Origin: an uncultured Acidobacteriota bacterium
Lineage (GTDB): Bacteria > Acidobacteriota > Vicinamibacteria > Vicinamibacterales > CAVVIG01
Length of the DNA: 64,000 bases
Direction: 5' to 3'
NCBI GenBank assembly: GCA_963792785.1
Contig: CAWBXO010000004.1
Location: 770,278 to 834,277, forward strand
A program made the position numbers and the translations under genes. Shown here in pieces: positions 1 to 64,000 of this stretch. The notes under the pieces are model-generated. The model made no database searches. It was given only the letters and a program-made list of their open reading frames with translations, and had not been told where the DNA came from. Each line of letters begins with the position of its first letter. Position 1 is the stretch's first letter.

Positions 1-2
1 CC

Positions 3-311
3 TTGATCAAGCGCGGCTGGGCGCGCCGCACGCCGTCGGCCGATGACCGCCGGGTGCTGATCGTGGAAGTCACCCCGGCGGGCCGCGCCGTGGTCGAGCG
101 CATCGGGCAGGCGGCCAAGCGCCACCTCGCCGAGCAGCTCGCGCCCCTCGACCGCGCGTCGGCGCGGCGCCTGCGGGAGGGCCTCGCCGTGCTCAAGACC
201 GTGTTCGCCGCCGACACCCCCACGCCGCGCCGGACCGGCGGAGCGGCCGCCGGCGCAGCGCGAACAAGAAGCCGAAACCCTTCGTATATACGTAGAGTCG
301 TAAGGACTTAG
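3..311 (+). CDS. MarR-family transcriptional regulator, C-terminal part (5' end outside window)
   Basis: The frame is open at the window edge. It shows a winged-helix MarR-like segment (DDRRVLIVEVTPAGRAVVERIGQAAKRHLAE). Confidence 0.6.
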   Translation: MIKRGWARRTPSADDRRVLIVEVTPAGRAVVERIGQAAKRHLAEQLAPLDRASARRLREGLAVLKTVFAADTPTPRRTGGAAAGAARTRSRNPSYIRRVVRT

Positions 312-316
312 AGAGC

Positions 317-1033
317 ATGCCTGACGCAGTTGTGACAGAGAGCGCGCCCGCGATGAGCACGCCGGCCCGCCTGGTGGCGGTCCTGTTTTCGCCGCGCGCC
401 GCCTACGCCGAGGTCGCGAAGCGCCCGCGATGGTTCGTCGCCCTCGCGGTGGTCTGCGTGTCCATCGCGGCGATCAACTTCGTGTTCCTCTCCACCGAGG
501 TCGGCCAGACCGCGCTCTTCAACCAGCAGATCGACATGATGCAGTCGTTCGGCGTGCGGATCACCGACGCCATGTACGCCGGCATGGAGTCGCGGCTGTC
601 CTGGGCGCGCTATACGACGGCGGGCGCGCAGCTCTTCGCCTTCCCGATCGTCTCGCTGATCCTGTCGGGGCTGTTCTTCGCGATCTTCGTGGCGGTGCTC
701 GGCGCCGAGGGCACGTTCAAGCAGGTCTTCGCCATCGTCGTGCACTCGGAGATGATCGTGGTCGTCCAGCAGCTGTTCATCGTCCCGCTGAACTACGTGC
801 GGGAGTCCATGAGTTCGCCGACGACGCTCGCCGCGTTTCTGCCGATGCTCGACCCGTCGACGTTCGTGATGCGGCTGCTGGGTGGGATCGACCTGTTCGT
901 GTTGTGGAGCACCATCAGCCTGTCCATCGGCCTCGGCGTGCTGTTCAAGCGCCGCACCGGCCCGATCGCGACGGGCATCATCTTCGTGTATGTCGCCATC
1001 GTGGCCATCGTGGCCGCGCTGCGGTCGTCGTAG
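317..1033 (+). CDS. Yip1-domain-like polytopic membrane protein
   Basis: 238-aa ORF with about 5 hydrophobic spans. The N-terminal RPRWFVALAVV pattern is typical of the YIP1 family. Confidence 0.5.
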   Translation: MPDAVVTESAPAMSTPARLVAVLFSPRAAYAEVAKRPRWFVALAVVCVSIAAINFVFLSTEVGQTALFNQQIDMMQSFGVRITDAMYAGMESRLSWARYTTAGAQLFAFPIVSLILSGLFFAIFVAVLGAEGTFKQVFAIVVHSEMIVVVQQLFIVPLNYVRESMSSPTTLAAFLPMLDPSTFVMRLLGGIDLFVLWSTISLSIGLGVLFKRRTGPIATGIIFVYVAIVAIVAALRSS

Positions 1034-1040
1034 GAGAATC

Positions 1041-2372
1041 ATGAAGGCCAAGAACGTACTGATCACAATCGCCGTCGTCGCGGTCGGCGCCGCGGTGGTT
1101 GCCGTCAACCTTTTCTACCAGCGTGAAACCGGGCTCTCGGTCACGACCGAAACGATCCGAACGCGGGATCTCGAGGCGATCGTCTCGGCATCGGGCAAGA
1201 TCCAGCCGAAGCGGCTCGTGAACATCAGCGCGGACACGCCCGGGCGCGTCGTCGACCTCGCCGTCAACGAGGGCGACCGGGTGACGCGCGGCCAGTTTCT
1301 CCTGCAGATCGACCCGCGCTCGCTGCGGACGCGCGTGGACAGCGGCGCGGCGTCGCTCCAGGCGGCCGAGGCCTCGCTCGCGCAGATGCGACAGGCCGTC
1401 GAGACCGCGCGCGTGCAGCTCGACCAGTTGCGCCTCGTCCTCAAGCGCCAGCAGGAGCTCTGGGACGAGCGGCTCACCACGCGCGAGGCGCTCGAGAAGG
1501 CCCAGAACGACGTGAAGGCCGCCGAATCGGGCCTGCAGGAACGCCAGCGGCAGGTCGACGGGCAGGGCAGCCGGCTCGACCAGGAGCGCGCGTCGCTCGA
1601 GAGCGCGCGCTACGACCTGAGCAAGGTCCGGATCGAGTCGCCGATCGACGGCATCGTCACGCGCCGGAACATCCAGGAGGGCGAGACGGCGGTGATCGGC
1701 ACGATGAACAACGCCGGCACCGTGCTGCTCACCCTGGCCGACATGTCCGTGATCCAGGCCGAGGTCGAGGTCGACGAAACCAGCATTCCCGAGGTGGCGA
1801 TCGGCCAGCCGGCGAAGGTGTCCATCGACGCGTTGCCCGACACGACTTTCCGCGGGCACGTCACCGAGATCGGGAACAGCCCGATTCAGGCGTCGAACGG
1901 CGCCGCGGGCACGCAGGCGACGAACTTCAAGGTGGTCGTGGTCATCGACGACGAGGTGCCGGACGTGCGCCCCGGGTTCACCTGCGCGGCCGACATCACC
2001 ACGGCGACGCGGTCGAACGTGACCTCGGTGCCGATTCCCGCCGTCGCCGTGCGCGAGCTCGTGTACGACGAACACGGGGAGGTCGTGAAGCCCGAACAGG
2101 AAAACAGCCGTCGGCGCCGGCCGCCGTCGGAGGTCCAGACCGCCACGGGCGAGCTGCAGCCGGGCCAGACCCGTCGCGAGACCGAGGGCGTCTTCGTGGT
2201 GCGCGACGGCCGGGCGACGTTCGTGCCGATCCGGCTGGGCGTCGCCGGCGATCGCTACTTCGAGGTGCTCGGGGGCATCGAGGCGGGCGACGTGGTCATC
2301 ACCGGGCCGTACAACTCGGTCCGCGGCATGGCCGACGGCGACCTCGTGAAAGTGGACAACAGCAAGAAGTAG
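1041..2372 (+). CDS. HlyD/MacA-type periplasmic efflux adaptor
   Basis: ATG at 1041 is preceded by GGAGA. It has an N-terminal TM anchor (MKAKNVLITIAVVAVGAAVV), a coiled-coil region and a beta-barrel domain. The longer ORF from 882 overlaps the upstream gene. Confidence 0.85.
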   Translation: MKAKNVLITIAVVAVGAAVVAVNLFYQRETGLSVTTETIRTRDLEAIVSASGKIQPKRLVNISADTPGRVVDLAVNEGDRVTRGQFLLQIDPRSLRTRVDSGAASLQAAEASLAQMRQAVETARVQLDQLRLVLKRQQELWDERLTTREALEKAQNDVKAAESGLQERQRQVDGQGSRLDQERASLESARYDLSKVRIESPIDGIVTRRNIQEGETAVIGTMNNAGTVLLTLADMSVIQAEVEVDETSIPEVAIGQPAKVSIDALPDTTFRGHVTEIGNSPIQASNGAAGTQATNFKVVVVIDDEVPDVRPGFTCAADITTATRSNVTSVPIPAVAVRELVYDEHGEVVKPEQENSRRRRPPSEVQTATGELQPGQTRRETEGVFVVRDGRATFVPIRLGVAGDRYFEVLGGIEAGDVVITGPYNSVRGMADGDLVKVDNSKK

Positions 2373-2382
2373 CGCCGGCCGG

Positions 2383-3612
2383 ATGCTGAACAGCCTGTAC
2401 GAATCCGCCGCCATCGCGCTCGCCGCGATCTGGTCGTCGAAGCTGCGATCGCTCATGACCGTCCTGGGCAACATCGTGGCGGTCACGTCGATCATTGCCG
2501 TCGTGTCGCTCGTGCAGGGCCTGAACGCGTCGGTGACCGACGCGATCATGAGCCAGGCGGGAGCCGACTCCTTCAGCGTGCAGCAGTTCCCGATCACGCG
2601 GAGCGACGAGGAGTTCGAGGCCGTCCGCAACAACCCGCGCATCTCCCTCCAGGACATGCGCGCCATCCGCCGCTACAGCGACGACGCGCAGTCGGTCATG
2701 GCCGAGGCCTCCGGCAGCGGGCGCCTCACGTACCGCGACAAGTCCATCGATCGGACCTCGGTGCGCGGCGTAACGGCCGACTACGTGAACTTCTCGACCT
2801 ACGACGCCGAGCGCGGCCGCCTGATGAGCCCGACCGAGGTGTCGACGGCGCGGCCCGTGGTGGTCATCGGCTGGCAGACGGCCGACCAGCTGTTCGGCGA
2901 AGACGTGGATCCCCTCGACAAGATCATCCAGATCGAGGGCGTCCACTTCCGCGTGGTCGGCGTAAGCGAGAAGAAGGGCGCCCTGCTCGGCCAGTCGCAG
3001 GACTCCTTCGCGATCGTCCCGCTCGGGCAGTTCCAGCAGATTTTCGGATCGCGGCGGCCGCTCTCGCTCACGATCAAGCCCCGCGACACCGACCGGCTCC
3101 AGGACGCCATGGACGAGGCGACGATCGCCCTGCGCGTGACGCGGCGGCTCAAGCCGAAGCAGGACGACAATTTCGGGATCTTCACGTCCGACACGATTCT
3201 CGACATCTACCACTCGGCCACCAACGGCATCTTCGCCGTGCTCATCGGCGTCGTCGCGCTGTCGCTCGTCGTGGGCGGCATCGTGATCATGAACATCATG
3301 CTGATGGTCGTGACCGAGCGGACGCGCGAGATCGGCCTGCGCAAGGCGCTCGGGGCCAAGCGGGCCGACATCATGTCGCAGATGCTGACCGAGTCGGTGG
3401 TGCTCTCGATCTTCGGGGGCGTCGTCGGCACGCTCCTCGGGTCGGGCATCGCGGCCGCGATCGCCTACTTCACCCCGGTGCCCGCGGAAGTGAGGCTCTG
3501 GTCGATCGCCCTCGGCATCGGCATCACCGCGATGGTGGGCCTGTTCTTCGGCCTGTACCCGGCGATGCGCGCCGCCCAGCTCGACCCCATCGAGGCCCTG
3601 AGAAAAGAATGA
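2383..3612 (+). CDS. ABC transporter permease, MacB periplasmic core plus FtsX domain
   Basis: 409 aa with an N-terminal LRSLMTVLGNIVAV motif and a C-terminal FtsX motif (ERTREIGLRKALGAKRADI ... LDPIEALRKE). Confidence 0.85.
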   Translation: MLNSLYESAAIALAAIWSSKLRSLMTVLGNIVAVTSIIAVVSLVQGLNASVTDAIMSQAGADSFSVQQFPITRSDEEFEAVRNNPRISLQDMRAIRRYSDDAQSVMAEASGSGRLTYRDKSIDRTSVRGVTADYVNFSTYDAERGRLMSPTEVSTARPVVVIGWQTADQLFGEDVDPLDKIIQIEGVHFRVVGVSEKKGALLGQSQDSFAIVPLGQFQQIFGSRRPLSLTIKPRDTDRLQDAMDEATIALRVTRRLKPKQDDNFGIFTSDTILDIYHSATNGIFAVLIGVVALSLVVGGIVIMNIMLMVVTERTREIGLRKALGAKRADIMSQMLTESVVLSIFGGVVGTLLGSGIAAAIAYFTPVPAEVRLWSIALGIGITAMVGLFFGLYPAMRAAQLDPIEALRKE

Positions 3613-4898
3613 GGCCAGCCCTTCTCTGGGAAGTCGTCATCATGGCGTTCGACACCGTGCGCACGAACAAGATGCGTTCGGCGCTCACCGTGCTCGGCGT
3701 CGTGATCGGCATCACGTCGATCGTCGGGATGACGGCCCTCATCCGCGGCTTCGACGAGTCGCTGCGCGACATGATCCGCTCGATCGGGCCCAACACGATT
3801 TTCGTCCAGCGGTTCGGCGTCACCAGCTTCGCCAACGGCGCGGAGTTCGAGGAGTTGATGCGGCGGCCGAACATCTCGACCGCCGACGCGCGCGCCCTCG
3901 AGGAGGCGCCGACCATCGACCTGGTGGACATCGAGTTCGGCGCGGGCCCCGGCAACGTCGTGCAGCAGCGCGTGTTCTACGGCAAGGAGCGCACCAAGTC
4001 CCTCCTCGTCTTCGGCACGGGCGAGTACTTCGCGGAGGGCACCCGCATTCCTATCCGCGCCGGGCGATTCTTCACCGGCGCCGAAGTGCAGTTCCGCAAG
4101 AACGTCGTCGTGCTCGGGTACACCGCGTTCGACCTCCTGTTTCAGGAACGCGGCATCGACCCGATCGGCAAGACCGTGCGCGTGGGGAACAACCGGTTCG
4201 AGGTCGTCGGCGTGTTCGACCAGCGGCCGGCCGCCGGCGGCTTCAACCTGAACCAGGACGACTTCCTCGTGATCCCGTACACGGCGTACCAGCGGATCTT
4301 CGGCCTGCAGCCCGCTCGCATCCGGGGATCGGGCGAGCTGTTGAACATCCAGATCTCGCTCATGCCTCGCGAGGGCGTCACGACCGAGGAGGCAATCGCC
4401 GACGTCGAGCGCGTGATGCGCATCCGCCACAACCTCCGCCTCGACGAGCCGGACGACTTCGACATCGTCACGCAGGACCAGTTCCTGCAGTTGTGGGATC
4501 AGATCAGCCAGGCCACGTTCTTCGCGCTGATCGTGATCTCATCGATCGCGCTGATGGTGGGCGGCATCGGCGTGATGGCCATCATGTCGATCTCCGTCAC
4601 CGAGCGCACGCGCGAGATCGGCGTCCGCAAGGCGCTCGGCGCGCGCCGCGGCGAAATCCTCTTCCAGTTCCTCATGGAGGCCGCCTTCCTCACCTCGCTC
4701 GGCGGCATCCTCGGCATCGCCCTCGGCAGCGGCATCGGCTGGACCGTGCACCTCGTGTCCGGCTTCCCCGTGTCCCTCCCCTGGTGGTCCTTCGCCATCG
4801 GCCTCGGCTTCTCGGCCGCCGTCGGCGTGTTCTTCGGCATGTATCCGGCCGTGAAGGCCTCCCGCCTCGACCCGATCGAAGCCCTGCGCTACGAATAG
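3609..4898 (+). CDS. ABC transporter permease, MacB/FtsX type (second copy)
   Basis: ATGA overlap with the previous gene. Carries MRSALTVLGVVIGI and ERTREIGVRKALGARRGEI ... LDPIEALRYE. Confidence 0.85.
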   Translation: MRPALLWEVVIMAFDTVRTNKMRSALTVLGVVIGITSIVGMTALIRGFDESLRDMIRSIGPNTIFVQRFGVTSFANGAEFEELMRRPNISTADARALEEAPTIDLVDIEFGAGPGNVVQQRVFYGKERTKSLLVFGTGEYFAEGTRIPIRAGRFFTGAEVQFRKNVVVLGYTAFDLLFQERGIDPIGKTVRVGNNRFEVVGVFDQRPAAGGFNLNQDDFLVIPYTAYQRIFGLQPARIRGSGELLNIQISLMPREGVTTEEAIADVERVMRIRHNLRLDEPDDFDIVTQDQFLQLWDQISQATFFALIVISSIALMVGGIGVMAIMSISVTERTREIGVRKALGARRGEILFQFLMEAAFLTSLGGILGIALGSGIGWTVHLVSGFPVSLPWWSFAIGLGFSAAVGVFFGMYPAVKASRLDPIEALRYE

Positions 4899-4990
4899 GT
4901 GCCGGCCGCGGGCGCCCGCCCGGGCAACGGCCTTGCGACGCCCCGGGCTCGCGCATATGATGCGCCGTAGCGACCAGGGGGACGCTATCC

Positions 4991-7082
4991 ATGAAGGTCT
5001 ACGACGCCTCCGCCATCCGCAACACCGCCCTCGTCGGACATACCGGTTCAGGTAAGACGCAGCTCGCCTCCGCGCTCCTCTTCGACGCCGGCATGGTCAA
5101 CCGCCTCGGGAAGGTCGACGACGGCACGACCGTCACGGACTTCGACGAGGAAGAAATCGCCCGCAAGCACACGCTCTCCGCCAGCCTCTCCTATGCCGAG
5201 TGGAACAAGCTCAAGATCAACCTCATCGATACACCCGGGGTCGGCAACTTCATGAGCGACGCGCGCGCGGCCCTGCGCGTCGCCGACGCGGCGCTCGTCG
5301 TCGTCGACGCCGTCGCCGGGTCCATGGTGCAGACCGAGAAGGCCTGGGGCGTGGCGGAGGAGCTGGGCCTCCCGCGGATGGTCGTCCTCAACCGCCTCGA
5401 CCGCGAGCGCGCGAGCCTCGAGCGCGCCCTCGCCTCGCTTCGCGAGGCGTGCAGCCGCGCCATCGTGCCGATTCAGCTCCCGATCGGGGAGGAGAAGGAC
5501 TTCACGGGCGTCGTGGACCTGGTCACGCGCAAGGCGTACCTGTTCAAGGGAGACGGATCGAGCGACTTCACGGAGGCCGACGTGCCCGCGCCGATGGCCG
5601 ACCAGGTGGCGGCCGCGCGCGAGGCTCTCGTCGAAATGGTGGCCGAGTCGGACGAGAAGCTGATGGAACGGTTCTTCGAGGCGGGGTCGCTCACCGACGA
5701 GCAGCTGGTCGCGGGCCTGCGCGGCGCCACACTCAAGGGCGCGGTGTTTCCCCTCGTGTGCACGTCGGCGACCGCCAACGTCGGCGGCCCGCAGCTGCTC
5801 GACGCGATTGCCGCCTACCTGCCGTCGCCGCTCGAACGCCGGTTCCGCGCGATCGACGCCGAGGGCCGTCCCACCGAGGCCGAGACGTCCGAGAACGGCC
5901 CGACGTCGGCGTTCGTGTGGAAGACGATCGCGGATCCCTTCGCCGGCCGCATCACGATGTTCCGCGTCTTCACGGGCGTCCTGAAGTCGGACACCGGCTT
6001 CGACAACCTGACGCGCGACGCGCACGAGCGCCTGGGCCACCTGATGCTGCTCCAGGGCAAGACGCAACACGAACGTCCCGGAGGTCCACGCCGGCGACCT
6101 GGCGGCGGTCGCCAAGCTCAAGGACACCCGCACGAGCGACACGCTCGGCGACAAGGGCGCCCTCACCTACGGAAAGATCAAGTTTCCCGAGCCCGTGCTC
6201 GCCTACGCCATCGAGCCCAAGACCCGCGGCGACGAGGACAAGATCAGCACGTCCATGCACCGGCTGGAGGAGGAGGATCCGTCGATCGTCTACAGCCGCG
6301 ACGAGCTCACGAAGGAGCTGCTCCTGTCCGGGCAGGGCCAGCTGCACATCGAGGTCACGGTGGCGAAACTGAAGCGGCGGTTCGGCGTGGACGTGAACCT
6401 GAAGCCGCCGCGCATCCCCTATCGCGAGACGATCAAGGCGTCCACCGAGGCGCACGGCCGGCACAAGAAGCAGACCGGCGGGCACGGGCAGTTCGGCGAC
6501 TGCAAGATCCGCGTCGAACCGCTGCCCCGTGGCTCCGACTTCCAGTTCGAGGACGACATCTTCGGCGGCTCGATCCCGCGCCAGTTCATCCCCGCCGTCG
6601 AGAAGGGCATCCAGGACGCTCGCGTGCGCGGCTATCTCGCGGGGTTCCCGATGGTGGACTTCAAGGTGACGGTGTTCGACGGGTCGTACCACGACGTCGA
6701 CTCGAACGAACTGTCGTTCAAGATGGCCGGATCACTCGCGTTCAAGGACGCGATGACGCGCGCCAAACCGACGATCCTCGAGCCGGTCATGGATGTCGAG
6801 GTCTATGCGCCGTCGGACTTCGCGGGCGACCTGATGGGCGACCTCAACGGGCGGCGCGGCCGGATCGCCGGCATGGACACGCGCGGCGCGACCACCGTGA
6901 TCAAAGCGCAGGTGCCGATGTCCGAGATGCTGACCTACGAACAGCACCTGACGTCGGCCACCGGCGGCCGCGGCTCGTACCACATGGAGTACTCGCACTA
7001 CGACGAGGTGCCCGCGCCGATCCAGACGAAGATCGTGGCGGCCGCGAAGGCCGAGCGCGGCCACGTGGTGGTGGAGGATTGA
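4991..7082 (+). pseudogene. EF-G paralogue (EF-G2-like translational GTPase) with an apparent 1-nt frame break near 6068-6072
   Basis: G1 motif GHTGSGKT, DTPG and NRLD are in frame 2 up to LLQGKTQ. The remainder (NVPEVHAGDLAAV ... domains III-V) continues in frame 0 to 7082. Total length minus 1 nt is divisible by 3. Confidence 0.8.
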
Positions 7083-7229
7083 TAAGGTGCCGGGTGCCGG
7101 GGGCTTGGTGCCTGGAAGGTGCCTGGTGAGGGGGCTCGGTGCGGTCGCCGCACCCGGCACCTGGCCCCTGGCACCTGGAACGTTCCAGGCGCCCGGCACC
7201 AAGCACCGGGAACTGACACGATTCGATCG
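7083..7229. repeat. Dyad-symmetric spacer rich in GGTGCC / GGCACC words between convergent genes
   Basis: GGTGCC occurs four times on the left (7088-7124) and GGCACC three times on the right (7157-7201). There is a central hairpin GGTGCGG-tcg-CCGCACC (7139-7155) and a perfect 16-bp palindrome CCTGGAACGTTCCAGG (7175-7190). No U-tract is present. Confidence 0.6.
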
Positions 7230-7821
7230 TTAGCTGCCGCCGGCCTTGCGGGGCGTCGTCGAGCGGCGCTTGACGTCCTTCGCGGGCGCCGAGGCCTTCT
7301 TGCCGCCGCCGGCGTCGCCGTCGGCCTTCTTGCCGCGCATCTTCTCGGCCGCGGCCTTGAGCCGGCCGCCCACGCCCTTGGACTTCGGCTTGGGCGCCTC
7401 GGCGCTCTCCTCGCCGGCCTTCTGCTTGCTCGGGTCGAACTCGCTGCCGACCAGCTCGATCTGCGCCACTTCGGCGCTGTCGCCTCGGCGGTATCCCAGG
7501 CGCAGCAGGCGCGTGTAGCCGCCGGGCCGCGACTGGAACCGCGGCGCCAGCGTGTCGAACAGCTTGCCGACCACCGCGGTGTCCTGCAGGTCGTGCATGA
7601 CCAGCCGGCGCGCGTGCAACGCCTTTCCATTCTCGCCGCCGCTCACGCCGCGCTTGGCGATCGTGATCAGCCGCTCGACGAACGGGCGCAGCTCCTTGGC
7701 CTTCGGCAACGTCGTCGTGATGTGCTCGTGACTGCAGGAGCGCCGTCGCCTGATTCCGCAGCAGGGCAAGACGGTGCTCGGTGACGCGGCCGAGCTTCCG
7801 GTGTGCGACTCGATGTCTCAT
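7230..7821 (-). CDS. rplQ: 50S ribosomal protein L17 with an apparent 1-nt insertion near 7731 and a long Lys/Ala-rich C-terminal tail
   Basis: [30 protein letters not shown] is in one frame and [28 protein letters not shown] in the next. Removing the T in CTGCAG-T-CACGAG restores a canonical L17. Confidence 0.9.
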
Positions 7822-7834
7822 GTTTCTATGCCGT

Positions 7835-8821
7835 CTATTCCTGTGCCGAGGCGGCCGGCTGGTCGACGCGCATGCCGAGGCTCAGCCCCATCGTGTGCAG
7901 GATTTCCTTGATCTCGTTCAGGCTCTTGCGCCCGAAGTTCTTCGTCTTCAGCATCTCGGCTTCGGTCTTCTGCACCAGCTCGCGAATCGTCCGGATGTTC
8001 GCGTTCTTCAGGCAGTTGTACGACCGTACCGAGAGCTCGAGCTCCTCGACGCTCTTGTCGAGGTTCTCGTTGCTCATGCCGACGCGCGGCGCGTCCGGCG
8101 AGGCCTCGGCCGCCTGCTCGACGCCGTCCTCGAGGTTGATGAAGATGTTCAGGTGGTCTCGCACCAGCTTGGCCGCGAGCGACACCGCGTCGCGCGCGTT
8201 CACGGACCCGTTGGTCCAGACGTCGATCGTCAGCTTGTCGTAGTCGGTCGTCTGGCCCAGGCGCGCCGCCTCGACCAGGTAGTTGACCTTCTTGATCGGC
8301 GAGTGCACCGAGTCGATCGGAATCCAGCCGATGCCCAGGTCCTCGTCGAAGTTCTTGTCGGCCGCCACGTAACCGCGGCCGCGCTTCATCCGCATCTCCA
8401 TCTGGAGCTTGCCGCCCTCCGCCACGGTGGCGATGTGGGCGTCGGGCTCGAGGATCTCGACGTCGGCGTCGGCCTGGATGTCGCGGGCGCGCACTTCGCC
8501 CGGCTTGTCCACGCGCAGCGTGAGCGTCTTGGTGTGATCCACGTGGAGCTTGAGCGGGATCTGCTTCAGGTTGAGGATGATGTCGGTCGCGTCCTCGACC
8601 ACGCCGGGGATCGGCGAGAACTCGTGCAGCACGCCCTCGATCCGGACGGCCGTGATGGCCGCGCCCTCGATCGACGACAGCAGCACGCGCCGAAGCGCAT
8701 TGCCGATCGTCGTGCCGAAGCCGCGCTCGAACGGCTGCGCATAGAACCGCCCGAACCGATCGGTGAGCGTCTCGCGCTCGACTTCAAGCCGCTTCGGCCG
8801 CTGAAAACCTCTCCAGAGCAT
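7835..8821 (-). CDS. rpoA: DNA-directed RNA polymerase alpha subunit
   Basis: 328 aa with canonical N-terminal and C-terminal domain sequence ([24 protein letters not shown]). Confidence 0.97.
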
Positions 8822-8841
8822 GTGCTGTCCTTTCGTCCACG

Positions 8842-8900
8842 GGCCCGCAGACGGGCCTCCAGACCTGCAAGTGAACCGCCGGCCTCCCGCCGCAGGTCTG
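8842..8900 (-). promoter_or_regulatory. Two stem-loops in the 114-nt rpsD-rpoA spacer
   Basis: GGCCCG-caga-CGGGCC (8842-8857), and CAGACCTGC / GCAGGTCTG (8860-8868 pairs with 8892-8900). Confidence 0.3.
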
Positions 8901-8935
8901 TGTAAGGCTGCGGGCCGGCGGGCAACGAGAACGGG

Positions 8936-9565
8936 TTACTTCGAATACAACTCGACGATCAGCTGTTCCTGCACGGGCAGGTTGATCTGCTCGCGCGTGG
9001 GGACCGAGACCACGCGGCCGCTCGTCGCCGAGGCGTCGAACAGCAGCCACTCCGGGATCCCGCGGCCCTTCACTTCCTCCATCGCGTGCTCGATGGTCGG
9101 GTTCGTCCGGCTCCGCTCGAGCACGGTCACGAGGTCGCCCGGGCGCACCGAGTACGACGGGATGTCGACCTTCTTGCCGTTCACGAGGAAGTGCCCGTGG
9201 CGCACGAGCTGCCGCGCCTGCGGGCGCGACGTCGCCAGGCCCAGGCGGTAGACCACGTTGTCCAGGCGGCGTTCGAGCAGCTGCAGCAGCGTCTCGCCCG
9301 TGATCCCGCGCGTGCGCTCCGCCGCTTCGAAGTAGCGCCGGAACTGGTCCTCGAGCACGCCGTAGATGCGCTTCACCTTCTGCTTCTCGCGAAGCTGCAG
9401 CCCGTAGCCCGAGAGCTTCTGGCGGCGCGACTTGCCGTGCTGGCCTGGCGGGAAGTTGCGCTTCTCGATCGCGCACTTCTCCGTGTAGCACCGCTCCCCC
9501 TTCAGGAAGAGCTTCATGGCTTCCCGGCGGCAGAGCCGGCAGACCGGACCGATGTAACGCGCCAT
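8936..9565 (-). CDS. rpsD: 30S ribosomal protein S4
   Basis: [26 protein letters not shown]. The start overlaps the rpsK stop by 1 nt. Confidence 0.97.
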
Positions 9566-10014
9566 TACACTCTCCTCCGCTTCGGCGGACGGCACCCGTT
9601 GTGCGGAATCGGGGTCACGTCGCGAATCGACTTCACTTCCAGGCCGACGGTCTGCAGCGCGCGGATCGCCGATTCGCGGCCCGAGCCCGGTCCCTTCACG
9701 CGCACGTCGAGCGACCGCATGCCGACGGCCTTGGCCGCGTTGCCGGCCGTCAGCGCGGCCTGCGTGGCCGCGTAGGGCGTGCCCTTGCGCGAACCCTTGA
9801 AGCCGATGCCCCCGGCGCTCGACCACGCCACGACGTTGCCCTCGGTGTCGGTGATCGTCACCAGGGTGTTGTTGAACGACGCCTGGATGTGCGCCAGACC
9901 GTGGTGAACGATGCGCTTCTCACCGCGCTTCTTGAACGTCTTCTTGCGCTTGCCCGCGCCTTCCTTCTTGTCGGGCAGCGTGGAGGCGTCGACCGTCGGT
10001 TCGTTCTTTGCCAT
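9565..10014 (-). CDS. rpsK: 30S ribosomal protein S11 with a basic N-terminal extension
   Basis: [26 protein letters not shown] ... [16 protein letters not shown] at 10014. Confidence 0.96.
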
Positions 10015-10018
10015 AGAG

Positions 10019-10393
10019 TTAGACCGTCTTCTTCTTCGCGATGGCGCCCTTGCGCGGGCCCTTGCGCGTGCGCGCGTTGGTCCGCGTCCGCTGGCCCTTG
10101 ACGGGCAGCGAGCGACGGTGGCGCATGCCACGGTAGCAGCCGATTTCCATCAGCCGCTTGATGTTCATCGACACTTCCTTGCGGAGGTCGCCTTCCACGC
10201 GGCCCTGTTCCTCGATCACGCGGCTGATCTTCCGCACGTCGTCTTCCGAGAGATCCTTCACCCGGATGTCGGGGCTGACCCCGGCGTCCTTGAGGATCCC
10301 GCTCGAGCGGACCCGGCCGATGCCGAAGATGTAGGTCAACCCGATTTCCACGCGCTTCGTGCGCGGCAAGTCCACGCCTGCAATTCGAGCCAT
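10019..10393 (-). CDS. rpsM: 30S ribosomal protein S13
   Basis: [26 protein letters not shown]. Confidence 0.97.
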
Positions 10394-10394
10394 G

Positions 10395-10508
10395 TCAGCC
10401 CTGCCTCTGCTTGTGCTTCTGGTTCGGGCAGATCACCCGCACCACGCCGCGGCGCCGGACGACCTTGCACTTGCCACAAATCCGCTTCACCGACGCTCGG
10501 ACCTTCAT
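10395..10508 (-). CDS. rpmJ: 50S ribosomal protein L36 (zinc-binding form)
   Basis: Hand-translated as [37 protein letters not shown]. It is below the ORF-track length cutoff. Confidence 0.93.
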
Positions 10509-10511
10509 TCG

Positions 10512-10718
10512 TTAACCCCTGACCTTCTCCACGATCCGGCCCCGTCCCGGATCGACGGGCGAAACCTCCACCCGCACCCGATCTCCGACGAGCAGCCGGA
10601 CGAAATTCCGGACGCCCTGGCCGTCCGGCCGATCCGACGCATGCGCGACGACCAGCGGACCGTCCTCGAGCCGCACGCGGTAGAGCCCGCTCGGCAGCGC
10701 CTCGACCACCGCGCCCAT
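10512..10718 (-). CDS. infA: Translation initiation factor IF-1 (start uncertain)
   Basis: S1-like core VVEALPSGLYRVRLEDG ... LLVGDRVRVEVSPVDPGRGRIVEKV. ATG at 10718 has GAGGGG 6 nt upstream. The ORF is continuous with map (no stop), and an alternative N-terminus MDEAPVRAERVEG lies in another frame from 10762. Confidence 0.75.
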   Translation of the reverse strand: MGAVVEALPSGLYRVRLEDGPLVVAHASDRPDGQGVRNFVRLLVGDRVRVEVSPVDPGRGRIVEKVRG

Positions 10719-11579
10719 GAGCGCCCCTCGACTCGCTCGGCGCGCACGGGCGCCTCGTCCATCAGCGCCGGGCGGCCACCGCGCCGGTCGCGCCGAGGCC
10801 CGCTCGTCCGTGGCCCGCGCGCCGTCGCGGCGCCGCGCCGTCAGCACCCGCGGGCCGTCCGCCGTGACGGCGACCGTGTGCTCGAAGTGCGCCGACAGGC
10901 TGCCGTCGCGCGTCACCGCCGTCCACCCGTCGCCCAACACCTTCACCGCGGCCTTCCCCGCGTTCACCATCGGCTCGATCGCGAGCACCATCCCCTCGGC
11001 CAGCCGCGGCCCGCGGCCCGGCTCGCCGTAGTTCGGCACCTGCGGCTCCTCGTGCATCCGCTGGCCGATGCCGTGGCCCACGAACTCACGGACCACCGAA
11101 AACCCGTGCGCCTCGACGTGCGCCTGCACGGCGTGCCCGATGTCCGAGACCCGGCCGCCCGGCCGCGCGCACGCGATGGCCCGGGCCAGGGCTTCGTCCG
11201 TAATGCGCAGCAGCAATGCCGCGTCGTCCGAAATTCGGCCCACCGGCAGCGTCATCGCGCTGTCGCCGTAGTACCCGCCAAGCGCCGCGCCGACGTCGAT
11301 CGACAGGATGTCGCCCTCGGTCAGCGTCCGCGACGCCGACGGGATCCCGTGGATCACCTCGTCGTTGATCGACGCGCAAATCGTCGCCGGGTACCCGTGG
11401 TACCCCTTGAAGGCGGGCGTCGCGCCGGCGGCCCGGATCGTCCGCTCCGCCATCGCGTCGAGCTCCGCCGTCGTCATCCCCGGCGCCACGTGCGCCGCCA
11501 GTTCCGTGAGCACCTCGCCCACGAGGCGCCCCGCCTCCTGCATCCGCTCCAGCTCGGCCGCCGACCGGCAGACAATCAT
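10719..11579 (-). CDS. map: Type I methionine aminopeptidase (3' end undefined: no in-frame stop before infA)
   Basis: MIVCRSAAELERMQEAGRLV ... FEHTVAVTADGPRVLT. ATGA overlap with the adk stop. After VLT the frame runs through an Arg-rich stretch directly into infA. Confidence 0.85.
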
Positions 11580-12238
11580 GCCCGCGCTCCGATCCGGCCG
11601 CCCGCCGCCTCGACGGCCCGCTGAATGTCGGCGAACACACGCGCCGTCTCCTGCGCGCCGTTCACCGTGCGAAACATCGGCCGCGCCCGGTAGTACTCGA
11701 CGAGCGGCTGCGTCTGCGCGTAATAGACCTGCAGGCGCGTCCGCACGGCCGCCTCGTTGTCGTCGCTGCGCTGCACCAACGCGCCCCCGCAGCGCCCGCA
11801 CGTGCCCCGCGCGGCCTGCGCCGCATCCGCCGGGACCTGGCACACCGCGCAGACCCGGCGCGACGACAGCCTCCGCACCAGCTCCTCGTCCGGCACCTCG
11901 ATGTTCACGACCACCAGCGGGTCGCGGCCGTCGACGATCCGATCGAGCTCGGTCGCCTGGGCGACCGTCCGCGGAAAGCCGTCGAGGATGAACCCCTCGG
12001 CCGTGTCCGGGCGCGCGAGGCGCTCCTCGACGATGCCGATCACCACGTCGTCACTCACGAGCTGGCCCGCGTCCATCACCGCCTTGGCGCGCTTCCCGAG
12101 CTCGGTGCCCGCCGCGATGGCCTCGCGCAGGATGTCGCCCGTCGAGATCTTGGGGAGCCCCCGCGTCGCGGCCAGCTCGCCGGCCTGCGTGCCCTTCCCC
12201 GCTCCTGGCGGCCCGAGCATGATCAGGTTCAGCGCCAT
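11576..12238 (-). CDS. adk: Adenylate kinase with Cys4 zinc lid
   Basis: P-loop GPPGAGKGTQ. Lid is CAVCQ...CGRCGG. Confidence 0.96.
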   Translation of the reverse strand: MALNLIMLGPPGAGKGTQAGELAATRGLPKISTGDILREAIAAGTELGKRAKAVMDAGQLVSDDVVIGIVEERLARPDTAEGFILDGFPRTVAQATELDRIVDGRDPLVVVNIEVPDEELVRRLSSRRVCAVCQVPADAAQAARGTCGRCGGALVQRSDDNEAAVRTRLQVYYAQTQPLVEYYRARPMFRTVNGAQETARVFADIQRAVEAAGGRIGARA

Positions 12239-13621
<1,383 letters not shown>

Positions 13622-13631
13622 GGTCCGTCCG

Positions 13632-14078
13632 TCAGGCGATTGCTTCGGCGGCTCCGCCCGCCGCGGCGATCTTCTCCGCCGCCTTCCCGCTGAACTTGTG
13701 CGCGCGGACGGTGAGCGCCTTGCCCACCTCGCCGCGCGCGAGCACCTTCACGGGCGTGTGCTTGCCGGCCACGAGGCCGCGCTCGCGCAGCACCTCCGGC
13801 GTCACGACCGCCCCCGCGTCGAACACCCGCGCGAGATCGTCGAGGTTCACCACCTCGTACGCCACGCGGAACGGGTTGTGGAACCCGCGCTTGGGGACAC
13901 GCCGGTGCAGCGGCATCTGGCCGCCCTCGAACCCGCGCTTGAACTTGAAGCCGGAACGCGACTTCGCGCCTTTGTGTCCGCGCCCGGCCGTCTTGCCGTT
14001 GCCTGATCCGTGGCCGCGCCCGATGCGCTTCTTCGGATGCTTCGCCCCGGCCGGCGGTCTCAGTGTGTTCAGTGGCAT
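13632..14078 (-). CDS. rplO: 50S ribosomal protein L15
   Basis: [18 protein letters not shown]. Confidence 0.96.
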
Positions 14079-14082
14079 CGTG

Positions 14083-14114
14083 AGTTCCCCAGCTCCCCAG
14101 CTCCCCAGTTCCTC
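14083..14114. repeat. 4 x 8-nt tandem array in the rpmD-rplO spacer
   Basis: Plus strand reads AGTTCCCC AGCTCCCC AGCTCCCC AGTTCCTC. The sense strand reads GAGGAACT GGGGAGCT GGGGAGCT GGGGAACT and ends 4 nt before the rplO ATG. Confidence 0.9.
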
Positions 14115-14118
14115 AGCG

Positions 14119-14319
14119 TCACTTGACGTCCACCAGGTGCTTCACCTTGTGGATCATCCCGCGCGCCGCGGGCGTGTCCTTGATCACCACGGTATGCCGG
14201 ATCCGCCGCAGGCCGAGACCGCGCACCACCGTCCCCTGCTTGCTGCTGAAGCCGATCGGGCTCTTCATGAGCGTGACGGTAATCGTCCCGCCCCCGCTGT
14301 CCGTTCGCTGATTCGCCAT
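14119..14319 (-). CDS. rpmD: 50S ribosomal protein L30
   Basis: 66 aa, [28 protein letters not shown]. Confidence 0.95.
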
Positions 14320-14340
14320 GGTTCCTACCTTGCTCCGCCC

Positions 14341-14865
14341 CTACGCGCCGGCCGGGACGAGCTCCGCGAGCTCCTTGCCCCGCATCCGCGCGATGAACGC
14401 CGGATCCTTGAGCTCCCCGAGCCCGGCAAAGGTCGCCCGCACCACATTGTGCGCGTTCGCCGACCCGAGCGACTTGGTCACGATGTTCGCGATCCCCGCC
14501 GCCTCGACGACCGCGCGCACGGCGCCGCCGGCGATGATCCCGGTGCCGTCGGGCGCCGGCTTCAGGAGCACGCTCCCGGCGCCGAAGTGCCCCACGATAC
14601 GGTGCGGCACCGTCGTGCCCGCGAGCGGCACGCGGATCAGATTCTTCTTGGCGGCCTCGATGGCCTTCTTGATGGCCGACGGCACTTCCTTCGCCTTGCC
14701 GATGCCGAAGCCGACCACGCCGTGGCCGTCCCCGACGACGACCAGCGCGCTGAAGCTCAGGTTCTTGCCGCCCTTGACCACCTTGGTCACGCGGTTGATC
14801 GACACCACCGTGTCCTTGATGTCGAGCTGGCTCGCGTCGATGCGTTCGCGTCGTTGAATTCTCAA
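14341..14865 (-). CDS. rpsE: 30S ribosomal protein S5
   Basis: [30 protein letters not shown]. Confidence 0.97.
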
Positions 14866-15236
14866 AACTCCAGCCCCGCTTTCCGCGCTGCGTCCGCGAC
14901 CGCGCGGACGCGACCGTGATAGAGGAACCCTCCACGGTCGAAGACCACGCGCGTGATGCCCTTCTCGATCGTGCGCTCGGCGATCGCCTTGCCGACCGCC
15001 TCGGCGCCCTTGATGTTCCCGCCGTCGACGCCCTTGACGAACGCTTTCTTGAGCGCCGGCTCGACGCTGGATGCCGCCACGAGGGTGGCGCCGGTCCCAT
15101 CGTCGATCACCTGGGCGTAGATGTGGCCCACGCTGCGGAACACGCTCAGACGCGGCCGCTCGGTGGTGCCCGAGATCCGCTTGCGCTGCCGCAGGTGGAT
15201 CCGTTCGCGCTTGTCGGCCTTGGTTCGAATCTTCAT
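14862..15236 (-). CDS. rplR: 50S ribosomal protein L18
   Basis: [20 protein letters not shown] ... [12 protein letters not shown]. Confidence 0.96.
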
Positions 15237-15244
15237 GGTCGCGC

Positions 15245-15784
15245 CTACTTCGCGCCGGTCTTGCCGGCCTTCTTCTTGAGCACTTCGCCCGTGTACCGCA
15301 CGCCCTTCTGCTTGTACGGGTCGGGCTTGCGCAGGCGCCGCATGTTGGCGGCCACCTGGCCGACCAGCTGCCGGTCCACGCCTGTCACGGTGATGTGCGT
15401 CTGTTTCTCAATCGCCACCTCGATGCCGGTGGGCACGTCGAAGACGACCGCGTGTGAGTAGCCCAGGGCGAAGATCACCTGCTTGCCCTTCACCTCGGCG
15501 CGGTAGCCCACGCCGACGATGTCGAGCTCGCGCTTGAAGCCCTCGGTGACGCCGGCGACGGCGTTCGCCACCAGGCTCCGCGCCAGGCCGTGGAACTTGC
15601 CGTGCCCGGGCGCGTCGGACGTAATCGTCGCCTTCAGCTCGGTGCCGGCGAGCTCGAAGCCGATGCCGGCGGGAAACGCCTGGCGCAACTTGCCCTTGGG
15701 GCCCTGCACCTCGACGGCGTCGCCGGCGATCTTCACGGTGACGCCCTTCGGCACGACGATCGGTTTCTTTCCGATTCGGGACAT
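15245..15784 (-). CDS. rplF: 50S ribosomal protein L6
   Basis: [19 protein letters not shown]. Confidence 0.97.
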
Positions 15785-15790
15785 ATGCGT

Positions 15791-16192
15791 TTACCAGATG
15801 TTACAGAGCACTTCGCCGCCGACGCCGGCCTTGACGGCCTCGCGGCCCGTCATCACACCGCGCGACGTCGTGAGGATGCTCGTGCCGAGGCCCGCGAGCA
15901 CCTGCGGCACGTCCTTGTGGCCGAAGTAGACCCGACGGCCCGGCCGGCTGATGCGCTCGACGCCCGTGATGAGCTTCTCGCCACGCGGGCCGTACTTCAG
16001 GAACAGCCGGAGCGTCCGCGTCGGGGCCTCCCCGGCCGGGTCGAGCAGCTTGAAGCCCTGAATATAGCCTTCGTCCTGCAGAATGCGGGCGATATCGGCC
16101 TTCAGCCGCGACGACGGCATGTCGACGCGCGTGTGCTTGGCGGTGACCGCGTTGCGGATCCGCGTGAGCATGTCTGCGATGGGATCTGTCAT
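15791..16192 (-). CDS. rpsH: 30S ribosomal protein S8
   Basis: MTDPIADMLTRIRNA. Confidence 0.97.
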   Translation of the reverse strand: MTDPIADMLTRIRNAVTAKHTRVDMPSSRLKADIARILQDEGYIQGFKLLDPAGEAPTRTLRLFLKYGPRGEKLITGVERISRPGRRVYFGHKDVPQVLAGLGTSILTTSRGVMTGREAVKAGVGGEVLCNIW

Positions 16193-16235
16193 ATCTCTTG
16201 ACCTTCGTCGAACGCTGTCGCTACCAGCTGGGCGT

Positions 16236-16421
16236 CTACCAGCTGCTCTTCGTGACGCCGGTGATGTCGCCCTCGAGCGCCAGCTTCCGGAAACACAGAC
16301 GGCAGAGCGCGAACTTCCGCATGTACGCGCGCGGACGGCCGCACAGGTGGCACCGGTTGCGGAGCCGGATCTTGAACTTCGGCTTCCGCTGTTCCTTGGC
16401 GATCTTTGCTGTCGTGGCCAT
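16236..16421 (-). CDS. rpsN: 30S ribosomal protein S14, short zinc-ribbon (type Z) form
   Basis: 61 aa, [22 protein letters not shown]. Confidence 0.95.
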
Positions 16422-16433
16422 GGGTCCTCTTAC

Positions 16434-16976
16434 CTACTGCGCGCGGAACGGCATGCCCATGAACTGCAGCAGCTTCCGCGCCTCTTCGTCGGTCCTGGCC
16501 GACGTCACAACCGACACATTCATGCCCCGCGCCTTGTCGACCTTCATGTAGTCGATCTCGGGAAACAGCAGCTGGTCGCGGAGGCCCAGCGTGTAGTTGC
16601 CGCGGCCGTCGAACCCCTTGGCCGAGACGCCCCGGAAGTCGCGGACGCGCGGCAACGCGATGTTCAACAGGCGGTCGAGGAACTCCCACATCCGCTCGCC
16701 CCGCAGCGTGACCATCGTGCCGATCGGCTGGCCCTTGCGGACCTTGAACTGCGCGATCGACTTCTTGGCGCGGCGCGTGACGGGCTTCTGCCCGGTGACG
16801 CGGCTGATCTCGTCGGCGCCGACCTCGATCAACTTGCTGTTCTGCGTCGCCTCGCCCAGGCCCATGTTCACGACGACCTTGCGAATGCGCGGCACGGCCA
16901 TCACGTTCGTGTAGCCGAACTCTTTCTGCAGGGCCGGCACGACATCATTCTGGTAGCGGTCCTTCAGGCGGCTCAT
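16434..16976 (-). CDS. rplE: 50S ribosomal protein L5
   Basis: [34 protein letters not shown] overlap with rplX. Confidence 0.96.
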
Positions 16977-17305
16977 TTGTCCACCACTCCCTCGCACTTG
17001 CGGCAGATTCGCACCTTGCGGCCGTCGCCGAGGATCTTCCGGCCGACGCGCGTCTGGGTCCCGCATTCCGGGCAGACCAGCTGCACGTTGGACGCGGCCA
17101 GCGACGCCTCGCGCTCCACGATGCCGCCCTGGATGTTCTTCCCGGGGTTCGGCCGCGTGTGGCGCTTGATCATGTTCACGCCCTCGACGATCAGGCGGTT
17201 GCGCCCGGGGATCACCTTGAGCACGCGGCCGCGCTTGCCGCGGTCCTTGCCCGCGATCACGAGCACGTTGTCGTTGCGACGAATGGGCGTCGCGAGACGG
17301 GACAT
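16973..17305 (-). CDS. rplX: 50S ribosomal protein L24
   Basis: KOW motif [18 protein letters not shown]. Confidence 0.95.
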
Positions 17306-17308
17306 GGC

Positions 17309-17677
17309 TTACAGCACCTCCGGGGCGAGCGAGATGATCTTCATGAAGCGGCGCTCGCGCAGCTCGCGCGCAACCGGCCCGAAGACGCGCGTCCCGATCG
17401 GCTCGCCCTCGTCGTTCACCAGGACGGCCGCGTTGCGGTCGAACCGGATGTAGCTGCCGTCGCGACGACGCTGCTCTTTCACCGTCCGCACGATCACGGC
17501 CTTCACCACCTGCCCCTTCTTCACGTTCGACTCGGGGGTCGCTTCCTTCACCGACGCCGTGACGATGTCGCCGAGCCGCGCGTAGCGGCCGGTCGACCCG
17601 CCGATCGGATTGATGACCGCGATCTTGCGCGCGCCGGAATTGTCGGCGACGTCGAGAATCGATCGCATCTGAATCAT
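17309..17677 (-). CDS. rplN: 50S ribosomal protein L14
   Basis: [18 protein letters not shown]. Confidence 0.97.
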
Positions 17678-17681
17678 GGTC

Positions 17682-17936
17682 TTAGACCTCCGCCGCCTGC
17701 CGCACGATGCGCTTGAGTGCCCAGCGCTTGCGGCGGCTCATCGGGCGGGTCTCGACGATCTCGACGATATCGCCCGGCTTCGCCTCGTTGTTCTCGTCGT
17801 GCGCGACGAAGGTGGACGTGCGGCGCTGCGTCTTGCCGTACAGCCCGTCGCGCACCTGCCATTCCACCGCAACCGTGATGCTCTTCTGCATCTTGTTGCT
17901 GACCACGACGCCGGTCTTTTCGGCCTTCTGCGACAT
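17682..17936 (-). CDS. rpsQ: 30S ribosomal protein S17
   Basis: [17 protein letters not shown]. Confidence 0.95.
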
Positions 17937-17942
17937 ATATGC

Positions 17943-18131
17943 CTACTTCGCCTTCTGCCTGAGCACGGTCTTGACGCGCGCCAGGTCCCGGCGCACCGCG
18001 CGGATCTTCACGGGCACCTCGAGTGTGCCCATCGACTTCTGGATGCGCATCCGGAAGAGCACGTCGGCCAGCTCGTGCGCTTTCAGCTCGAGCTCGTCGG
18101 CGCCGAGCTCCCGCAGTTCCGCGGCCTTCAT
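17943..18131 (-). CDS. rpmC: 50S ribosomal protein L29
   Basis: [25 protein letters not shown] overlap with rplP. Confidence 0.93.
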
Positions 18132-18553
18132 AGCACTTTCTCCTCCGCGAACCGGCTCGCGAACTTGGTGAGGATCGGGATCTTCGCGGAGGCCAGCCGG
18201 CACGCTTCGCGCGCGTCCGCCTCGCTCACGCCCTCCATCTCGAACAGCACCTTGCCCGGCCGCACCACCGCGACCCACTCGTCGGGCGCGCCCTTGCCCT
18301 TGCCCATGCGGGTCTCCTGCGGCTTCTTCGTGATCGGCTTGTCCGGGAACACGCGCACCCAGATCTTGCCGCCGCGCTTCAGGCTCCGCGTCATCGCGAC
18401 GCGCGCCGCCTCGATCTGCCGGGCCGTCAGCCAGCACGGCTCGAGCGCGCGCAAGCCGTAGTCGCCGAACGACACGCTCGATCCGCGCCAGGCCTTCCCG
18501 GCCATCCGCCCGCGCTGCTGCTTGCGGTACTTGACCTTCTTCGGCATCAACAT
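18128..18553 (-). CDS. rplP: 50S ribosomal protein L16
   Basis: [21 protein letters not shown]. Confidence 0.96.
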
Positions 18554-18557
18554 GCGA

Positions 18558-19247
18558 TTACCCTCGACCCGACGGCCGGCGCGGCGCGCGTTCCCGATAT
18601 TCCTCTTCGCGGCCGCGCAGCGGCACGAGCCGCTCGCCCTTGTAGAGCCAGACCTTGATCCCAATCTGCCCGTAGGTCGTGTTGGCCTCCGCGAACCCGT
18701 AGTCGATGTCCGCGCGCAGCGTCTGCAGCGGCAGCTGGCCGTGCAGGTACCACTCCGACCGCGCGATCTCCGACCCGTTCAGCCGGCCCGACACGCGCAC
18801 CTTGATGCCGCGCGCCCCGAACCGGAGCGCCGACTCGACCGCCTTGCGCATCGCGCGGCGGAACGCCACGCGCTTCTCGAGCTGCATCGCCACCGACTCG
18901 GAGATGAGCTGGGCGTCCAGCTCCGGCTTCTGGATCTCCTGGATGTTGATGAAGACGACGCGGCTCGTCTGCTTCTGGATTTCCTGCTTCAGCTTGTCGA
19001 CCTCGGTGCCCTTGCGGCCGATGATGATGCCGGGACGCGAGGTGTAGATGTCGATCTTCAGGTTGTTCGCCGCGCGCTCGGTCTCGATCTTCGACACGCC
19101 CGCGTGCGCGAACCGCTTCTTGAGCGAGTGGCGCAGCGCCAGATCCTCGTGCAGCAGCTTCGCGTAATCGCGGTCGGAATACCACCGCGACCGCCAGGTC
19201 TTGTTGAACCCGAGCCGGAACCCGAACGGGTGAACTTTCTGCCCCAC
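18558..19247 (-). CDS. rpsC: 30S ribosomal protein S3
   Basis: GTG start preceded by [29 protein letters not shown]. Confidence 0.96.
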
Positions 19248-19249
19248 GG

Positions 19250-19720
19250 CTACTCCTTCGCCTTCGTTTTCCTGGACGCCCGCGCGGCGGTCGGCTTCGT
19301 GCCGGCCGACCGGCCCTTCGCCTGCGCCCGTTTGCGCGGCGCGGCGGCGGGCTCCGCCACGGCCACGACCCGCTCGGGCCGCTCCGCGACGTGCACGGTG
19401 AGGTGCGCCGTGCGCTTCACCACGCGGTACGCGCGCCCCATCGGCGCAGGTCGCACCCGCTTCATCGACGGCCCCTGGTCGGCGTAGCACGCCGACACGA
19501 ACAGCCGGTCCACGTCGCCGCTGAAGCCGTCCTTCTGCTGCGCGTTGGCCACGGCCGACCGCAGCACCTTCTCGATGTCCATCGCGATGCCCTTGCGCGT
19601 GAAGCGCAGGGTCGACAGCGCCTTGTTCACATCCTTGCCGCGGATCAGGCCCAGCACGAGGCCGGCCTTCTGCGCGGATGTCCGCACGTAGCGCGCCGTG
19701 GCTCGGGCTTCAATCATCAC
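19250..19720 (-). CDS. rplV: 50S ribosomal protein L22 with a basic C-terminal extension
   Basis: [21 protein letters not shown], plus about 45 aa of Ala/Lys/Arg-rich tail. Confidence 0.95.
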
Positions 19721-20043
19721 GCGCCTCCCGCTTTCGGCGCCGAGGCGGGACCGCTCGGCGCGGCGGTCGCCGCCTTCTCGGCCACGCGCGTCGTGTGGCC
19801 CTTGAACAACCGCGTCGGCGCGAACTCACCCAGCTTGTGGCCGACCATGTTCTCGGTCAGGTACACGGGCACGAACTTCTTGCCGTTGTGCACCGCGAGG
19901 GTGTGCCCCACCATCTCGGGGATGATCGTCGAGCGGCGCGACCAGGTCTTGATGACCTTCTTCTCGCCGACGCGATTCATCACCTCGATCTTCTCGAGGA
20001 GGTGGGTGTCGATGAACGGACCCTTCTTGAGCGATCGACCCAT
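19717..20043 (-). CDS. rpsS: 30S ribosomal protein S19
   Basis: [19 protein letters not shown]. Confidence 0.96.
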
Positions 20044-20867
20044 TACTTCTGTCTCCGCTGCACGATGAACTTGTCGGTGGCCTTGTGGTTCCGCGTCTTG
20101 TAGCCCTTGGTCGGCATGCCCCACGGCGACACCGGGTGCCGGCCGCCCGAGGTCTTGCCCTCGCCGCCGCCGAGCGGGTGGTCGACCGGGTTCATCGCCA
20201 CGCCGCGCACGTGCGGACGCTGGCCCAGCCACCGGCTGCGTCCGGCCTTCCCCACCGACACGTTCTCGTGGTCCAGGTTGCCCACCTGCCCGATCGTCGC
20301 GTAGCACTCGACCAGGATCTTCCGGATCTCGCCGGACGGCATCTTCAGCGAGGCGTACTCGCCTTCCTTGGCGACCACCTGTACCGACGACCCGGCGCTG
20401 CGCGCGATCTGCCCGCCCTTGCCGGGCCTGAGCTCCACGTTGTGCACCAGCGTGCCGAGCGGGATGCTCTTGATCGCCATGGCGTTCCCCGGCAGGATGT
20501 CCACCGCGTCGCCCGCCACGATGCTGTCGCCCACTTTCAGCCCCGACGGCTGCAGGATGTACCGCTTCTCGCCGTCCGCGTAGGTCACCAGCGCGATCCG
20601 CGCGGACCGGTTCGGGTCGTACTCCACCGTCGTGACCGTCGCGGGAATCCCGCGCTTGTCGCGCTTGAAGTCGATGATGCGGTACGCCCGCTTGTGGCCG
20701 CCGCCGCGCCACCACGAGGTGAGCTCGCCGACGTTGTTGCGGCCGCCCGTGCTCCGCAGCGGCTCGACCAGCGGCTTGTGGGGCCGATCCGTCGTGATCT
20801 CGTCGAACGCCTGCACGGTCTGGAAGCGCCGGCCGGGCGACGTCGGGTTGTACTTGCGAATGGGCAT
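20043..20867 (-). CDS. rplB: 50S ribosomal protein L2
   Basis: 274 aa, [16 protein letters not shown] ... [18 protein letters not shown]. Confidence 0.98.
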
Positions 20868-20869
20868 GA

Positions 20870-21160
20870 TTACGCGCCCTCCAGGAACTCGGGAATCTTC
20901 GCGCCCTCGCGCAGCTTCACGTACGCCTTCTTCCAGTCGGACCGCCGACCGGCGAACCGGCCCTGCCGCTTCACCTTGCCGTGCGTGATGCTCGTCCGGA
21001 TCGCCGCGACCTTCGACCCGAGGAGCTGCTCGACGGCCTGCCGGATTTCCACCTTGTTCGCCCGGACCGCCACCTCGAACACGATCGTCCGGCCGTCCTC
21101 GCGCAGGATCGACGTCTTCTCGGTGATCAGCGGACGACGAATCACGTCGGTCAGCTTCAT
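20870..21160 (-). CDS. rplW: 50S ribosomal protein L23
   Basis: [20 protein letters not shown] overlap with rplD. Confidence 0.95.
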
Positions 21161-21780
21161 GACGCCAGCGCCTCCTGCAGCCGTTCCACCGCGCGCCGGG
21201 TCATCACCACGCGCACCGCGTCGGCCACCGTCCGCGCCGTCAGCCGGCTCGACGCGACCATGGCCACGCCGGGAATGTTCCGCAGCGACCGATCGAGGTT
21301 GTCGTCCACGGCGGTGTCCACGAGCACGGCCTTGCCCGTGACACCCAGCCGCGCCAGCAGCGCCGTCGCCGCCTTGGTCTTCACCTCGGCCGCCGACAGC
21401 TCCTCCACCACGATCACCGCGCCGGCCTGCAGTTTCTCGGCGAGCGCCGCGCGGAGCGCGCCGCGCTCCACCTTCTTCGGCAGCGCGAAGTCGTAGCTGC
21501 GCGGCGTCGGCCCGAACACGGTGCCGCCCTTGCGCCACAACGGGTTCCGGATCTCGCCCACCCGCGCGCGGCCCGTGCCCTTCTGCCGCCACGGCTTCTT
21601 GCCGCTGCCGCTCACGAGCGCGCGGTTCTTGGTCATGTGCGTGCCGCGGCGCTTCGCCGCGTTCTCGTGCACGACCGACGTCCAGATCAGGTCGGCGTTG
21701 ACGCGCCCGCCGAACGTCTCGTCCGAAACGTCGAGGCTGCCGACCTTCTGGTTCTCGCTGTTGACGATATCGAGCTGCAT
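21157..21780 (-). CDS. rplD: 50S ribosomal protein L4
   Basis: [19 protein letters not shown]. Confidence 0.96.
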
Positions 21781-21782
21781 GG

Positions 21783-22463
21783 CTACTTCTTGCCCTTCTT
21801 CGGCTTCTCGACCTGCGCCACCTTGAGCTTCTTGGCCGCGATGGCCTTGCGCACGACGACGTAGGCCGTCGGCGCGCCCGGAATCCCGCCCTCGACGAGC
21901 AGCAGGTGGTTCTCCGGGTCGACCTTCAGCACCTTCATGTTGCGGATGGTCACGCGGTCCGCGCCCATCCGGCCCGCCCCGCGCATGCCCTTCACGACGC
22001 GCGAGGGAAACGACGAGGCGCCGATCGAGCCGGGCGCGCGGTGAAACATCGACCCGTGGCTCGCCGCGCCGCCGGCGAAATGATGCCGCCGCACGACGCC
22101 CTGGAAGCCCTTGCCGCGGCTCGTCCCGATGATGTCCACGCGCTCGCCGTGCTGGAAGATCGACACGAGCACCGCATCGCCCGCCTTCGCGGCGTCGCCG
22201 CCGGGCGCCACGTGCACCTCGCGCCGCACCTTCGTCGGCGGCACGTTCGCCTTCTTGTAGTGGCCGGCGAGGGGCTTGCCGACCTTGGCCGGCCGGTCCT
22301 CGACCAGGCCGAGCTGCACGGCCTCGTAGCCGTCGGTCGCGACCGACTTCGCCTGCACGACCACGCACGGCCCGGCCTTGATGACCGTCGCCGGGTGCAC
22401 GGTGCCGTCCTCGTCGAACAGCTGCGTCATGCCGACTTTCCTGCCGATGATGCCCGTGACCAT
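21783..22463 (-). CDS. rplC: 50S ribosomal protein L3
   Basis: [17 protein letters not shown] ... [17 protein letters not shown]. Confidence 0.97.
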
Positions 22464-22465
22464 GA

Positions 22466-22804
22466 CTACTTGTGCTCCTTGCCGAACGCCTTGATCTCGA
22501 CGTCGACACCCGCCGGCAGATCCAGCTTCATCAGCGCGTCCACCGTCTGCGGCGTCGGCTCGAAGATGTCGATGAGCCGCTTGTGCGTGCGGATCTCGAA
22601 CTGCTCCCGCGACTTCTTGTCGACGTGCGGCGAACGCAGCACGGTCCACTTGTTCTTCGAGGTCGGCAGCGGAATCGGGCCCGCCAGCCGCGCGCCGGTC
22701 CGCTTGGCCGTCTCCACGATCTCCGACGTGGACTGGTCGAGCACCCGGTTGTCGTACGCCTTGAGGCGAATCCGAATCTTGTCGCTGAAGGATGCCGTTG
22801 CCAT
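22466..22804 (-). CDS. rpsJ: 30S ribosomal protein S10
   Basis: [32 protein letters not shown] at 22804, 10 nt after the fusA stop. Confidence 0.97.
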
Positions 22805-22814
22805 ATCTCTTGTC

Positions 22815-24923
<2,109 letters not shown>

Positions 24924-24927
24924 GACT

Positions 24928-24955
24928 GATCCCTAATCCCTAGTCCCTGATCCCG
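24928..24955. repeat. 4 x 7-nt tandem array in the rpsG-fusA spacer
   Basis: Plus strand reads GATCCCT AATCCCT AGTCCCT GATCCCG. The sense strand reads CGGGATC AGGGACT AGGGATT AGGGATC and ends 4 nt before the fusA GTG. Confidence 0.9.
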
Positions 24956-24957
24956 AG

Positions 24958-25431
24958 TTACCAGCGGTAATGCGCGAACGCCTTGTTCGCTTCGGCCATG
25001 CGGTGCGTGTCTTCGCGCTTCTTCACCGCGCCGCCGCGCAGGTTCGAGGCGTCCATGAACTCGTTGGCGAGCTTCTCTTCCATCGTCTTGCCGTCGCCGC
25101 GCGAGCGCGCGAAGCTCACCAGCCAGCGGATGCTCAGCGAGAGGCGGCGGCTCGGGTTCACCTCGACGGGCACCTGGTAGTTCGACCCGCCGACGCGCCG
25201 CGACTTCACCTCGAGGCTCGGCTTGACGTTGTCGACCGCCTTCTTGAACACCTTGAGCGGGTCGTCGCCGGTCTTGTCCTTGATGATGTCGAAGCTCTTA
25301 TAGAAGATGTGCTCCGCCGTGCTTCGCTTGCCGCCGCGCATGATGGTGCTGATGAACTTGGTGACGAGCGCGCTCTGGTAGAGCGGGTCCGCCGGGGTAA
25401 CGCGCTTCGAAATGACTCGTCTGCGTGGCAT
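24958..25431 (-). CDS. rpsG: 30S ribosomal protein S7
   Basis: [18 protein letters not shown]. Confidence 0.97.
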
Positions 25432-25433
25432 GG

Positions 25434-25811
25434 CTAAGCCTTCTTCGGACGCTTCGCGCCGTATTTCGACCGGCCCTGCATGCGCCCCTGAACGCCGACC
25501 GCGTCCAGCGTGCCGCGCACGACGTGGTAGCGCACGCCCGGCAGATCCTTCACGCGGCCGCCCCGGATGAGCACCAGCGAGTGCTCCTGCAGGTTATGGC
25601 CGACGCCGGGAATGTAGGTGGTGACCTCGATGCCGTTCGTCAGACGCACGCGCGCGACCTTGCGCAACGCCGAGTTCGGCTTCTTCGGCGTCTGGGTAAA
25701 GACGCGCACGCACACGCCACGCTTCTGCGGGCTGTTCTGGAGCGCCGGGCTTTTGGTCTTGCTGACGATCTTCTTCCGCCCCGCGCGAACGAGCTGGCTG
25801 ATAGTCGGCAT
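25434..25811 (-). CDS. rpsL: 30S ribosomal protein S12
   Basis: [14 protein letters not shown] ... [16 protein letters not shown]. The upstream M at 25853 adds non-homologous residues. Confidence 0.97.
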
Positions 25812-25989
25812 GAGCTTCCGTTCAACATCGGCGTCCGTCACAAATACCCACACGCTCGGCCGCGGACGCCCGCGCGGGCCGATGTGGTTGCTTCAGGCCT
25901 TGAAGCCGCGAGGCTTGGCACCTGAAAACGCGTTACCCTATGGTTCGAATGTGTCGCGACGGACGGTCTTGGGAGACTCTTCCTGCGAG

Positions 25990-26022
25990 GTTGACGACTA
26001 GATAGGGTGTCCTAGCGTCAAC
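25990..26022 (-). other. Stem-loop in the rpsL leader region
   Basis: GTTGACGACTAG (25990-26001) pairs with CTAGCGTCAAC (26012-26022) with one bulge and a 10-nt loop. Confidence 0.45.
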
Positions 26023-26033
26023 AGAACCTGACG

Positions 26034-26063
26034 AATATAGCATGCCGTCACGGACACCCGCAA
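26034..26063 (-). promoter_or_regulatory. Candidate sigma-70-type promoter for the str/S10/spc/alpha cluster
   Basis: Minus strand reads TTGCGG, an 18-nt spacer, then TATATT. It lies in an AT-enriched patch about 220 nt upstream of rpsL. Confidence 0.25.
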
Positions 26064-26189
26064 CTGCCGCGCAAACGGGCGAGGCTCCAACGGGCGCCGC
26101 CAGCCCTCACCCGGCCACCCCCCTCCACGATTTCAGATATATTGATGTTCCGGTGGCCCGCCGCCGCTGCGATCTATAGAGGTGTCAGC

Positions 26190-26737
26190 ATGATGCCGAG
26201 GATCCTCGTTTCGTCCTCCCCGCCATCGGGGCCCTGGCGCTCGCCGCCGGCCTCTCGCCCCTCCCGGTCCATGCCCAGGCGCCGCTGATCGGACCCGCCC
26301 GTGTTGGCCCGTTCGTGGGGACCGCCAGCGGGGCGGGAAGCACCTTGTTCGCCCGGCCGATCCAGCCGCTGACGGCCGCCCAGGCCCCGCAGGCCCCGGC
26401 CGCCCCGACCAACCTGCAGGTCCTCCCGAAGGACATCGCCCGCGCCGACCTGCTCGCCACGATGCGCAGTTTTACGCAGGCCCTCGGCGTCGACTGCACC
26501 TACTGCCACGTCCGGGAGGGCCGCGGCGGCCGGAACGACATGGCCTCCGATGAAAAAGCCACGAAACTGACTGCCCGCGTGATGATGCGGATGGTCGACC
26601 ACGTCAACGAGACCCTGGCCTCGGACCTCGGCAAGCCCGCCGCCGACGTCGTGAAGGTCGAGTGCGCCACGTGCCATCGCGGGCAGGCGATTCCCAAGGT
26701 GGAGCCGCCTGCGGCCCCGCCCGCGGCCGCACGGTAG
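26190..26737 (+). CDS. Secreted c-type cytochrome with two CxxCH motifs (reaction-centre cytochrome c-like fold), apparent 1-nt deletion in the signal-peptide region
   Basis: CTYCH and CATCH haem motifs. ATGATG at 26190 gives MMPRILVSSS. The hydrophobic signal AIGALALAAGLSPLPVHAQA is in the next frame after a C4 run near 26216-26221. The ORF-track frame has no start before 26315. Confidence 0.6.
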
Positions 26738-26749
26738 GGCCGAGACGCC

Positions 26750-28498
26750 ATGGACAGGCTGGTCCGGATCGTTCGCGACCGCGGGTTGAGGCTGGGCCTC
26801 GGCCTCGCCATCGCGGTGGCGATCCCGACGGGCCTGCTCTTTTACTTCCAGTTCCAGTCGCTCGAGGCCCTCGGGCGCAGCTCGTCGGTCGTCCTCACGC
26901 AGCTCAGCCAGGAAACCGCGGACGGCCTCGCCAACACCATCGTCGACTCGCTGAAGGCCCCGTTCATGGAAGGCCTGCTGCGCACGACCCAGGCGCAGAC
27001 CGAGCCGCTCAACCTGCCCTTCATCCAGAGCGCGTTCGAGGGCGCCCTCGATCGCAGCGCGTTCGTCACGCGCTTCTACGTCTGGTCGGACGAAACGGAC
27101 CAGCACCGCGGACAGCTGCTCGCGTACAATCGCCGCGAGCCCGACTTCGAGATCAATCCGCCCGAGTCGACGGTGCTCGTCGACAAGGTGCGCGAGCTCT
27201 CGGCGCAGAAGCGGGCGCCGATCGTGTTCACGATGACCGACGCCGGCCGCGAGTACTACGTCCAGGCGCAGCTGCGCTTCACGTATCCCTCGCGCGACCG
27301 GCTCACGAGCTTCGTGGCCTTTTCGGTCGACGCCCAGAGCCTGCGGTCGGAGTTCTTCCCGGCGCTGCTCGCGACGCGCGCCCACGCGTGGCCGGCGCCC
27401 ACCGGCTTCCCGCCGCTCGTCGTCACGCTCATCGACGACCAGGGGCAGGTCGTGTACCCGCCGGGCGGGACGGCGCCTCGGACGTACGTGGATGAGCGCG
27501 AGATCCCCCTGGTGTTCCTCGATCGCGAGCTGTTCCGCCTCGCGGGCACGGTGGACACCTCGGGCGCCGACAGCCCCGGCGCGGCCGTCTGGCGGCTGCG
27601 CACGGGATACGGCGACCAGACGATTCCGGAGATCATCGCCGCCCGCGCGGCGCCGATCCGGGCCATCATGACCGTGCTCGCCGTCGTGCTCGCGCTCGGC
27701 GTGTTCTTCGTGTCACGCGCCGCCGCGCGCGAAGTCCGGCTGGCCGAGATGAAGGCGAACTTCGTCTCGAGCGTGTCGCACGACCTGAAGACGCCGCTGG
27801 CGCTGATCCAGCTCTTCGCGGAGACGCTCGAGCTGGGACGACTGAAGAACACGGACCGCCAGCAGGAGTACTACCGCGTCATCAACGCGGAGGCGCGGAA
27901 GCTGACGCGGCGGATCAACAACCTCCTCGATTTCTCCAAGATCGAGGCCGGCCTGCGCCAGTACAAGCGCGAGCCCGAGGATCTCGCCGAGATCACGCGC
28001 CGCGTGCTGGAGTCGCTCGACAGCCAGTTCCGCCAGAGCCGTTTCACGGTGACGACGAAGATGGCGCCCGACGTGCCGCCCGTGATGGTGGACGTCGAGG
28101 CCGTCGAGCAGGCGCTCGAGAACGTGATCTCGAACGCGATCAAGTACTCCCCCGAGCGGCACGAGATCCTGGTGGAGGTGGACGCGGCGGGCGGCTACGG
28201 CCGCGTGCGCGTCACGGATCACGGCATCGGCATCCCGCCGCGTCTGCAGCGGCAGATCTTCCGGAAGTTCTACCGCGTCCAGGAGGACGCCCGGAAGGGC
28301 GCCCAGGGCACCGGCCTCGGCCTGGCGATCGTCGACCACATCATGCGCGCGCTCGGCGGCTCGGTCGCCGTCGAGAGCGAGCCGGGGCGCGGCAGCACGT
28401 TCACGCTCAATTTCCCGGTGTATCGAGGCGAGGCACATGGCAGCGAAACGGATACTGGTGATCGAGGACGAACCGCAGATGTTGCTCGGTCTGCGTGA
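26750..28498 (+). CDS. Sensor histidine kinase
   Basis: N-terminal TM segment. HisKA box SHDLKTPLALI. HATPase GTGLGLAIVDHIMRALGGSVAVESEPGRGSTF. Confidence 0.9.
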   Translation: MDRLVRIVRDRGLRLGLGLAIAVAIPTGLLFYFQFQSLEALGRSSSVVLTQLSQETADGLANTIVDSLKAPFMEGLLRTTQAQTEPLNLPFIQSAFEGALDRSAFVTRFYVWSDETDQHRGQLLAYNRREPDFEINPPESTVLVDKVRELSAQKRAPIVFTMTDAGREYYVQAQLRFTYPSRDRLTSFVAFSVDAQSLRSEFFPALLATRAHAWPAPTGFPPLVVTLIDDQGQVVYPPGGTAPRTYVDEREIPLVFLDRELFRLAGTVDTSGADSPGAAVWRLRTGYGDQTIPEIIAARAAPIRAIMTVLAVVLALGVFFVSRAAAREVRLAEMKANFVSSVSHDLKTPLALIQLFAETLELGRLKNTDRQQEYYRVINAEARKLTRRINNLLDFSKIEAGLRQYKREPEDLAEITRRVLESLDSQFRQSRFTVTTKMAPDVPPVMVDVEAVEQALENVISNAIKYSPERHEILVEVDAAGGYGRVRVTDHGIGIPPRLQRQIFRKFYRVQEDARKGAQGTGLGLAIVDHIMRALGGSVAVESEPGRGSTFTLNFPVYRGEAHGSETDTGDRGRTADVARSA

Positions 28499-29123
28499 CA
28501 ACCTCGAACTCGAAGGCTACGAGGTGCTCACGGCGGCGGACGGCGAGGACGGACTCGCCAAGGCGATCTCGAGCGCGCCCGATCTGGTGCTGCTCGACAT
28601 CACGCTCCCGAACAAGAACGGGTTCGACGTGTGCCGCGAGCTGCGCGCCCGGGCGAACCCCACGCCGGTCGTGATGCTCACGGCCCGCTCCCAGGAAACC
28701 GACAAGGTGCTCGGCCTCGAGCTCGGCGCCGACGACTACGTCACCAAGCCGTTCAGCATCACCGAGCTCCTCGCGCGCGTCCGCGCCGTGCTCCGCCGCG
28801 GCGGCGCGCGGCCCACGGGCCTCGAGACCTGCCGCATCGGCGACGTCGAGATCGACTTCCGCACCCACCAGGCGCACCGCGGCGCCGAGCGCCTCGACTT
28901 CACCGCCCGCGAGTTCGACCTGCTCCGCTACCTGGTCGCCCACAAGGGCGAGGTGGTCACGCGCGAGCAGATCCTGAACGAGGTCTGGGGCTACGAGGAG
29001 TCGCCGACCACCCGCACCATCGACAACTTCGTGGCCAAGCTGCGGCAGAAAGTGGAACGGTCGCCGCGCGAGCCCGAGCACATCCTGACCGTGCACGGGA
29101 CCGGCTACAAGTTCGTCGGCTGA
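28437..29123 (+). CDS. OmpR/PhoB-family response regulator
   Basis: Receiver domain ILVIEDEP...DLVLLDITLP plus winged-helix LTAREFDLLRYLVAHKGEVVTREQIL. Confidence 0.93.
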   Translation: MAAKRILVIEDEPQMLLGLRDNLELEGYEVLTAADGEDGLAKAISSAPDLVLLDITLPNKNGFDVCRELRARANPTPVVMLTARSQETDKVLGLELGADDYVTKPFSITELLARVRAVLRRGGARPTGLETCRIGDVEIDFRTHQAHRGAERLDFTAREFDLLRYLVAHKGEVVTREQILNEVWGYEESPTTRTIDNFVAKLRQKVERSPREPEHILTVHGTGYKFVG

Positions 29124-29125
29124 CG

Positions 29126-30457
29126 CTAGGCTCCCGAGCCGGACACCGGGAGCCGCGCGAGCACGTGGTCCCGCACCCAGCGGGCGTCCCACCACTCGAG
29201 CGGATTGACGGGCACGCCGTCCAGGAACAGCCCGAAGTGCAGGTGGTCGCCGCCGGCCAGCCCGGTCGCGCCGCTGCGGCCGATGATGTCGCCCTTCGTC
29301 ACGGCCTGCCCGGGTTGGACGTCGATCTGGCTCAGATGCCCATAGAGCGACAGCAGCCCCGCCCCATGGTCGATGATGACGGCGTTCCCGTAGATCCCGA
29401 AGTACTCGGCCAGCATCACGCGACCGGTGTTGCCGGCCTCGACGGGCGTGCGCGCGACCACCGAGAGGTCGAACCCGACGTGATCCTGCCGATCGACGAT
29501 CTCGCCGCCGTAGACGTACGCCCGGTGGTCGGCGAACACGGCCTCGACCTGGGAGTTGCTGAGCTGCACGAACGCGCCGTCCCATAGGAACTGCGGCGCG
29601 GACCGTTTCGCCAGCTCGGCGATCGCCGCGTGGTTGACGCGGCGCAGGTTCGCGTTGATCTCCACGTAGTTCTTGACGAGGCTTCCCTGGTCCCGCACCG
29701 ACGGGGTGTGCGACATGATCTCGGTGACCACCTTGTTCAGGAACGCGTCGTCCAGCTCGATGGTCCGGCTGCGGAACGTCTTCGGAATCACCTGGTGCGG
29801 CACGTCCACGGCGGTCTCGTTGCCGGCGGCGTCCCGGGCCAGCAGCCGGATCGGCGTGTCGGGCGGCTGGTCGTAGGCGAGCGCGAAGAGCGCGATCCAG
29901 GTGTCGCCGTTCCGGACGCCGGGGAAGAAGTGCTCGCCCACCTGCACGCCGTGGACCAGACCCTCCGGCTGATTGTCGTCGACCGTGTAGGCGACGCACT
30001 CCGACCCGCCCTGGTTGATGTAGTGCAGTCCGGGAGCCGCGTCGAGTCGGGGCGGCGTCACATCGACGGTGAACGCCTTCGTGAGCGTCGCTTCGTTGCC
30101 GCGTCCCAGGCGGCGCAGCGCGGCGTCGGTCGCCGTCACGGACAGTTCGGCCGGCCCCTCCGCCAGCCCGCCCGCCGCTTCGATCAGCGCACCGACGTCG
30201 TAGGTGTGTTCGGCCACGGCGTCGAACGCGTCGTCGGCCAGCACGGCGTCGCGATCGCCTTGCCGCAGGTGAATAGCGACGTGCCGCAGGCCCGCACCCG
30301 GATCCGACACGGCGACGGCGATGTGTGGATTCCGGCCGACAAGGGTGATGTCCGGCGTGATGGTGACGGCCGGCGCCGAGCCTTCCCACCGCCGGTACGT
30401 GGAGGCGGCGGCGCCGACGAGCACGACGAGGACCGCGACGAGCAGCAGGCGCTTCAT
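29126..30457 (-). CDS. M23-family metallopeptidase, secreted
   Basis: MKRLLLVAVLVVLVGAAAS signal or anchor. C-terminal LytM motifs including GGDHLHFGLFLDG. ATG at 30457 has AGGGG upstream. Confidence 0.85.
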   Translation of the reverse strand: MKRLLLVAVLVVLVGAAASTYRRWEGSAPAVTITPDITLVGRNPHIAVAVSDPGAGLRHVAIHLRQGDRDAVLADDAFDAVAEHTYDVGALIEAAGGLAEGPAELSVTATDAALRRLGRGNEATLTKAFTVDVTPPRLDAAPGLHYINQGGSECVAYTVDDNQPEGLVHGVQVGEHFFPGVRNGDTWIALFALAYDQPPDTPIRLLARDAAGNETAVDVPHQVIPKTFRSRTIELDDAFLNKVVTEIMSHTPSVRDQGSLVKNYVEINANLRRVNHAAIAELAKRSAPQFLWDGAFVQLSNSQVEAVFADHRAYVYGGEIVDRQDHVGFDLSVVARTPVEAGNTGRVMLAEYFGIYGNAVIIDHGAGLLSLYGHLSQIDVQPGQAVTKGDIIGRSGATGLAGGDHLHFGLFLDGVPVNPLEWWDARWVRDHVLARLPVSGSGA

Positions 30458-30531
30458 GCCCCTAGGTACCACACTCGGGCGCCCGGCGGAAATATGGCGA
30501 ACGGTTTATCGTTGAGCCTAACGGCCAACCG

Positions 30532-31374
30532 CTAACGGCTACTCGTCCAGTCGAACTGCGCGACGACGGCCGTGCAGTTGTCGTGGCTGCCGCGCTCGAT
30601 CGCGGCGGCGACCAGGCGCGCCGCCAGCGCGCGAGGCTCGCCCGCGTGCCCGCCCCCGAACACGATCCGCGACAGCTCGCCCTCGTCGAGCGTGTCGTGC
30701 ACGCCGTCGGTCGTCAGCACCAGCAGTTCCCCGCCCTCCAGCGTCTCTTCCACGACGTGCACGTCGGTGCCGATCCGCGAGCCGACGACGTTGGTGAGCG
30801 CGCCGCGCATGGGATGGTGGCGGAAGCGGGAAGCATCGGCCGACGGCTCGCGCGAGAGCAGCGTCGCCATCCACGAATCGTCTTCGGTGAGGAGACGCAG
30901 GCAGCCGCGCCCCGCGACGTAGAGACGGCTGTCCCCGACGTGCGCCACGGAGAGGCGGGTGCCAGCGACGAGCGCGCTCACCACCGTCGTGCCCATCCCC
31001 ACCAGCCCGGTTCCGGTGACGGCGGCTTCGAGGACGCGGAGGCCGGCGAGCTGAATCGCGGTCCGCAGAAGGTTGCCCGGCTCGGAGAGCGTCTTGTCGA
31101 AGCCCATCGGCCAGGGATCCGAGGCCGGCTCGGACGGCCGCGCGCGCTCGCGGACGGCCTCGCGCACGGCATCGACCGCCAGGCGCGCCGCGACTTCCCC
31201 GCCCTGGTGCCCGCCGATGCCGTCGGCCACCACGCAGAATCCGAGGTCTTCCTCGATCGCGAAGCAATCTTCGTTGGTCGGCCGCGTCCGACCCCGGTCG
31301 CTGACCCCGTACGCTCTGAGCACGCTCTCGCCCCGGCAGTGTGATCCGGCCGGCCCCGCGCCGACACCCGTCAC
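30532..31374 (-). CDS. PP2C-family Ser/Thr protein phosphatase (start uncertain, GTG at 31374 or 31323)
   Basis: SDRGRTRPTNEDCF, ADGIGGH, GDSRLY, LTTDGVHD, SHDNCT. Confidence 0.85.
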   Translation of the reverse strand: MTGVGAGPAGSHCRGESVLRAYGVSDRGRTRPTNEDCFAIEEDLGFCVVADGIGGHQGGEVAARLAVDAVREAVRERARPSEPASDPWPMGFDKTLSEPGNLLRTAIQLAGLRVLEAAVTGTGLVGMGTTVVSALVAGTRLSVAHVGDSRLYVAGRGCLRLLTEDDSWMATLLSREPSADASRFRHHPMRGALTNVVGSRIGTDVHVVEETLEGGELLVLTTDGVHDTLDEGELSRIVFGGGHAGEPRALAARLVAAAIERGSHDNCTAVVAQFDWTSSR

Positions 31375-31384
31375 GTCTCGTGGA

Positions 31385-32051
31385 CTATCGGCCCGCCGGG
31401 TGAGCGCCTGTATAAGAAATGCTGTGCAGTCGGCGGAGATCGTGGTCCGGGAGGGCGAGGCCGAAGCGCTCGGTGAGCAGCGACGCGTAGTCGGTGAGGC
31501 CGGCGAGCGCTGCTGGTCGAGGCAGCGCTCGTCGAATTCGCCGAGCATCCGTTCGCGCAGCGTGAACGCGTACTGCGGCCGCCACGCGCCCGCCCCGTCG
31601 CGGCGCTCGAGGCACCAGCCGTCCGTGGACTCCGCGGCCTCGACCAGGCGGAACGCCTGCCCGGCCGGCTCGACGACCCGCCCCGCGACGAGCGGGACCG
31701 GTTCGAGGAACGAGTCTCCGAAGCCGACGTCGGCGATCCACGAGCGCACGTCGCCCTCGGCGGGGGGCCGGCCGTCCGGCAGGCCCACTCTGAGCACGAG
31801 GTGGTCGAACTCCGGGCTGAAGGTGCCATCGGACCGCGCCACCCTGGCTGACAGGAGCGTGGCGCGAAAGCCCAGCTCCCCGAGCAGCCACGCGAACAGG
31901 CCGTTCAGTTCGTAGCAGAAGCGCCGCGTCGATCGGCGGCGATTTTGGCGAAGAGGTGCGCCACGGGCAGGTCCCGGAGCGTGATCCATTCGGGATCGCG
32001 CGGCCCCCCGAACCCGATGCGCTGCAGATAGCGGCCGGCGTCGCGGGCCAT
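31385..32051 (-). pseudogene. Arylamine N-acetyltransferase (NAT) remnant spread over three reading frames
   Basis: MARDAGRYLQRIGF ... LFAKIAADRRG is in frame 1. FCYELNGLFAWLLGELGF ... ADVGFG ... QRSPAS is in frame 2, which is fused by ORF to the PP2C gene. LTDYASLLTERFGLALPD plus the stop is in frame 3. Compared with my recollection of typical NATs, roughly 28 aa before the RGG-Cys motif and roughly 40 aa near the C-terminus appear to be missing. Confidence 0.65.
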
Positions 32052-32083
32052 GCCCCACTCTGCCACAGAGCGGGCGGCGTAAG

Positions 32084-33580
32084 ATGGAGTCGATGAGCGA
32101 TCGCGCGCTGAACCACATCGGCGGCCGGTGGGCATGGCCCGAGGGCGCCCCGTCGATTGCCTCACGCAACCCGGCGGACTGGCGCGAGGTCGTCGCCACC
32201 ACGCCCGACTCGCCCGTCTCCAGCGTGGATGCGGCCGTCGCGGCCGCCCGTGCGGCGCTGCCCGGCTGGCGGCGGACGCCGCCGCCCCGGCGCGGCGACC
32301 TGATCCGGCGCGCGGCGGAGATTCTCACGCGCGAGAAGGATCGCCTCGGCCATCTGGTGAGCCGCGAGATGGGCAAGCCGCTGGCCGAGGGCCTGGGCGA
32401 CGTGCAGGAAGCGATCGACATGGCCCACCTCGCCGCGGGCGAGGGCCGGCGGCTCTACGGCGAAACGGTGCCGTCGGAGCTGCCCGACAAGCTGGCGCTC
32501 ACGTTCCGGGAGCCCGTCGGCGTCTGCGGCCTGATCACCCCGTGGAACTTCCCCACCGCGATTCCCGCGTGGAAGGGCTTCCACGCGCTGATCTGCGGCA
32601 ACACGTTCGTCCTGAAGCCGGCCGAGGACGTGCCGGCCTGCGCCGCCGAGTTCGTGACGTGCCTCGAGGAGGCCGGCTTCCCGTCCGGCGTCGTGAACCT
32701 CGTGCAGGGCCGCGGCGAGATTGTCGGGGCCGCGCTCGTCGATCACCCCGGCGTCGATCTCATCTCCTTCACGGGCTCGTCGGAAGTCGGCGCGCGCGTC
32801 GGCGGGCGGTGCGCGGCGCGACACGCGAACGTCAGCCTCGAGATGGGCGGGAAGAACGCGCAGATCGTCATGGGGGACGCCGACCTGGATCTGGCGCTCG
32901 ACGGCGTGCTCTGGGGCGCCTTCGGCACGGCCGGCCAGCGCTGCACGGCCACCAGCCGGCTGATCGTCGACCGCGCCGTGCACGACGAGTTCCTCGGCCG
33001 CCTCTGCGAACGCGCGGGGCGCCTGCGGCTCGGCGCCGGCACGGACGCGTCCACCGAGGTCTGCCCGCTCGTAAACGAGCAGCAGTTCGATCGCGTGATG
33101 GGCTACATCCAGACCGGCGTCGCCGAGGGCGCCCGCCTCGTGCTCGGCGGCCATGATGCCCGGCGCGATGGCCGCGAGCACGGCTGGTTCGTCGAGCCGA
33201 CGATCTTCGCCGGCGTCACGCCCCGGATGCGGATCTTCCGCGAGGAGATCTTCGGACCGGTGCTCTCCGTGGTGCCGGCCGGCTCGCTCGACGAGGCGGT
33301 CCGCCTGCTGAACGATTCCGCCTACGGCCTGTCGTCGTCCATCTATACGCGCGACGTGAACGCCGCCCTCCACGCCGTGCGAGAGATCGAGGCGGGCATC
33401 GTGTACGTGAACGGCCCGACCATCGGCGCCGAGGTGCAGCTCCCGTTCGGCGGGGTGAAGAAGACGGGCAACGGCCATCGCGAGGCCGGGCGCACCGGCC
33501 TCGACATCTTCAGCGAGTGGAAGTCGGTCTTCGTGGACTACAGCGGCCGGCTGCAGAAGGCGCAGATCGACGTCGGCTGA
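32084..33580 (+). CDS. NAD(P)-dependent aldehyde dehydrogenase
   Basis: 498 aa. ITPWNFP, VSLEMGGKN, GQRCTA catalytic Cys, EEIFGPV. Confidence 0.92.
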   Translation: MESMSDRALNHIGGRWAWPEGAPSIASRNPADWREVVATTPDSPVSSVDAAVAAARAALPGWRRTPPPRRGDLIRRAAEILTREKDRLGHLVSREMGKPLAEGLGDVQEAIDMAHLAAGEGRRLYGETVPSELPDKLALTFREPVGVCGLITPWNFPTAIPAWKGFHALICGNTFVLKPAEDVPACAAEFVTCLEEAGFPSGVVNLVQGRGEIVGAALVDHPGVDLISFTGSSEVGARVGGRCAARHANVSLEMGGKNAQIVMGDADLDLALDGVLWGAFGTAGQRCTATSRLIVDRAVHDEFLGRLCERAGRLRLGAGTDASTEVCPLVNEQQFDRVMGYIQTGVAEGARLVLGGHDARRDGREHGWFVEPTIFAGVTPRMRIFREEIFGPVLSVVPAGSLDEAVRLLNDSAYGLSSSIYTRDVNAALHAVREIEAGIVYVNGPTIGAEVQLPFGGVKKTGNGHREAGRTGLDIFSEWKSVFVDYSGRLQKAQIDVG

Positions 33581-33583
33581 GCG

Positions 33584-36058
33584 CTATTCCGACCGGAGCG
33601 ACTCGAGGGGCGCCACGCGCGCCGCCCGGCGCGCCGGCAGGTAGCACGCCACGAGCGTCGCCGCGAGCAGCGCGCCCACCGCGGCGGCGAGCGCGACGGG
33701 ATCGAACGGGCTCACGCCGTAGAGCAGGCCGCCGACCAGCTGGCCGACGCCGGCGGCGAGCAGCACGCCGACGAGCAGCCCGGCGGCCGCCGTGCGGAAC
33801 CCCTCCCCGACCACCAGCCTGATCACGTCGCCCGGTGTGGCGCCGAGGGCCAGACGGATGCCGAGCTCACGGGTCCGGCGCGACACGTCGTACGCCTTGA
33901 GGCCGTAGACGCCGAGCGCCGCCAGGAACAGCGCGAGGCCGCCGAAGGTCGCGAACGTCACCGCGCCGGCGCGCACGGCCCATTCCGAGATGCTGGCGTC
34001 GCGGTGCATCGTGAGCGTGCGCGCCGTCAGGATCGGCAATCGCGCGTCGAGGTCGCGCAACTCGCGCTGCAGCGTGCCGAGCATCGCGCGATCGTCGACC
34101 GTCGGCGCGGTGCTGACGTGCAGGGTCATCGCGGCCCGGAAGTGCGGGCCGAGCGACACGTACACGTGCGGCCGCGGCTCGATCTCGAACAGGTCGTTGC
34201 GCACGGTGGGCACGACGCCCTCGATCTGCAGGGTCTCGGCGTCGGCGCCTTGGCGCACGCGGATCTGGAAGAGCCGCCCGAGCGGGTCCTCGTCCCCGAA
34301 CAGCTGCCGCGCGAGCTGCGTGTCGATCACCGCCGGGTGCGAGCCGGCCGCCGGCTCGTCCTCCGACGGCAGGAACCCGCGGCCGCGGAGCACGGGCAGC
34401 CGCAGGGTGTCGAAGTAGCCGGCGCTGACGATCGTGTACTCGGCGGCGACGCTCAGGTCGCGGCCCGGCAGTGTGACGGTGCCATCTTCGCTCAGATCGC
34501 CGAATGGCACGGCCGACGCGAGGCTGGCCTGATCGACGCCAGGCGTCGCGCGGACGCGGTCGAGCACGCGCTGGAACGCCGCACGCGTGCCGGCCTCGTC
34601 GTATCCGGCGAGGCTCGGATCGAGATCGATCACCAGTTCGTGCGCGATCGGAAAGCCCGGGTCCGCCGCGGCGGCCCGCAGGGCCGAGCGCGTGAACAGC
34701 GCGCCGACGGCGACGAGCGCCAGCGAGACGGCGAGCTGGCCGGCGACGAGCAGACGCCCGCGGCGCCGCCCGGTCACGCGCGTCGCGTCGTCCCGCGCGT
34801 CGGCCAGCGCCGCCGGGCGCGAGAGCGCCCACGCGGGGCCGAGGGCGAAGAACACGGTGCTCAGGATCGCGAAACCGCCCGCGGCGAACAGCGTGCGGGA
34901 CGACGGCTCGACGATGAGCGCGACGCCGAGCGGCAAGGCGGTCGAGAGCCAGAGCGTCAGCGCGCCCGTCGCCCACCGCGCGAACACGATGCCGGCGAGC
35001 GCGCCCCCGAGCGAGAGCAGGAAGCCCTCGGCGACCATCTGCTGGACGATCCGGCGGCGGCTGCTGCCGAGGGCCTGGCGGATGGCCATCTCGTGGCGCC
35101 GGGACGCGCCGCGCGCGAGGAGCAGGTTCGCCAGGTTGAGGCACGCGACGAGAAGGACGAGCGCGGACATCAGCAGGAGCAGCGTTGAAGTGGTCGACGT
35201 CCAGCGCTCGGTGAGCGGCCGTGAGGCGACCGAGAGCCGCGGCAGGCTGGCCAGGATGAACGTCCGCCGGCCTTCCGGGCCTGGCAGCTCGGCCTCGAGC
35301 TCACGCGCCGAGCGCTCGAGGCCCTGCTCGGCCGCCGCCCGCGACAGGCCGGGCTTGAGCGCGCCCGCGATGTTGAGCGCGTAGTTGCGGCGCCCCCCCA
35401 GGCCGCCCGCCCCCTGCTGGAACATGTCGTTCACGAGCACGTCGTAGGCGCCCAGCGGGAACCACCACTCCGGCGAGAGGATCGTGAACGTGCCGGCGAA
35501 CCCCTTCGGCGCGATGCCGACCACCGTGAAGGGCAAGCCGTTGACGTCGACCGTGCTGCCGAGGAACGCCGCGTCGAGGCCGTGGCGGCGCCACTCGGCA
35601 TAGGACGCGATCGTGACGGACGGCGCCGAGCCGGGCCGCTCCTCCTCGAGCGTGAACGCGCGGCCGGCGGCAAGGCCGACACCGAGCGTCGTGAAGTAGT
35701 TCGACGAGGCGAGCTCGACGAAGTTGCGCCTCGTCTCCTCGCCGTTCTTCACGCCCACGAGCGCGAACGTGTGAGCCATGAGGCTCTCGAACACGTCGCC
35801 GCGGTCGCGCAGGGCGGTGTATTCGGCGTAGGCGAAATCGCGGTAGGCGTCGGGCTTCTCGCGGTCGCGGTTGAAGACGCCGGTCAGCGTGTCGATGCGG
35901 CCCGGCCGCGGTTGGAGGACGAGGGCGTCGACGGCGGTGAAGACGGCGGTGTTGGCGCCGATGCCGAGCGCGAGCACCAGGATCGCGGCGAGGGAGAACG
36001 CCGGCGCCCGCCGCAGCAGGCGCAGCGCGTATCGGAAGTCCTGGAGCAGGTTCGCCAT
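33584..36058 (-). CDS. ADOP-family duplicated orphan permease (two MacB/FtsX modules), copy 1
   Basis: 824 aa. N-terminus LLQDFRYALRLLRRAPAFS...LGIGANTAVFT. C-terminus ARRAARVAPLESLRSE. Confidence 0.9.
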   Translation of the reverse strand: MANLLQDFRYALRLLRRAPAFSLAAILVLALGIGANTAVFTAVDALVLQPRPGRIDTLTGVFNRDREKPDAYRDFAYAEYTALRDRGDVFESLMAHTFALVGVKNGEETRRNFVELASSNYFTTLGVGLAAGRAFTLEEERPGSAPSVTIASYAEWRRHGLDAAFLGSTVDVNGLPFTVVGIAPKGFAGTFTILSPEWWFPLGAYDVLVNDMFQQGAGGLGGRRNYALNIAGALKPGLSRAAAEQGLERSARELEAELPGPEGRRTFILASLPRLSVASRPLTERWTSTTSTLLLLMSALVLLVACLNLANLLLARGASRRHEMAIRQALGSSRRRIVQQMVAEGFLLSLGGALAGIVFARWATGALTLWLSTALPLGVALIVEPSSRTLFAAGGFAILSTVFFALGPAWALSRPAALADARDDATRVTGRRRGRLLVAGQLAVSLALVAVGALFTRSALRAAAADPGFPIAHELVIDLDPSLAGYDEAGTRAAFQRVLDRVRATPGVDQASLASAVPFGDLSEDGTVTLPGRDLSVAAEYTIVSAGYFDTLRLPVLRGRGFLPSEDEPAAGSHPAVIDTQLARQLFGDEDPLGRLFQIRVRQGADAETLQIEGVVPTVRNDLFEIEPRPHVYVSLGPHFRAAMTLHVSTAPTVDDRAMLGTLQRELRDLDARLPILTARTLTMHRDASISEWAVRAGAVTFATFGGLALFLAALGVYGLKAYDVSRRTRELGIRLALGATPGDVIRLVVGEGFRTAAAGLLVGVLLAAGVGQLVGGLLYGVSPFDPVALAAAVGALLAATLVACYLPARRAARVAPLESLRSE

Positions 36059-36101
36059 GCGGACTAAGACGATCCCGGGCGGTGCCTGGTTCAGAGCACC
36101 C

Positions 36102-36115
36102 GCGGCAATTGCCGC
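36102..36115. promoter_or_regulatory. Perfect 14-bp palindrome in a divergent promoter region
   Basis: GCGGCAATTGCCGC lies between the ADOP-1 start (36058) and the aminotransferase start (36132). The adjacent sequence GGTGCctggttcagaGCACC is also dyadic. Confidence 0.35.
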
Positions 36116-36131
36116 CTCCCCCTCGCGTAAG

Positions 36132-37508
<1,377 letters not shown>

Positions 37509-37517
37509 TCGGCCGCG

Positions 37518-37994
37518 TCAGAACTCGCGCTTGGGCGCGGTCTGTTCCGGGCCCACGCGCCCCGTCGCGATGTCGGCCTTGAAGTAGTTCTCGCCCTTGA
37601 TCGGCGCGCCGGCCAGGCGGCGCAGCATCGTCAACTGACCGACGTGATTCAGCGAGTCGGCGATCGGCCCCTGAAACAGCTTGTCGGCGCCCGCGTGCAG
37701 CGGCTGGTCCGAGGCGAGGTACGCGTCGAACCTCCCGACGGCCGCGAAGAAGCGCGCGACGTCGTCGTCCCACGCGAGCGGCACGGAGTCCTTCCAGGCG
37801 GGCGCGCCCGAGGCCATCGCGTAGGCCCAGTCGTACAGATCACCCATGTGCGCGAGGATCTGCGCGGGCGTGCGCGTGGCGTCGCCGGCGTTGTAGGCCG
37901 CGAAGGATGCCGGGGCGCCGCGCAGGGCCTTGCCCCCGCGATACGCGACCGTCGCCACCGTGTGGCGCAGCAACTCCCGTGCCCCGTCGCTCAT
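37518..37994 (-). CDS. DinB-superfamily-like protein
   Basis: 158 aa with spaced His residues (LRHTV, ILAHMGDL, LNHVGQL). ATGA overlap with the upstream gene. Confidence 0.5.
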   Translation of the reverse strand: MSDGARELLRHTVATVAYRGGKALRGAPASFAAYNAGDATRTPAQILAHMGDLYDWAYAMASGAPAWKDSVPLAWDDDVARFFAAVGRFDAYLASDQPLHAGADKLFQGPIADSLNHVGQLTMLRRLAGAPIKGENYFKADIATGRVGPEQTAPKREF

Positions 37995-38764
37995 CTGGTC
38001 CTCCCGTCGAACACCACGCTGCAGCACGTCACCGCGCCTTCGGCCTTCTGCAGCTCCGAAACGTCCACCGCCAGCACCTCGAGCCCGCGCGCCTCGATCC
38101 GCTGCCGCGTGCGGGGAAACGCCACAGGATAGATCACGCGGCCGCGAATCCGGAGCGAGTTGGCCGCGAACGGCTCCTCGGGATCGACGTCGAGCACCTG
38201 GAAGTCCACGAACGGATCGCGGGACACCCAGGCCGGGTTCATCAGCAGCTGCGCGTCGCCGATGTCGCTGACCGCGGACTTCAGGTGCAGGCACCCGTCG
38301 AGCGGCACGTCGACGACGACGTACCCGAACGGCTCGAGCGCCTGCCGCAGCTGCTCGCGGCCCGAGGCGTTCGACCGGGTGGACGCGCCGACGAACACGC
38401 GGCGCCCCATGACCAGGACGTCGCCGCCGTCGAGCGTGCCCGGGGCCTCGATCCAGCGCGCGGTCCGGAACGGCGCAAGCGCGTCGGCCACCGCCGTCGG
38501 CTCGCCGCGCCGCGACTCGGCGCCCGGCCGCGCGACCACGGCGATCTCGTCGACGACCACAGCCGTGTCCTCCACGAACACGGCATCCGGCATCGTGTCG
38601 TCCGACTCGAGGCGCCGCACCTCACAGCCCGCGTCGCCGAGGGCGCGCTCGTACGCCGCATGCTGCTCGCGCGCCCGCCGGAGATCGATCGGCTGCCGCG
38701 CCAGGTGCGTCAGCTCGCACCGCGCGAAGGCCGGACTGATGTCGCGTGTCAGCGCCACTCGCAT
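37991..38764 (-). CDS. Dimethylarginine dimethylaminohydrolase / amidinotransferase-fold enzyme
   Basis: FVEDTAVVVDEIAVV, LHLKSAV, C-terminal GAVTCCS catalytic Cys. The ATG at 38764 is preferred over the GTG at 38776 inside the repeat. Confidence 0.75.
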   Translation of the reverse strand: MRVALTRDISPAFARCELTHLARQPIDLRRAREQHAAYERALGDAGCEVRRLESDDTMPDAVFVEDTAVVVDEIAVVARPGAESRRGEPTAVADALAPFRTARWIEAPGTLDGGDVLVMGRRVFVGASTRSNASGREQLRQALEPFGYVVVDVPLDGCLHLKSAVSDIGDAQLLMNPAWVSRDPFVDFQVLDVDPEEPFAANSLRIRGRVIYPVAFPRTRQRIEARGLEVLAVDVSELQKAEGAVTCCSVVFDGRTR

Positions 38765-38766
38765 CG

Positions 38767-38808
38767 CACCCAGCACCTAGCACCTAGCACCCAGCACCTA
38801 AAGCACCC
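38767..38808. repeat. 5.7 x 7-nt tandem array spanning the CBS stop codon and the CBS-DDAH spacer
   Basis: Plus strand reads CACCCAG CACCTAG CACCTAG CACCCAG CACCTAA ag CACCC. Sense units are (A/G)GGTGCT. The array ends 2 nt before the DDAH ATG. Confidence 0.9.
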
Positions 38809-40163
38809 GAATCATGTCCGATCGCGTGATGATGAACGTCTTGTTGCGCTGGAAGTCCCGCACGAGCACCGCCCGGTTCGTCGGCGTGATCATCGTCGCG
38901 AGGAGGTCCACGGGCGTCGAGACGTCGACGAAGGGGAACGCCGGCTCCATGATCGTCTCGACCGGCTCGTTCTTGACGTGCGGATTCTCGAGCAGCGCCT
39001 CGTAGAGCCGGCCCTCGCTGAGGGCGCCCACGATGCGCTGGTCGTGGGTGATCGTGACCTGCGAGTAATCGCGCTCGCTCATGATCCTCTGGGCGTGCTC
39101 GACCGGCTCGTTGCACTCGATCGACAGCACCTCGCCCGACAGGCCCTTGGCGACGAGGTCGCGCGCCGTCAGGCCCGTCTTCTCGAAGAAGCCCTTCTCG
39201 CGCATCCAGTCGTCGTTGAACATCTTGCCCAGGTAGCGCGTGCCGTGGTCGTGGAAGATGACCACGATGAGATCGTCCTTCGTGAAACGATCGGCCATCT
39301 GCAGCAGGCCCGCCATCGCCGCCCCGGCCGAGTTGCCCGCGAAGATCCCCTCCTCGCGCGTGATGCGGCGCGTCATGACCGCCGCGTCCTTGTCGGTGAC
39401 CTTCTCGAAGTGATCGATGACGTCGAAGTCCACGTTCTTGGGCAGGAAGTCCTCGCCGATCCCCTCGGTGATGTACGGGTAGATCTCGTGCTTGTCGAGG
39501 ATCCCGGTCTCCTTGTACTTCGTGAAGACCGAGCCATAGGTATCGATGCCGAGCACCTGAACGGCGGGATTCCGTTCCTTGAGGTAGCGCCCCGTGCCCG
39601 TCGCCGTGCCCCCGGTGCCAACGCCGACCACGAGGTGCGTGATCCGGCCGTCGGTCTGCTCCCAGATCTCGGGGCCCGTCTGCTCGTAGTGCGCGGCCGC
39701 GTTGGCCGGGTTGTCGTACTGGTTCGCCTTCCAGCCGTTGGGCGTCTCGGCCTCCAGGCGCGACGACACGGAATAGTACCGAGCGCGGGTCCTCCGGCTC
39801 GACGTTCGTCGGGCAGACGATCACCTCGGCGCCGAACGCCCGCAGCGCGTCGATCTTCTCCTTCGACTGCTTGTCCGTCGTCGTGAACACGCACCGGTAG
39901 CCCTTCACCACCGCGGCGATGGCCAGGCCCATGCCCGTGTTGCCCGACGTGCCCTCGATGATCGTGCCGCCGGGCTTCAGCGCGCCCGAGCGTTCGGCCT
40001 CTTCGATCATCCGGAGCGCCATGCGGTCCTTGATCGAATGGCCCGGGTTGAACGTCTCGAGCTTGACGAGGACCGCGGCCGGGATGCGGCCGCGGGTGAG
40101 GCGGTTCACGCGGACGAGGGGGGTATGGCCGATGGTCTCGAGGATGGTCGGGCGGATGTCCAC
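38798..40163 (-). CDS. Cystathionine beta-synthase-type PLP enzyme with C-terminal CBS-domain pair; apparent 1-nt insertion near 39779-39780
   Basis: N-terminal part is ETIGHTPLVRVN ... NPGHSIKDR ... GTSGNTG. After PEDPRS the frame shifts. Deleting a G in TCG-G-TAC gives SYYSVSSRLEAETPNGWKANQYDNPAN and continues to the end. Length minus 1 nt is divisible by 3. Confidence 0.85.
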
Positions 40164-40189
40164 AGTGACCCAAGGATAGCGTGTTGAAG

Positions 40190-40195
40190 GATAAT
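40190..40195 (+). promoter_or_regulatory. Candidate -10 hexamer GATAAT, 6 nt before the ATG at 40202 (possible leaderless transcript)
   Basis: The divergent spacer is only 38 nt and there is no SD-like purine run before the ATG. Confidence 0.25.
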
Positions 40196-40201
40196 TCCGC
40201 C

Positions 40202-42616
40202 ATGCACTCGGGCGGCTCCCACCGCAGGCTCCCACTGCTCCTGCTCCTGTTCGTCGCGAGCGGCGCCGCCGCCCTCGTCTACGAAATCGTGTGGTTCCAG
40301 CTGCTGGAGCTGGTCATCGGCTCTTCGGCCGTGTCGCTCGGCGTTCTGCTGGCGACGTTCATGGGCGGGATGTTCCTCGGCAGCCTGCTGGTGGCGAGGC
40401 TCGTCGGCGGCGCGCGCCATCCCCTCCGCGTCTACGCGGCCATCGAACTCGGCATCGGCGTGTGCGGCCTCCTGGTGCTCGCCGGCATGCCGGCCATCGG
40501 CGGGCTCTACACCACCGCCGTCGGGCACGGCCTGCCCAGCCTGATCCTCAGGAGCCTCGTCTGCATCGTCTGCCTGCTGCCGCCCACGGTGCTCATGGGG
40601 GCGACGCTGCCCGCCGTGTCGCGCTGGCTCGACTCGACACCCGAGGGGTCGTCGCGCCTCGGCCTGCTCTACGCCGCGAACATCGTCGGCGGCGTGCTCG
40701 GCTGCGCGGTGGCCGGGTTCTACCTGCTGCGAGTGTTCGACACCGCGATCGCGACGTACACGGCCGTGGCGCTGAACGCGCTGGTGGCGGCGGTCGCCCT
40801 CGGCCTCGCGCGGGCGGACCGCCAGGCGCCGGCCAACGCCGACGATCCAGTCACGCCGGAGGCGCCGAACGCGCTGGACGCGCCGCACCGGCTGCCCTTC
40901 GTGCTCGCCGCCATCGGACTCTCGGGCCTCGCGGCCCTCGGCGCCGAAGTGGTGTGGACGCGCTTCCTCGCGCTGATGATGGGCGCGACCGTCTACACGT
41001 TCTCGATCATCCTCGCCGTGTTCCTGCTCGGCCTGGGCCTCGGCAGCGGCGGCGGCGCCTGGCTCGCCCGGCGCGTGCGGCCGGCGATCGCCCTCGGCTG
41101 GTGCCAGCTGGCCGCGGCGATCGGGATCGCCTGGACCGCGTACGCGCTGGCGCGCGTGCTGCCGGGGTGGACCACCGAGGCCGTGACGACCGATCCCTGG
41201 ACGCTCTTCCGCTTCGATACCCTGCGCTGCCTGTGGGCCATCTTCCCCGCCACGCTGTGCTGGGGCGCGAGCTTCCCCCTCGCGCTCGCCGCGGTGGCGC
41301 GCCGGGGCGCCGACCCCGCGCGGACGGTCGGCGCCGTCTACGCGGCGAACACGCTGGGCGCCATCGCCGGCTCCCTCGGCTTCAGCATGCTCGTCGTGCC
41401 GGCCGCCGGCACCCAGACCGCCGAGCGCGCGCTGGTCGTCGTGTCGGCGCTGGCCGCGATCGCCGTGCTGATGCCCGCCCTCGACACGATTCGACAGGCC
41501 GCGGCGGGGGGCGTCGTCGGCGTCGCGACGGTCGCGGCGGCGCTCAGCGTGCCCGCGCTCCCGCCGATCGTCGTGGCGTACGGCCGCTCGGTCACGCAGG
41601 ACGAGTCGATCGACGTCCTCTACGTCGGCGAGGGCATGAGCTCATCGGTCGCGGTGACCGAGCTGGCGAACGGCGTGCGCAACTTCCACGTGACCGGCAA
41701 GATCGAGGCGTCCACCGAGCCGCAGGACATGCACCTCCAGCGCATGCTCGGCAACCTCCCGGCGCTGCTGCATCCGGATCCGAAATCCGTGCTGGTCGTG
41801 GGCTTCGGCGCCGGCGTGACGGCCGGCTCCTTCGTGCCGTACCGAGGCGTCGAGCGCATCGACATCTGCGAGATCGAGCCGCTCATCGTCAGGCACGTCG
41901 CGCCGTTCTTCGCCGTCGAGAACCAGCACGTCCTCGACGACCCGCGCGTCACCGTGACCATCGACGACGCGCGGCACTTCGTGCGGACGACCGACCGGAC
42001 GTTCGACGTGATCACGTCGGATCCCATTCACCCCTGGGTGAAGGGCGCCGCGACGCTGTACACGCGCGAGTACTTCGAGTTCGTGAAGGCGCACCTGAAT
42101 CCAGGCGGGATCGTGTCGCAGTGGGTGCCGCTCTATGAGAGCTCGACGGACGTGGTGAAGAGCGAGATCGCCACGTTCTTCGACGTCTTCCCGAACGGCA
42201 CGGTGTGGGCGAACAACAACAACGGGCAGGGCTACGACGTGGTCCTCATCGGCCAGGTGGAGCCGCTGACGATCGACGTGGACGCCATCGACCGGCGCCT
42301 GCACGACGCGCGGCAGCCGGACGTCCAGGCCGCGCTCGGCGGCGTGGGCATCGCGTCGGCCGTCGACCTGCTCGGCACCTACGCCGGCCGCGCGACCGAG
42401 CTGGGCCCGTGGCTCGCCGGCGCCGTCATCAACCGTGACCGCAGCCTGCGCCTGCAGTATCTCGCGGGGCTCCGCCTGAACACGTACGAAAGCGACGAGA
42501 TCTACAAGGAGATCGTGAGCTACCGCGCCTTTCCGGACGATCTCTTCGCAGGGGAAGACGACACGCTGCGGCGCCTGCGGCAGGCGATCGAGCAGCAGAC
42601 GTGGATCGTGGAGTAG
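40202..42616 (+). CDS. Fused polytopic membrane domain / spermidine-synthase-like aminopropyltransferase
   Basis: About 450 aa of TM helices, then VLVVGFGAGVTAG (SAM fold), DVITSDPIHPW and a TPR-like tail. Confidence 0.8.
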   Translation: MHSGGSHRRLPLLLLLFVASGAAALVYEIVWFQLLELVIGSSAVSLGVLLATFMGGMFLGSLLVARLVGGARHPLRVYAAIELGIGVCGLLVLAGMPAIGGLYTTAVGHGLPSLILRSLVCIVCLLPPTVLMGATLPAVSRWLDSTPEGSSRLGLLYAANIVGGVLGCAVAGFYLLRVFDTAIATYTAVALNALVAAVALGLARADRQAPANADDPVTPEAPNALDAPHRLPFVLAAIGLSGLAALGAEVVWTRFLALMMGATVYTFSIILAVFLLGLGLGSGGGAWLARRVRPAIALGWCQLAAAIGIAWTAYALARVLPGWTTEAVTTDPWTLFRFDTLRCLWAIFPATLCWGASFPLALAAVARRGADPARTVGAVYAANTLGAIAGSLGFSMLVVPAAGTQTAERALVVVSALAAIAVLMPALDTIRQAAAGGVVGVATVAAALSVPALPPIVVAYGRSVTQDESIDVLYVGEGMSSSVAVTELANGVRNFHVTGKIEASTEPQDMHLQRMLGNLPALLHPDPKSVLVVGFGAGVTAGSFVPYRGVERIDICEIEPLIVRHVAPFFAVENQHVLDDPRVTVTIDDARHFVRTTDRTFDVITSDPIHPWVKGAATLYTREYFEFVKAHLNPGGIVSQWVPLYESSTDVVKSEIATFFDVFPNGTVWANNNNGQGYDVVLIGQVEPLTIDVDAIDRRLHDARQPDVQAALGGVGIASAVDLLGTYAGRATELGPWLAGAVINRDRSLRLQYLAGLRLNTYESDEIYKEIVSYRAFPDDLFAGEDDTLRRLRQAIEQQTWIVE

Positions 42617-43489
42617 TCAGTGCGTCATGGCGTACAGCAGCGCGTCGACGCCCAGCGCGTAGCCGTCCGGCGAGAACTGCAGGAAGAACTCGTGATCCTC
42701 GGCCTCGCGCTCCCAGGAGTCGCCGACGTCGGTGTTGTGCGTCATGAGCACCATGATGCGGCCCTGCTCGTTGGCGATCATCCTGAGATCGGCGTGCGGG
42801 CTGTCGGCGCCGCGCTCCGACGTGATGAGCCCGCCTGAGCTGCGCCAGAACTGGATGTTCGTGATCTGCGGAATCTTCGTCACGTCGTAGAGCGTGTGCA
42901 GGAGCGGGTGGTCGAGCGGCACGTCCTCGATCGGATATTCCGGCAGCACCTGCCCGATCTCGCTCGACCAGGCGCGCCACGCCGGCGTGCCCCAGAAGTC
43001 ATCCACCCAGAGGAATCCGCCCTTCAGCAGGTACTCGCGAAGCCGCGCGCGTTCCTCCGGGGAGAACGCCAGCGTGCCCACATCGGACGCCGCCACGAAC
43101 GGGCAATCGAAGAGCGCGTCGTCGGTGGCGTGCACGACCCAGCGGTACGGGTTGCCGTCCTCGTCGTGGCTGATCGGCGTCTTGGTGAGCTCGCCGAGCC
43201 GCGTGCTCAGGTTGATGCCCGCGTACGGGTAGTCGGTCGCCCAGCCGACGCCCATGTCCTCGTAGCGGACCTGCGTGTACATCAGCTTGCAGAACGTGAA
43301 CGCACCGTCCGAGAAGTGTGCGACGGGAGGAAAGACGGGCGGGATGCTGCCCTCGCGGAAGCCGTAGCCGCCGAAACCGCCGCCGCCGCGGCGCCGCTGG
43401 CGGCCGAACTGCGCCGACGCCGCCGCGGCGAGCGCCACGACGAGCACGGATGCGATCGCGACCACGAGCCGGCGGCGGCCCGAGAACAT
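42617..43489 (-). CDS. Secreted DUF4159-like protein
   Basis: Signal peptide, then FTFCKLMY...VGWATDYPYAGINL and GGFLWVDDFWG. The family assignment is from memory. Confidence 0.45.
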   Translation of the reverse strand: MFSGRRRLVVAIASVLVVALAAAASAQFGRQRRRGGGGFGGYGFREGSIPPVFPPVAHFSDGAFTFCKLMYTQVRYEDMGVGWATDYPYAGINLSTRLGELTKTPISHDEDGNPYRWVVHATDDALFDCPFVAASDVGTLAFSPEERARLREYLLKGGFLWVDDFWGTPAWRAWSSEIGQVLPEYPIEDVPLDHPLLHTLYDVTKIPQITNIQFWRSSGGLITSERGADSPHADLRMIANEQGRIMVLMTHNTDVGDSWEREAEDHEFFLQFSPDGYALGVDALLYAMTH

Positions 43490-43547
43490 GCGTGTAGTCT
43501 AGCCCGGATCCATCCCGGGTAGGATGGGCGCTGACGGGGGACGGGGC

Positions 43548-44123
43548 ATGACCAAGGGACGGCTCGAGGCGTTCAGCGACGGCGTACTGGCGATTCTCAT
43601 CACCATCATGGTGCTGGAGCTGAAGATTCCCGCGGGGGACGTCTGGGCCGCGCTCTCGGCCACGCTGCCGGCGTTCCTGATGTACGTGCTCAGCTTCCTC
43701 TACCTCGGCATCTACTGGACGAACCATCACCACCTGCTCCAGGCAGCCCATCGCGTCACCGGCGGCATTCTCTGGGCGAACCTGCACCTGCTCTTCTGGC
43801 TCTCGCTGGTCCCGATCACGACGAGCTGGATGGGCGAGCACTGGCGTGAGCCGATCCCGACGGCGGTGTACGGCGTCGTCCTGCTCCTGGCGGGGATTGC
43901 CTACTACGTGCTGCAGACGCTGATCGTCAGGGCGGAGGGCCTGGACTCACGCCTGCGCGCGGCGCTCGGCCGGGACCTGAAGGGCAAGATCTCGCCGGTC
44001 CTGTATCTGATCGCCGTGCTGCTCGCGTTCGTCAGGCCGGCGGCCGCCGACGCGATCTACATCCTCGTCGCGCTGACGTGGCTCGTGCCCGACCGGCGCA
44101 TCGAGCACGTCATCGCGCCATAA
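43548..44123 (+). CDS. TMEM175-family (DUF1211) potassium channel
   Basis: Signature RLEAFSDGVLAILITIMVLEL and six hydrophobic helices. Confidence 0.75.
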   Translation: MTKGRLEAFSDGVLAILITIMVLELKIPAGDVWAALSATLPAFLMYVLSFLYLGIYWTNHHHLLQAAHRVTGGILWANLHLLFWLSLVPITTSWMGEHWREPIPTAVYGVVLLLAGIAYYVLQTLIVRAEGLDSRLRAALGRDLKGKISPVLYLIAVLLAFVRPAAADAIYILVALTWLVPDRRIEHVIAP

Positions 44124-44142
44124 CCGGCGGCTCGGCCGGGGA

Positions 44143-44733
44143 TCACTCGCCGAGCACGAGGCCGTGGCGATCGAACAGGGCGGCCGCCTCGGCGTGCGCC
44201 CGCCGCGCGCGCGCGGTCACAGTCTCGACGAGCCTGAGGATCGGCTGCTCGCGATCGAACTGGCTCTGGAAGTCGAAGGCCGCGACCTCGAGCGGGCTCT
44301 GCGCGTAGCCGTGCTCGAGGAGACCCACGGCGTAGGTCAGCATGTACGGGGTCGGGCCGAGCGCGGCCCACTGCACGGCGTGCACCAGTTCGTGGAAATG
44401 CACGCTCTCGGTGGCCTGCTCCTCGTGGACCACGCAGAGGCGATCGAGGGTGATGCCGGCGGCGGCCATCTGCTCGAGGCTGGCGAACTCCGGCAGGCCG
44501 AAGCGCGACAACGGGGGAAGCGGAATCCGGGGGACGGTCGCGACGCGCGTCTGGGTCAGCCACGGCTCGGGAAAGTACGCGGGCAGGCGTTCGAAGCCAG
44601 AATCGCCGACGGGATGCGATTGCGGCGCGATCTCCGCCGCCACGCCCTGCATCCAGGCGGCGATCGGCGCCGCCGCGTCGTTCATCCGCTGGAGGAGATC
44701 GGCCTTCTTGGCATCCGCGCTGGCATTCGCCAC
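44143..44733 (-). CDS. Hypothetical protein with an HExxH motif (HFHELVHAVQW)
   Basis: 196-aa ORF with coding-like composition. No family recognised. Confidence 0.5.
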   Translation of the reverse strand: MANASADAKKADLLQRMNDAAAPIAAWMQGVAAEIAPQSHPVGDSGFERLPAYFPEPWLTQTRVATVPRIPLPPLSRFGLPEFASLEQMAAAGITLDRLCVVHEEQATESVHFHELVHAVQWAALGPTPYMLTYAVGLLEHGYAQSPLEVAAFDFQSQFDREQPILRLVETVTARARRAHAEAAALFDRHGLVLGE

Positions 44734-44758
44734 CCGGACGATTTTACCGGCCTCCGCC

Positions 44759-45331
44759 TTACAGCTTCAACTGGAGAAGCCGCGCCGCGTGATCGCCAAG
44801 GAAGATGTACAGCGCGCAAATCACGCCCTCGCCGATGCCCACGCCGACCAGATATTTAATGAAATTTACACGCAGCAGGCCGCACACGTAGCAAATGATG
44901 TCGGTCGGCACGAGGGGAAAGAAGCTCCACCCGATGATCACGGGCAGCTCGTACCGTTCGAGCATTGCCTTGAGGCGATCGACGTGGCGCTGGTGCCGCC
45001 TCGCGAGCAGTTCCTCGAGGTGCAGCGCCTCGGCGAACCAGTAGATGCTCGCCGCCGAGATCAGGATCCCCGCCATCGTCAGGCCGAAGAGGCGGCCCGG
45101 CGGGAAGAACGGAATGGCCACGACGATGAGCGCGGTGGACGGCACGAGCGTGAAGCCCCGCAGGCACCCGAAGAACAGATAGATCGCCGCGGCGGCCAGC
45201 GCCGAGGCCGACGCGGCCGACTGCAGCCGGCCCTGGACGAACGCGCGATCGAGCACGAGGACGGCGATCGCGGCCGCGATCGTCACGAGCCAGAGGGCGA
45301 CGAGGACGCGCCGGAGGTGATGGTGGTTCAC
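44759..45331 (-). CDS. TVP38/TMEM64 (VTT/DedA-like) membrane protein
   Basis: GTG at 45331 overlaps the upstream stop (GTGA). FFPLVPTDIICYVCGLLRVNF. Confidence 0.65.
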   Translation of the reverse strand: MNHHHLRRVLVALWLVTIAAAIAVLVLDRAFVQGRLQSAASASALAAAAIYLFFGCLRGFTLVPSTALIVVAIPFFPPGRLFGLTMAGILISAASIYWFAEALHLEELLARRHQRHVDRLKAMLERYELPVIIGWSFFPLVPTDIICYVCGLLRVNFIKYLVGVGIGEGVICALYIFLGDHAARLLQLKL

Positions 45332-46083
45332 CGCGCGGGCATGCTGTCGAGAAACGCGCGAAGCATCCGGCCGACGTCCGGTCCGTGATCCAGCACCGCG
45401 CCGATGTGATCGCCCGCGACCGAGGCGAACGTCGCGCCGGGCAGCCGCTCGGCCGCCTCCTGCACGCCCGCGTGCCAGGGATCGTCGACGCCCGCCCACA
45501 GCCGGAGGGGCACGCCGCAGGCGGCCAGCGCCTCGATCGACCCGTCGACGTCGCCAAGCGCGGCCAGGCACGCGCGCAGGGCATCGAGATCGCGCGGCTG
45601 AATCCAGGCGGTCAGCGACGGCGATCGCTTCGTCGCGCGTTCGACGACCGGTTCGAGCGGCGGCAACGGCGTCGACGCCGGCCGCGGGCTCGCCGGCCCG
45701 CGCACCGGATCCCAGCCGCCCAGCGCGAGCGAGCGCAGGCGCCCCGCCTGGAAACAGGCCATGCCGGTGCCGATCCAGGCGCCCATCGAGTAGCCGACGT
45801 AGTGCGCGCGCTCGATGCCGAGCGCGTCGAGCACGGCGGCGATGTCGCCCGCCCGCGCCGCGCGGCCGTAGGCGGGACGATCGATCGGCTTGTCGCTGTC
45901 GCCGTGCCCGAGCGAGTCCACGAGGATCGTCGTGTAGGCCGGTGCGAGCTCGGCGACCACGCCGCGCTCGACCCAGCTGCGGCGGTTCGACAGGAAGCCG
46001 TGCTGCAGGACCACCGGCGGACCGCTGCCGTGGGTCTCGAACGCGATCGCGCAGCCGCGATGGAGGACCGGCGAGGCGGCCAT
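45328..46083 (-). CDS. Alpha/beta-fold hydrolase
   Basis: HGFLSN, nucleophile elbow GYSMGAW, C-terminal His. Confidence 0.85.
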   Translation of the reverse strand: MAASPVLHRGCAIAFETHGSGPPVVLQHGFLSNRRSWVERGVVAELAPAYTTILVDSLGHGDSDKPIDRPAYGRAARAGDIAAVLDALGIERAHYVGYSMGAWIGTGMACFQAGRLRSLALGGWDPVRGPASPRPASTPLPPLEPVVERATKRSPSLTAWIQPRDLDALRACLAALGDVDGSIEALAACGVPLRLWAGVDDPWHAGVQEAAERLPGATFASVAGDHIGAVLDHGPDVGRMLRAFLDSMPAR

Positions 46084-46086
46084 AGG

Positions 46087-46987
46087 TCAGGCGGCGGTGC
46101 CGTAGACGCCGCGATACGACGCCGGCAGCAGCTCGGCGATCCGGCGCCCCACGACGTCCATCAAGACGCGGCGATCCCCGCCCGCGTCGGCGCGCAGCGC
46201 CGCCGCCGCGATCGGCCGGCCCGCGCGCGCGTGAATCGGCACGATGTGGAGCGATTCGTCGCCGACGGGAAACAGCGCCTCGGTCCCCGTAATCCCGATC
46301 GGCAGCACGAACCGGGCCGGCCCATCCAGGTAGCGCGCCACGCCGGGCAGCGCCGGCTGCATGCCGCTCGTGCGGCTGCGCGTGCCCTCGACGAACACCA
46401 GCACCGCGTCGCCGAGCGCGAGGCGCTCGTGGGCGATCTCGATCGACCGCCGCGCCGCGCGCGCCACGTCGCGCGGGTTCATCACCGCGTCCTCGGACGA
46501 CAGCGCGCTGCTCTGCGGCGTCTTGATCGTGCCGAAACAGAGGCTCGAGAAGCGGCGGCGCGTGCTCGAATACACTTTCGGGCCCGCCATCACCGTGAGG
46601 CGATCCGCCAGCTCGTCGCCGCCCGCGCGGTGCAGCAGGATTTCAATCAGGTTGGCGTCGGAGTACCGACAGGTGGTTGACGACGATCAGCGCGGGCTGC
46701 CCCGCCACGGCGCCGACGTGCTCCAGGCCCTCGAACGCCGAGCTCGGCTCGAGCAGCCAGTCCGCCAGCACGTGGTGCACGCGCCGCGCGAGCGGGTCGG
46801 GCGGCGAGTACGTCCAGTCCTGCCCCGCGCGGGCGAGCCGCTCGTTGAGCGAGACGAGCGCCGCCGGTCCCGCGGCATCGATCTCGCGCTTCAGGGCCTG
46901 ACGAAGGTCGGCGATGCCGCCGGACTCCTGATTGGCCAGGAATCCCGTGATGGCGCCGACGATGGCGTCGCGGCCGAAGACGGGCAC
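46087..46987 (-). CDS. PlsC-family lysophospholipid acyltransferase with an apparent 1-nt insertion near 46666-46667
   Basis: VVNHLS is in frame 1. Deleting a G in TCG-G-TAC restores NHLSYSDANLIEILL (HX4D) and joins it to FVEGTRSR in the second ORF. Length minus 1 nt is divisible by 3. Confidence 0.8.
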
Positions 46988-47111
46988 GGGCTCTAGTAAA
47001 CCGCCCCGGCGCCCGATCTGGCAAGGGCCCGCGCGGCGCCGCGGCTTCCCCGCATCACCCTATGCGGCCGTGGTGAAAGTCGACACGGCCTGCGAGGCAC
47101 AGAAAACTGGG

Positions 47112-47173
47112 CCACAGAGACACGGAGACACCGAGAAAACCCTGGCATTCTCTGTGTCTCCGCGTCTCTGTGG
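47112..47173. other. Long hairpin (26-nt arms, 24 of 26 positions paired, 10-nt loop) within a multi-hairpin 220-nt spacer
   Basis: CCACAGAGACACGGAGACACCGAGAA / TTCTCTGTGTCTCCGCGTCTCTGTGG. On the minus strand it is followed by CCCAGTTTTC. Flanking stems are at 47050-47067, 47066-47090 and 47090-47096 paired with 47189-47195. Confidence 0.6.
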
Positions 47174-47221
47174 TTGCTGCCTCCGGGTCTCGCAGCCCAG
47201 AGGCACTTCTGCCACGGGCTG

Positions 47222-47701
47222 CTAGGCCGCCCAGTCCGGATCCGACACCTGCACGCGGATGCCGTCGGGATCGCGCACGAAGAAGTTGTCGCTGGCGGCG
47301 CCCTGCGACTCGAAACCCGCGCCGCGCGCCGCGTCCCGCATCCGCGCCGCGTCGAACCCGTCCGCGCCGACGCAGAAGTGGTCGATGCGGCCGGGCGTGT
47401 CGCTCCGCTGCAGGATCACGATGCCGCCGCCCGGCAGGTCGAAGCCGTGGTTATCGGGCCCCTGCACGACGCGCGTGGGCCCCAGGCCGAACAGCCGCCG
47501 GTAGAACGCCTCGGATCGGGCGAGATCGGCGACCTGCAGGTTGATGTGGTGCAGGTTGCGGCCGCGCGAGACGGGCGCCTCGCCCTGCGCGCCCACCGCG
47601 GCCGGCGCACCCGCGACGACCGCGAGCGCCTGCAGCAACTGGCGGCGGCTGAGCCGCCCCCGTTCGTACGACCCGACCAGCGCGTCGATGCGATCGATCA
47701 T
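47222..47701 (-). CDS. VOC (glyoxalase/bleomycin-resistance/dioxygenase) family protein with a Tat signal
   Basis: SRRQLLQALAVVAGAPAAVGAQG, then HHINLQVADLARSEAFY. Confidence 0.8.
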   Translation of the reverse strand: MIDRIDALVGSYERGRLSRRQLLQALAVVAGAPAAVGAQGEAPVSRGRNLHHINLQVADLARSEAFYRRLFGLGPTRVVQGPDNHGFDLPGGGIVILQRSDTPGRIDHFCVGADGFDAARMRDAARGAGFESQGAASDNFFVRDPDGIRVQVSDPDWAA

Positions 47702-47728
47702 GGCTCCTCCTCCCGCGCGCGCCGCGCG

Positions 47729-48460
47729 CTAGAGCTCGATGACAAGGCCGTCGTGCGCCGTCTCGGCCCCGAGCGTGCCGGACCGCGCAATCATCTCCGG
47801 GCCCAGGTGCGTGAGCACCAGTCGCGCGCACGAGAGCCGGGGCCGGTGGCGTTCGAGCGTCTCGAAATCGATGTGAGCGCCGACCGCGTGCTCGTGGAAC
47901 GTGCACTCGCAGATGAAGAGGTCGGCGCCCGCCGAGGCGTCGATGAGCGCATCGGTCCAGGCGGTGTCGCCGGAGAAGACGATCGTCCGGCCGCCGGCCT
48001 CGACCCGCAGGGCGTGCGCCGGCGCGCCGCTCGGGTGCACCGCGGGAAACGGCGTGACGCGCAGCCCGTCGACCGCCGCAGCCGTACCGGCGGTGAGCGT
48101 CTGGAACGCCGTGGCGAACGGCCGGCGCGCATGAAACGAGCCGGGGTAGAACGCGTCCATCGCCGCCGCGACGCGCGCCTCGGCGCCCTCGGGGCCGGCG
48201 ATCGTCAACGGCAGCGAGCGCCCCCTGTACTGCCCCTCGAGCAGCAGAAACGGCAGGCCGCCGAAGTGATCGCCGTGCAGGTGGGTGAGGAGGATCGTGC
48301 GGATGGCGTGGGGATTGGCGCCCGCGGCGTTGAGCGCCGTGAGCGCGGTGGCCCCGCAGTCGAACAGAAACGGCGCGCCGGCGCCCTCGACGAGGATGCT
48401 GGTGTGGAACCGGCCGCCGCTGCTGAACGCGTCGCCCGTGCCGAGGAACCGGACCCGCAC
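47729..48460 (-). CDS. MBL-fold metallo-hydrolase
   Basis: LLTHLHGDHFGG. Confidence 0.85.
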   Translation of the reverse strand: MRVRFLGTGDAFSSGGRFHTSILVEGAGAPFLFDCGATALTALNAAGANPHAIRTILLTHLHGDHFGGLPFLLLEGQYRGRSLPLTIAGPEGAEARVAAAMDAFYPGSFHARRPFATAFQTLTAGTAAAVDGLRVTPFPAVHPSGAPAHALRVEAGGRTIVFSGDTAWTDALIDASAGADLFICECTFHEHAVGAHIDFETLERHRPRLSCARLVLTHLGPEMIARSGTLGAETAHDGLVIEL

Positions 48461-48487
48461 TATTCGGGAGCCCGTCTCACGCGGGCG

Positions 48488-48931
48488 CTAGCGCTGCGGC
48501 GTCGCCCGGTATTCGGCATCCGAAACCGGCTCGAGCCATTTCACGGCGCCCGCGTAGATCGTCCACTGCAGGGCGTCCTCGTCCGGCGCGGCGCCGTGCC
48601 AGTGCTCCACGCCGGCCGGCGTGTACCAGGGCTCGCCCGGGTTGACGACCCGCACCGGCTTGCCGCGCTCCTGCGTGCGGCCGTGGCCCGTCTCGACCAT
48701 CAGCAGCTGGCCCTGCTCGTGCGAATGCCAGTTCGACCGGCTGCCGGCGGGAAAGATCAGCTTCGACGTGTTCAGGCCGCCCAGGTCCGCGCGCGAGGGC
48801 GTGCCGCCCATGAAGTGGCTTTGCTGCGCCGACGGCCGCGACTGGCTCGCCAGCAGCAGGCCGACGAAGGCCACGGCGGCGATCACCGAGAGCGCCAGCC
48901 GCAAGCGCGATGGTAGGCGTCGAACGTCCAT
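48488..48931 (-). CDS. Cupin-domain protein with an N-terminal anchor or signal
   Basis: ATG at 48931 after GAGGAGGG. NWHSHEQGQLLMVETG ... PAGVEHWHGA. Confidence 0.8.
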   Translation of the reverse strand: MDVRRLPSRLRLALSVIAAVAFVGLLLASQSRPSAQQSHFMGGTPSRADLGGLNTSKLIFPAGSRSNWHSHEQGQLLMVETGHGRTQERGKPVRVVNPGEPWYTPAGVEHWHGAAPDEDALQWTIYAGAVKWLEPVSDAEYRATPQR

Positions 48932-48963
48932 CGGTCCCTCCTCTGTGAGTCGCAGTCTAGCGC

Positions 48964-49419
48964 CTATTTCGCGGGCAGCGGAATAAAAAGCGAGACGCGA
49001 TCCTCGGTGCCGACGCCGCGGGAGATGTGACCCTTCCCCGTGGTGTCCTCCGCGAGCAGAATGTGGCCTGGCGTGAGCTGGACCGTCCCGCCGCCCGACA
49101 ACTCGACTTCTCCACGCCCGCTCAGCGTGATCACGTACTGCCGGCGCGGCGCGTTGTGCCAGTCCTGGAAGTACCCGGGCGACTGACGGCGGAACTGCAG
49201 GCCGTCGACGGCGATCATCTCGGACAGCTCGGTCGACCCGCGCCCGGCCAGATCGATCGGCACCTGCTCGGCGTGCGTCAGGCCGTCTGGCCCGGTGAAG
49301 ATCCGCGTCGCCACGACCGGCGTGCGCGACTGCGCCGCGACCTCGTCGCGCGCGGACACCGCGGTCCACGCCACGATGGCGACGAGCACGGTGAACAGGA
49401 ATGCGATCTTCTTGGTCAT
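48964..49419 (-). CDS. Secreted cupin-like hypothetical protein
   Basis: Signal MTKKIAFLFTVLVAIVAWTAVSA. WHNAPRRQYVITLSGRGEVEL ... GKGHISR. Confidence 0.6.
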   Translation of the reverse strand: MTKKIAFLFTVLVAIVAWTAVSARDEVAAQSRTPVVATRIFTGPDGLTHAEQVPIDLAGRGSTELSEMIAVDGLQFRRQSPGYFQDWHNAPRRQYVITLSGRGEVELSGGGTVQLTPGHILLAEDTTGKGHISRGVGTEDRVSLFIPLPAK

Positions 49420-49423
49420 GGCA

Positions 49424-49487
49424 AATTACCCAATTACCCAATTACCCAATTACCCAATCACCAGATCACCCAATCACCACATCACCA
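49424..49487. repeat. 8 x 8-nt tandem array filling the whole P450-cupin spacer
   Basis: Plus strand reads AATTACCC x4, then AATCACCA, GATCACCC, AATCACCA, CATCACCA. The sense strand reads TGGTGATG TGGTGATT GGGTGATC TGGTGATT (GGGTAATT)x4. Confidence 0.92.
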
Positions 49488-49490
49488 CAT

Positions 49491-50843
49491 TCAGCCTCGC
49501 CCCTCCCCCGTCATCATCATGCCGTGCTTGGCGCGCAGCGTGATGAGCGGCTGCGGCACGGCGCGATGGCCGGGCACGTGCGCCAGCCGCCAGCGCTGCG
49601 CGATCGTCGCGATCAGCAGCGTCATCTCCATCCACGCGAACGACTCGCCGATGCACTGGCGCGACCCGGCGCCAAACGGGAAGAACGCCTGCTTCGGCAG
49701 GGACTCCTTGAACGCCGGCGTCCAGCGCTCAGGCGCGAAACGCTCGGGATCCGGGAACCAGCGCGCGTCCCGCTGGACGACGTACGGGCTCATCATCACC
49801 ACGGTCCGTGACGGCAACGTGTAGCCGCGAACGGCGTAGGGCTCGATCGTGCGGCGGCCGATCAGCCAGGCCGGCGGATACAGACGCAGCGCCTCGTGCG
49901 CGACCTGGTCGGTGTAGCGCAGCGACGCGACATCGGCGAGCGTCGGCAGCCGCCCGCCCAAGACCGAGTCGAGCTCGGCCTCGAGCGCGGCGCGGGCCTC
50001 GGGCCATTCGCTCAGCAGGTACCACGTCCACGTGAGCGCGTTCGCCGTGGTCTCGTGGCCCGCGAGCATCAGCGTCATCGCCTCGTCGCGCACCTGCGCG
50101 TCGGAAAGGCCGCGGCCGTCACCCTCCTCCGCCGTGTCGCGCGCCGCGAGCAGCATCGACAGCAGGTCGCCGTGATCGCGGCCGTCGGCGCGCCGCTCGG
50201 CGATCACGCGGTAGATGATGGCGTCGAGATCGTCGCGGGCCTGACGCGCCTGGCGGAACGCCGGCACCGGCAGCCGCTCGATCGTCTGGCCGAACGGCAG
50301 GAGCCCGATCCAGAAGCTCTCGAGCACGCGCGTCAGCGCCGCGCCGACATCGTCGGCCTGCGCCTCCACGTCCAGATCGAACAACGTGCGCCCGACGATG
50401 GCGAGCGTGAGGTGGTTCATTTCGCGGGCGACGTCGAACGGCTCGCCGGCGCGCCAGCGGCTCTGGGCGCGGTCGGCGCTCTCGACCATCGCCGCCGCGT
50501 ACCGCGCGATGCGATCGCGGTGGAAGGCGGGCTGCAGCAGCCGACGCTCGCGGCGGTGCGTGGCGCCCTCGGCCGTGAGGAGGCCCTCGCCGAGCAGCAC
50601 CTTCGCGCGCTCGAGGCCGCGGCTCTTCGTGAAGTTCGCCTGGTGGGTCACCAGTACGTCGCGGATGTCCTGCGGCGCGCTCAGGAACACCATCCGCCCG
50701 GCCGGCGTGCGGAACGAGACCACGTCGCCGTACGTGCGGGCGAGATCGGCGAAACGCCGCAGCGGATCCTGCCACGGCGCGATGAACGAGAGCATGGGCC
50801 ACAGCGGCCCGGGAGGCGTGAGCGCGCGGCGTGTGGTGTGCAT
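49491..50843 (-). CDS. Cytochrome P450
   Basis: PPGP hinge near the N-terminus, EALRLYPP, haem loop FPFGAGSRQCIGESFA. Confidence 0.93.
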   Translation of the reverse strand: MHTTRRALTPPGPLWPMLSFIAPWQDPLRRFADLARTYGDVVSFRTPAGRMVFLSAPQDIRDVLVTHQANFTKSRGLERAKVLLGEGLLTAEGATHRRERRLLQPAFHRDRIARYAAAMVESADRAQSRWRAGEPFDVAREMNHLTLAIVGRTLFDLDVEAQADDVGAALTRVLESFWIGLLPFGQTIERLPVPAFRQARQARDDLDAIIYRVIAERRADGRDHGDLLSMLLAARDTAEEGDGRGLSDAQVRDEAMTLMLAGHETTANALTWTWYLLSEWPEARAALEAELDSVLGGRLPTLADVASLRYTDQVAHEALRLYPPAWLIGRRTIEPYAVRGYTLPSRTVVMMSPYVVQRDARWFPDPERFAPERWTPAFKESLPKQAFFPFGAGSRQCIGESFAWMEMTLLIATIAQRWRLAHVPGHRAVPQPLITLRAKHGMMMTGEGRG

Positions 50844-50845
50844 GG

Positions 50846-50884
50846 CTGAAAAAGCAAAAGGGCGACGATCGCGCGATCGCCGCC
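50846..50884 (-). terminator. Intrinsic-terminator-like hairpin plus U-tract ending 5 nt before the P450 ATG
   Basis: Sense strand reads GGCGGCGATCGC GCGATCGTCGCC, followed by CTTTTGCTTTTT, then CAGCC and ATG. Confidence 0.55.
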
Positions 50885-50896
50885 CTCCGTCTGGTG

Positions 50897-50929
50897 AATC
50901 ACCAGATTAGCAAAATTACCCAATTATCA
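50897..50929. repeat. Degenerate relative of the 49424 array (AATCACCA, GATTAGCA, AATTACCC, AATTATCA)
   Basis: It shares the words AATCACC and AATTACCC with the array on the other side of the P450 gene. A promoter-like TTGGCC-17 nt-TAATTT is embedded on the sense strand (50913-50941). Confidence 0.6.
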
Positions 50930-50943
50930 AGTGCCGGCCAAAC

Positions 50944-51234
50944 CTATTTGAGGTGCTTGCTGACCAGCTTCGTCATCTGGAACATGTTGACCGACGACTT
51001 GCCGCCGAACACGGCCTTCAACGCCGCGTCCGCGTTGATCATGCGGCGGTTCGTCTTGTCCTGGAGCTTGTGCTTCTTGATGTACTCCCACAACTTCTTG
51101 GTGACCTGCGTGCGCGGCAGCGGCTTGGAGCCGACCACCTCAGCGAGCGCCGCGCTGGGCGTCATGGGTTTCATGAACGCCGCGCTCGGTTTCCGCTTGG
51201 ACTTCTTCTTCGCCTTCTTCGCCTTCTTCGCCAT
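50944..51234 (-). CDS. SWIB/MDM2-domain protein with a lysine-rich N-terminal tail
   Basis: MAKKAKKAKKKSKRK, then LAEVVGSKPLPRTQVTKKLWEYIKKHKLQD. Confidence 0.85.
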   Translation of the reverse strand: MAKKAKKAKKKSKRKPSAAFMKPMTPSAALAEVVGSKPLPRTQVTKKLWEYIKKHKLQDKTNRRMINADAALKAVFGGKSSVNMFQMTKLVSKHLK

Positions 51235-51343
51235 GTCGGCTCCTTCTGGACGCGGGAACAGCGTCGGCGCGCAGAGTACCACGAAATCGCCTGCGCGTGG
51301 GGGCTTCCGAGGGGATTTTCCTCTCGGAACACGCGCCGCGGCG

Positions 51344-53773
51344 TCAGGCGTCCCGGAGGGCGTCGGCGGGATCGATCCGCGTCGCGCGCCGGGCGGGCAG
51401 GTAGCAGGCGGCGGCGGAGACCACGAGCAGCAGGACCGTCGCCCCCACGAGGACGCCCGCATCCCGGGGAGCCACGCCGAAGAGCTGGCTCTGGAGGAAC
51501 CGGGTGAGGGCGAGCGCGCCCCCGAGGCCGAGGAGGATGCCCCCTGCCGCCGTGCGCAGGCCCTGGGAGAGGACGAGAGCGAGGATCGCACGGCGGTCCG
51601 CCCCGAGCGCCTGCCGGACGCCCAGCTCCCGCCCACGCTGCGAGACGCCGAAGGCGAGCACGCCATAGGTGCCGACAGCCGCGAGCAGGAGCGCCACGAG
51701 CCCGAACAGCGCCAGGAGCACCATCGGCGCCCGCCGTGTCTCGAGCGACCGGGCCATCCAGTCGTCCATGGTCCGCACGGTGGCCAGCGGCTCCTCGGGG
51801 TCGATCTGCTGCACCGCGTCGCGCACCTGCGAGACGAGGGCGCCGGGCTCGATGGCCGTTTTCAGCACGAGCGACAGCATCGGCTGGCGGGCCTGCGCGA
51901 CCGGGTAGTAGATCCGCTCCTTGTCGACGGGCTGGCCGAGGTCGATCGCATTCACCGTGCCGACGACGCCGACGATGGTGAACGGCGGGCTGTCGGGCCC
52001 GCCGCGGCGGATCTGCCGGCCAATCGGATCGGTGTCCGGGAAGTAGCGCTTCACGAGGTATTCGTCGATCACCACGACGGGCGGGCTGTCGGGGCCGTCG
52101 CGGTCGTCGAACACACGCCCCGCGACGAGCGGAATCTGCATCGCGCGGAAGTACTCGCCGCCGACCACCTCCTGGCGCCCGTGCGGCATGGGCTCGCCCG
52201 GGCCGGGCGTGTAGCCGACGATCGTGTAGGACCCGGAGCCGACGTTGCCGCTGAGCGGAATGTTCGACGTGAGGCCGGCGGCCGTCACGCCGGGCAGCGT
52301 GCGCGTCGCCTCGAGCAGCCGCGCCCAGAACGCGCCGCGCGCGGCCGGCGTCGGGTACGTCGCCTCGGGCAGCGCGAGCGTCGCCGTGAGCACGTGGTCG
52401 GGCGAGAACCCGGGATCCACGCCGCGCAGCTCCGCGAAGCTCTTGATGAGCAGGCCCGCGCCGGCCAGCAGCATGAACGCGACCGCCGTCTCCGCCACGA
52501 CGAGCGCCGTCCGCGCTCGCGTCGATCCCTTCCCGGCCGTGCCCCGGCTCCCGCCGTCCTCCTTGAGGAAGGCGGCCGCGTCGCCGCGCATCACGGCGAC
52601 CGCCGGCACGAGCCCGAACACGAGGCCGGTCGCCACGGCGATCGCGACCGTGAACACCACGACGGGCAGCTGCAATGACGCCGTCACGGGCGCCGGCATC
52701 TGGCTGCCGGCGAGCGCGACCAGCGCGCGGACGCCGGCCAGGCCGAGGCCCAGCCCGATCGCCGCGCCCGCCGTGGAGAGCACGAGGCTCTCGGTCATCA
52801 GCTGGCGCGCCAGACGCCCGGCGCCGGCGCCGAGCGTCGAGCGAATCGCCAGCTCGCGCTGCCGCGCGGACACGCGCATCAGCAGCAGGTTCGCGACGTT
52901 CGCGCACGCGATCAGGAGCACGAGCAGCACGCCCGCCTGCAGCAGCAGCAGGGGCGCCCGCACGTTGCCCACCAGCTGCTCGCGGATCGGCACCGCGTAG
53001 CCCCCGAAGCCGGCCGACTCGGCGAACGCCCGCCGCTCGGGCAGCCGCTCGAGGTTGCGCGCGACGATGGCCGCCATCTCGCCGTCGACGGCGTCGATGG
53101 TCGCGCCCGGGCGCAGCCGCGCGATCATGTTGCTGAACTCGTTGCCGCGCCCCTGGTCGGACATCTGCGCCGGCGTGAACGAGAACGGCACGAGCAGCGA
53201 CACATCCGCCACCGGCAGTTCGAATCCGGCGGGCAGCACACCGACGACGTCGTAGGCCTCCCCGTTCAGCCGGATCTCCCGGCCGACGAGGCCGGGGTCG
53301 GCGGCGAACCGCGTCCGCCAGAACCCCGCCGTGAGGATCGCGACGTGATCAGTGCCGGGCTGCGCGTCCGGGCCGGTGAACGCGCGTCCGAGGGCCGGCT
53401 GCAGCTGGAAGGTGCTGAAAAACGACGGCGTGACCCGGAGGACCCGGAGCTGTTCGGGACGCCCGTCGCCCGCGAGATTCAGGCGGGTCGACGTCACGAG
53501 CGTGGCGTCCTCGATCGACGGCGCCTGCTGGATCCGGTCCAGGTAGTCGGGAATCGAGACCGCCGCCGTCGGCAGGCCCATCTTGGGATAGGTGTTCCAG
53601 ACGAAGGCGAGGCGGTCGGCGTCCTTGTAGGGCAGCGGCCGCAGCAGGAGCTGGTACAGCAGGCTGAAGATGGCGATGTTGCCCCCGATGCCCAGGGCCA
53701 GCGTGGCGAGCGAGACCAGGGTGAAGACCGGCTGGCGGCGCAAGCCGCGCACGGCGTAGCGGATGTCCTGCAT
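51344..53773 (-). CDS. ADOP-family duplicated orphan permease, copy 2
   Basis: 809 aa. MQDIRYAVRGLRRQPVFT ... ARRATRIDPADALRDA. Confidence 0.9.
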   Translation of the reverse strand: MQDIRYAVRGLRRQPVFTLVSLATLALGIGGNIAIFSLLYQLLLRPLPYKDADRLAFVWNTYPKMGLPTAAVSIPDYLDRIQQAPSIEDATLVTSTRLNLAGDGRPEQLRVLRVTPSFFSTFQLQPALGRAFTGPDAQPGTDHVAILTAGFWRTRFAADPGLVGREIRLNGEAYDVVGVLPAGFELPVADVSLLVPFSFTPAQMSDQGRGNEFSNMIARLRPGATIDAVDGEMAAIVARNLERLPERRAFAESAGFGGYAVPIREQLVGNVRAPLLLLQAGVLLVLLIACANVANLLLMRVSARQRELAIRSTLGAGAGRLARQLMTESLVLSTAGAAIGLGLGLAGVRALVALAGSQMPAPVTASLQLPVVVFTVAIAVATGLVFGLVPAVAVMRGDAAAFLKEDGGSRGTAGKGSTRARTALVVAETAVAFMLLAGAGLLIKSFAELRGVDPGFSPDHVLTATLALPEATYPTPAARGAFWARLLEATRTLPGVTAAGLTSNIPLSGNVGSGSYTIVGYTPGPGEPMPHGRQEVVGGEYFRAMQIPLVAGRVFDDRDGPDSPPVVVIDEYLVKRYFPDTDPIGRQIRRGGPDSPPFTIVGVVGTVNAIDLGQPVDKERIYYPVAQARQPMLSLVLKTAIEPGALVSQVRDAVQQIDPEEPLATVRTMDDWMARSLETRRAPMVLLALFGLVALLLAAVGTYGVLAFGVSQRGRELGVRQALGADRRAILALVLSQGLRTAAGGILLGLGGALALTRFLQSQLFGVAPRDAGVLVGATVLLLVVSAAACYLPARRATRIDPADALRDA

Positions 53774-53803
53774 GAGCGTGACAACCTCGGCGCGCGGGAA
53801 ACG

Positions 53804-54877
53804 TTACAGGCAGGCGCGGGCGAAGGCGCCGAGGCTGCCGAGTTCGGTCGTCAGGCCGCCCAACCGGCGGCCGTCCTGCTCCCCCCGCACCGCGCGAATG
53901 TACGTGCTCGAGGCGTCGAGCGGCAGCGCCGACACGTTGCCGCAGAACGCCTCCCACCGCCCGTCCTGGCGCAGGTACGGCTCGACGTTCGAGAGGTAGA
54001 ACACCGAGACCGGCGCGTCCCTCGCGCTGAGGAACGCCGCCACGCCCCGCAGCGCCGTCGGCCCGCCGAAGTCGCCGACGATCGGCACGATCAGGTTGCG
54101 CGCTTCCAGGTCTTTGACGAACTGGTACGAGGCGTCGTTCGCCAGAAAGCTGCGCGGACGGCCCTCGTCGTCGGTCGACGCGATCAGATCGGCGAAGGTC
54201 GGCTGGCTCGTCGTGGCGCCGCCCTCGCTGGAGGAATAGTGCAGGCCGGGACCGTAGCGCGCGAACGATCCGTAGATCTGCTCGATGCCGTCGAGCTCCT
54301 CCTGTGAAAGCGGCAGGTGGTGCGTCGAGACGAGCTGACCCTGGATCGCCGCGAGCGTGCGAGTGTACGTGTCGGTGTCCCGCGGCACACGTTCGAACGC
54401 CGCGAAGATCTGGCCAGGCGAGGCGCCGGGCGCGAGGCCGTCGGGCCGGGGGCGCGCGAAGAGCCGGGCGACGAAGTCCACGCGATCCGCCGACAGCTCG
54501 AAGAGCGCCTTGTACATCAGCTGCAGATCGCGATTGCCGCGGCGGATGTCGACGATGAACGCCAGCGACGGGCGGATGGCCGCGATGTAGGTGAAGTTCT
54601 GCTCAGGCCCGACGCCGAGGTAGACGCCGCCGGGCGCGATCGCGCGCTGCAGGCCGGGGACGACGGACTGATAGCCGGCTTCGTTCGAGACGAGGTTGTC
54701 GGATCGGAAGAAGCCGTTCGGCTCGGAGAGCGTGGTGGCGAGCTGCCAGAACTCGGCGTCGCTCAGCCGGTCGGGCAGCGCGGGCTCGCCGAGGCGTCCG
54801 GTCGAGGCCGGGCGGAACCACGCGAGGCACACCGCCATCGTCGCCGCGGCGACGAGCAGGGAGCGTCGTGTCAACAT
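53804..54877 (-). CDS. Conserved-looking hypothetical exported protein
   Basis: 357 aa with N-terminal signal RRSLLVAAATMAVCLA. No family recognised. Confidence 0.5.
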   Translation of the reverse strand: MLTRRSLLVAAATMAVCLAWFRPASTGRLGEPALPDRLSDAEFWQLATTLSEPNGFFRSDNLVSNEAGYQSVVPGLQRAIAPGGVYLGVGPEQNFTYIAAIRPSLAFIVDIRRGNRDLQLMYKALFELSADRVDFVARLFARPRPDGLAPGASPGQIFAAFERVPRDTDTYTRTLAAIQGQLVSTHHLPLSQEELDGIEQIYGSFARYGPGLHYSSSEGGATTSQPTFADLIASTDDEGRPRSFLANDASYQFVKDLEARNLIVPIVGDFGGPTALRGVAAFLSARDAPVSVFYLSNVEPYLRQDGRWEAFCGNVSALPLDASSTYIRAVRGEQDGRRLGGLTTELGSLGAFARACL

Positions 54878-54902
54878 CGCCTCGTCCGTCCCTGTGGCGC
54901 AT

Positions 54903-54908
54903 TATAAT
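54903..54908 (+). promoter_or_regulatory. Perfect TATAAT hexamer 8 nt before the bcp ATG (possible leaderless mRNA)
   Basis: The divergent spacer is 39 nt. There is no SD before the ATG at 54917 and no good -35 element. Confidence 0.3.
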
Positions 54909-54916
54909 CGCCGGTC

Positions 54917-55387
54917 ATGCCCCTCATCGACGCCGGCAAGAAAGCGCCCGCCTTCACCCTCGTGGATCAACACGGCAAGACCCATCGGCTCGCCGACTAC
55001 GCGGGCCGGCCGGTCGTGCTCTACTTTTACCCGAAGGACGACACGCCGGGCTGCACGCAGGAGTCGTGCGACTTCCAGGCCCGCCTGCCGAAGTTCCGAT
55101 CGGACAAGGCCGTGATCCTGGGCGTCAGCATCCTGGACGAGAAGAGCAAGGCGAAATTCGCCGACAAGCACGGCCTCACGTTCCCGCTGCTCGCCGACGC
55201 GGACCACGCCGTCGCGGAGAAATACGGCGTCTGGCAGAAGAAGTCGCTCTACGGCCGATCGTTCATGGGCATCGTGCGGACGACCTACCTCATCGGGCCT
55301 GACGGCAAGGTGGCGAGGCGCTGGGACGGTGTGAAGGTCACCGGCCACGCTGAAGAGGTGTTGGAGGCGCTGCGCGGCGATCGGTGA
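54917..55387 (+). CDS. bcp: Thioredoxin-dependent peroxiredoxin Bcp
   Basis: VVLYFYPKDDTPGCTQESC. Confidence 0.92.
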   Translation: MPLIDAGKKAPAFTLVDQHGKTHRLADYAGRPVVLYFYPKDDTPGCTQESCDFQARLPKFRSDKAVILGVSILDEKSKAKFADKHGLTFPLLADADHAVAEKYGVWQKKSLYGRSFMGIVRTTYLIGPDGKVARRWDGVKVTGHAEEVLEALRGDR

Positions 55388-55393
55388 AATGCA

Positions 55394-55915
55394 CTACCCC
55401 GAGGCCACTCGTGCCAGGGCCTCGCCGTCCAGCCGATACACCGTCCACTCGTCCATCGGCCGCGCACCGAGGCTGCGGTAGAAGCCGATCGCCGGTTCGT
55501 TCCAGTTCAGCACCGACCATTCCATCCGCCGGCAGTCGCGCTCGGCGGCCAGGCGCGCGACGTGCGTGAAGAGCCGCTTGCCGAACCCGCGCCCACGCCA
55601 CCGCTCGTCGACGAAGATGTCCTCGAGGTACATGCCGGGCCGGCCCCAGAAGGTCGAGAAGGAATGGAAGAACACGGCGAAGCCCACGGGCTCCCCGTCC
55701 GCGTAGCCGATCGCGGCCTCCGCGTACGCGCGTGGCCCGAAGAGCGTGTCGGCGAGGTCCGCCTCCGTGGCGACGACCTGGTGCGGCAGGCGCTCGTAGG
55801 CGGCCAGCGCCCGGATGAGCCGCAGCACCGCGGCTTCGTCGCCGGGCCGCGCCGGGCGAATCTCGAAGGTCACATCGCCGGCCATCGGCCGGAGTAAACC
55901 ATTTCGACCCGACAC
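55394..55915 (-). CDS. GNAT-family N-acetyltransferase
   Basis: GTG at 55915 is preceded by TAAGGAGGT. Carries the RGRGFGKRLF acetyl-CoA motif. Confidence 0.85.
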   Translation of the reverse strand: MSGRNGLLRPMAGDVTFEIRPARPGDEAAVLRLIRALAAYERLPHQVVATEADLADTLFGPRAYAEAAIGYADGEPVGFAVFFHSFSTFWGRPGMYLEDIFVDERWRGRGFGKRLFTHVARLAAERDCRRMEWSVLNWNEPAIGFYRSLGARPMDEWTVYRLDGEALARVASG

Positions 55916-55932
55916 TCGTCTACCTCCTTACC

Positions 55933-58432
55933 GTGCTCACCCTGAAGTTCGCCCTCAGGAGTTTCGCCCGCACGCCGTTCGTCACCGCCGTGGCCGTGGC
56001 CTCCCTGGCATTCGGGATCGGCGCGAACACGGCAATCTTCACGATCTTCAACCAGCTGCTGCTCCGGCCGATGCCGGTGGACGCCCCGGCCAGCCTCGTG
56101 AACCTGGGAGCCCCCGGACCCAAGCCGGGCTCCACGTCGTGCAACCAGGCGGGCGACTGCGATCAGGTGTTCAGCTACCCGATGTTCCGCGATCTCGAGC
56201 GCGAGCAGTCGGTGTTCACGGCCGTCGCGCTGCACCGCGCCTTCGGCGCGAACTTCGCGATCGACGGCCAGACGATCAACGGCGAGGCGCAGTTCGTCTC
56301 CGGCAGCTACTTCCCGATGCTCGGCCTCCACCCGGCGCTCGGACGGCTCCTCGGGCCTGCCGACGACCGCGCGCCGGGCGAGTCGCCCGTCGCCGTGATC
56401 AGCCACGCCTACTGGCAGACGCACCTCGCCGGCGATCCGGGTGTCGTCGGCCAGGCGCTCACCGTCAACGGCGAGCCGCTGACGATCGTCGGCGTGGCGC
56501 CGGCGGGCTTCGACGGCATGACGCTCGGGTCGCGCCCCTTCGCGTATGTCCCGGTCACGCTGAGCGACACGCTGGACCGCGCGCCGGGCCGGCTCGAGAA
56601 CCGGCGCTCCTACTGGGCCTATCTCTTCGCGCGGCTGAAGCCGGGCACGTCGCTCGAGCAGGCGCGCACGGCGATCAACGTGCCGTACCACGCGATCCTC
56701 GACAACGTCGAGGCCGGCCTCCAGACCGGGATGAGCGATCAGACGATGGAGCGCTTCCGCGCAAAGTCGATCCTCGTCTCGCCCGGTGCGCACGGCCAGA
56801 GCCAGATCAACACGGAGGCCGTCGCGCCGCTCACGCTGCTGCTCGGCGTCGCCGCGTTCGTGCTGCTCATCGCGTGCGCCAACGTGGCCAACCTGCTCCT
56901 CGCCCGCGCGGCCGCCCGGCAAACCGAAATCGCCGTGCGGCTCGCCATCGGCGCGAGCCGCTGGCAGCTCGTGCGGCAGCTCCTGTTCGAATCCTGCCTG
57001 CTGGCCCTGGCCGGCGGCGCCGCGGGCCTCGTGGTGGCGCGCTGGACGCTTCAGGGCATTCGCGCCATTCTCCCCCCCGAAGCCACGAGCACGATCCAGT
57101 TCACCATGGACTGGCGGGTGCTCGTCTTCGCCGCGGTCGTCGCCCTCGGCACGGGACTCCTCTTCGGCCTGTTCCCGGCGTGGCAGGGCACGCGGCCGGA
57201 TCTCATCGCCTCGATCAAGACGCAGGCGGGCCAGTCGTCCGGCGCGCGCGCGGCCGCGCGCTTCCGGTGGTTCCTCGCGACGGCCCAGATCGCGCTGTCG
57301 ATGGCCCTGCTCGTGTCGGCCGGCCTGTTCGTGAAAAGCCTGGTGAACGTGAGCCGCGTGGCGCTGGGCATCTCCACCGAGAACGTCGTGACGTTCGGGG
57401 TCTCGCCCGCGCTGAACGGCTATCCGCCCGAGCGCTCGCGCGCCCTGCTGACCGAATTGGAAGACCGCCTCGCCGGCATGCCCGGCGTCGACGGCGTCAC
57501 GGCCGCGCGCATCCCGGTCCTCGCCGGCAACAGCTGGGGCACCAGCGTGCGGGCGGAGGGCTTCGACGCGGGGCCAGACACCGACACCAGCTCGCGGCGG
57601 AATGAAGTCGGGCCGGGCTACTTCCACGTGATGGAGGTGCCGATCCTGGCCGGGCGCGAGTTCACCGACGCCGACGCCATCGGCGCGCCGAAGGTGGCCG
57701 TCGTCAACCAGGCGTTCGCGAAGAAGTTCGGCCTGGCCGATTCCGATCGGCCGACGCATCGCCCTCGGCCGCGAGGAGGGACAGCCGCTCGACATCGAGA
57801 TCGTCGGGCTCGTGCGCGACGCCAAGTACAACGACGTGAAGGAGGCCGCGCCGCCGCAGGTCTTCCAGCCCGCGCGCCAGGACGAGAGCCTCGGCTCGGC
57901 CTACTACTACATCCGGACAGCGGGCCGCGCCGAAGACTTCCTCGCCACCGTGCCGAAAGTGGTGTCGAGTGTCGACGCCACCCTGCCCGTGGAGGAGCTC
58001 CGGACGCTGCCGGACCAGGTGCGCGACAACATCTTCCTGGACCGGTTCATCACGATCATGTCGTCGGCGTTCGCCGGCCTGGCGACGCTGCTGGCGGCCA
58101 TCGGCCTCTACGGGGTGCTCGCCTACACGGTGGCCCAGCGCACGCGCGAGATCGGCGTCCGGATGGCCCTCGGCGCCGAGCCGTCACGCGTCCGGGCGAT
58201 GGTCCTCCGCCAGGTGGGGATGATGACCGCCGTCGGCGGCGCGGTGGGCCTGGCCGCCGCCATCGGGATCGGGCGGCTGGCGGGGTCCCTCCTCTACGAG
58301 CTCGATGGCTCGGACCCGATCGTCCTCACGTCGGCGGCCGTGGCGCTCGCTCTCGTGGCCCTCGCCGCCGGCTACGTGCCGGCCCTGCGCGCGTCGCGCG
58401 TGGACCCGATGCGCGCGCTCCGTTACGAATAA
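55933..58432 (+). CDS. ADOP-family duplicated orphan permease, copy 3, with an apparent frame break near 57738-57746
   Basis: LKFALRSFARTPFVT...FGIGANTAIFT runs through KKFGLADS in frame 1. IGRRIALGREEGQPLDIEIVGLVRDAKYNDV ... RVDPMRALRYE is in the next frame. Length minus 1 nt is divisible by 3. Confidence 0.85.
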
Positions 58433-58510
58433 CGACACTTAGCTTTTCTTTACGATCTTTTCACTGCAAGACAACTGGAGCGCCGGACCCAAAGCCGCGA
58501 CACTCCGCCC

Positions 58511-59077
58511 ATGCACGCACGCGGGTGCGGCGGCCGGCTGGCAGCGAGTGGACTCGCGATGGCCTTCGCCTGCCTCCCCGCTGTGATCTCCGCCGCCGGC
58601 GAGTCCGAACTCGTCAGCCACGACTCGCACATCCGCACCACCGACCGGCAATTGCGCGCGGCGCTCGACGATGGCATCGCTCACTCGGGCACGTTTCAGG
58701 GGCTCGTCACCCACCTCGAAGCGTCCGACGTCGTCGTGTTCGTGGTGTACGACCGCAAGCCGGGGCAGAACCTCGCGTCGAAGATCTCGTTCGTGTCGGC
58801 GGCGGGCGGGCGGCGGTACCTGACGATCGGCCTGATGACGCGGCTGCCGCGGGTGCGGCAGGTGTCGATCCTCGCGCACGAGCTGCAGCACGCCGTGGAG
58901 ATCGCCGACGCGCCGGCGGTGGTGAGTACCGCGTCGATGGCGCGCTACTACGCGGGGCTGAAGTACGCGGGCGTCCTGGACGCCAACGTCGATCACCGCT
59001 TCGAAAGCCGCGCGGCCATCACGGTCGAGGAGACCGTGGCGCGCGAGATGCGGCCGTTCGTGCGCAAGGCCGACTAG
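58511..59077 (+). CDS. Hypothetical exported protein with an HExxH motif (ILAHELQHAVEI)
   Basis: 188-aa ORF with a signal-like N-terminus. It is preceded by an unusually AT-rich 78-nt spacer. Confidence 0.5.
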   Translation: MHARGCGGRLAASGLAMAFACLPAVISAAGESELVSHDSHIRTTDRQLRAALDDGIAHSGTFQGLVTHLEASDVVVFVVYDRKPGQNLASKISFVSAAGGRRYLTIGLMTRLPRVRQVSILAHELQHAVEIADAPAVVSTASMARYYAGLKYAGVLDANVDHRFESRAAITVEETVAREMRPFVRKAD

Positions 59078-59101
59078 CGGCACTCGCCGCGCGCGCCGCC
59101 G

Positions 59102-59884
59102 TCAGTTGAGATCGCGCGACAGGATCAGCTTCAACTGCAGGTTGTCCGACCCGTCGGTCAGCCCGAAGCCGATGCCCGCCTCCCAGTCGAAGAACCCGCC
59201 GGAGCGATCGACCACGCCGAAGATCTGGTGCGACTGCTCGCTCTTCGGCGCGAAGTCGTGCAGCGGCCCGTACTCGGCGTACTCCTCCAGCGCCACGGCC
59301 CATTCCGGCGACGCGTTGTAGGCGACGCGGATCGATGGCGCGAACACCAGGTTCTTCAGGCCGTCGTAGGACGTATCCAGGATCGGATTGACGATCACGT
59401 CCACCGGGTGCAGGTGCCAGCCGAGGATCGGGCGAATCTCCGACGTGATGCGCTTCTCGTCCCAGTGCTTCGAGTTCACGCTGAACTCGAAGTTCACGCC
59501 GTAGACGAACCGGCGGTCGTCGCCGTTCGGCACCGCGAAGAGCGCGCGCAGCTTGAACCCGTCGATCAGGGCGCCCTGGTCCGCGTCGATGCTGTAGAGC
59601 GGCATGTACAGGCCCGCCTCGAACCAGTTCGTGACCCCCAGCGCCCATTCCGGCACGCCGTTCAGCGAGTGGTGCGAGACCACGGCGCCGGGGAATGCCG
59701 GATCCTTGATGCCATCGGGCGTGAAGTTGTTGTGCAGCGTCAGGTTGAACGTCCCGACCGGGGCCAGTCCGCCGTCGTACACCTGGATTTCGTCGCCCTG
59801 CGCGTGCGCGAGCGCCGGGGCGAGCCCGAGCGTCAGGACCACAGCGGCGATGCGTCCACAGAATCGAAGCGTGCGTGTGTGCAT
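59102..59884 (-). CDS. Outer-membrane beta-barrel protein (MetA-pathway/transporter-like)
   Basis: Signal MHTRTLRFCGRIAAVVLTLGLAPALAHAQ. Alternating beta-strand pattern with an aromatic-rich C-terminus. Confidence 0.7.
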   Translation of the reverse strand: MHTRTLRFCGRIAAVVLTLGLAPALAHAQGDEIQVYDGGLAPVGTFNLTLHNNFTPDGIKDPAFPGAVVSHHSLNGVPEWALGVTNWFEAGLYMPLYSIDADQGALIDGFKLRALFAVPNGDDRRFVYGVNFEFSVNSKHWDEKRITSEIRPILGWHLHPVDVIVNPILDTSYDGLKNLVFAPSIRVAYNASPEWAVALEEYAEYGPLHDFAPKSEQSHQIFGVVDRSGGFFDWEAGIGFGLTDGSDNLQLKLILSRDLN

Positions 59885-59915
59885 AGCCGCAAATCCTACC
59901 GCAAACCCGTGACCC

Positions 59916-60013
59916 GACCCACCCGACCCACCCGACCCACCCGACCCACCCGACCTACCCGACCTACCCGACCTACCCGACCTACCCGACCTACCCGCCC
60001 CACCCGCCCTACC
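59916..60013. repeat. 11 x 9-nt tandem array upstream of the outer-membrane protein gene
   Basis: Plus strand reads GACCCACCC x4, GACCTACCC x5, GCCCCACCC, GCCCTACC. The sense strand reads (GGGTAGGTC)5(GGGTGGGTC)4. The last unit overlaps the stop codon of the upstream gene. Confidence 0.95.
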
Positions 60014-60569
60014 GCGGCCACAGCCAGCCAAAGACGCCCGCCGTCAGCAGCCCGTAGAGCAGGCCGTCGATCATCGACTTGAAAGTCGTCGCCCAGCTCT
60101 TGCCGTACCAGATCGACTGCTGCGGCAGCGCAAGCGCGTACGCGATGAAGGCCGTGGTCCCGGCGAAGCGGAACACCTGGAGATAGTCGGTACCGGCGGG
60201 GACGGCCCGGCTGGCGACGTAGGCCGCGAGCACCGACACCACCAGGGAATAGACGAACCACATCACGAGGTTCTTGCCCATCGCCACCGGCCCTGCCGCG
60301 CGGACGGTCATGTAGACGACCGGCCCCTTCGTCATCTTCTCGGCGAATTCTTTCGATCGCATCTGCTCCATCGAGCCGGGCTGCGGCAGCGCGTAGTCGC
60401 CCGGGGGAATCTCGAACGGACGGATCGCGTCCTGCAGCTCGCCTTCGCGGGGCGCGCGGCGCCAGTCGCCCCGATGGAACGGCGTCATCATGTGGATGAG
60501 GGAGCTCGCCACGAAGACGAGCACGGCCGACAGCACGATCGGAATCACGAGCGACGTCAATGCAACCAT
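60009..60569 (-). CDS. Hypothetical integral membrane protein
   Basis: ATG at 60569 after GGAAGGAG. Four hydrophobic helices. Confidence 0.6.
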   Translation of the reverse strand: MVALTSLVIPIVLSAVLVFVASSLIHMMTPFHRGDWRRAPREGELQDAIRPFEIPPGDYALPQPGSMEQMRSKEFAEKMTKGPVVYMTVRAAGPVAMGKNLVMWFVYSLVVSVLAAYVASRAVPAGTDYLQVFRFAGTTAFIAYALALPQQSIWYGKSWATTFKSMIDGLLYGLLTAGVFGWLWPR

Positions 60570-60702
60570 GTTCGTGGCTCCTTCCATCACTGGCGGCGGG
60601 GCCCCACCCCCGCCGCGAACTGACGCCGATGCTCGCCCTCGGATCTCCATGTCCTCGGGCTCGCATGGCCGCAGGCGCAGGCATCTCCTATGGCGACAGA
60701 GC

Positions 60703-61176
60703 CTATCCGCCAGGCCGGCGCTGATTGATCGCGCGCGTCAGCGCGTCCGGCTCGTCCGTGCCGATGCGGAATCGCGATCCGTCCGTCAGCACCAGCTCGA
60801 CGGCCGACAGGCCGTACACGCCGTACATGATGCCGCCGGGAATCACCCGCACGCCCCAACCGTGCCACCAGCGGTTGCGGACGGGCGTGACGCTCACGAC
60901 GTCCGTCAGGGGAATCCGCCGTTTGATCAACCCGATGCCGAGCCGAGCCGACACGTGCGTCGCGTCCACGGTCACGGTCAGAACCGAGAACAGCAGGAGC
61001 GCCGTCACGGCAATCACGAGAATGGCCGTCGGCGCCGCCGAGCCGGCGCCCAGCACGGCAGTGGTGACGCCGAAGATGACCGCGGCAAGGCCCACGTTCA
61101 CCCAGCCGTATTGCGTATGACGGTACGGGGTCATGGCCGACGCGGACGGCAGGTGGTCTTTCCGTGGTTCGACCAT
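60703..61176 (-). CDS. Hypothetical membrane protein
   Basis: 157 aa with two TM helices followed by a small soluble domain. Confidence 0.5.
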   Translation of the reverse strand: MVEPRKDHLPSASAMTPYRHTQYGWVNVGLAAVIFGVTTAVLGAGSAAPTAILVIAVTALLLFSVLTVTVDATHVSARLGIGLIKRRIPLTDVVSVTPVRNRWWHGWGVRVIPGGIMYGVYGLSAVELVLTDGSRFRIGTDEPDALTRAINQRRPGG

Positions 61177-61193
61177 AGGCCCGATACCATACC

Positions 61194-61946
61194 TCAGGGA
61201 TCTTCCGCGATCGCGGAATAGTAGGCGGCGATGCGCTCCCGCGCACCGGGCCGGGTGTACACGTCGGGCCGGCGGGTTTCGACGACGCTCGCGATGACCG
61301 CGGCCACCTCCTCGGGCGTCTGGCCGTCGGGAATCTTTCGGGAGTCCACGCCCCCGTGCACCGCGTTCAGCCCGAACCCGGTGTAGACCACGCCGGGCGA
61401 CACGATCGAGAACTGGATGCCCGGGTGCGTCTGCCGTACCTCGTCGCGGAGCGTGGCCGTCAGCGCGTTCAGGAAGTGCTTCGCGCCGCAGTACGCGGAC
61501 CGCTGCGTCGCGAACGGCATCCGCCCGAGCATCGACGACACGTTGATCACGTGGCCGCTGCCCCGCGCCTTGAAGTGCGGCAGCGCCGCCTGGATCGCAT
61601 AGAGCGCCGACTTCACGTTCACGAGCATCATCTGGTCGATGTCCTCGTCGGTGAGCTCGGACGGCGCGCGCGTGATCCCCTGGCCCACGTTGTTCACCAG
61701 CGTGTCGAGGCGGCCGAAGCGCGCGATCGTCTCCCGCACCATGCGTTCCGCATCGGCGCGCACCGTGACGTCGGCGGCCAGCGCCAGGGTGTTGGGGCCG
61801 CAGGCCGCCGCCACCGCCTGCAGTTCCGGCGCGCGGCGCGCCACCAGCGCGAGCAACGAGCCGCGGCCGGCGAGGTCGCGGGCCAGCGCCGCCCCGATGC
61901 CCGAGCTGGCGCCCGTGATGAGTACGACACGATCGTTCATGACCAC
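61194..61946 (-). CDS. SDR-family oxidoreductase
   Basis: TGASSGIGAALA, NNVG, YCGAK. Confidence 0.9.
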   Translation of the reverse strand: MVMNDRVVLITGASSGIGAALARDLAGRGSLLALVARRAPELQAVAAACGPNTLALAADVTVRADAERMVRETIARFGRLDTLVNNVGQGITRAPSELTDEDIDQMMLVNVKSALYAIQAALPHFKARGSGHVINVSSMLGRMPFATQRSAYCGAKHFLNALTATLRDEVRQTHPGIQFSIVSPGVVYTGFGLNAVHGGVDSRKIPDGQTPEEVAAVIASVVETRRPDVYTRPGARERIAAYYSAIAEDP

Positions 61947-61949
61947 ACC

Positions 61950-62441
61950 TCAGAGCGCTTTCTCGAAACAGTGGAACTCGCCTTTTCGCAGCATCACGCA
62001 GCCCGCGTCATGGTAGCCGAGACCGCGGTAGAGGCGCAGCGCGGCGGGATTACGTGAGAACGCGTCCAGGCGGACGGCGCCGAATCCCAGCGCGGCGGCG
62101 CGCCGTTCGGCCTCTTCCATGAGCGCGCGCGACAGGCCCTCGCCCTGCCGCCGTGGATGGACCATCAGCCGGTGCACGATCGCGAGGCGATCGGCGTGGA
62201 TCGTCCACGGGACGGCGGCGTACTCGGGACTCGGCCGATCGTCGATCGTGAACGCGCCGTCCGGGATTGCGTCGGCGCCCGGGAGGATGTAGAGCGCTCC
62301 GGCCCGCGCGTCGGCGAGGAAAGTCAGCTCGGTGGGATAGAGATCGTCCCATTGCTCGATGCCCCGCCGCCGCATCTCCGCGATGCAGGCGCGCGCGAGC
62401 CCGGCCACGCCGGGCACGTCACGAAGCGTCGCGAGCCGCAC
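61950..62441 (-). CDS. GNAT-family N-acetyltransferase
   Basis: GTG at 62441. RRQGEGLSRALMEEAERRA. Confidence 0.8.
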   Translation of the reverse strand: MRLATLRDVPGVAGLARACIAEMRRRGIEQWDDLYPTELTFLADARAGALYILPGADAIPDGAFTIDDRPSPEYAAVPWTIHADRLAIVHRLMVHPRRQGEGLSRALMEEAERRAAALGFGAVRLDAFSRNPAALRLYRGLGYHDAGCVMLRKGEFHCFEKAL

Positions 62442-62958
62442 GCTGGTCCTGCGCTTCGAGCAGATCGACATACGCGGAGGCGACGAGCGCCGACGGGGGG
62501 ACGCCGAGCGCCTCGAGCAGCCGGCGGGCCTCCGCCTCGCCCTCCGCGATCGGCTCGCCGTCGCCCAGGACGACCTCGAGCTCGACGAACGATCCAAGGC
62601 GCTCGACACGATCGAGGTGCACGCGCGTGCGGCCCGCCAGATACACTTCGCGCTCCTTCACGACACTGCCGCGCACGGGCAGCACCCGGCCGAGGATCTC
62701 GGCCAGCGTCTCGCCCCGCGCGCACCCGATGCGCGTATAGGTGGACGTCTTCGGACCGGCCACGTCGGGACGCTCGTACGCGATCAGCTCGCCCGATCCG
62801 TCCGCGAACGTCCGCACCTTCAGCCGTCCCGACGGGACCAGGAAGAACGTGTCCGTCTGCCGAAGCCGCTCGCCTGGCCCGCCGGCCAGGGCCATCGCGC
62901 GGGCGCGGATGGGCGCCAGGTCGTCCACGCGCGCCTTGATCTCGACGTTCACACCCAC
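62419..62958 (-). CDS. CYTH-domain protein (class IV adenylate cyclase / triphosphate tunnel metalloenzyme)
   Basis: N-terminal VEIKARV (ExExK) and FVELEVV. Confidence 0.8.
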   Translation of the reverse strand: MGVNVEIKARVDDLAPIRARAMALAGGPGERLRQTDTFFLVPSGRLKVRTFADGSGELIAYERPDVAGPKTSTYTRIGCARGETLAEILGRVLPVRGSVVKEREVYLAGRTRVHLDRVERLGSFVELEVVLGDGEPIAEGEAEARRLLEALGVPPSALVASAYVDLLEAQDQRAARDAS

Positions 62959-62977
62959 GACAGCGCCGGCCGCTCCC

Positions 62978-63736
62978 TCAGGCCGCGACCCGGGCGGCGT
63001 CGAGGAACACGGAATTCACCATCGAGCCGCCGCGAAGAATGTAGCCCTTGGAGGTCAGGTAACGCGTGATGTCCGCCTCCTCGCCCTTGGCGTTGAACGG
63101 CACGCTCTCGCAGCAGATCACGCCCGGGCGGAACCGTTCGAGATCCAGCGAGCGGAGGATCGCCTCGTCGAGGCCTTCGATGTCGGTCGAGAGCAGATCG
63201 GGCGCGCGCCCCAGGTGCTCCTCGATCGCGCGGTTGATGTTGATGAGAGGCATCTGCGTAATCCGCTCGACCACGCTCTCCGTCTGGCCCGCCTGCAGCT
63301 TCGCGACCTGCTCGGAGGAGAACGTATTGAGCAGCGGGTTGCCCTTGATCTCGTAGTAATCGGCCTCGGCGGCATCGGTCACGCCGATCCCCGCCGCGAT
63401 CACGTCGTCCTTCGGCCGCTGCCGGCGCAGCAGTTCGACGTACATCGGGTTCGGTTCGACGAGCACGCCGGTCGAACCGGTGCCGTACAACAGGTAGGTG
63501 TTGCTGCTCCGGACGGGATGGGCGGCGCCGACGTCCATGTAGGTCGGCCGCTCGAGACCCAGCACGTCGTGCAGCGCGTGGTACAGGACGATGTCCTCGC
63601 CCTGCTGGGAGAAGCTGAGGCGGCCGAACTCGGGCACGACCTGCCGGCGGCCGGGACCAAACCGCTCCCACCCCGCCGCGCCGACCGCGCCGCCGATGGC
63701 GCCGGCGGCGCCCGCCATGAACTCGCGCCGTTTCAC
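62978..63736 (-). CDS. FkbM-family methyltransferase carrying a Tat-like N-terminal signal
   Basis: MKRREFMAGAAGAIGGAVGAAG, then FSQQGEDIVL ... YMDVGAAHP ... VLVEPNP. Confidence 0.75.
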   Translation of the reverse strand: MKRREFMAGAAGAIGGAVGAAGWERFGPGRRQVVPEFGRLSFSQQGEDIVLYHALHDVLGLERPTYMDVGAAHPVRSSNTYLLYGTGSTGVLVEPNPMYVELLRRQRPKDDVIAAGIGVTDAAEADYYEIKGNPLLNTFSSEQVAKLQAGQTESVVERITQMPLININRAIEEHLGRAPDLLSTDIEGLDEAILRSLDLERFRPGVICCESVPFNAKGEEADITRYLTSKGYILRGGSMVNSVFLDAARVAA

Positions 63737-63764
63737 GCGTGCCCCTCCTGCACTGGCGGGACGG

Positions 63765-64000
63765 CTACTCCGCCGTCGTGGGATCGATGATCGTCTTCAC
63801 TTCTGAGACGCGGTTGGCCGGAAACCCGCCCAGCCGGGCGTGCTCGCGCACCATGTCCTCGTTGGGCGCGATGTAGACGCAGTAGATCTTGTCGCCCGTC
63901 ACGTAGCTGTGCACCCACTGAATCTGCGGCCCCAGGTTCTTCAGGACGCCGCACGACGTCTGCGAAATGCCCTGCAGTTGCTCGCCGGAGAGCGCACCCG
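63765..64000 (-). CDS. DUF4242-like (nickel-binding-protein-like) protein, C-terminal part (5' end outside window)
   Basis: Hand-translated as ...GVLKNLGPQIQWVHSYVTGDKIYCVYIAPNEDMVREHARLGGFPANRVSEVKTIIDPTTAE with a stop at 63765. Confidence 0.55.
   Translation of the reverse strand, partial: GALSGEQLQGISQTSCGVLKNLGPQIQWVHSYVTGDKIYCVYIAPNEDMVREHARLGGFPANRVSEVKTIIDPTTAE

Follow-up and report, generated by a model that had tools for sequence, protein, structure and literature searches.

Short tandem arrays of 7–9-nt units in the intergenic spacers of a Vicinamibacterales genome and its relatives

Several of the gene spacers in the 64,000-nt stretch of DNA analysed here (the window) are filled by short tandem arrays, and the question is what these arrays are. 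A preliminary description listed six of them, plus a spacer composed of GGTGCC words. All are present, displaced by a few bases at most, as judged by TRF and by reading of the sequence, and all the listed arrays are non-coding in a gene map based on a codon model. The members of the family in the window are as follows.

7086–7144, no strand assigned: G-rich arm, GGTGCCN words on the plus strand (TRF, sequence, fold)
7148–7210, no strand assigned: C-rich arm, GGCACCN words on the plus strand, complement of 7086–7144 (fold, coordinates)
14083–14117, minus strand: 8-nt array of about 4 units, (A/G)(A/G)CTGGGG (TRF, sequence)
24927–24957, minus strand: 7-nt array, GGGAYYA ×4 (TRF, sequence, Pfam S7/EF-G)
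38766–38808, minus strand: 7-nt array, (C/T)T(A/G)GGTG ×6 (TRF, sequence, Pfam)
47112–47173, no strand assigned: two-arm hairpin of 8-nt units, arms 47148–47173 and 47112–47137 (TRF for 47113–47136, fold)
49424–49490, minus strand: 8-nt array, TGGTGATN ×4 then GGGTAATT ×4 (TRF, sequence)
50897–50929, minus strand: degenerate array, same words as 49424–49490 (TGATAATT GGGTAATT ... CTGGTGAT) (sequence)
59912–60013, minus strand: 9-nt array of 11.3 units, GGT(A/G)GG(T/G)CG (TRF, sequence)

The hairpin at 47112–47173 is a further family member, absent from the preliminary list. The flanking genes were assigned using Pfam (L30/L15, S7/EF-G, SWIB/P450 and others), and in every one of the single arrays the G-rich strand is the sense (minus) strand. 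The 40-nt L30–L15 spacer is filled by an array that begins 1 nt past the L30 stop, ends 7 nt short of the L15 ATG, and reads in sense order CGCTGAGG AACTGGGG AGCTGGGG AGCTGGGG AACT. The 34-nt S7–EF-G spacer is also filled, by the units GGGATCA GGGACTA GGGATTA GGGATCA, which make up a canonical G3N4 ×4 quadruplex motif and leave a gap of 5 nt to the EF-G GTG. At 38766–38808 the units (GGGTGCT TTAGGTG CTGGGTG CTAGGTG CTAGGTG CTGGGTG) overlap two genes, a PLP-enzyme/CBS gene at its stop codon and an amidinotransferase-like gene in its start region. The array at 49424–49490 has a G3 ×4 motif and fills the 71-nt spacer past the P450 stop. Its degenerate counterpart at 50897–50929 is located within the SWIB 3' UTR, 14 nt past the SWIB stop, with a terminator hairpin and T-run (50857–50888) between it and the P450 start. 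Finally, the 59912–60013 array consists of GGTAGGTCG / GGTGGGTCG units, begins at the stop codon of the ORF at 60009–60590, and has a strong quadruplex propensity (G4Hunter 2.12). The arrays had been described as ending 2–32 nt before a start codon; the 50897–50929 array is an exception, at 53 nt from the P450 start, and the 59912 array is at 27 or 69 nt, depending on the start chosen. The ribosomal superoperon contains five spacers longer than 30 nt (34, 40, 43, 114 and 125 nt), not four as first counted, and the 10-nt direct repeat mentioned for one of them probably corresponds to a tandem duplication of 12 nt located at 8839–8862.

The arrays are a real family with one common architecture, restricted to spacers and to certain lineages. 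In the 6.1 kb of spacer DNA of the window, six arrays (period 7–9, at least 3.5 copies) were counted; 200 shuffles that preserved dinucleotides gave 0.04 on average and never more than 2. When the window and its relatives are taken together, 106 of 132 arrays are intergenic, though intergenic DNA makes up only 11% of the total, a 33-fold enrichment (p = 3e-76). Period 7 is the commonest (87 arrays, against 14 and 5 for periods 8 and 9), and the modal copy number is four. Array density is 4.5/kb in co-directional spacers, 3.0/kb in convergent and 0.66/kb in divergent ones, the promoter-containing spacers thus being depleted. Over the same ribosomal operon, five Vicinamibacterales loci (L001, L004, L007, L009 and L011) have 0.4–1.0 arrays/kb, and of 66 loci at a greater distance, most of which belong to other phyla, 56 have none. 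The arrays had been seen as lying close upstream of start codons, but the upstream stop codon is abutted at least as tightly: the median gap is 1 nt from stop to array and 14 nt from array to start, so that stops are often abutted and starts are normally kept about 14 nt clear. Junctions in which stop and start overlap never bear arrays in the junction table.

In the window and relatives, the arrays are usually paired as two inverted arms, which gives a long hairpin. The GGTGCC-word spacer is an element of this kind, located in the convergent spacer between an EF-G paralogue (plus strand) and L17 (minus strand). Its G-rich arm comes first whichever strand is read, and the predicted folds of the two strands have energies of −89 and −84 kcal/mol. 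The hairpin at 47112–47173 has units CACAGAGA CGCGGAGA CACAGAGA ... TCGGTGTC TCCGTGTC TCTGTGG. Where a spacer contains two arrays, in 23 of 28 cases the second unit matches, after rotation, the first one's reverse complement (3.9 in a shuffled-partner control). The G-rich arm adjoins its 5' neighbour 58 times out of 64, the neighbour showing its stop 44 times and its start 41 times; among 79 cases, the partner arm is downstream 51 times and upstream 11 times. The full form would be two inverted arms of around four units each, bracketing the spacer and capable of a 25–50 bp hairpin, and the six single G-rich arrays of the window may be one-arm forms.

The sense-strand G-richness first noted holds for the single arrays of the window, but not for the class, which has no preference for the transcribed strand. 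In relatives from the same order, 45 arrays have G>C on the sense strand and 41 have C>G, and in 41 co-directional metagenome spacers containing the window's GGGTAATN unit, the G strand is sense 17 times and antisense 24 times. Sense versus antisense folding is 12:13, and G·U pairs are 75:75. A weaker form of the idea does survive, in that arrays reaching start codons are preferentially G/purine-rich on the mRNA: in relatives, arrays within about 6 nt of a start are G>C in 8 cases and C>G in 1, compared to 37:40 for those farther away (p = 0.031), a test that includes only 9–14 near-start arrays and gives p of about 0.03–0.05 depending on the threshold. We infer that the pattern in the window comes from a filter at ribosome-binding sites combined with element geometry. 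In operon spacers of 21–71 nt an array would overrun the −5 to −15 region, so that the orientations surviving would be those with G/purine-rich, Shine-Dalgarno-compatible words on the mRNA. This filter fails to cover the 50897 and 59912 arrays (two of the six sense-G arrays), because neither overruns a ribosome-binding site.

The resemblance of the unit cores to Shine-Dalgarno or anti-16S-tail words turns out to be one of composition. For none of the arrays is pairing to the 16S 3' tail stronger than for its own mononucleotide shuffles, and the −20 to −1 regions supplied by arrays fall at the 13th to 73rd percentile among the window's genes for anti-Shine-Dalgarno pairing, which is ordinary. 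Three arrays do carry canonical G3+ ×4 quadruplex motifs, as claimed, and a quadruplex is present in all three minimum free energy structures (ViennaRNA with G4 energies). The arrays are not, however, organised around quadruplexes: a G3 tract is missing from most units in relatives, and the mean copy number is 4.53 with a tract and 4.54 without. The four-unit mode is equal in units without G tracts, which weakens the link to quadruplexes.

Comparison of orthologous spacers shows that arrays are gained, lost and resized quickly. Presence, unit sequence and copy number all vary, arrays are not kept at orthologous junctions, and the same junction holds different units in different genomes. The S8–L6 junction, for example, is 6 nt long in the window and 68–125 nt, with differing units, in five relatives. 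The syntenic contig L081 is without arrays, and lacks both the ORF at 60009–60590 and the 59912–60013 array. Between near-identical flanks, unit number and unit sequence change rapidly: L157 and L191, whose flanks are 99% identical, have 6 and 8 units respectively and differ by numerous unit substitutions and by a 14-nt indel in the loop. The P450-end array goes with the 3' end of its upstream gene; L082 has a related GGGRAATG ×4 array at the orthologous P450 3' end, and a different downstream gene. Dozens of unrelated unit sequences occur inside one genome, and some units recur: AATGCTG is found at four junctions of L007, AGCTGGA at at least five and in L007, L009 and L011 alike, and GGGTAATN at at least 120 metagenome loci. 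The spacers that hold arrays also contain another element, around 90 nt long and clearly dispersed. In three comparisons synteny breakpoints coincide with arrays, with breaks or extra genes directly beside them.

Our preferred explanation, to which we give a probability of roughly 60%, is that the arrays are slippage-prone, strand-symmetric, fast-evolving long-unit SSRs at the DNA level, tolerated in non-promoter spacers. Slipped-strand mispairing would add and remove units, whose lengths are 7, 8 and 9 nt, only 9 being a codon multiple, and selection would purge coding DNA, promoters and ribosome-binding sites of arrays. Slippage and neutrality are both putative; perfect 50-bp palindromes such as those in L106 and L107 could also point to selection for pairing. 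Because a unit family can be shared by many spacers of one genome and by several genomes, which is beyond local slippage alone, a process of dispersal or sequence-specific seeding is also needed.

On a rival reading, the arrays would be copies or pieces of a small element under active mobilisation (REP/BIME-, MITE- or foldback-like) with inverted arms of tandem units. A dedicated enzyme, for instance a RAYT-type transposase, would disperse it, and the single arms would be decayed or truncated copies. The sharing of unit families by many non-orthologous spacers, within and between genomes, is consistent with this, as are the palindromic architecture with its fixed internal polarity, the match to the REP/BIME niche of co-directional and convergent spacers, the breaks or extra genes flanking arrays, and the dispersed 90-nt element. 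However, unit number varies continuously, no fixed length, target-site duplication or terminal inverted repeat beyond the units was seen, and no candidate transposase was noticed in the 64 kb of the genome that were inspected. Furthermore, arms of one family enclose loops of unrelated sequence, so that whole elements are not simply copied. We regard a mobilised element as possible but doubtful. A function in the mRNA, with the arrays as cis-acting sense-strand elements (multi-copy Shine-Dalgarno-like landing pads and/or RNA quadruplexes) tuning the downstream cistron, is improbable. The G-rich mRNA strand of all six window arrays, the three quadruplex motifs with their predicted structures and the purine/G-rich start-touching arrays, found in relatives as well, argue for it, and related G-rich heptamers from Xanthomonas and Nostoc form quadruplexes in vitro (PMC4692102). 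It is opposed by the lack of a sense-strand bias in relatives and in the GGGTAATN family, the absence of G·U asymmetry between strands, Shine-Dalgarno complementarity at shuffle level, unchanged copy number in the majority of units that lack G tracts, and the turnover at orthologous junctions, including the P450 array that is tied to its upstream gene.

Very improbable, in our view, is a role in the DNA itself, in which a nucleoid, topoisomerase or replication-associated protein would bind the arrays as phased sites, or the arrays would adopt a non-B form (cruciform, G4 or i-motif) affecting replication or recombination. Strand symmetry, the lack of a transcription-direction signal and the coincidence with synteny breakpoints would fit such a role, and E. 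coli BIMEs are bound by gyrase and IHF. Dozens of unrelated units per genome are nevertheless contrary to there being one sequence-specific binder, orthologous sites turn over fast, and no protein partner is known. Assembly or sequencing artefacts can be set aside almost completely. Tandem repeats mis-assemble in principle, and nothing else was found in favour; the idea is effectively refuted by the same architecture in dozens of independent assemblies from differing projects and technologies, by the related array at the orthologous L082 site, and by array lengths of no more than 102 nt, below the typical read length.

The arrays are neither CRISPR nor REP, as originally stated, but they are not an undescribed class, having precedents in Xanthomonas and Nostoc (PMC4692102) and in Beggiatoaceae (PMC4679880). 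Rehm et al. (2015, PMC4692102) described G-rich heptameric SSRs, GGGAATC in Xanthomonas and GGGGA(C/T)T in Nostoc PCC 7120, which have a preference for four units and a non-coding bias, and are enriched between aligned and depleted between divergent ORFs. They lie up to 50 bp from ORF ends, on the coding strand past stops or the non-coding strand before starts, and form convergent inverted pairs (70–75 per Xanthomonas genome); close relatives differ in length and sequence, and no function was identified (PMC4692102). The features in common with our arrays include the tandem 7-nt units with a G3–4 tract, the modal four units, the biases in placement, the inverted pairing and the variation between close relatives, and the S7–EF-G array has almost the same unit. 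They differ in having many unrelated units rather than one dominant unit per genome (mostly non-G-rich in relatives), 8- and 9-nt units as well, a four-unit mode independent of G tracts, a density reaching about 1/kb in the ribosomal operons of some relatives, and a host in the Acidobacteriota. As summarised by Rehm et al. (PMC4692102), the survey of LSSR5-11 (5–11-nt units) by Mrazek et al. (2007) found heptamers over-represented in large high-G+C genomes of non-pathogens, and interpreted them as a tendency to expand by polymerase slippage, not as a specific function. Over-representation of heptamers is common to both studies; the paired inverted architecture and the stop/start placement rules are described here. 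That survey reportedly predates the Vicinamibacteria genomes and is said to contain neither of these features.

TAACTGA direct repeats occur in the intergenic DNA of Beggiatoaceae, Cyanobacteria and Bacteroidetes, where arrays of 2–6 copies or more precede starts by a few nt, also within ribosomal protein operons (before fusA, L3 and S4), and their downstream genes have no functional pattern (MacGregor, 2015, PMC4679880). They resemble our arrays as heptamer arrays near starts and inside ribosomal protein operons, but are a single heptamer conserved across phyla, mostly direct with one inverted case, whereas here there are many families, predominantly as inverted pairs. The STRR heptamers of Calothrix and Anabaena, reportedly described by Mazel and colleagues in 1990, are likewise said to be several tandem families dispersed in the intergenic DNA of one genome; they have a cyanobacterial host and differing units, and reportedly served mainly as typing markers, with no placement rules described. 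A worked example of how a two-arm array could act is the (ATCTTTC)n 5'-UTR of H. influenzae hmw1A, where the transcribed heptamer SSR and a complementary arm form a long RNA hairpin that is cleaved by RNase III, and where expression is adjusted through the number of repeats (Rapun-Araiz et al., 2025, PMC12721329). It is, however, one contingency locus, a phase-variable surface adhesin of a pathogen with 10 or more repeats (PMC12721329). Our arrays are instead spread over hundreds of housekeeping spacers, where processing by RNase III would be hypothetical. The REP unit of enterobacteria and pseudomonads is an imperfect palindrome with a fixed length of 20–40 nt. REP/BIME elements share the spacer types, transcript hairpin potential, dispersed families and lineage specificity of our arrays, whose arms are, in contrast, non-palindromic 7–9-nt tandem units of variable number, with no RAYT identified. 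Foldback (FB) transposons are similar in architecture only, with long inverted arms of short tandem repeats and a heterogeneous centre; they are eukaryotic and kilobase-scale, and some have transposase genes.

No report of such arrays from Acidobacteria was found in the literature. The arrays belong to the known heptamer-dominated intergenic repeats of Xanthomonas, Nostoc/Calothrix and Beggiatoaceae, here in a soil lineage of Acidobacteria, the Vicinamibacterales, which hosts them in almost any non-promoter spacer. They would not be gene-specific regulators. The effects on RNA, with a possible quadruplex in each of three arrays and a long hairpin in each of two spacers, are most likely incidental, though translational coupling, RNase III processing or mRNA decay may be modulated by them.

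The arrays of the window are real and occur well beyond chance. Every array named in the preliminary description was recovered by Tandem Repeats Finder and confirmed in the sequence, and reading them unit by unit gives head-to-tail units with periods of 7, 8 and 9 in 4 to 11.3 copies. Six arrays were observed in the window's 37 spacers, compared with 0.04 under the same criteria in 200 dinucleotide-preserving shuffles of these spacers. All of the arrays lie in spacers of a minus-strand gene series, as defined by a codon-log-odds gene map and a Pfam scan of 20 window ORFs adjoining arrays. The series includes the ribosomal superoperon (S12, S7, EF-G, S10 ... L30, L15, SecY ... RpoA, L17).

Arrays of the window, with the evidence for each
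14083-14117, minus (sense): NNCTGGGG x4; Tandem Repeats Finder and sequence
24927-24954, minus (sense): GGGAYYA x4 (extent of the G-quadruplex motif 24927-24957); Tandem Repeats Finder and sequence
38766-38808, minus (sense): YTRGGTG x6; Tandem Repeats Finder and sequence
49424-49490, minus (sense): TGGTGATN x4 then GGGTAATT x4; Tandem Repeats Finder and sequence
50897-50929, minus (sense): degenerate version of the words at 49424-49490; sequence
59912-60013, minus (sense): GGTRGGKCG x11.3; Tandem Repeats Finder and sequence
7083-7229: two-arm spacer, one half GGTGCC words and the other half GGCACC words; sequence
47112-47173: two-arm hairpin of 8-nt units, absent from the preliminary description; fold and sequence
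Four-unit RNA forms of the array repeats: (GGGAUCA)4, (GGGUAAUU)4, (GGGUGGGUC)4

The arrays at 7086-7210 and 47112-47173 are of a two-arm type, an inverted pair in one spacer, and the six originally listed are single arms. Two details are here corrected. Five spacers of the superoperon exceed 30 nt, not four, and the arrays do not all stop 2-32 nt before the downstream start codon: 53 nt separate the 50897 array from the P450 start, and a terminator hairpin and T-run (50857-50888) lie within them.

The same ribosomal region in 80 genomes (an L4-based scan, one genome per species) served as a natural control. The L4 comparison assigns the window to the order Vicinamibacterales of the Acidobacteriota, with a best identity of 78%, so that its own species is absent from the collection. 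The region carries 0.4-1.0 arrays per kb in the Vicinamibacterales loci L001, L004, L007, L009 and L011, and 1.6 per kb in an acidobacterial MAG, L026 (57% G+C; 16 arrays in 10 kb). No arrays are present in 56 of 66 other loci, which are mostly from other phyla. The window is therefore a mild case of a condition spread across the lineage. Array density is high in genomes of the L007/L009 type and near zero in those of the L002, L005, L012 and L081 types. Paired inverted heptamer arrays are also seen in the ribosomal-operon spacers of L026, L029 (a Selenomonadales MAG) and L065 (a deltaproteobacterial MAG), and so the paired inverted architecture arises in several phyla.

In the window and 14 same-order loci, 106 of 132 arrays are intergenic, although intergenic DNA makes up 11% of the total (33-fold enrichment, p=3e-76). 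The proposal of a family that shares tandem 7-9-nt units and is confined to spacers rather than coding sequence is borne out in related genomes. Period 7 predominates among the intergenic arrays (87, with 14 of period 8 and 5 of period 9), the most frequent copy number is 4 and the median length is 31 nt. Density is 4.5 per kb in co-directional spacers, 3.0 in convergent and 0.66 in divergent ones. The median gap between a stop codon and the array beside it is 1 nt; between an array and the start codon that follows it the median gap is 14 nt, which leaves space for a ribosome-binding site (RBS).

The arrays of the relatives mostly occur as pairs in one spacer, with a first array running from the upstream stop codon, a loop, and a second array ending a few nt before the downstream start codon. 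Of 28 spacers with two arrays, 23 have a second unit that matches the first, after rotation, as its reverse complement, compared with 3.9 expected for shuffled partners. The arms are thus complementary, and the spacer therefore folds as a long hairpin. An example is L007 11894-11992, (CAGCTTC)4 ... (GCTGGAA)4, with a fold of -54 kcal/mol. In L001, the closest relative, one hairpin is (GGGTAATC)n ... (GATTACCC)n, and its unit is a near-match to GGGTAATT of the window.

A metagenome scan for (GGGTAATN)3, which supplied an independent sample, found at least 120 loci, and orientation was counted on contigs with at least 58% G+C. Among the matches listed from these contigs, the arrays are intergenic in 94 of 98. 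With the G-rich strand taken as top, 58 of 64 arrays among the matches listed adjoin the neighbour on their 5' side (median distance 16 vs 87.5 nt). Of 79 arrays among the matches listed, 51 have a complementary arm downstream and 11 have one upstream. The neighbour on the 5' side of the G-arm faces it with a stop codon in 44 cases and with a start codon in 41, among the matches listed. Such geometry, with the G-arm first whichever strand is read, marks a DNA element that is symmetric between strands and not one oriented by the transcript. In the two-array spacers, folding favours the sense strand in 12 and the antisense strand in 13, and G.U pairs number 75 and 75; selection at the RNA level, for which a G.U pair on the sense strand would become an A.C mismatch on the antisense strand, thus shows no asymmetry there. 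Single-array spacers give a weak sense/antisense signal (p=0.04), driven by self-pairing of G-rich arrays. Homogenisation of one arm by the other was considered using the variable eighth base of GGGTAATN, which is complementary in 40 of 69 of the matches listed (48% expected, p=0.12, not significant).

It had been proposed that the arrays are G-rich on the sense strand. This holds in the window, whose six arrays in co-directional spacers include five that are G-rich and no C-rich one, but not for the class: the relatives have 45 arrays with G>C and 41 with C>G, and the G strand of GGGTAATN arrays in co-directional spacers is sense 17 times and antisense 24 times among the matches listed. The operon spacers of the window are 21-71 nt long, and four of the six arrays end within 7 nt of the start codon, in the Shine-Dalgarno (SD) position. 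The relatives are a sample independent of the window. Their arrays that end within 6 nt of a start codon comprise 8 with G>C and 1 with C>G (62% purine), compared with 37:40 and 51% purine for arrays farther away (Fisher p=0.031). We infer, with modest statistical support, that the sense-G pattern of the window is a survivorship filter at the RBS: an array would overrun the RBS only if it is oriented so that the mRNA retains SD-compatible words. With the same modest support, the arrays at 50897 and 59912, which do not overrun an RBS, appear to follow the geometric rule, with the G-arm beside a 5' neighbour that is a stop codon. A leading-strand G bias is not favoured, by the inferential argument that the relatives' ribosomal operons, presumably co-oriented with replication, show the same 45:41 ratio. 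The RBS filter is a modest new idea, and it offers a simple account of the apparent strand bias: arrays may reach stop codons, but would have either to halt before the RBS or to be able to replace it.

The unit cores had also been likened to SD or anti-16S-tail words. When each array is compared with its own shuffles, 28-100% of these pair at least as well with the 16S 3' tail, and no array exceeds them; the short and long tails used (the long one including GAUCACC) are assumed from the general bacterial consensus. Regions -20 to -1 supplied by arrays fall between the 13th and 73rd percentile of the window's genes for 16S pairing, and are thus adequate, not special. The claim of canonical quadruplex motifs fared better. 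At least four tracts of G3+ separated by short loops are present in three of the eight window arrays (24927-24957, 49424-49490 and 59912-60013), and four or more such tracts with short loops were not found in those at 14083, 38766, 50897, 7086-7210 and 47112-47173. For the three arrays G4Hunter gives scores of 1.2-2.1, and ViennaRNA places a predicted quadruplex in the gquad MFE structure; the predicted effect is large for 59912-60013 (-93.5 vs -31.0 kcal/mol). Quadruplex formation is nevertheless not the organising feature of the class, because mean copy number is the same for units with and without G3/C3 tracts (4.53 vs 4.54). The preference for four units, once taken as evidence for G-quadruplex function, is thus equal for units unable to form quadruplexes.

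Sequence comparison indicates that the arrays evolve much faster than their flanks. Orthologous ribosomal junctions differ between genomes in the presence, length and unit of the array, and both presence and copy number vary among orthologous spacers. The S8-L6 junction is 6 nt in the window; five relatives have 68-125 nt there, built from five different units. Arrays are never found at a junction whose stop and start codons overlap. L157 and L191 have flanks that are 99% identical, but 6 vs 8 units; the units carry numerous substitutions and the loop an indel of 14 nt. L096 and L104 have 3 vs 4 units at the same site. The nearest homologues of the window P450 are 73-81% identical, and those in the syntenic metagenome contigs L081 and L082 have 76% and 73% protein identity. 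Arrays are entirely missing from L081. In L082 the corresponding P450 3' end carries GGGRAATG x4, followed by a different gene from that in the window. In L082 the P450 frame runs through this array (7034-7073; C-terminus ...EGNGEMGNGVMGR, then stop), which has either been absorbed into the coding sequence or been mis-called as coding. In L151, with two arms, and L155, with one, homology is lost exactly at the array. Forms with one arm and forms with two interconvert.

Three independent comparisons (L151 vs L155, window vs L082 and window vs L081) show homology or synteny breaking off exactly where an array lies, and arrays may mark or promote points of rearrangement and insertion. Arrays that share words (GGGTAATT, GGTGATT) and orientation stand on either side of the P450 gene (49424-49490 and 50897-50929), and resemble direct repeats around a gene. 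The largest array (9-mer x11, 59912-60013) begins at the stop codon of ORF 60009-60590 (minus, 193 aa), so that an accessory-gene insertion and an array coincide; this ORF has no Pfam match, and is missing from L081, where its neighbours adjoin.

Several known classes of element were compared with the arrays. The units are contiguous, with no unique spacers between them, and are 7-9 nt long, which agrees with the original view that they are not CRISPR. They are likewise not REP or BIME elements, as had been argued, since the units are non-palindromic and much shorter than the 20-40-nt palindromic REP unit; palindromy comes only from the pairing of two arrays. Contingency repeats for phase variation are a poor match, the arrays being outside ORFs, between housekeeping genes (r-proteins, EF-G, P450, PLP enzyme), and depleted in divergent promoter spacers. 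No array qualifies as an intrinsic terminator, the sole strong site (50857-50888) being beside the degenerate array and outside it, and covariance models of Rfam 15, those of ribosomal protein leaders among them, gave no match at gathering score across the whole window. Stop codons in the units, as a guard against read-through in all frames, show no excess over shuffled units and are equal on sense and antisense strands.

The comparisons establish that the arrays are confined to spacers and restricted to certain lineages, pair in inverted fashion, are symmetric between strands, turn over their units rapidly, are depleted in divergent spacers and are placed asymmetrically with respect to stop and start codons. 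Units are probably gained and lost through slipped-strand mispairing, and selection probably clears the arrays from coding DNA, promoters and RBSs. Effects on RNA are most likely side effects: the 25-50-bp intercistronic hairpins would be plausible RNase III substrates, and some arrays may form G-quadruplexes. The same unit families are found in many spacers and several genomes, and this recurrence needs a process of dispersal or seeding, and therefore keeps alive the alternative that the arrays are a mobile element. The loops between arms of the same family are unrelated, array length varies with unit number and no target-site duplication was seen, all of which speak against a MITE or transposition of whole elements. 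A bolder reading, which we consider improbable, is that the arrays of Vicinamibacterales are not junk but lineage-wide intercistronic RNA modules, in which two-arm hairpins would be sites of RNase III processing or of transcript stability, and G-rich arms standing alone would be G-quadruplex or RBS modules. They would make polycistronic operons, ribosomal protein operons included, into individually tuned cistrons, and would perhaps be spread by a dedicated process through which particular units of 7-8 nt are seeded where genes end.

It is worth adding some further observations. A second dispersed element of about 90 nt is non-tandem and has two hairpins (GCGCCTGCGGCCATGC ... GCATCAGCG ... GGGGGTGGGGCCCC ... 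CAGTG).

Copies of the ~90-nt element
Window: 60591-60702, minus
L001: 6514-6631, 8738-8905, 13426-13552, 14206-14292
L002: ~15.7-17.2 kb

A motif scan found it once in the window, three times in ribosomal spacers of L001 and four times in L002 (three in tandem); the fourth L001 copy (13426-13552) is more divergent and was spotted by eye. It has no Rfam match, and looks like a REP/MITE-like family specific to the lineage. At 4991-7082 (plus) an EF-G paralogue is split by an apparent frameshift near 6100, with the GTPase domain and domain 2 in the ORF from 4991 and domains III, IV and C in another frame (6195-7082); possible causes are gene decay to a pseudogene, an error in the sequence and programmed frameshifting. 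The codon model calls no gene at 55886-57811 (~1.9 kb) despite long ORFs on both strands, and 55886-58558 (2.6 kb) has no counterpart in the syntenic L081 and is probably an insertion of foreign composition. The 234-nt spacer 46988-47221, which holds the 47112-47173 hairpin, lies where L081 carries a second glyoxalase gene. Downstream, a single acyltransferase gene of L081 (313 aa) is matched by two ORFs of the window, 46643-46987 and 46087-46593, and the window gene may therefore be split or frameshifted. The 114-nt S4-RpoA spacer is highly structured (fold -57 kcal/mol) and contains a 12-nt tandem duplication outside the array family (ACGGGCCCGCAG / ACGGGCCTCCAG, 8839-8862). A perfect in-frame 9-nt x3.1 repeat (CTTCTTCGC, plus strand, 51205-51232) within a SWIB-domain gene illustrates that coding DNA tolerates only periods that are multiples of a codon.

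Earlier descriptions of such repeats reportedly include the STRRs of Calothrix and Mrazek's LSSR5-11. The class had been thought undescribed, but it is already known from Xanthomonas and Nostoc (PMC4692102) and from Beggiatoaceae (PMC4679880). Rehm et al. (2015) reported the unit GGGAATC from Xanthomonas and the unit GGGGA(C/T)T from Nostoc, with a non-coding bias and a preference for four units (PMC4692102). These heptamers are enriched between aligned ORFs and depleted between divergent ones, lie within 50 bp of ORF ends, form 70-75 convergent inverted pairs per genome, vary in length among relatives and have no known function (PMC4692102). They share nearly every feature with the present arrays, including the strand pattern near ORF ends (PMC4692102). 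Slipped-strand mispairing was proposed for the heptamer excess by Mrazek (2007), as cited in that paper (PMC4692102). MacGregor (2015) described TAACTGA arrays within ribosomal protein operons, among them arrays upstream of fusA (PMC4679880). The heptamer hairpin of H. influenzae hmw is a comparison case for RNase III substrates, and the 25-50-bp hairpins, which would be plausible substrates of that kind, may be likened to it (PMC12721329). Our searches for tandem, heptamer or REP repeats in Acidobacteria or Vicinamibacteria found no report. Compared with the known heptamer systems, the present arrays differ in their acidobacterial host, in having numerous unit families, unrelated to one another, within a single genome, in including units of 8 and 9 nt, and in the extreme density that some relatives reach.

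Gene calls are distorted by the arrays, as in the P450 ORF of L082, which was extended through one, and the arrays sit at synteny breakpoints. They would also suit as strain-level length markers for uncultured Acidobacteria. Some relatives have a 25-50-bp hairpin at nearly every junction of the ribosomal protein operons, which is unexpected for operons thought to be tightly packed and translationally coupled. If our reading is right, the Vicinamibacterales, an abundant and barely cultured soil lineage, would join the few groups that are saturated with heptamer-type spacer repeats.

Follow-up and report, generated by a model that had tools for sequence, protein, structure and literature searches.

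The window, the whole stretch of 64,000 nucleotides analyzed here, contains a 9-nt tandem array that nearly fills the 127-nt spacer between a gene for a membrane protein and a gene for an outer-membrane barrel protein (Table 1). The upstream gene possesses its own Shine-Dalgarno-like GGAAGGAG ahead of its ATG, and its TAG stop (60009-60011) is embedded in the degenerate unit that closes the array in plus-strand order. Its 186-aa product exhibits strongly hydrophobic segments and has approximately 6,000 homologues, nearly all of which are 186 aa long. The downstream product begins with a signal-peptide-like N-terminus, with a hydrophobic segment at residues 8-26, and its AlphaFold model (pLDDT 85) displays an all-beta barrel of about 14 strands. 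A Foldseek search with this model returned 4rl8, 5o68, and 2wjq at a probability of 1.00 (TM 0.55-0.60), with the COG4313 channel 4rl8 at an E value of 1.4e-5 and a TM score of 0.58, and FapF and NanC also matched. As predicted from the model, the downstream product is an outer-membrane beta-barrel with a channel fold. The hydrophobic segments of the one protein and the barrel model with its outer-membrane matches for the other bear out the identities that a sequence-only reading of this DNA had assigned to the two genes, namely a membrane protein and an outer-membrane protein. No Pfam family was found for either flanking product, and exact-sequence look-ups with the window's barrel, membrane, and SDR proteins returned no match.

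Table 1. Features of the barrel-gene locus and other G-rich arrays of the window (coordinates within the window).
Feature	Position	Strand	Basis or remark
Upstream gene, 186-aa conserved hypothetical membrane protein	60009..60569	-	ORF; ATG at 60569
Downstream gene, 260-aa secreted beta-barrel protein	59102..59884	-	ATG 59882-59884
Whole tandem array	59911..60013	-	TRF and sequence; nine exact GGGTRGGTC units
GACCCACCC x4 (plus-strand reading), sense (GGGTGGGTC)x4	59916-59951	-	Sequence
GACCTACCC x5 (plus-strand reading), sense (GGGTAGGTC)x5	59952-59996	-	Sequence
Degenerate unit GCCCCACCC (plus-strand reading)	59997-60005	-	Sequence
Degenerate unit GCCCTACC (plus-strand reading)	60006-60013	-	Sequence; holds the TAG stop of the upstream gene
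5-nt partial unit GACCC (plus-strand reading)	59911-59915	-	Absent from the list of the sequence-only reading
Tight-loop G4 motifs in the (GGGTGGGTC)x4 block	59918-59933, 59936-59951	-	Motif scan
G4 motif in the (GGGTAGGTC)x5 block	59958-59987	-	One G3 tract per unit, 6-nt loops
Tight-loop G4 motif across the degenerate units	59994-60009	-	Motif scan
Non-repeat segment ACGGGTTTGCGG-TAGGAT-TTGCGGCT	59885..59910	-	Conserved in relatives
8-nt array GGGTAATT / GGGTGATY, ~8 units	49424..49490	-	P450 stop to cupin start
7-nt array TAGGTGC / TGGGTGC x5	38766..38800	-	PALP/CBS TAG stop to 1 nt before next ATG
7-nt array GGGATCA x4, four G3 tracts	24929..24958	-	Fills ribosomal protein S7/EF-G spacer
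8-nt array TGGGGAGC x4	14086..14117	-	Fills ribosomal proteins L30/L15 spacer
Two inverted heptamer arrays GGTGCCG... / ...GCACCTG	7086..7178	.	Between convergent EF-G-like and L17 genes

Tandem Repeats Finder (TRF) delimited the array at 59912-60013 with 11.3 copies and 95% matches, and its score of 155 was the highest of the 88 TRF rows within the window, compared with 81 for the best shuffle repeat of any kind. Four arrays of period 5-12 with at least 3.5 copies and a score of at least 50 were present in the window, as opposed to none in 40 dinucleotide-preserving shuffles. The unit GGGTRGGTC occurred nine times against an expectation of 0.75, and nine or more occurrences were reached in none of 100 shuffles. 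On the sense (minus) strand, the array runs from the stop codon through two degenerate units, (GGGTAGGTC)x5, and (GGGTGGGTC)x4 to a partial GGGTC. TRF and shuffles thus agree with the array as it had been read from the letters, that is, 11 units of 9 nt with perfect blocks of four and five and two degenerate units. The claim that it starts on the stop codon also stood, whereas the reported 32 nt to the barrel-gene ATG became 31 nt from the first full unit and 26 nt from the partial one. No copy of GGGTRGGTC was found elsewhere in the window, and across 166 related loci (1.7 Mb) its dimer appeared only in the orthologous array of L001. A dispersed repeat family was therefore rejected, as the 9-mer is confined to the array and its orthologue, and Rfam yielded no match anywhere in the window. 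Within this genome of the Vicinamibacterales (Acidobacteriota), the array is classed as a simple-sequence repeat that is specific to its locus and has a 9-bp unit.

The sense strand of the spacer carries 18 G3 tracts and four non-overlapping canonical G-quadruplex (G4) motifs, three of which have only loops of 1-2 nt, a property shared by no other motif in the window. The strongest G4 motif of the window resides in (GGGTGGGTC)x4, with eight G3 tracts separated by 1-2 nt loops; here the motif scan and G4Hunter (spacer mean 1.47, maximum 2.12 over 25 nt) concur with the strong motif described from the sequence. In the whole window, 13 canonical G4 motifs were detected compared with 4.3 in shuffles, and 12 of the 13 lay on the gene-rich minus strand. 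The predicted folding energy of the spacer (ViennaRNA) was -98.6 kcal/mol with quadruplex energies and -34.0 kcal/mol without them.

The barrel-gene spacer is not the only one occupied in this manner. At least six other G-rich arrays fill intergenic spacers in the window, adjoining housekeeping genes, and arrays with a score of at least 40 numbered eight per 64 kb as opposed to 0.28 in shuffles. Arrays of the window begin exactly at stop codons. Sense-strand G exceeded C in 17 of the 21 arrays between aligned genes, plus three more window arrays, a significant bias against a baseline of 0.45 after stop codons; in the inverted pair at 7086..7178, the G-rich strand of each heptamer array coincides with the sense strand of the gene to which it belongs. 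The gene pair around 38766..38800 is PALP-CBS/amidinotransferase. The P450/cupin array has an orthologue in L001 (20498-20653) with 19.6 copies, compared with about eight in the window. Within the ribosomal operons, the S7/EF-G array was present in the window and L169, with exactly four G3 tracts in both, and not in L170; the L30/L15 array was found only in the window when compared with L169 and L170, and other ribosomal-operon spacers hold similar arrays in L169 and L170, among them L5/S14 and S17/L14 in L170. Fixed array sites in ribosomal operons were rejected because the occupied spacers differ among these three, which points to a propensity for arrays rather than to conserved sites. Several arrays in relatives are not G3-rich. 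Several other arrays carry GGAG- or GGTGA-like cores, and the 9-mer itself has GGTGG and GGTAGG, which by inspection pair poorly as a Shine-Dalgarno mimic. The array at the barrel gene is the largest of several stop-anchored, sense-G-rich spacer arrays, some of them inside ribosomal-protein operons.

At the orthologous spacer, arrays were identified in five Vicinamibacterales genomes, with 11 units in the window, approximately 9-10 in L001, 9 in L003, 4-5 in L004, and 3 in L167. The compared genomes represent different species, with flanks of 77-89% nucleotide identity (maximum 85-89%). Related 9-nt units recur in differing order in the four relatives, revealing block-wise or higher-order homogenization; the L003 array shows an 18-nt higher-order period, and in the L167 spacer the few units are accompanied by a GC-rich hairpin after the stop codon. 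The stop codon falls within the first unit in L001, L003, and L004 as well. Spacer length is the same in the window and L001 (127 nt each); the remaining three genomes have 122, 86, and 100 nt, and the agreement was accordingly set aside as a coincidence. Back-up stop codons were rejected as an explanation, since in-frame TAG copies recur in the window array and not in L001 or L003. Because unit number and order differ among the five genomes, the sequences support slippage-type turnover between species, and the stepwise slippage expansion proposed from the two clean blocks fits the unit numbers and orders at the same spacer in the four relatives.

The same comparison bears on whether the array is coding, as an N-terminal extension of the barrel protein or a small spacer ORF, or is an assembly error. 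An open frame with a TTG start (59102-60031), translating as GRSGRSGRS..., runs through the array, the 9-nt unit keeps frames open, and at least one frameshifted gene in the assembly indicates that sequence errors exist. We nevertheless give these readings almost no credence. The homologues of the barrel protein are about 260 aa long and begin at the ATG ahead of the signal peptide, with M1 nearly invariant in 42 sequences, and the upstream frame is not conserved, its register differing in L001, L003, and L004; the extension ORF was rejected on these grounds. An artefact is countered by the presence of arrays at the same spacer in five independent assemblies (ENA, JGI, Logan).

Between the array and the barrel gene lies a non-repeat segment whose -10-like TAGGAT (59893-59898) is located 8 nt ahead of the ATG. 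In relatives this box reads TAGGAT, TAGCAT, or TACCAT, and it is kept both with an array (L001, L003, L004, L167) and without one (L002/L084, L164, L085). More specifically, TTTGCGGTAG[GC]AT or TTTTCCGCTACCAT, followed by 8 nt and the ATG, was conserved irrespective of the presence of an array. Across the family, TAnnnT at 4-15 nt (mostly 7-10) before the start was observed in 45 of 139 members, compared with 8 of 139 in a control window. From this conservation we infer the position of a leaderless-type core promoter in the segment, although a consensus scan for sigma-70 promoters and terminators over 58900-60900 detected neither a promoter nor a relevant terminator. The array stops 12 nt short of TAGGAT on its upstream side and runs away from it, which leaves the distance between the last unit and the -10-like box the same at any unit number. 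The TGGGTC of this last unit sits 17 nt upstream of the box, and the array could thus provide a -35 element or interfere with one. Since the array lies upstream of the putative -10 box, a change in unit number would not alter the -35/-10 spacing, and the barrel gene's own transcript is probably devoid of the array.

Phase-variable promoter repeats of Neisseria, Haemophilus, and Moraxella lie between the -35 and -10 elements or upstream of the promoter. Known phase switches have units of 1-7 nt, occur in small, host-adapted genomes, and act via promoter spacing, reading frame, or regulator binding. The array resembles these switches in being a slippage-variable tandem repeat directly upstream of an outer-membrane protein gene, but none of their mechanisms applies to it. 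The sequence-only reading had recognized here the layout of a contingency locus, at which slippage within the population would switch or tune, in the manner of a rheostat, the expression of the barrel. In agreement with this, the gene downstream encodes an outer-membrane barrel, the array abuts the putative core promoter with its last unit at the -35 position, unit number differs among related genomes, and the long perfect blocks (x4, x5) suggest recent expansion. Several observations nonetheless make a contingency locus quite improbable. The unit of 9 bp is a multiple of three and non-coding, outside any conserved reading frame, making a frameshift switch impossible. The array does not occupy the interval between the -35 and -10 elements of the putative promoter, and because the upstream coding region ends directly at the array, there is no room for a distal activator site at a tunable distance. 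In the window, like arrays flank ribosomal and metabolic genes and not surface genes in particular; L002, L164, and L085 have barrel orthologues that keep the promoter-like motif without any array; and the differences seen are all between species, at no more than 85-89% nucleotide identity. Phase variation was also judged unlikely for analogous repeats (PMC4692102). In view of the 9-bp unit, the location of the array upstream of the -10-like box, and the like arrays at housekeeping genes, the proposed layout was not supported. One outcome named beforehand as speaking against it, a promoter downstream of the array that leaves the array untranscribed, is also what the putative promoter position indicates.

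Also comparable is the pilE-associated G-quadruplex of Neisseria gonorrhoeae, which Cahoon and Seifert reportedly described in 2009 as the start of recombination with silent pilS copies. Its motif, G3TG3TTG3TG3, is presumably almost identical to the GGGTGGGTCGGGTGGG of the array, and both are tight-loop G3 motifs upstream of a surface-protein gene. The pilE element, however, is a single motif, and tblastn and blastn searches of the window with the barrel gene recovered only the gene itself, with no partial or silent copy that could correspond to pilS-like cassettes.

Alternatively, the array might be under selection as a G4 or G-rich element that has its own function where the two genes meet, and slippage would be tolerated as long as the G-tracts suffice. 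Such an element might stop or pause read-through from the membrane-protein gene, either as an insulator or in place of a terminator, protect the 3' end of this gene's mRNA, or confer refractoriness to Rho, to which the spacer would be insensitive because it is G-rich and C-poor. Consistent with this possibility are the significant sense-strand G bias of the arrays, the excess of G4 motifs and their concentration on the minus strand, the exact start of arrays at stop codons, the four G3 tracts shared by the S7/EF-G arrays of the window and L169, and the large gain in predicted folding energy. The spacer also lacks a hairpin terminator, and L167, with about three units, has its GC-rich hairpin instead. 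Yet G4 potential is not conserved at the spacer, as no canonical motif was predicted in L003 and one in L004; arrays in ribosomal operons occupy different spacers depending on the genome, and several arrays of relatives are not G3-rich. Furthermore, no regulatory role could be attributed to analogous repeats by Rehm et al. (PMC4692102). Taken together, a dedicated G4 element appears possible but rather unlikely.

Intergenic repeats of variable length are also familiar from mycobacteria, in which MIRU-VNTRs, reported on by Supply et al. in 1997, are said to consist of 40-100 bp units forming a dispersed family with small ORFs. The array shares with them a variable number of repeats in intercistronic spacers touching the flanking stop and start codons, but here each locus has units of its own, 7-9 nt long. 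Long simple-sequence repeats with 5-11 bp units were reportedly described by Mrazek, Guo and Shah (PNAS, 2007) in large free-living genomes. According to Huang and Mrazek (2014; PMC4060949), such longer-unit repeats escape suppression in intergenic regions and at times are over-represented there, and their role is considered unlike that of the 1-4 nt repeats of host-adapted pathogens. The array is likewise a tandem of longer units in an intergenic region, although that work is a statistical survey in which Acidobacteria figure only as a phylum column and stop-anchored arrays are not described (PMC4060949). The TAACTGA direct repeats of Beggiatoaceae, cyanobacteria, and Bacteroidetes (MacGregor 2015; PMC4679880) are comparable as short spacer repeats a few nucleotides before starts, in ribosomal-protein operons and with no downstream functional pattern. 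They are, however, one conserved heptamer, not rich in G, and it was proposed as a post-transcriptional regulator site (PMC4679880); the array, for its part, ends before the promoter-like box and not at the start codon.

By its sequence, the array matches most closely the class of long-unit G-rich intergenic repeats of Xanthomonas, Nostoc, and other free-living bacteria that have large genomes. Rehm et al. (2015, PLoS One; PMC4692102) described G-quadruplex-forming heptamers, GGGAATC in Xanthomonas and GGGGA(C/T)T in Nostoc, that lie preferentially between aligned ORFs on the coding strand, at a distance from the stop codon of at most 50 bp or overlapping it. These repeats sometimes form inverted pairs between convergent genes, differ strongly in both length and sequence from one sister species to another at a given spacer, and neighbor genes of all functional classes without being tied to surface genes (PMC4692102). 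The array conforms to this description in its tandem G-rich units with at least four G3 tracts, its position between aligned ORFs with the coding strand G-rich and the stop codon inside the first unit, and its variation in length and sequence at the same spacer of five genomes (approximately 3-11 units); the inverted pair between convergent genes has its counterpart at 7086..7178. It departs from the class in that a single heptamer recurs there at about 190 sites per genome, whereas in these 64 kb of the source genome a 7-, 8-, or 9-nt unit is private to each spacer. The host phylum here is Acidobacteriota, unlike that of Xanthomonas or Nostoc, and G4 formation here is a prediction.

On balance, with slightly better than even confidence, we read the array as a slippage-evolving spacer repeat of the Xanthomonas/Nostoc class, whose effect on expression, if any, would be graded and not an on/off switch. 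As the comparison between species shows, the array grows, shrinks, and homogenizes through replication slippage or unequal exchange. It would cover approximately positions -25 to -125 of the putative barrel promoter and at the same time form the 3' flank of the upstream gene, and the addition or loss of 9-bp units would neither shift a reading frame nor change the -35/-10 spacing. A graded effect could arise through G-quadruplex- or R-loop-prone DNA beside the promoter or, alternatively, through a G-rich tail on the upstream transcript. Some selection, for which purely neutral slippage offers no explanation, is hinted at by the persistence of an array at this spacer across five lineages and by the significant G bias of the sense strand.

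A broader and decidedly speculative view, which we consider improbable, is that in this Vicinamibacterales lineage stop-anchored, sense-G-rich arrays constitute a systematic building block of intergenic and intercistronic spacers, acting as G4s or Rho-refractory tracts and serving as evolvable rheostats across the genome. Arrays occupy roughly one-tenth of the spacers in the window, including some within the ribosomal operons str, S10, and spc. Their action, as RNA or DNA G4s or Rho-refractory tracts, would take place in the transcript or on the non-template DNA strand and set read-through, mRNA 3'-end stability, or downstream translation, and they would be evolvable because they change by slippage. 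If so, the 11-unit array at the barrel gene would represent the furthest expansion.

If instead the slippage-evolving spacer repeat is the correct reading, the locus would provide a useful variable-number marker for soil Vicinamibacterales, and Acidobacteriota would share the long-unit G-rich intergenic repeats of Xanthomonas and cyanobacteria; our literature search found no description of such repeats in Acidobacteriota. The case also serves as a caution that a repeat ahead of a surface-protein gene need not be a contingency locus. The window offers a compact test set for why these repeats follow stop codons on the coding strand, even in ribosomal-protein operons, and raises the question of how bacterial transcripts tolerate strong RNA or DNA quadruplex motifs.

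The spacer between the membrane-protein gene and the barrel gene is occupied by a 9-nt tandem repeat, the top scorer of the 88 Tandem Repeats Finder (TRF) rows in the window, which has a G+C content of 69%. Because both flanking genes lie on the minus strand, the sense-strand reading of the spacer is that of the minus strand, TAG GGCGGGTGGGGCG (GGTAGGTCG)x5 (GGTGGGTCG)x4 GGTC ACGGGTTTGCGG TAGGAT TTGCGGCT ATG, in which the upstream stop codon falls inside the first, degenerate unit. Exact GGGTRGGTC units occurred nine times against an expectation of 0.75, a count reached in 0/100 shuffles, and arrays of period 5-12 with a score of at least 50 numbered four in the real window and none in 40 dinucleotide-preserving shuffles; the array is far in excess of chance. 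The spacer sense strand carries four non-overlapping canonical G-quadruplex (G4) motifs, including the window's only three with all loops of 1-2 nt, and its G4Hunter mean was 1.47 over the whole spacer. All parts of the sequence-only reading's description, a 9-nt array with a G4 motif between a membrane-protein gene and a barrel gene, were confirmed. Across the whole window, 13 canonical G4 motifs were found versus 4.3 in shuffles (maximum 9), 12 of the 13 being on the minus strand, where most of the window's genes lie.

The assignments of the two flanking genes were also upheld. The upstream product (186 aa) has strongly hydrophobic segments, as expected of a membrane protein, matches no Pfam family, and has about 6000 homologues, nearly all of exactly 186 aa. 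The downstream product (260 aa), likewise without a Pfam family, has a signal-peptide-like N-terminus and >6300 homologues, with "Vicinamibacterales bacterium" one of the few source names; in the genome scan, close relatives were mostly Acidobacteriota or Vicinamibacterales MAGs. Its AlphaFold model (42 homologues as input; pLDDT 85) is an all-beta barrel, and Foldseek matched it to outer-membrane barrels, namely the COG4313 channel 4rl8 (TM 0.58), FapF, and NanC. Upstream of the membrane-protein gene lies an ~85-nt intergenic element with a GC-rich hairpin, ending at the Shine-Dalgarno sequence and ATG of that gene. It is ~78% identical to the L30/L15 spacer in another MAG of the Vicinamibacterales (ribosomal-protein region L169), a non-orthologous site that likewise stops just short of a start codon and matches its core GCGTCAGTTCGCGGCGGG at 18/18 positions. 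The two sites may be copies of a small intergenic element that is dispersed.

The membrane-protein gene is directly followed by the barrel gene in four other assemblies (loci L001, L003, L004, and L167), and a related array starting on the TAG stop codon was present in 4/4. No array was found in the loci with another upstream neighbour (L002/L084, L164, L085, and L165), two of which, L085 and L165, have a carbonic anhydrase gene inserted upstream of the barrel gene. The comparison is between species, none of the four being same-species strains, and the array is of sufficient age to be common to several species. Unit number and order vary at these orthologous spacers, with the L001 flanks retaining 85-89% nucleotide identity to the window, so that array turnover is much faster than that of the flanks, with homogenisation in blocks, a signature of slippage or unequal exchange; the slippage expansion previously proposed is therefore supported. 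The barrel homologues, which start at the same ATG, and the presence of arrays in five independent assemblies make a coding or artefactual origin highly improbable. Exact unit counts deserve caution because gene calls for EF-G are fragmented in L169 (contig_39443; ENA sample ERZ25039533, the same as L001), which suggests that such assemblies carry indel errors. In the window itself, a MacB/FtsX-type permease gene (two FtsX domains; a product of about 808 aa in relatives) is broken across frames 1 and 2, and could be a pseudogene or an assembly indel error. The sister species represented by L001 has a second 9-nt array (GGCGGGTGG / GCAGGTGGG, about 7 units) whose units resemble the studied ones; it starts on the TAG that terminates the gene preceding the membrane-protein gene, and the matching window spacer has a different sequence and no array. 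Immediately before or after the gene, other barrel-family members on unrelated contigs have heptamer arrays too, with sequences unrelated to one another, which may be a sampling effect because the loci were centred on the barrel gene.

Coordinates and layout of the arrays, spacers, and neighbouring features (WIN, window's own locus; L numbers, loci from related genomes)
Feature	Locus	Coordinates	Layout
Membrane-protein gene	WIN	60009-60569 (-)	stop TAG 60009-60011
Barrel gene	WIN	59102-59884 (-)	ATG 59882-59884
Studied array	WIN	59912-60013	period 9, 11.3 copies, 95% matches, score 155
Partial unit	WIN	59911-59915	GACCC (+ strand reading)
Units	WIN	59916-59951	GACCCACCC x4 (+ strand reading)
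Units	WIN	59952-59996	GACCTACCC x5 (+ strand reading)
Units	WIN	59997-60013	GCCCCACCC and GCCCTACC (+ strand reading)
Intergenic element	WIN	60571-60656 (-)
Similar element	L169	15784-15868
Permease gene	WIN	55933-58432 (+)	frame break near 57729-57743
Orthologous spacer	WIN		127 nt; 11 units
Orthologous spacer	L001		127 nt; about 9-10 units, A-/G-type interleaved A G A A G A A; barrel 97% protein identity to window
Orthologous spacer	L003		122 nt; about 9 units, 18-nt period, GGGTTGGTCAGGTGGGTC x3; barrel 89% protein identity
Orthologous spacer	L004		86 nt; about 4-5 degenerate units; barrel 88% protein identity
Orthologous spacer	L167		100 nt; GC-rich hairpin + about 3 units; membrane protein 84% identity
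Second 9-nt array	L001	9224-9294
Pre-ATG segment	WIN, L001		TTTGCGGTAGGAT-TTGCGGCT-ATG
Pre-ATG segment	L002		TTTGCGGTAGCAT-GTGCCGCC-ATG
Pre-ATG segment	L164		TTTGCGATAGCAT-GTGCCGCC-ATG
Pre-ATG segment	L085		TTTGCGGTAGCAT-CTTCACCC-ATG
Pre-ATG segment	L004, L167		TTTTCCGCTACCAT-CTGCGGCC-ATG
Pre-ATG segment	L003		CTGCGCTC in place of L004/L167 form
EF-G-like/L17 inverted heptamer pair (convergent genes)	WIN	7086-7112; 7150-7178	GGTGCCG-type; GCACCTG-type
L30 to L15 array	WIN	14086-14117	TGA CGC (TGGGGAGC-like x4) TCACG ATG; Shine-Dalgarno-like unit
S7 to EF-G array	WIN	24929-24958	TAA CTC (GGGATCA x4) GTC GTG; exactly four G3 tracts
PALP/CBS enzyme to amidinotransferase array	WIN		TAG stop inside first TAGGTGC unit; x5; ends 1 nt before ATG
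P450 to cupin array	WIN	49424-49490	TGA, eight 8-nt units, TGCC ATG
P450 to cupin array	L001	20498-20653	19.6 units, score 291
Barrel-family heptamer array	L008	94-124	AATCTGC
Barrel-family heptamer array	L020	128-160	TCGCGAT
Barrel-family heptamer array	L089	7205-7237	TCGCGGT
Barrel-family heptamer array	L098	10717-10824	GATTGGC
Barrel-family heptamer array	L013	934-975	CCGGGAT
Inverted array pair	L098	17703-17740; 17763-17805	GAATCGGG; GATTTCCC

All relatives, whether they carry an array or lack one, conserve the 26 nt that lead up to the ATG. Within this segment a hexamer varies from TAGGAT to TAGCAT and TACCAT, and because these changes keep the TAnnAT pattern and destroy a Shine-Dalgarno reading, it behaves as a -10 box 8 nt before the ATG. 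Among 139 distinct barrel-family upstream regions from L001-L166, 45 had TAnnnT at a distance of 4-15 nt from the start codon (7-10 nt in most cases), compared with 8/139 in a control window further upstream, a pattern that suggests leaderless or near-leaderless transcripts in the barrel family across Acidobacteriota. The promoter placement is only inferred, since no -35 consensus emerged among the 139 regions and a strict sigma-70 scan of the barrel-gene upstream region found nothing. On this placement the array would cover about -25 to -125 of the barrel promoter and be absent from the transcript that starts there; only transcription of the upstream gene, whose 3' flank it forms, would include it. 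In the window its last unit (TGGGTC) corresponds to the TGGTAC or TAGTAC of relatives, 17 nt before the -10 box, so that the array touches the -35 position, a point in favour of the phase-variable contingency locus previously proposed. The place of the array relative to the promoter would exclude the switch mechanisms of the classical kind: non-coding units of 9 bp produce no frameshift, an array that is not within the -35/-10 interval leaves promoter spacing unaffected, and a distal activator site would find no space, since a coding region ends directly upstream. The barrel gene would at most be affected in a graded way. We consider phase variation quite unlikely, while the slippage and G4 parts of the same interpretation are supported by the orthologous spacers, the motif scan, and G4Hunter.

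The studied array is not alone. Eight arrays of period 5-12 with a score of at least 40 were found in the window versus 0.28 in shuffles, with a common sense-strand anatomy of stop codon, array, and start codon (neighbouring genes identified by Pfam). In the EF-G-like/L17 pair each array is G-rich on its own gene's sense strand, and the two could pair as a long hairpin. The P450/cupin array, with about 8 units in the window, is far longer at the orthologous L001 spacer, and several of its units (GGGTGATC, TGGTGATT) appear complementary to the conserved 16S rRNA 3' end (GAUCACC). The ribosomal regions L169 and L170, both Vicinamibacterales, carry arrays at S12/S7 and S7/EF-G (the latter a heptamer with four G3 tracts) and at L5/S14 and S17/L14, respectively, in spacers partly other than the window's. 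By a count that relied on crude gene calls, G exceeded C on the sense strand in 17/21 arrays between aligned genes across all fetched loci, and in three more in the window, whereas the 40 nt that follow stop codons overall showed no G skew (45% positive). Selection on the G-rich tract itself, which might insulate the genes or replace a terminator, stabilise the 3' end, or form a spacer refractory to Rho, would fit this bias and the position of the arrays at stop codons, as well as the finding that the studied spacer has no hairpin terminator and that L167, which has the shortest array, does have a hairpin. However, L003 and L004 do not conserve the G4 potential and array positions in ribosomal operons are not fixed, which leaves such selection a possible but rather doubtful explanation.

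Comparable repeats are known elsewhere. The GGGAATC repeats of Xanthomonas and the GGGGA(C/T)T repeats of Nostoc are intergenic, preferentially between aligned ORFs, on the coding strand, where they overlap the stop codon or lie no more than 50 bp from it, and frequently in inverted pairs; they are mostly transcribed, formed quadruplexes in vitro, adjoin genes of all classes, and differ strongly in length between Xcc and Xac in the same spacer (Rehm et al. 2015, PMC4692102). In the same study phase variation was considered improbable, and the repeats could not be given a function (PMC4692102). TAACTGA repeat sets lie just upstream of start codons, ribosomal operons included (MacGregor 2015, PMC4679880), and a survey confirmed that prokaryotes do not suppress tandem repeats of 4-11 nt (Huang and Mrazek 2014, PMC4060949). 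No description of such repeats in Acidobacteriota or Vicinamibacterales was found in the literature searched. The studied array resembles the Rehm et al. class in position, strand, predicted G4 potential, and variability, and differs in its 9-nt, locus-specific unit, which had no other occurrence, either in the rest of the window or across related loci totalling 1.7 Mb; the EF-G-like/L17 arrays could pair in the manner of the inverted GGGAATC pairs. In a more distant Acidobacteriota MAG, an inverted pair of arrays (GAATCGGG and GATTTCCC, the latter being GGGAAATC on the other strand) has essentially the Xanthomonas GGGAATC motif. The array is thus a further member of this known class of G-rich spacer repeats, in a phylum from which the literature searched gave no prior description. 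Its generation by slippage as a spacer repeat of that class, with the expansion and contraction shown by the between-species comparison, is the best-supported account and, in our judgement, somewhat probable. The larger question is why this lineage builds many of its spacers, ribosomal operons included, from stop-codon-anchored arrays that are G-rich on the sense strand.
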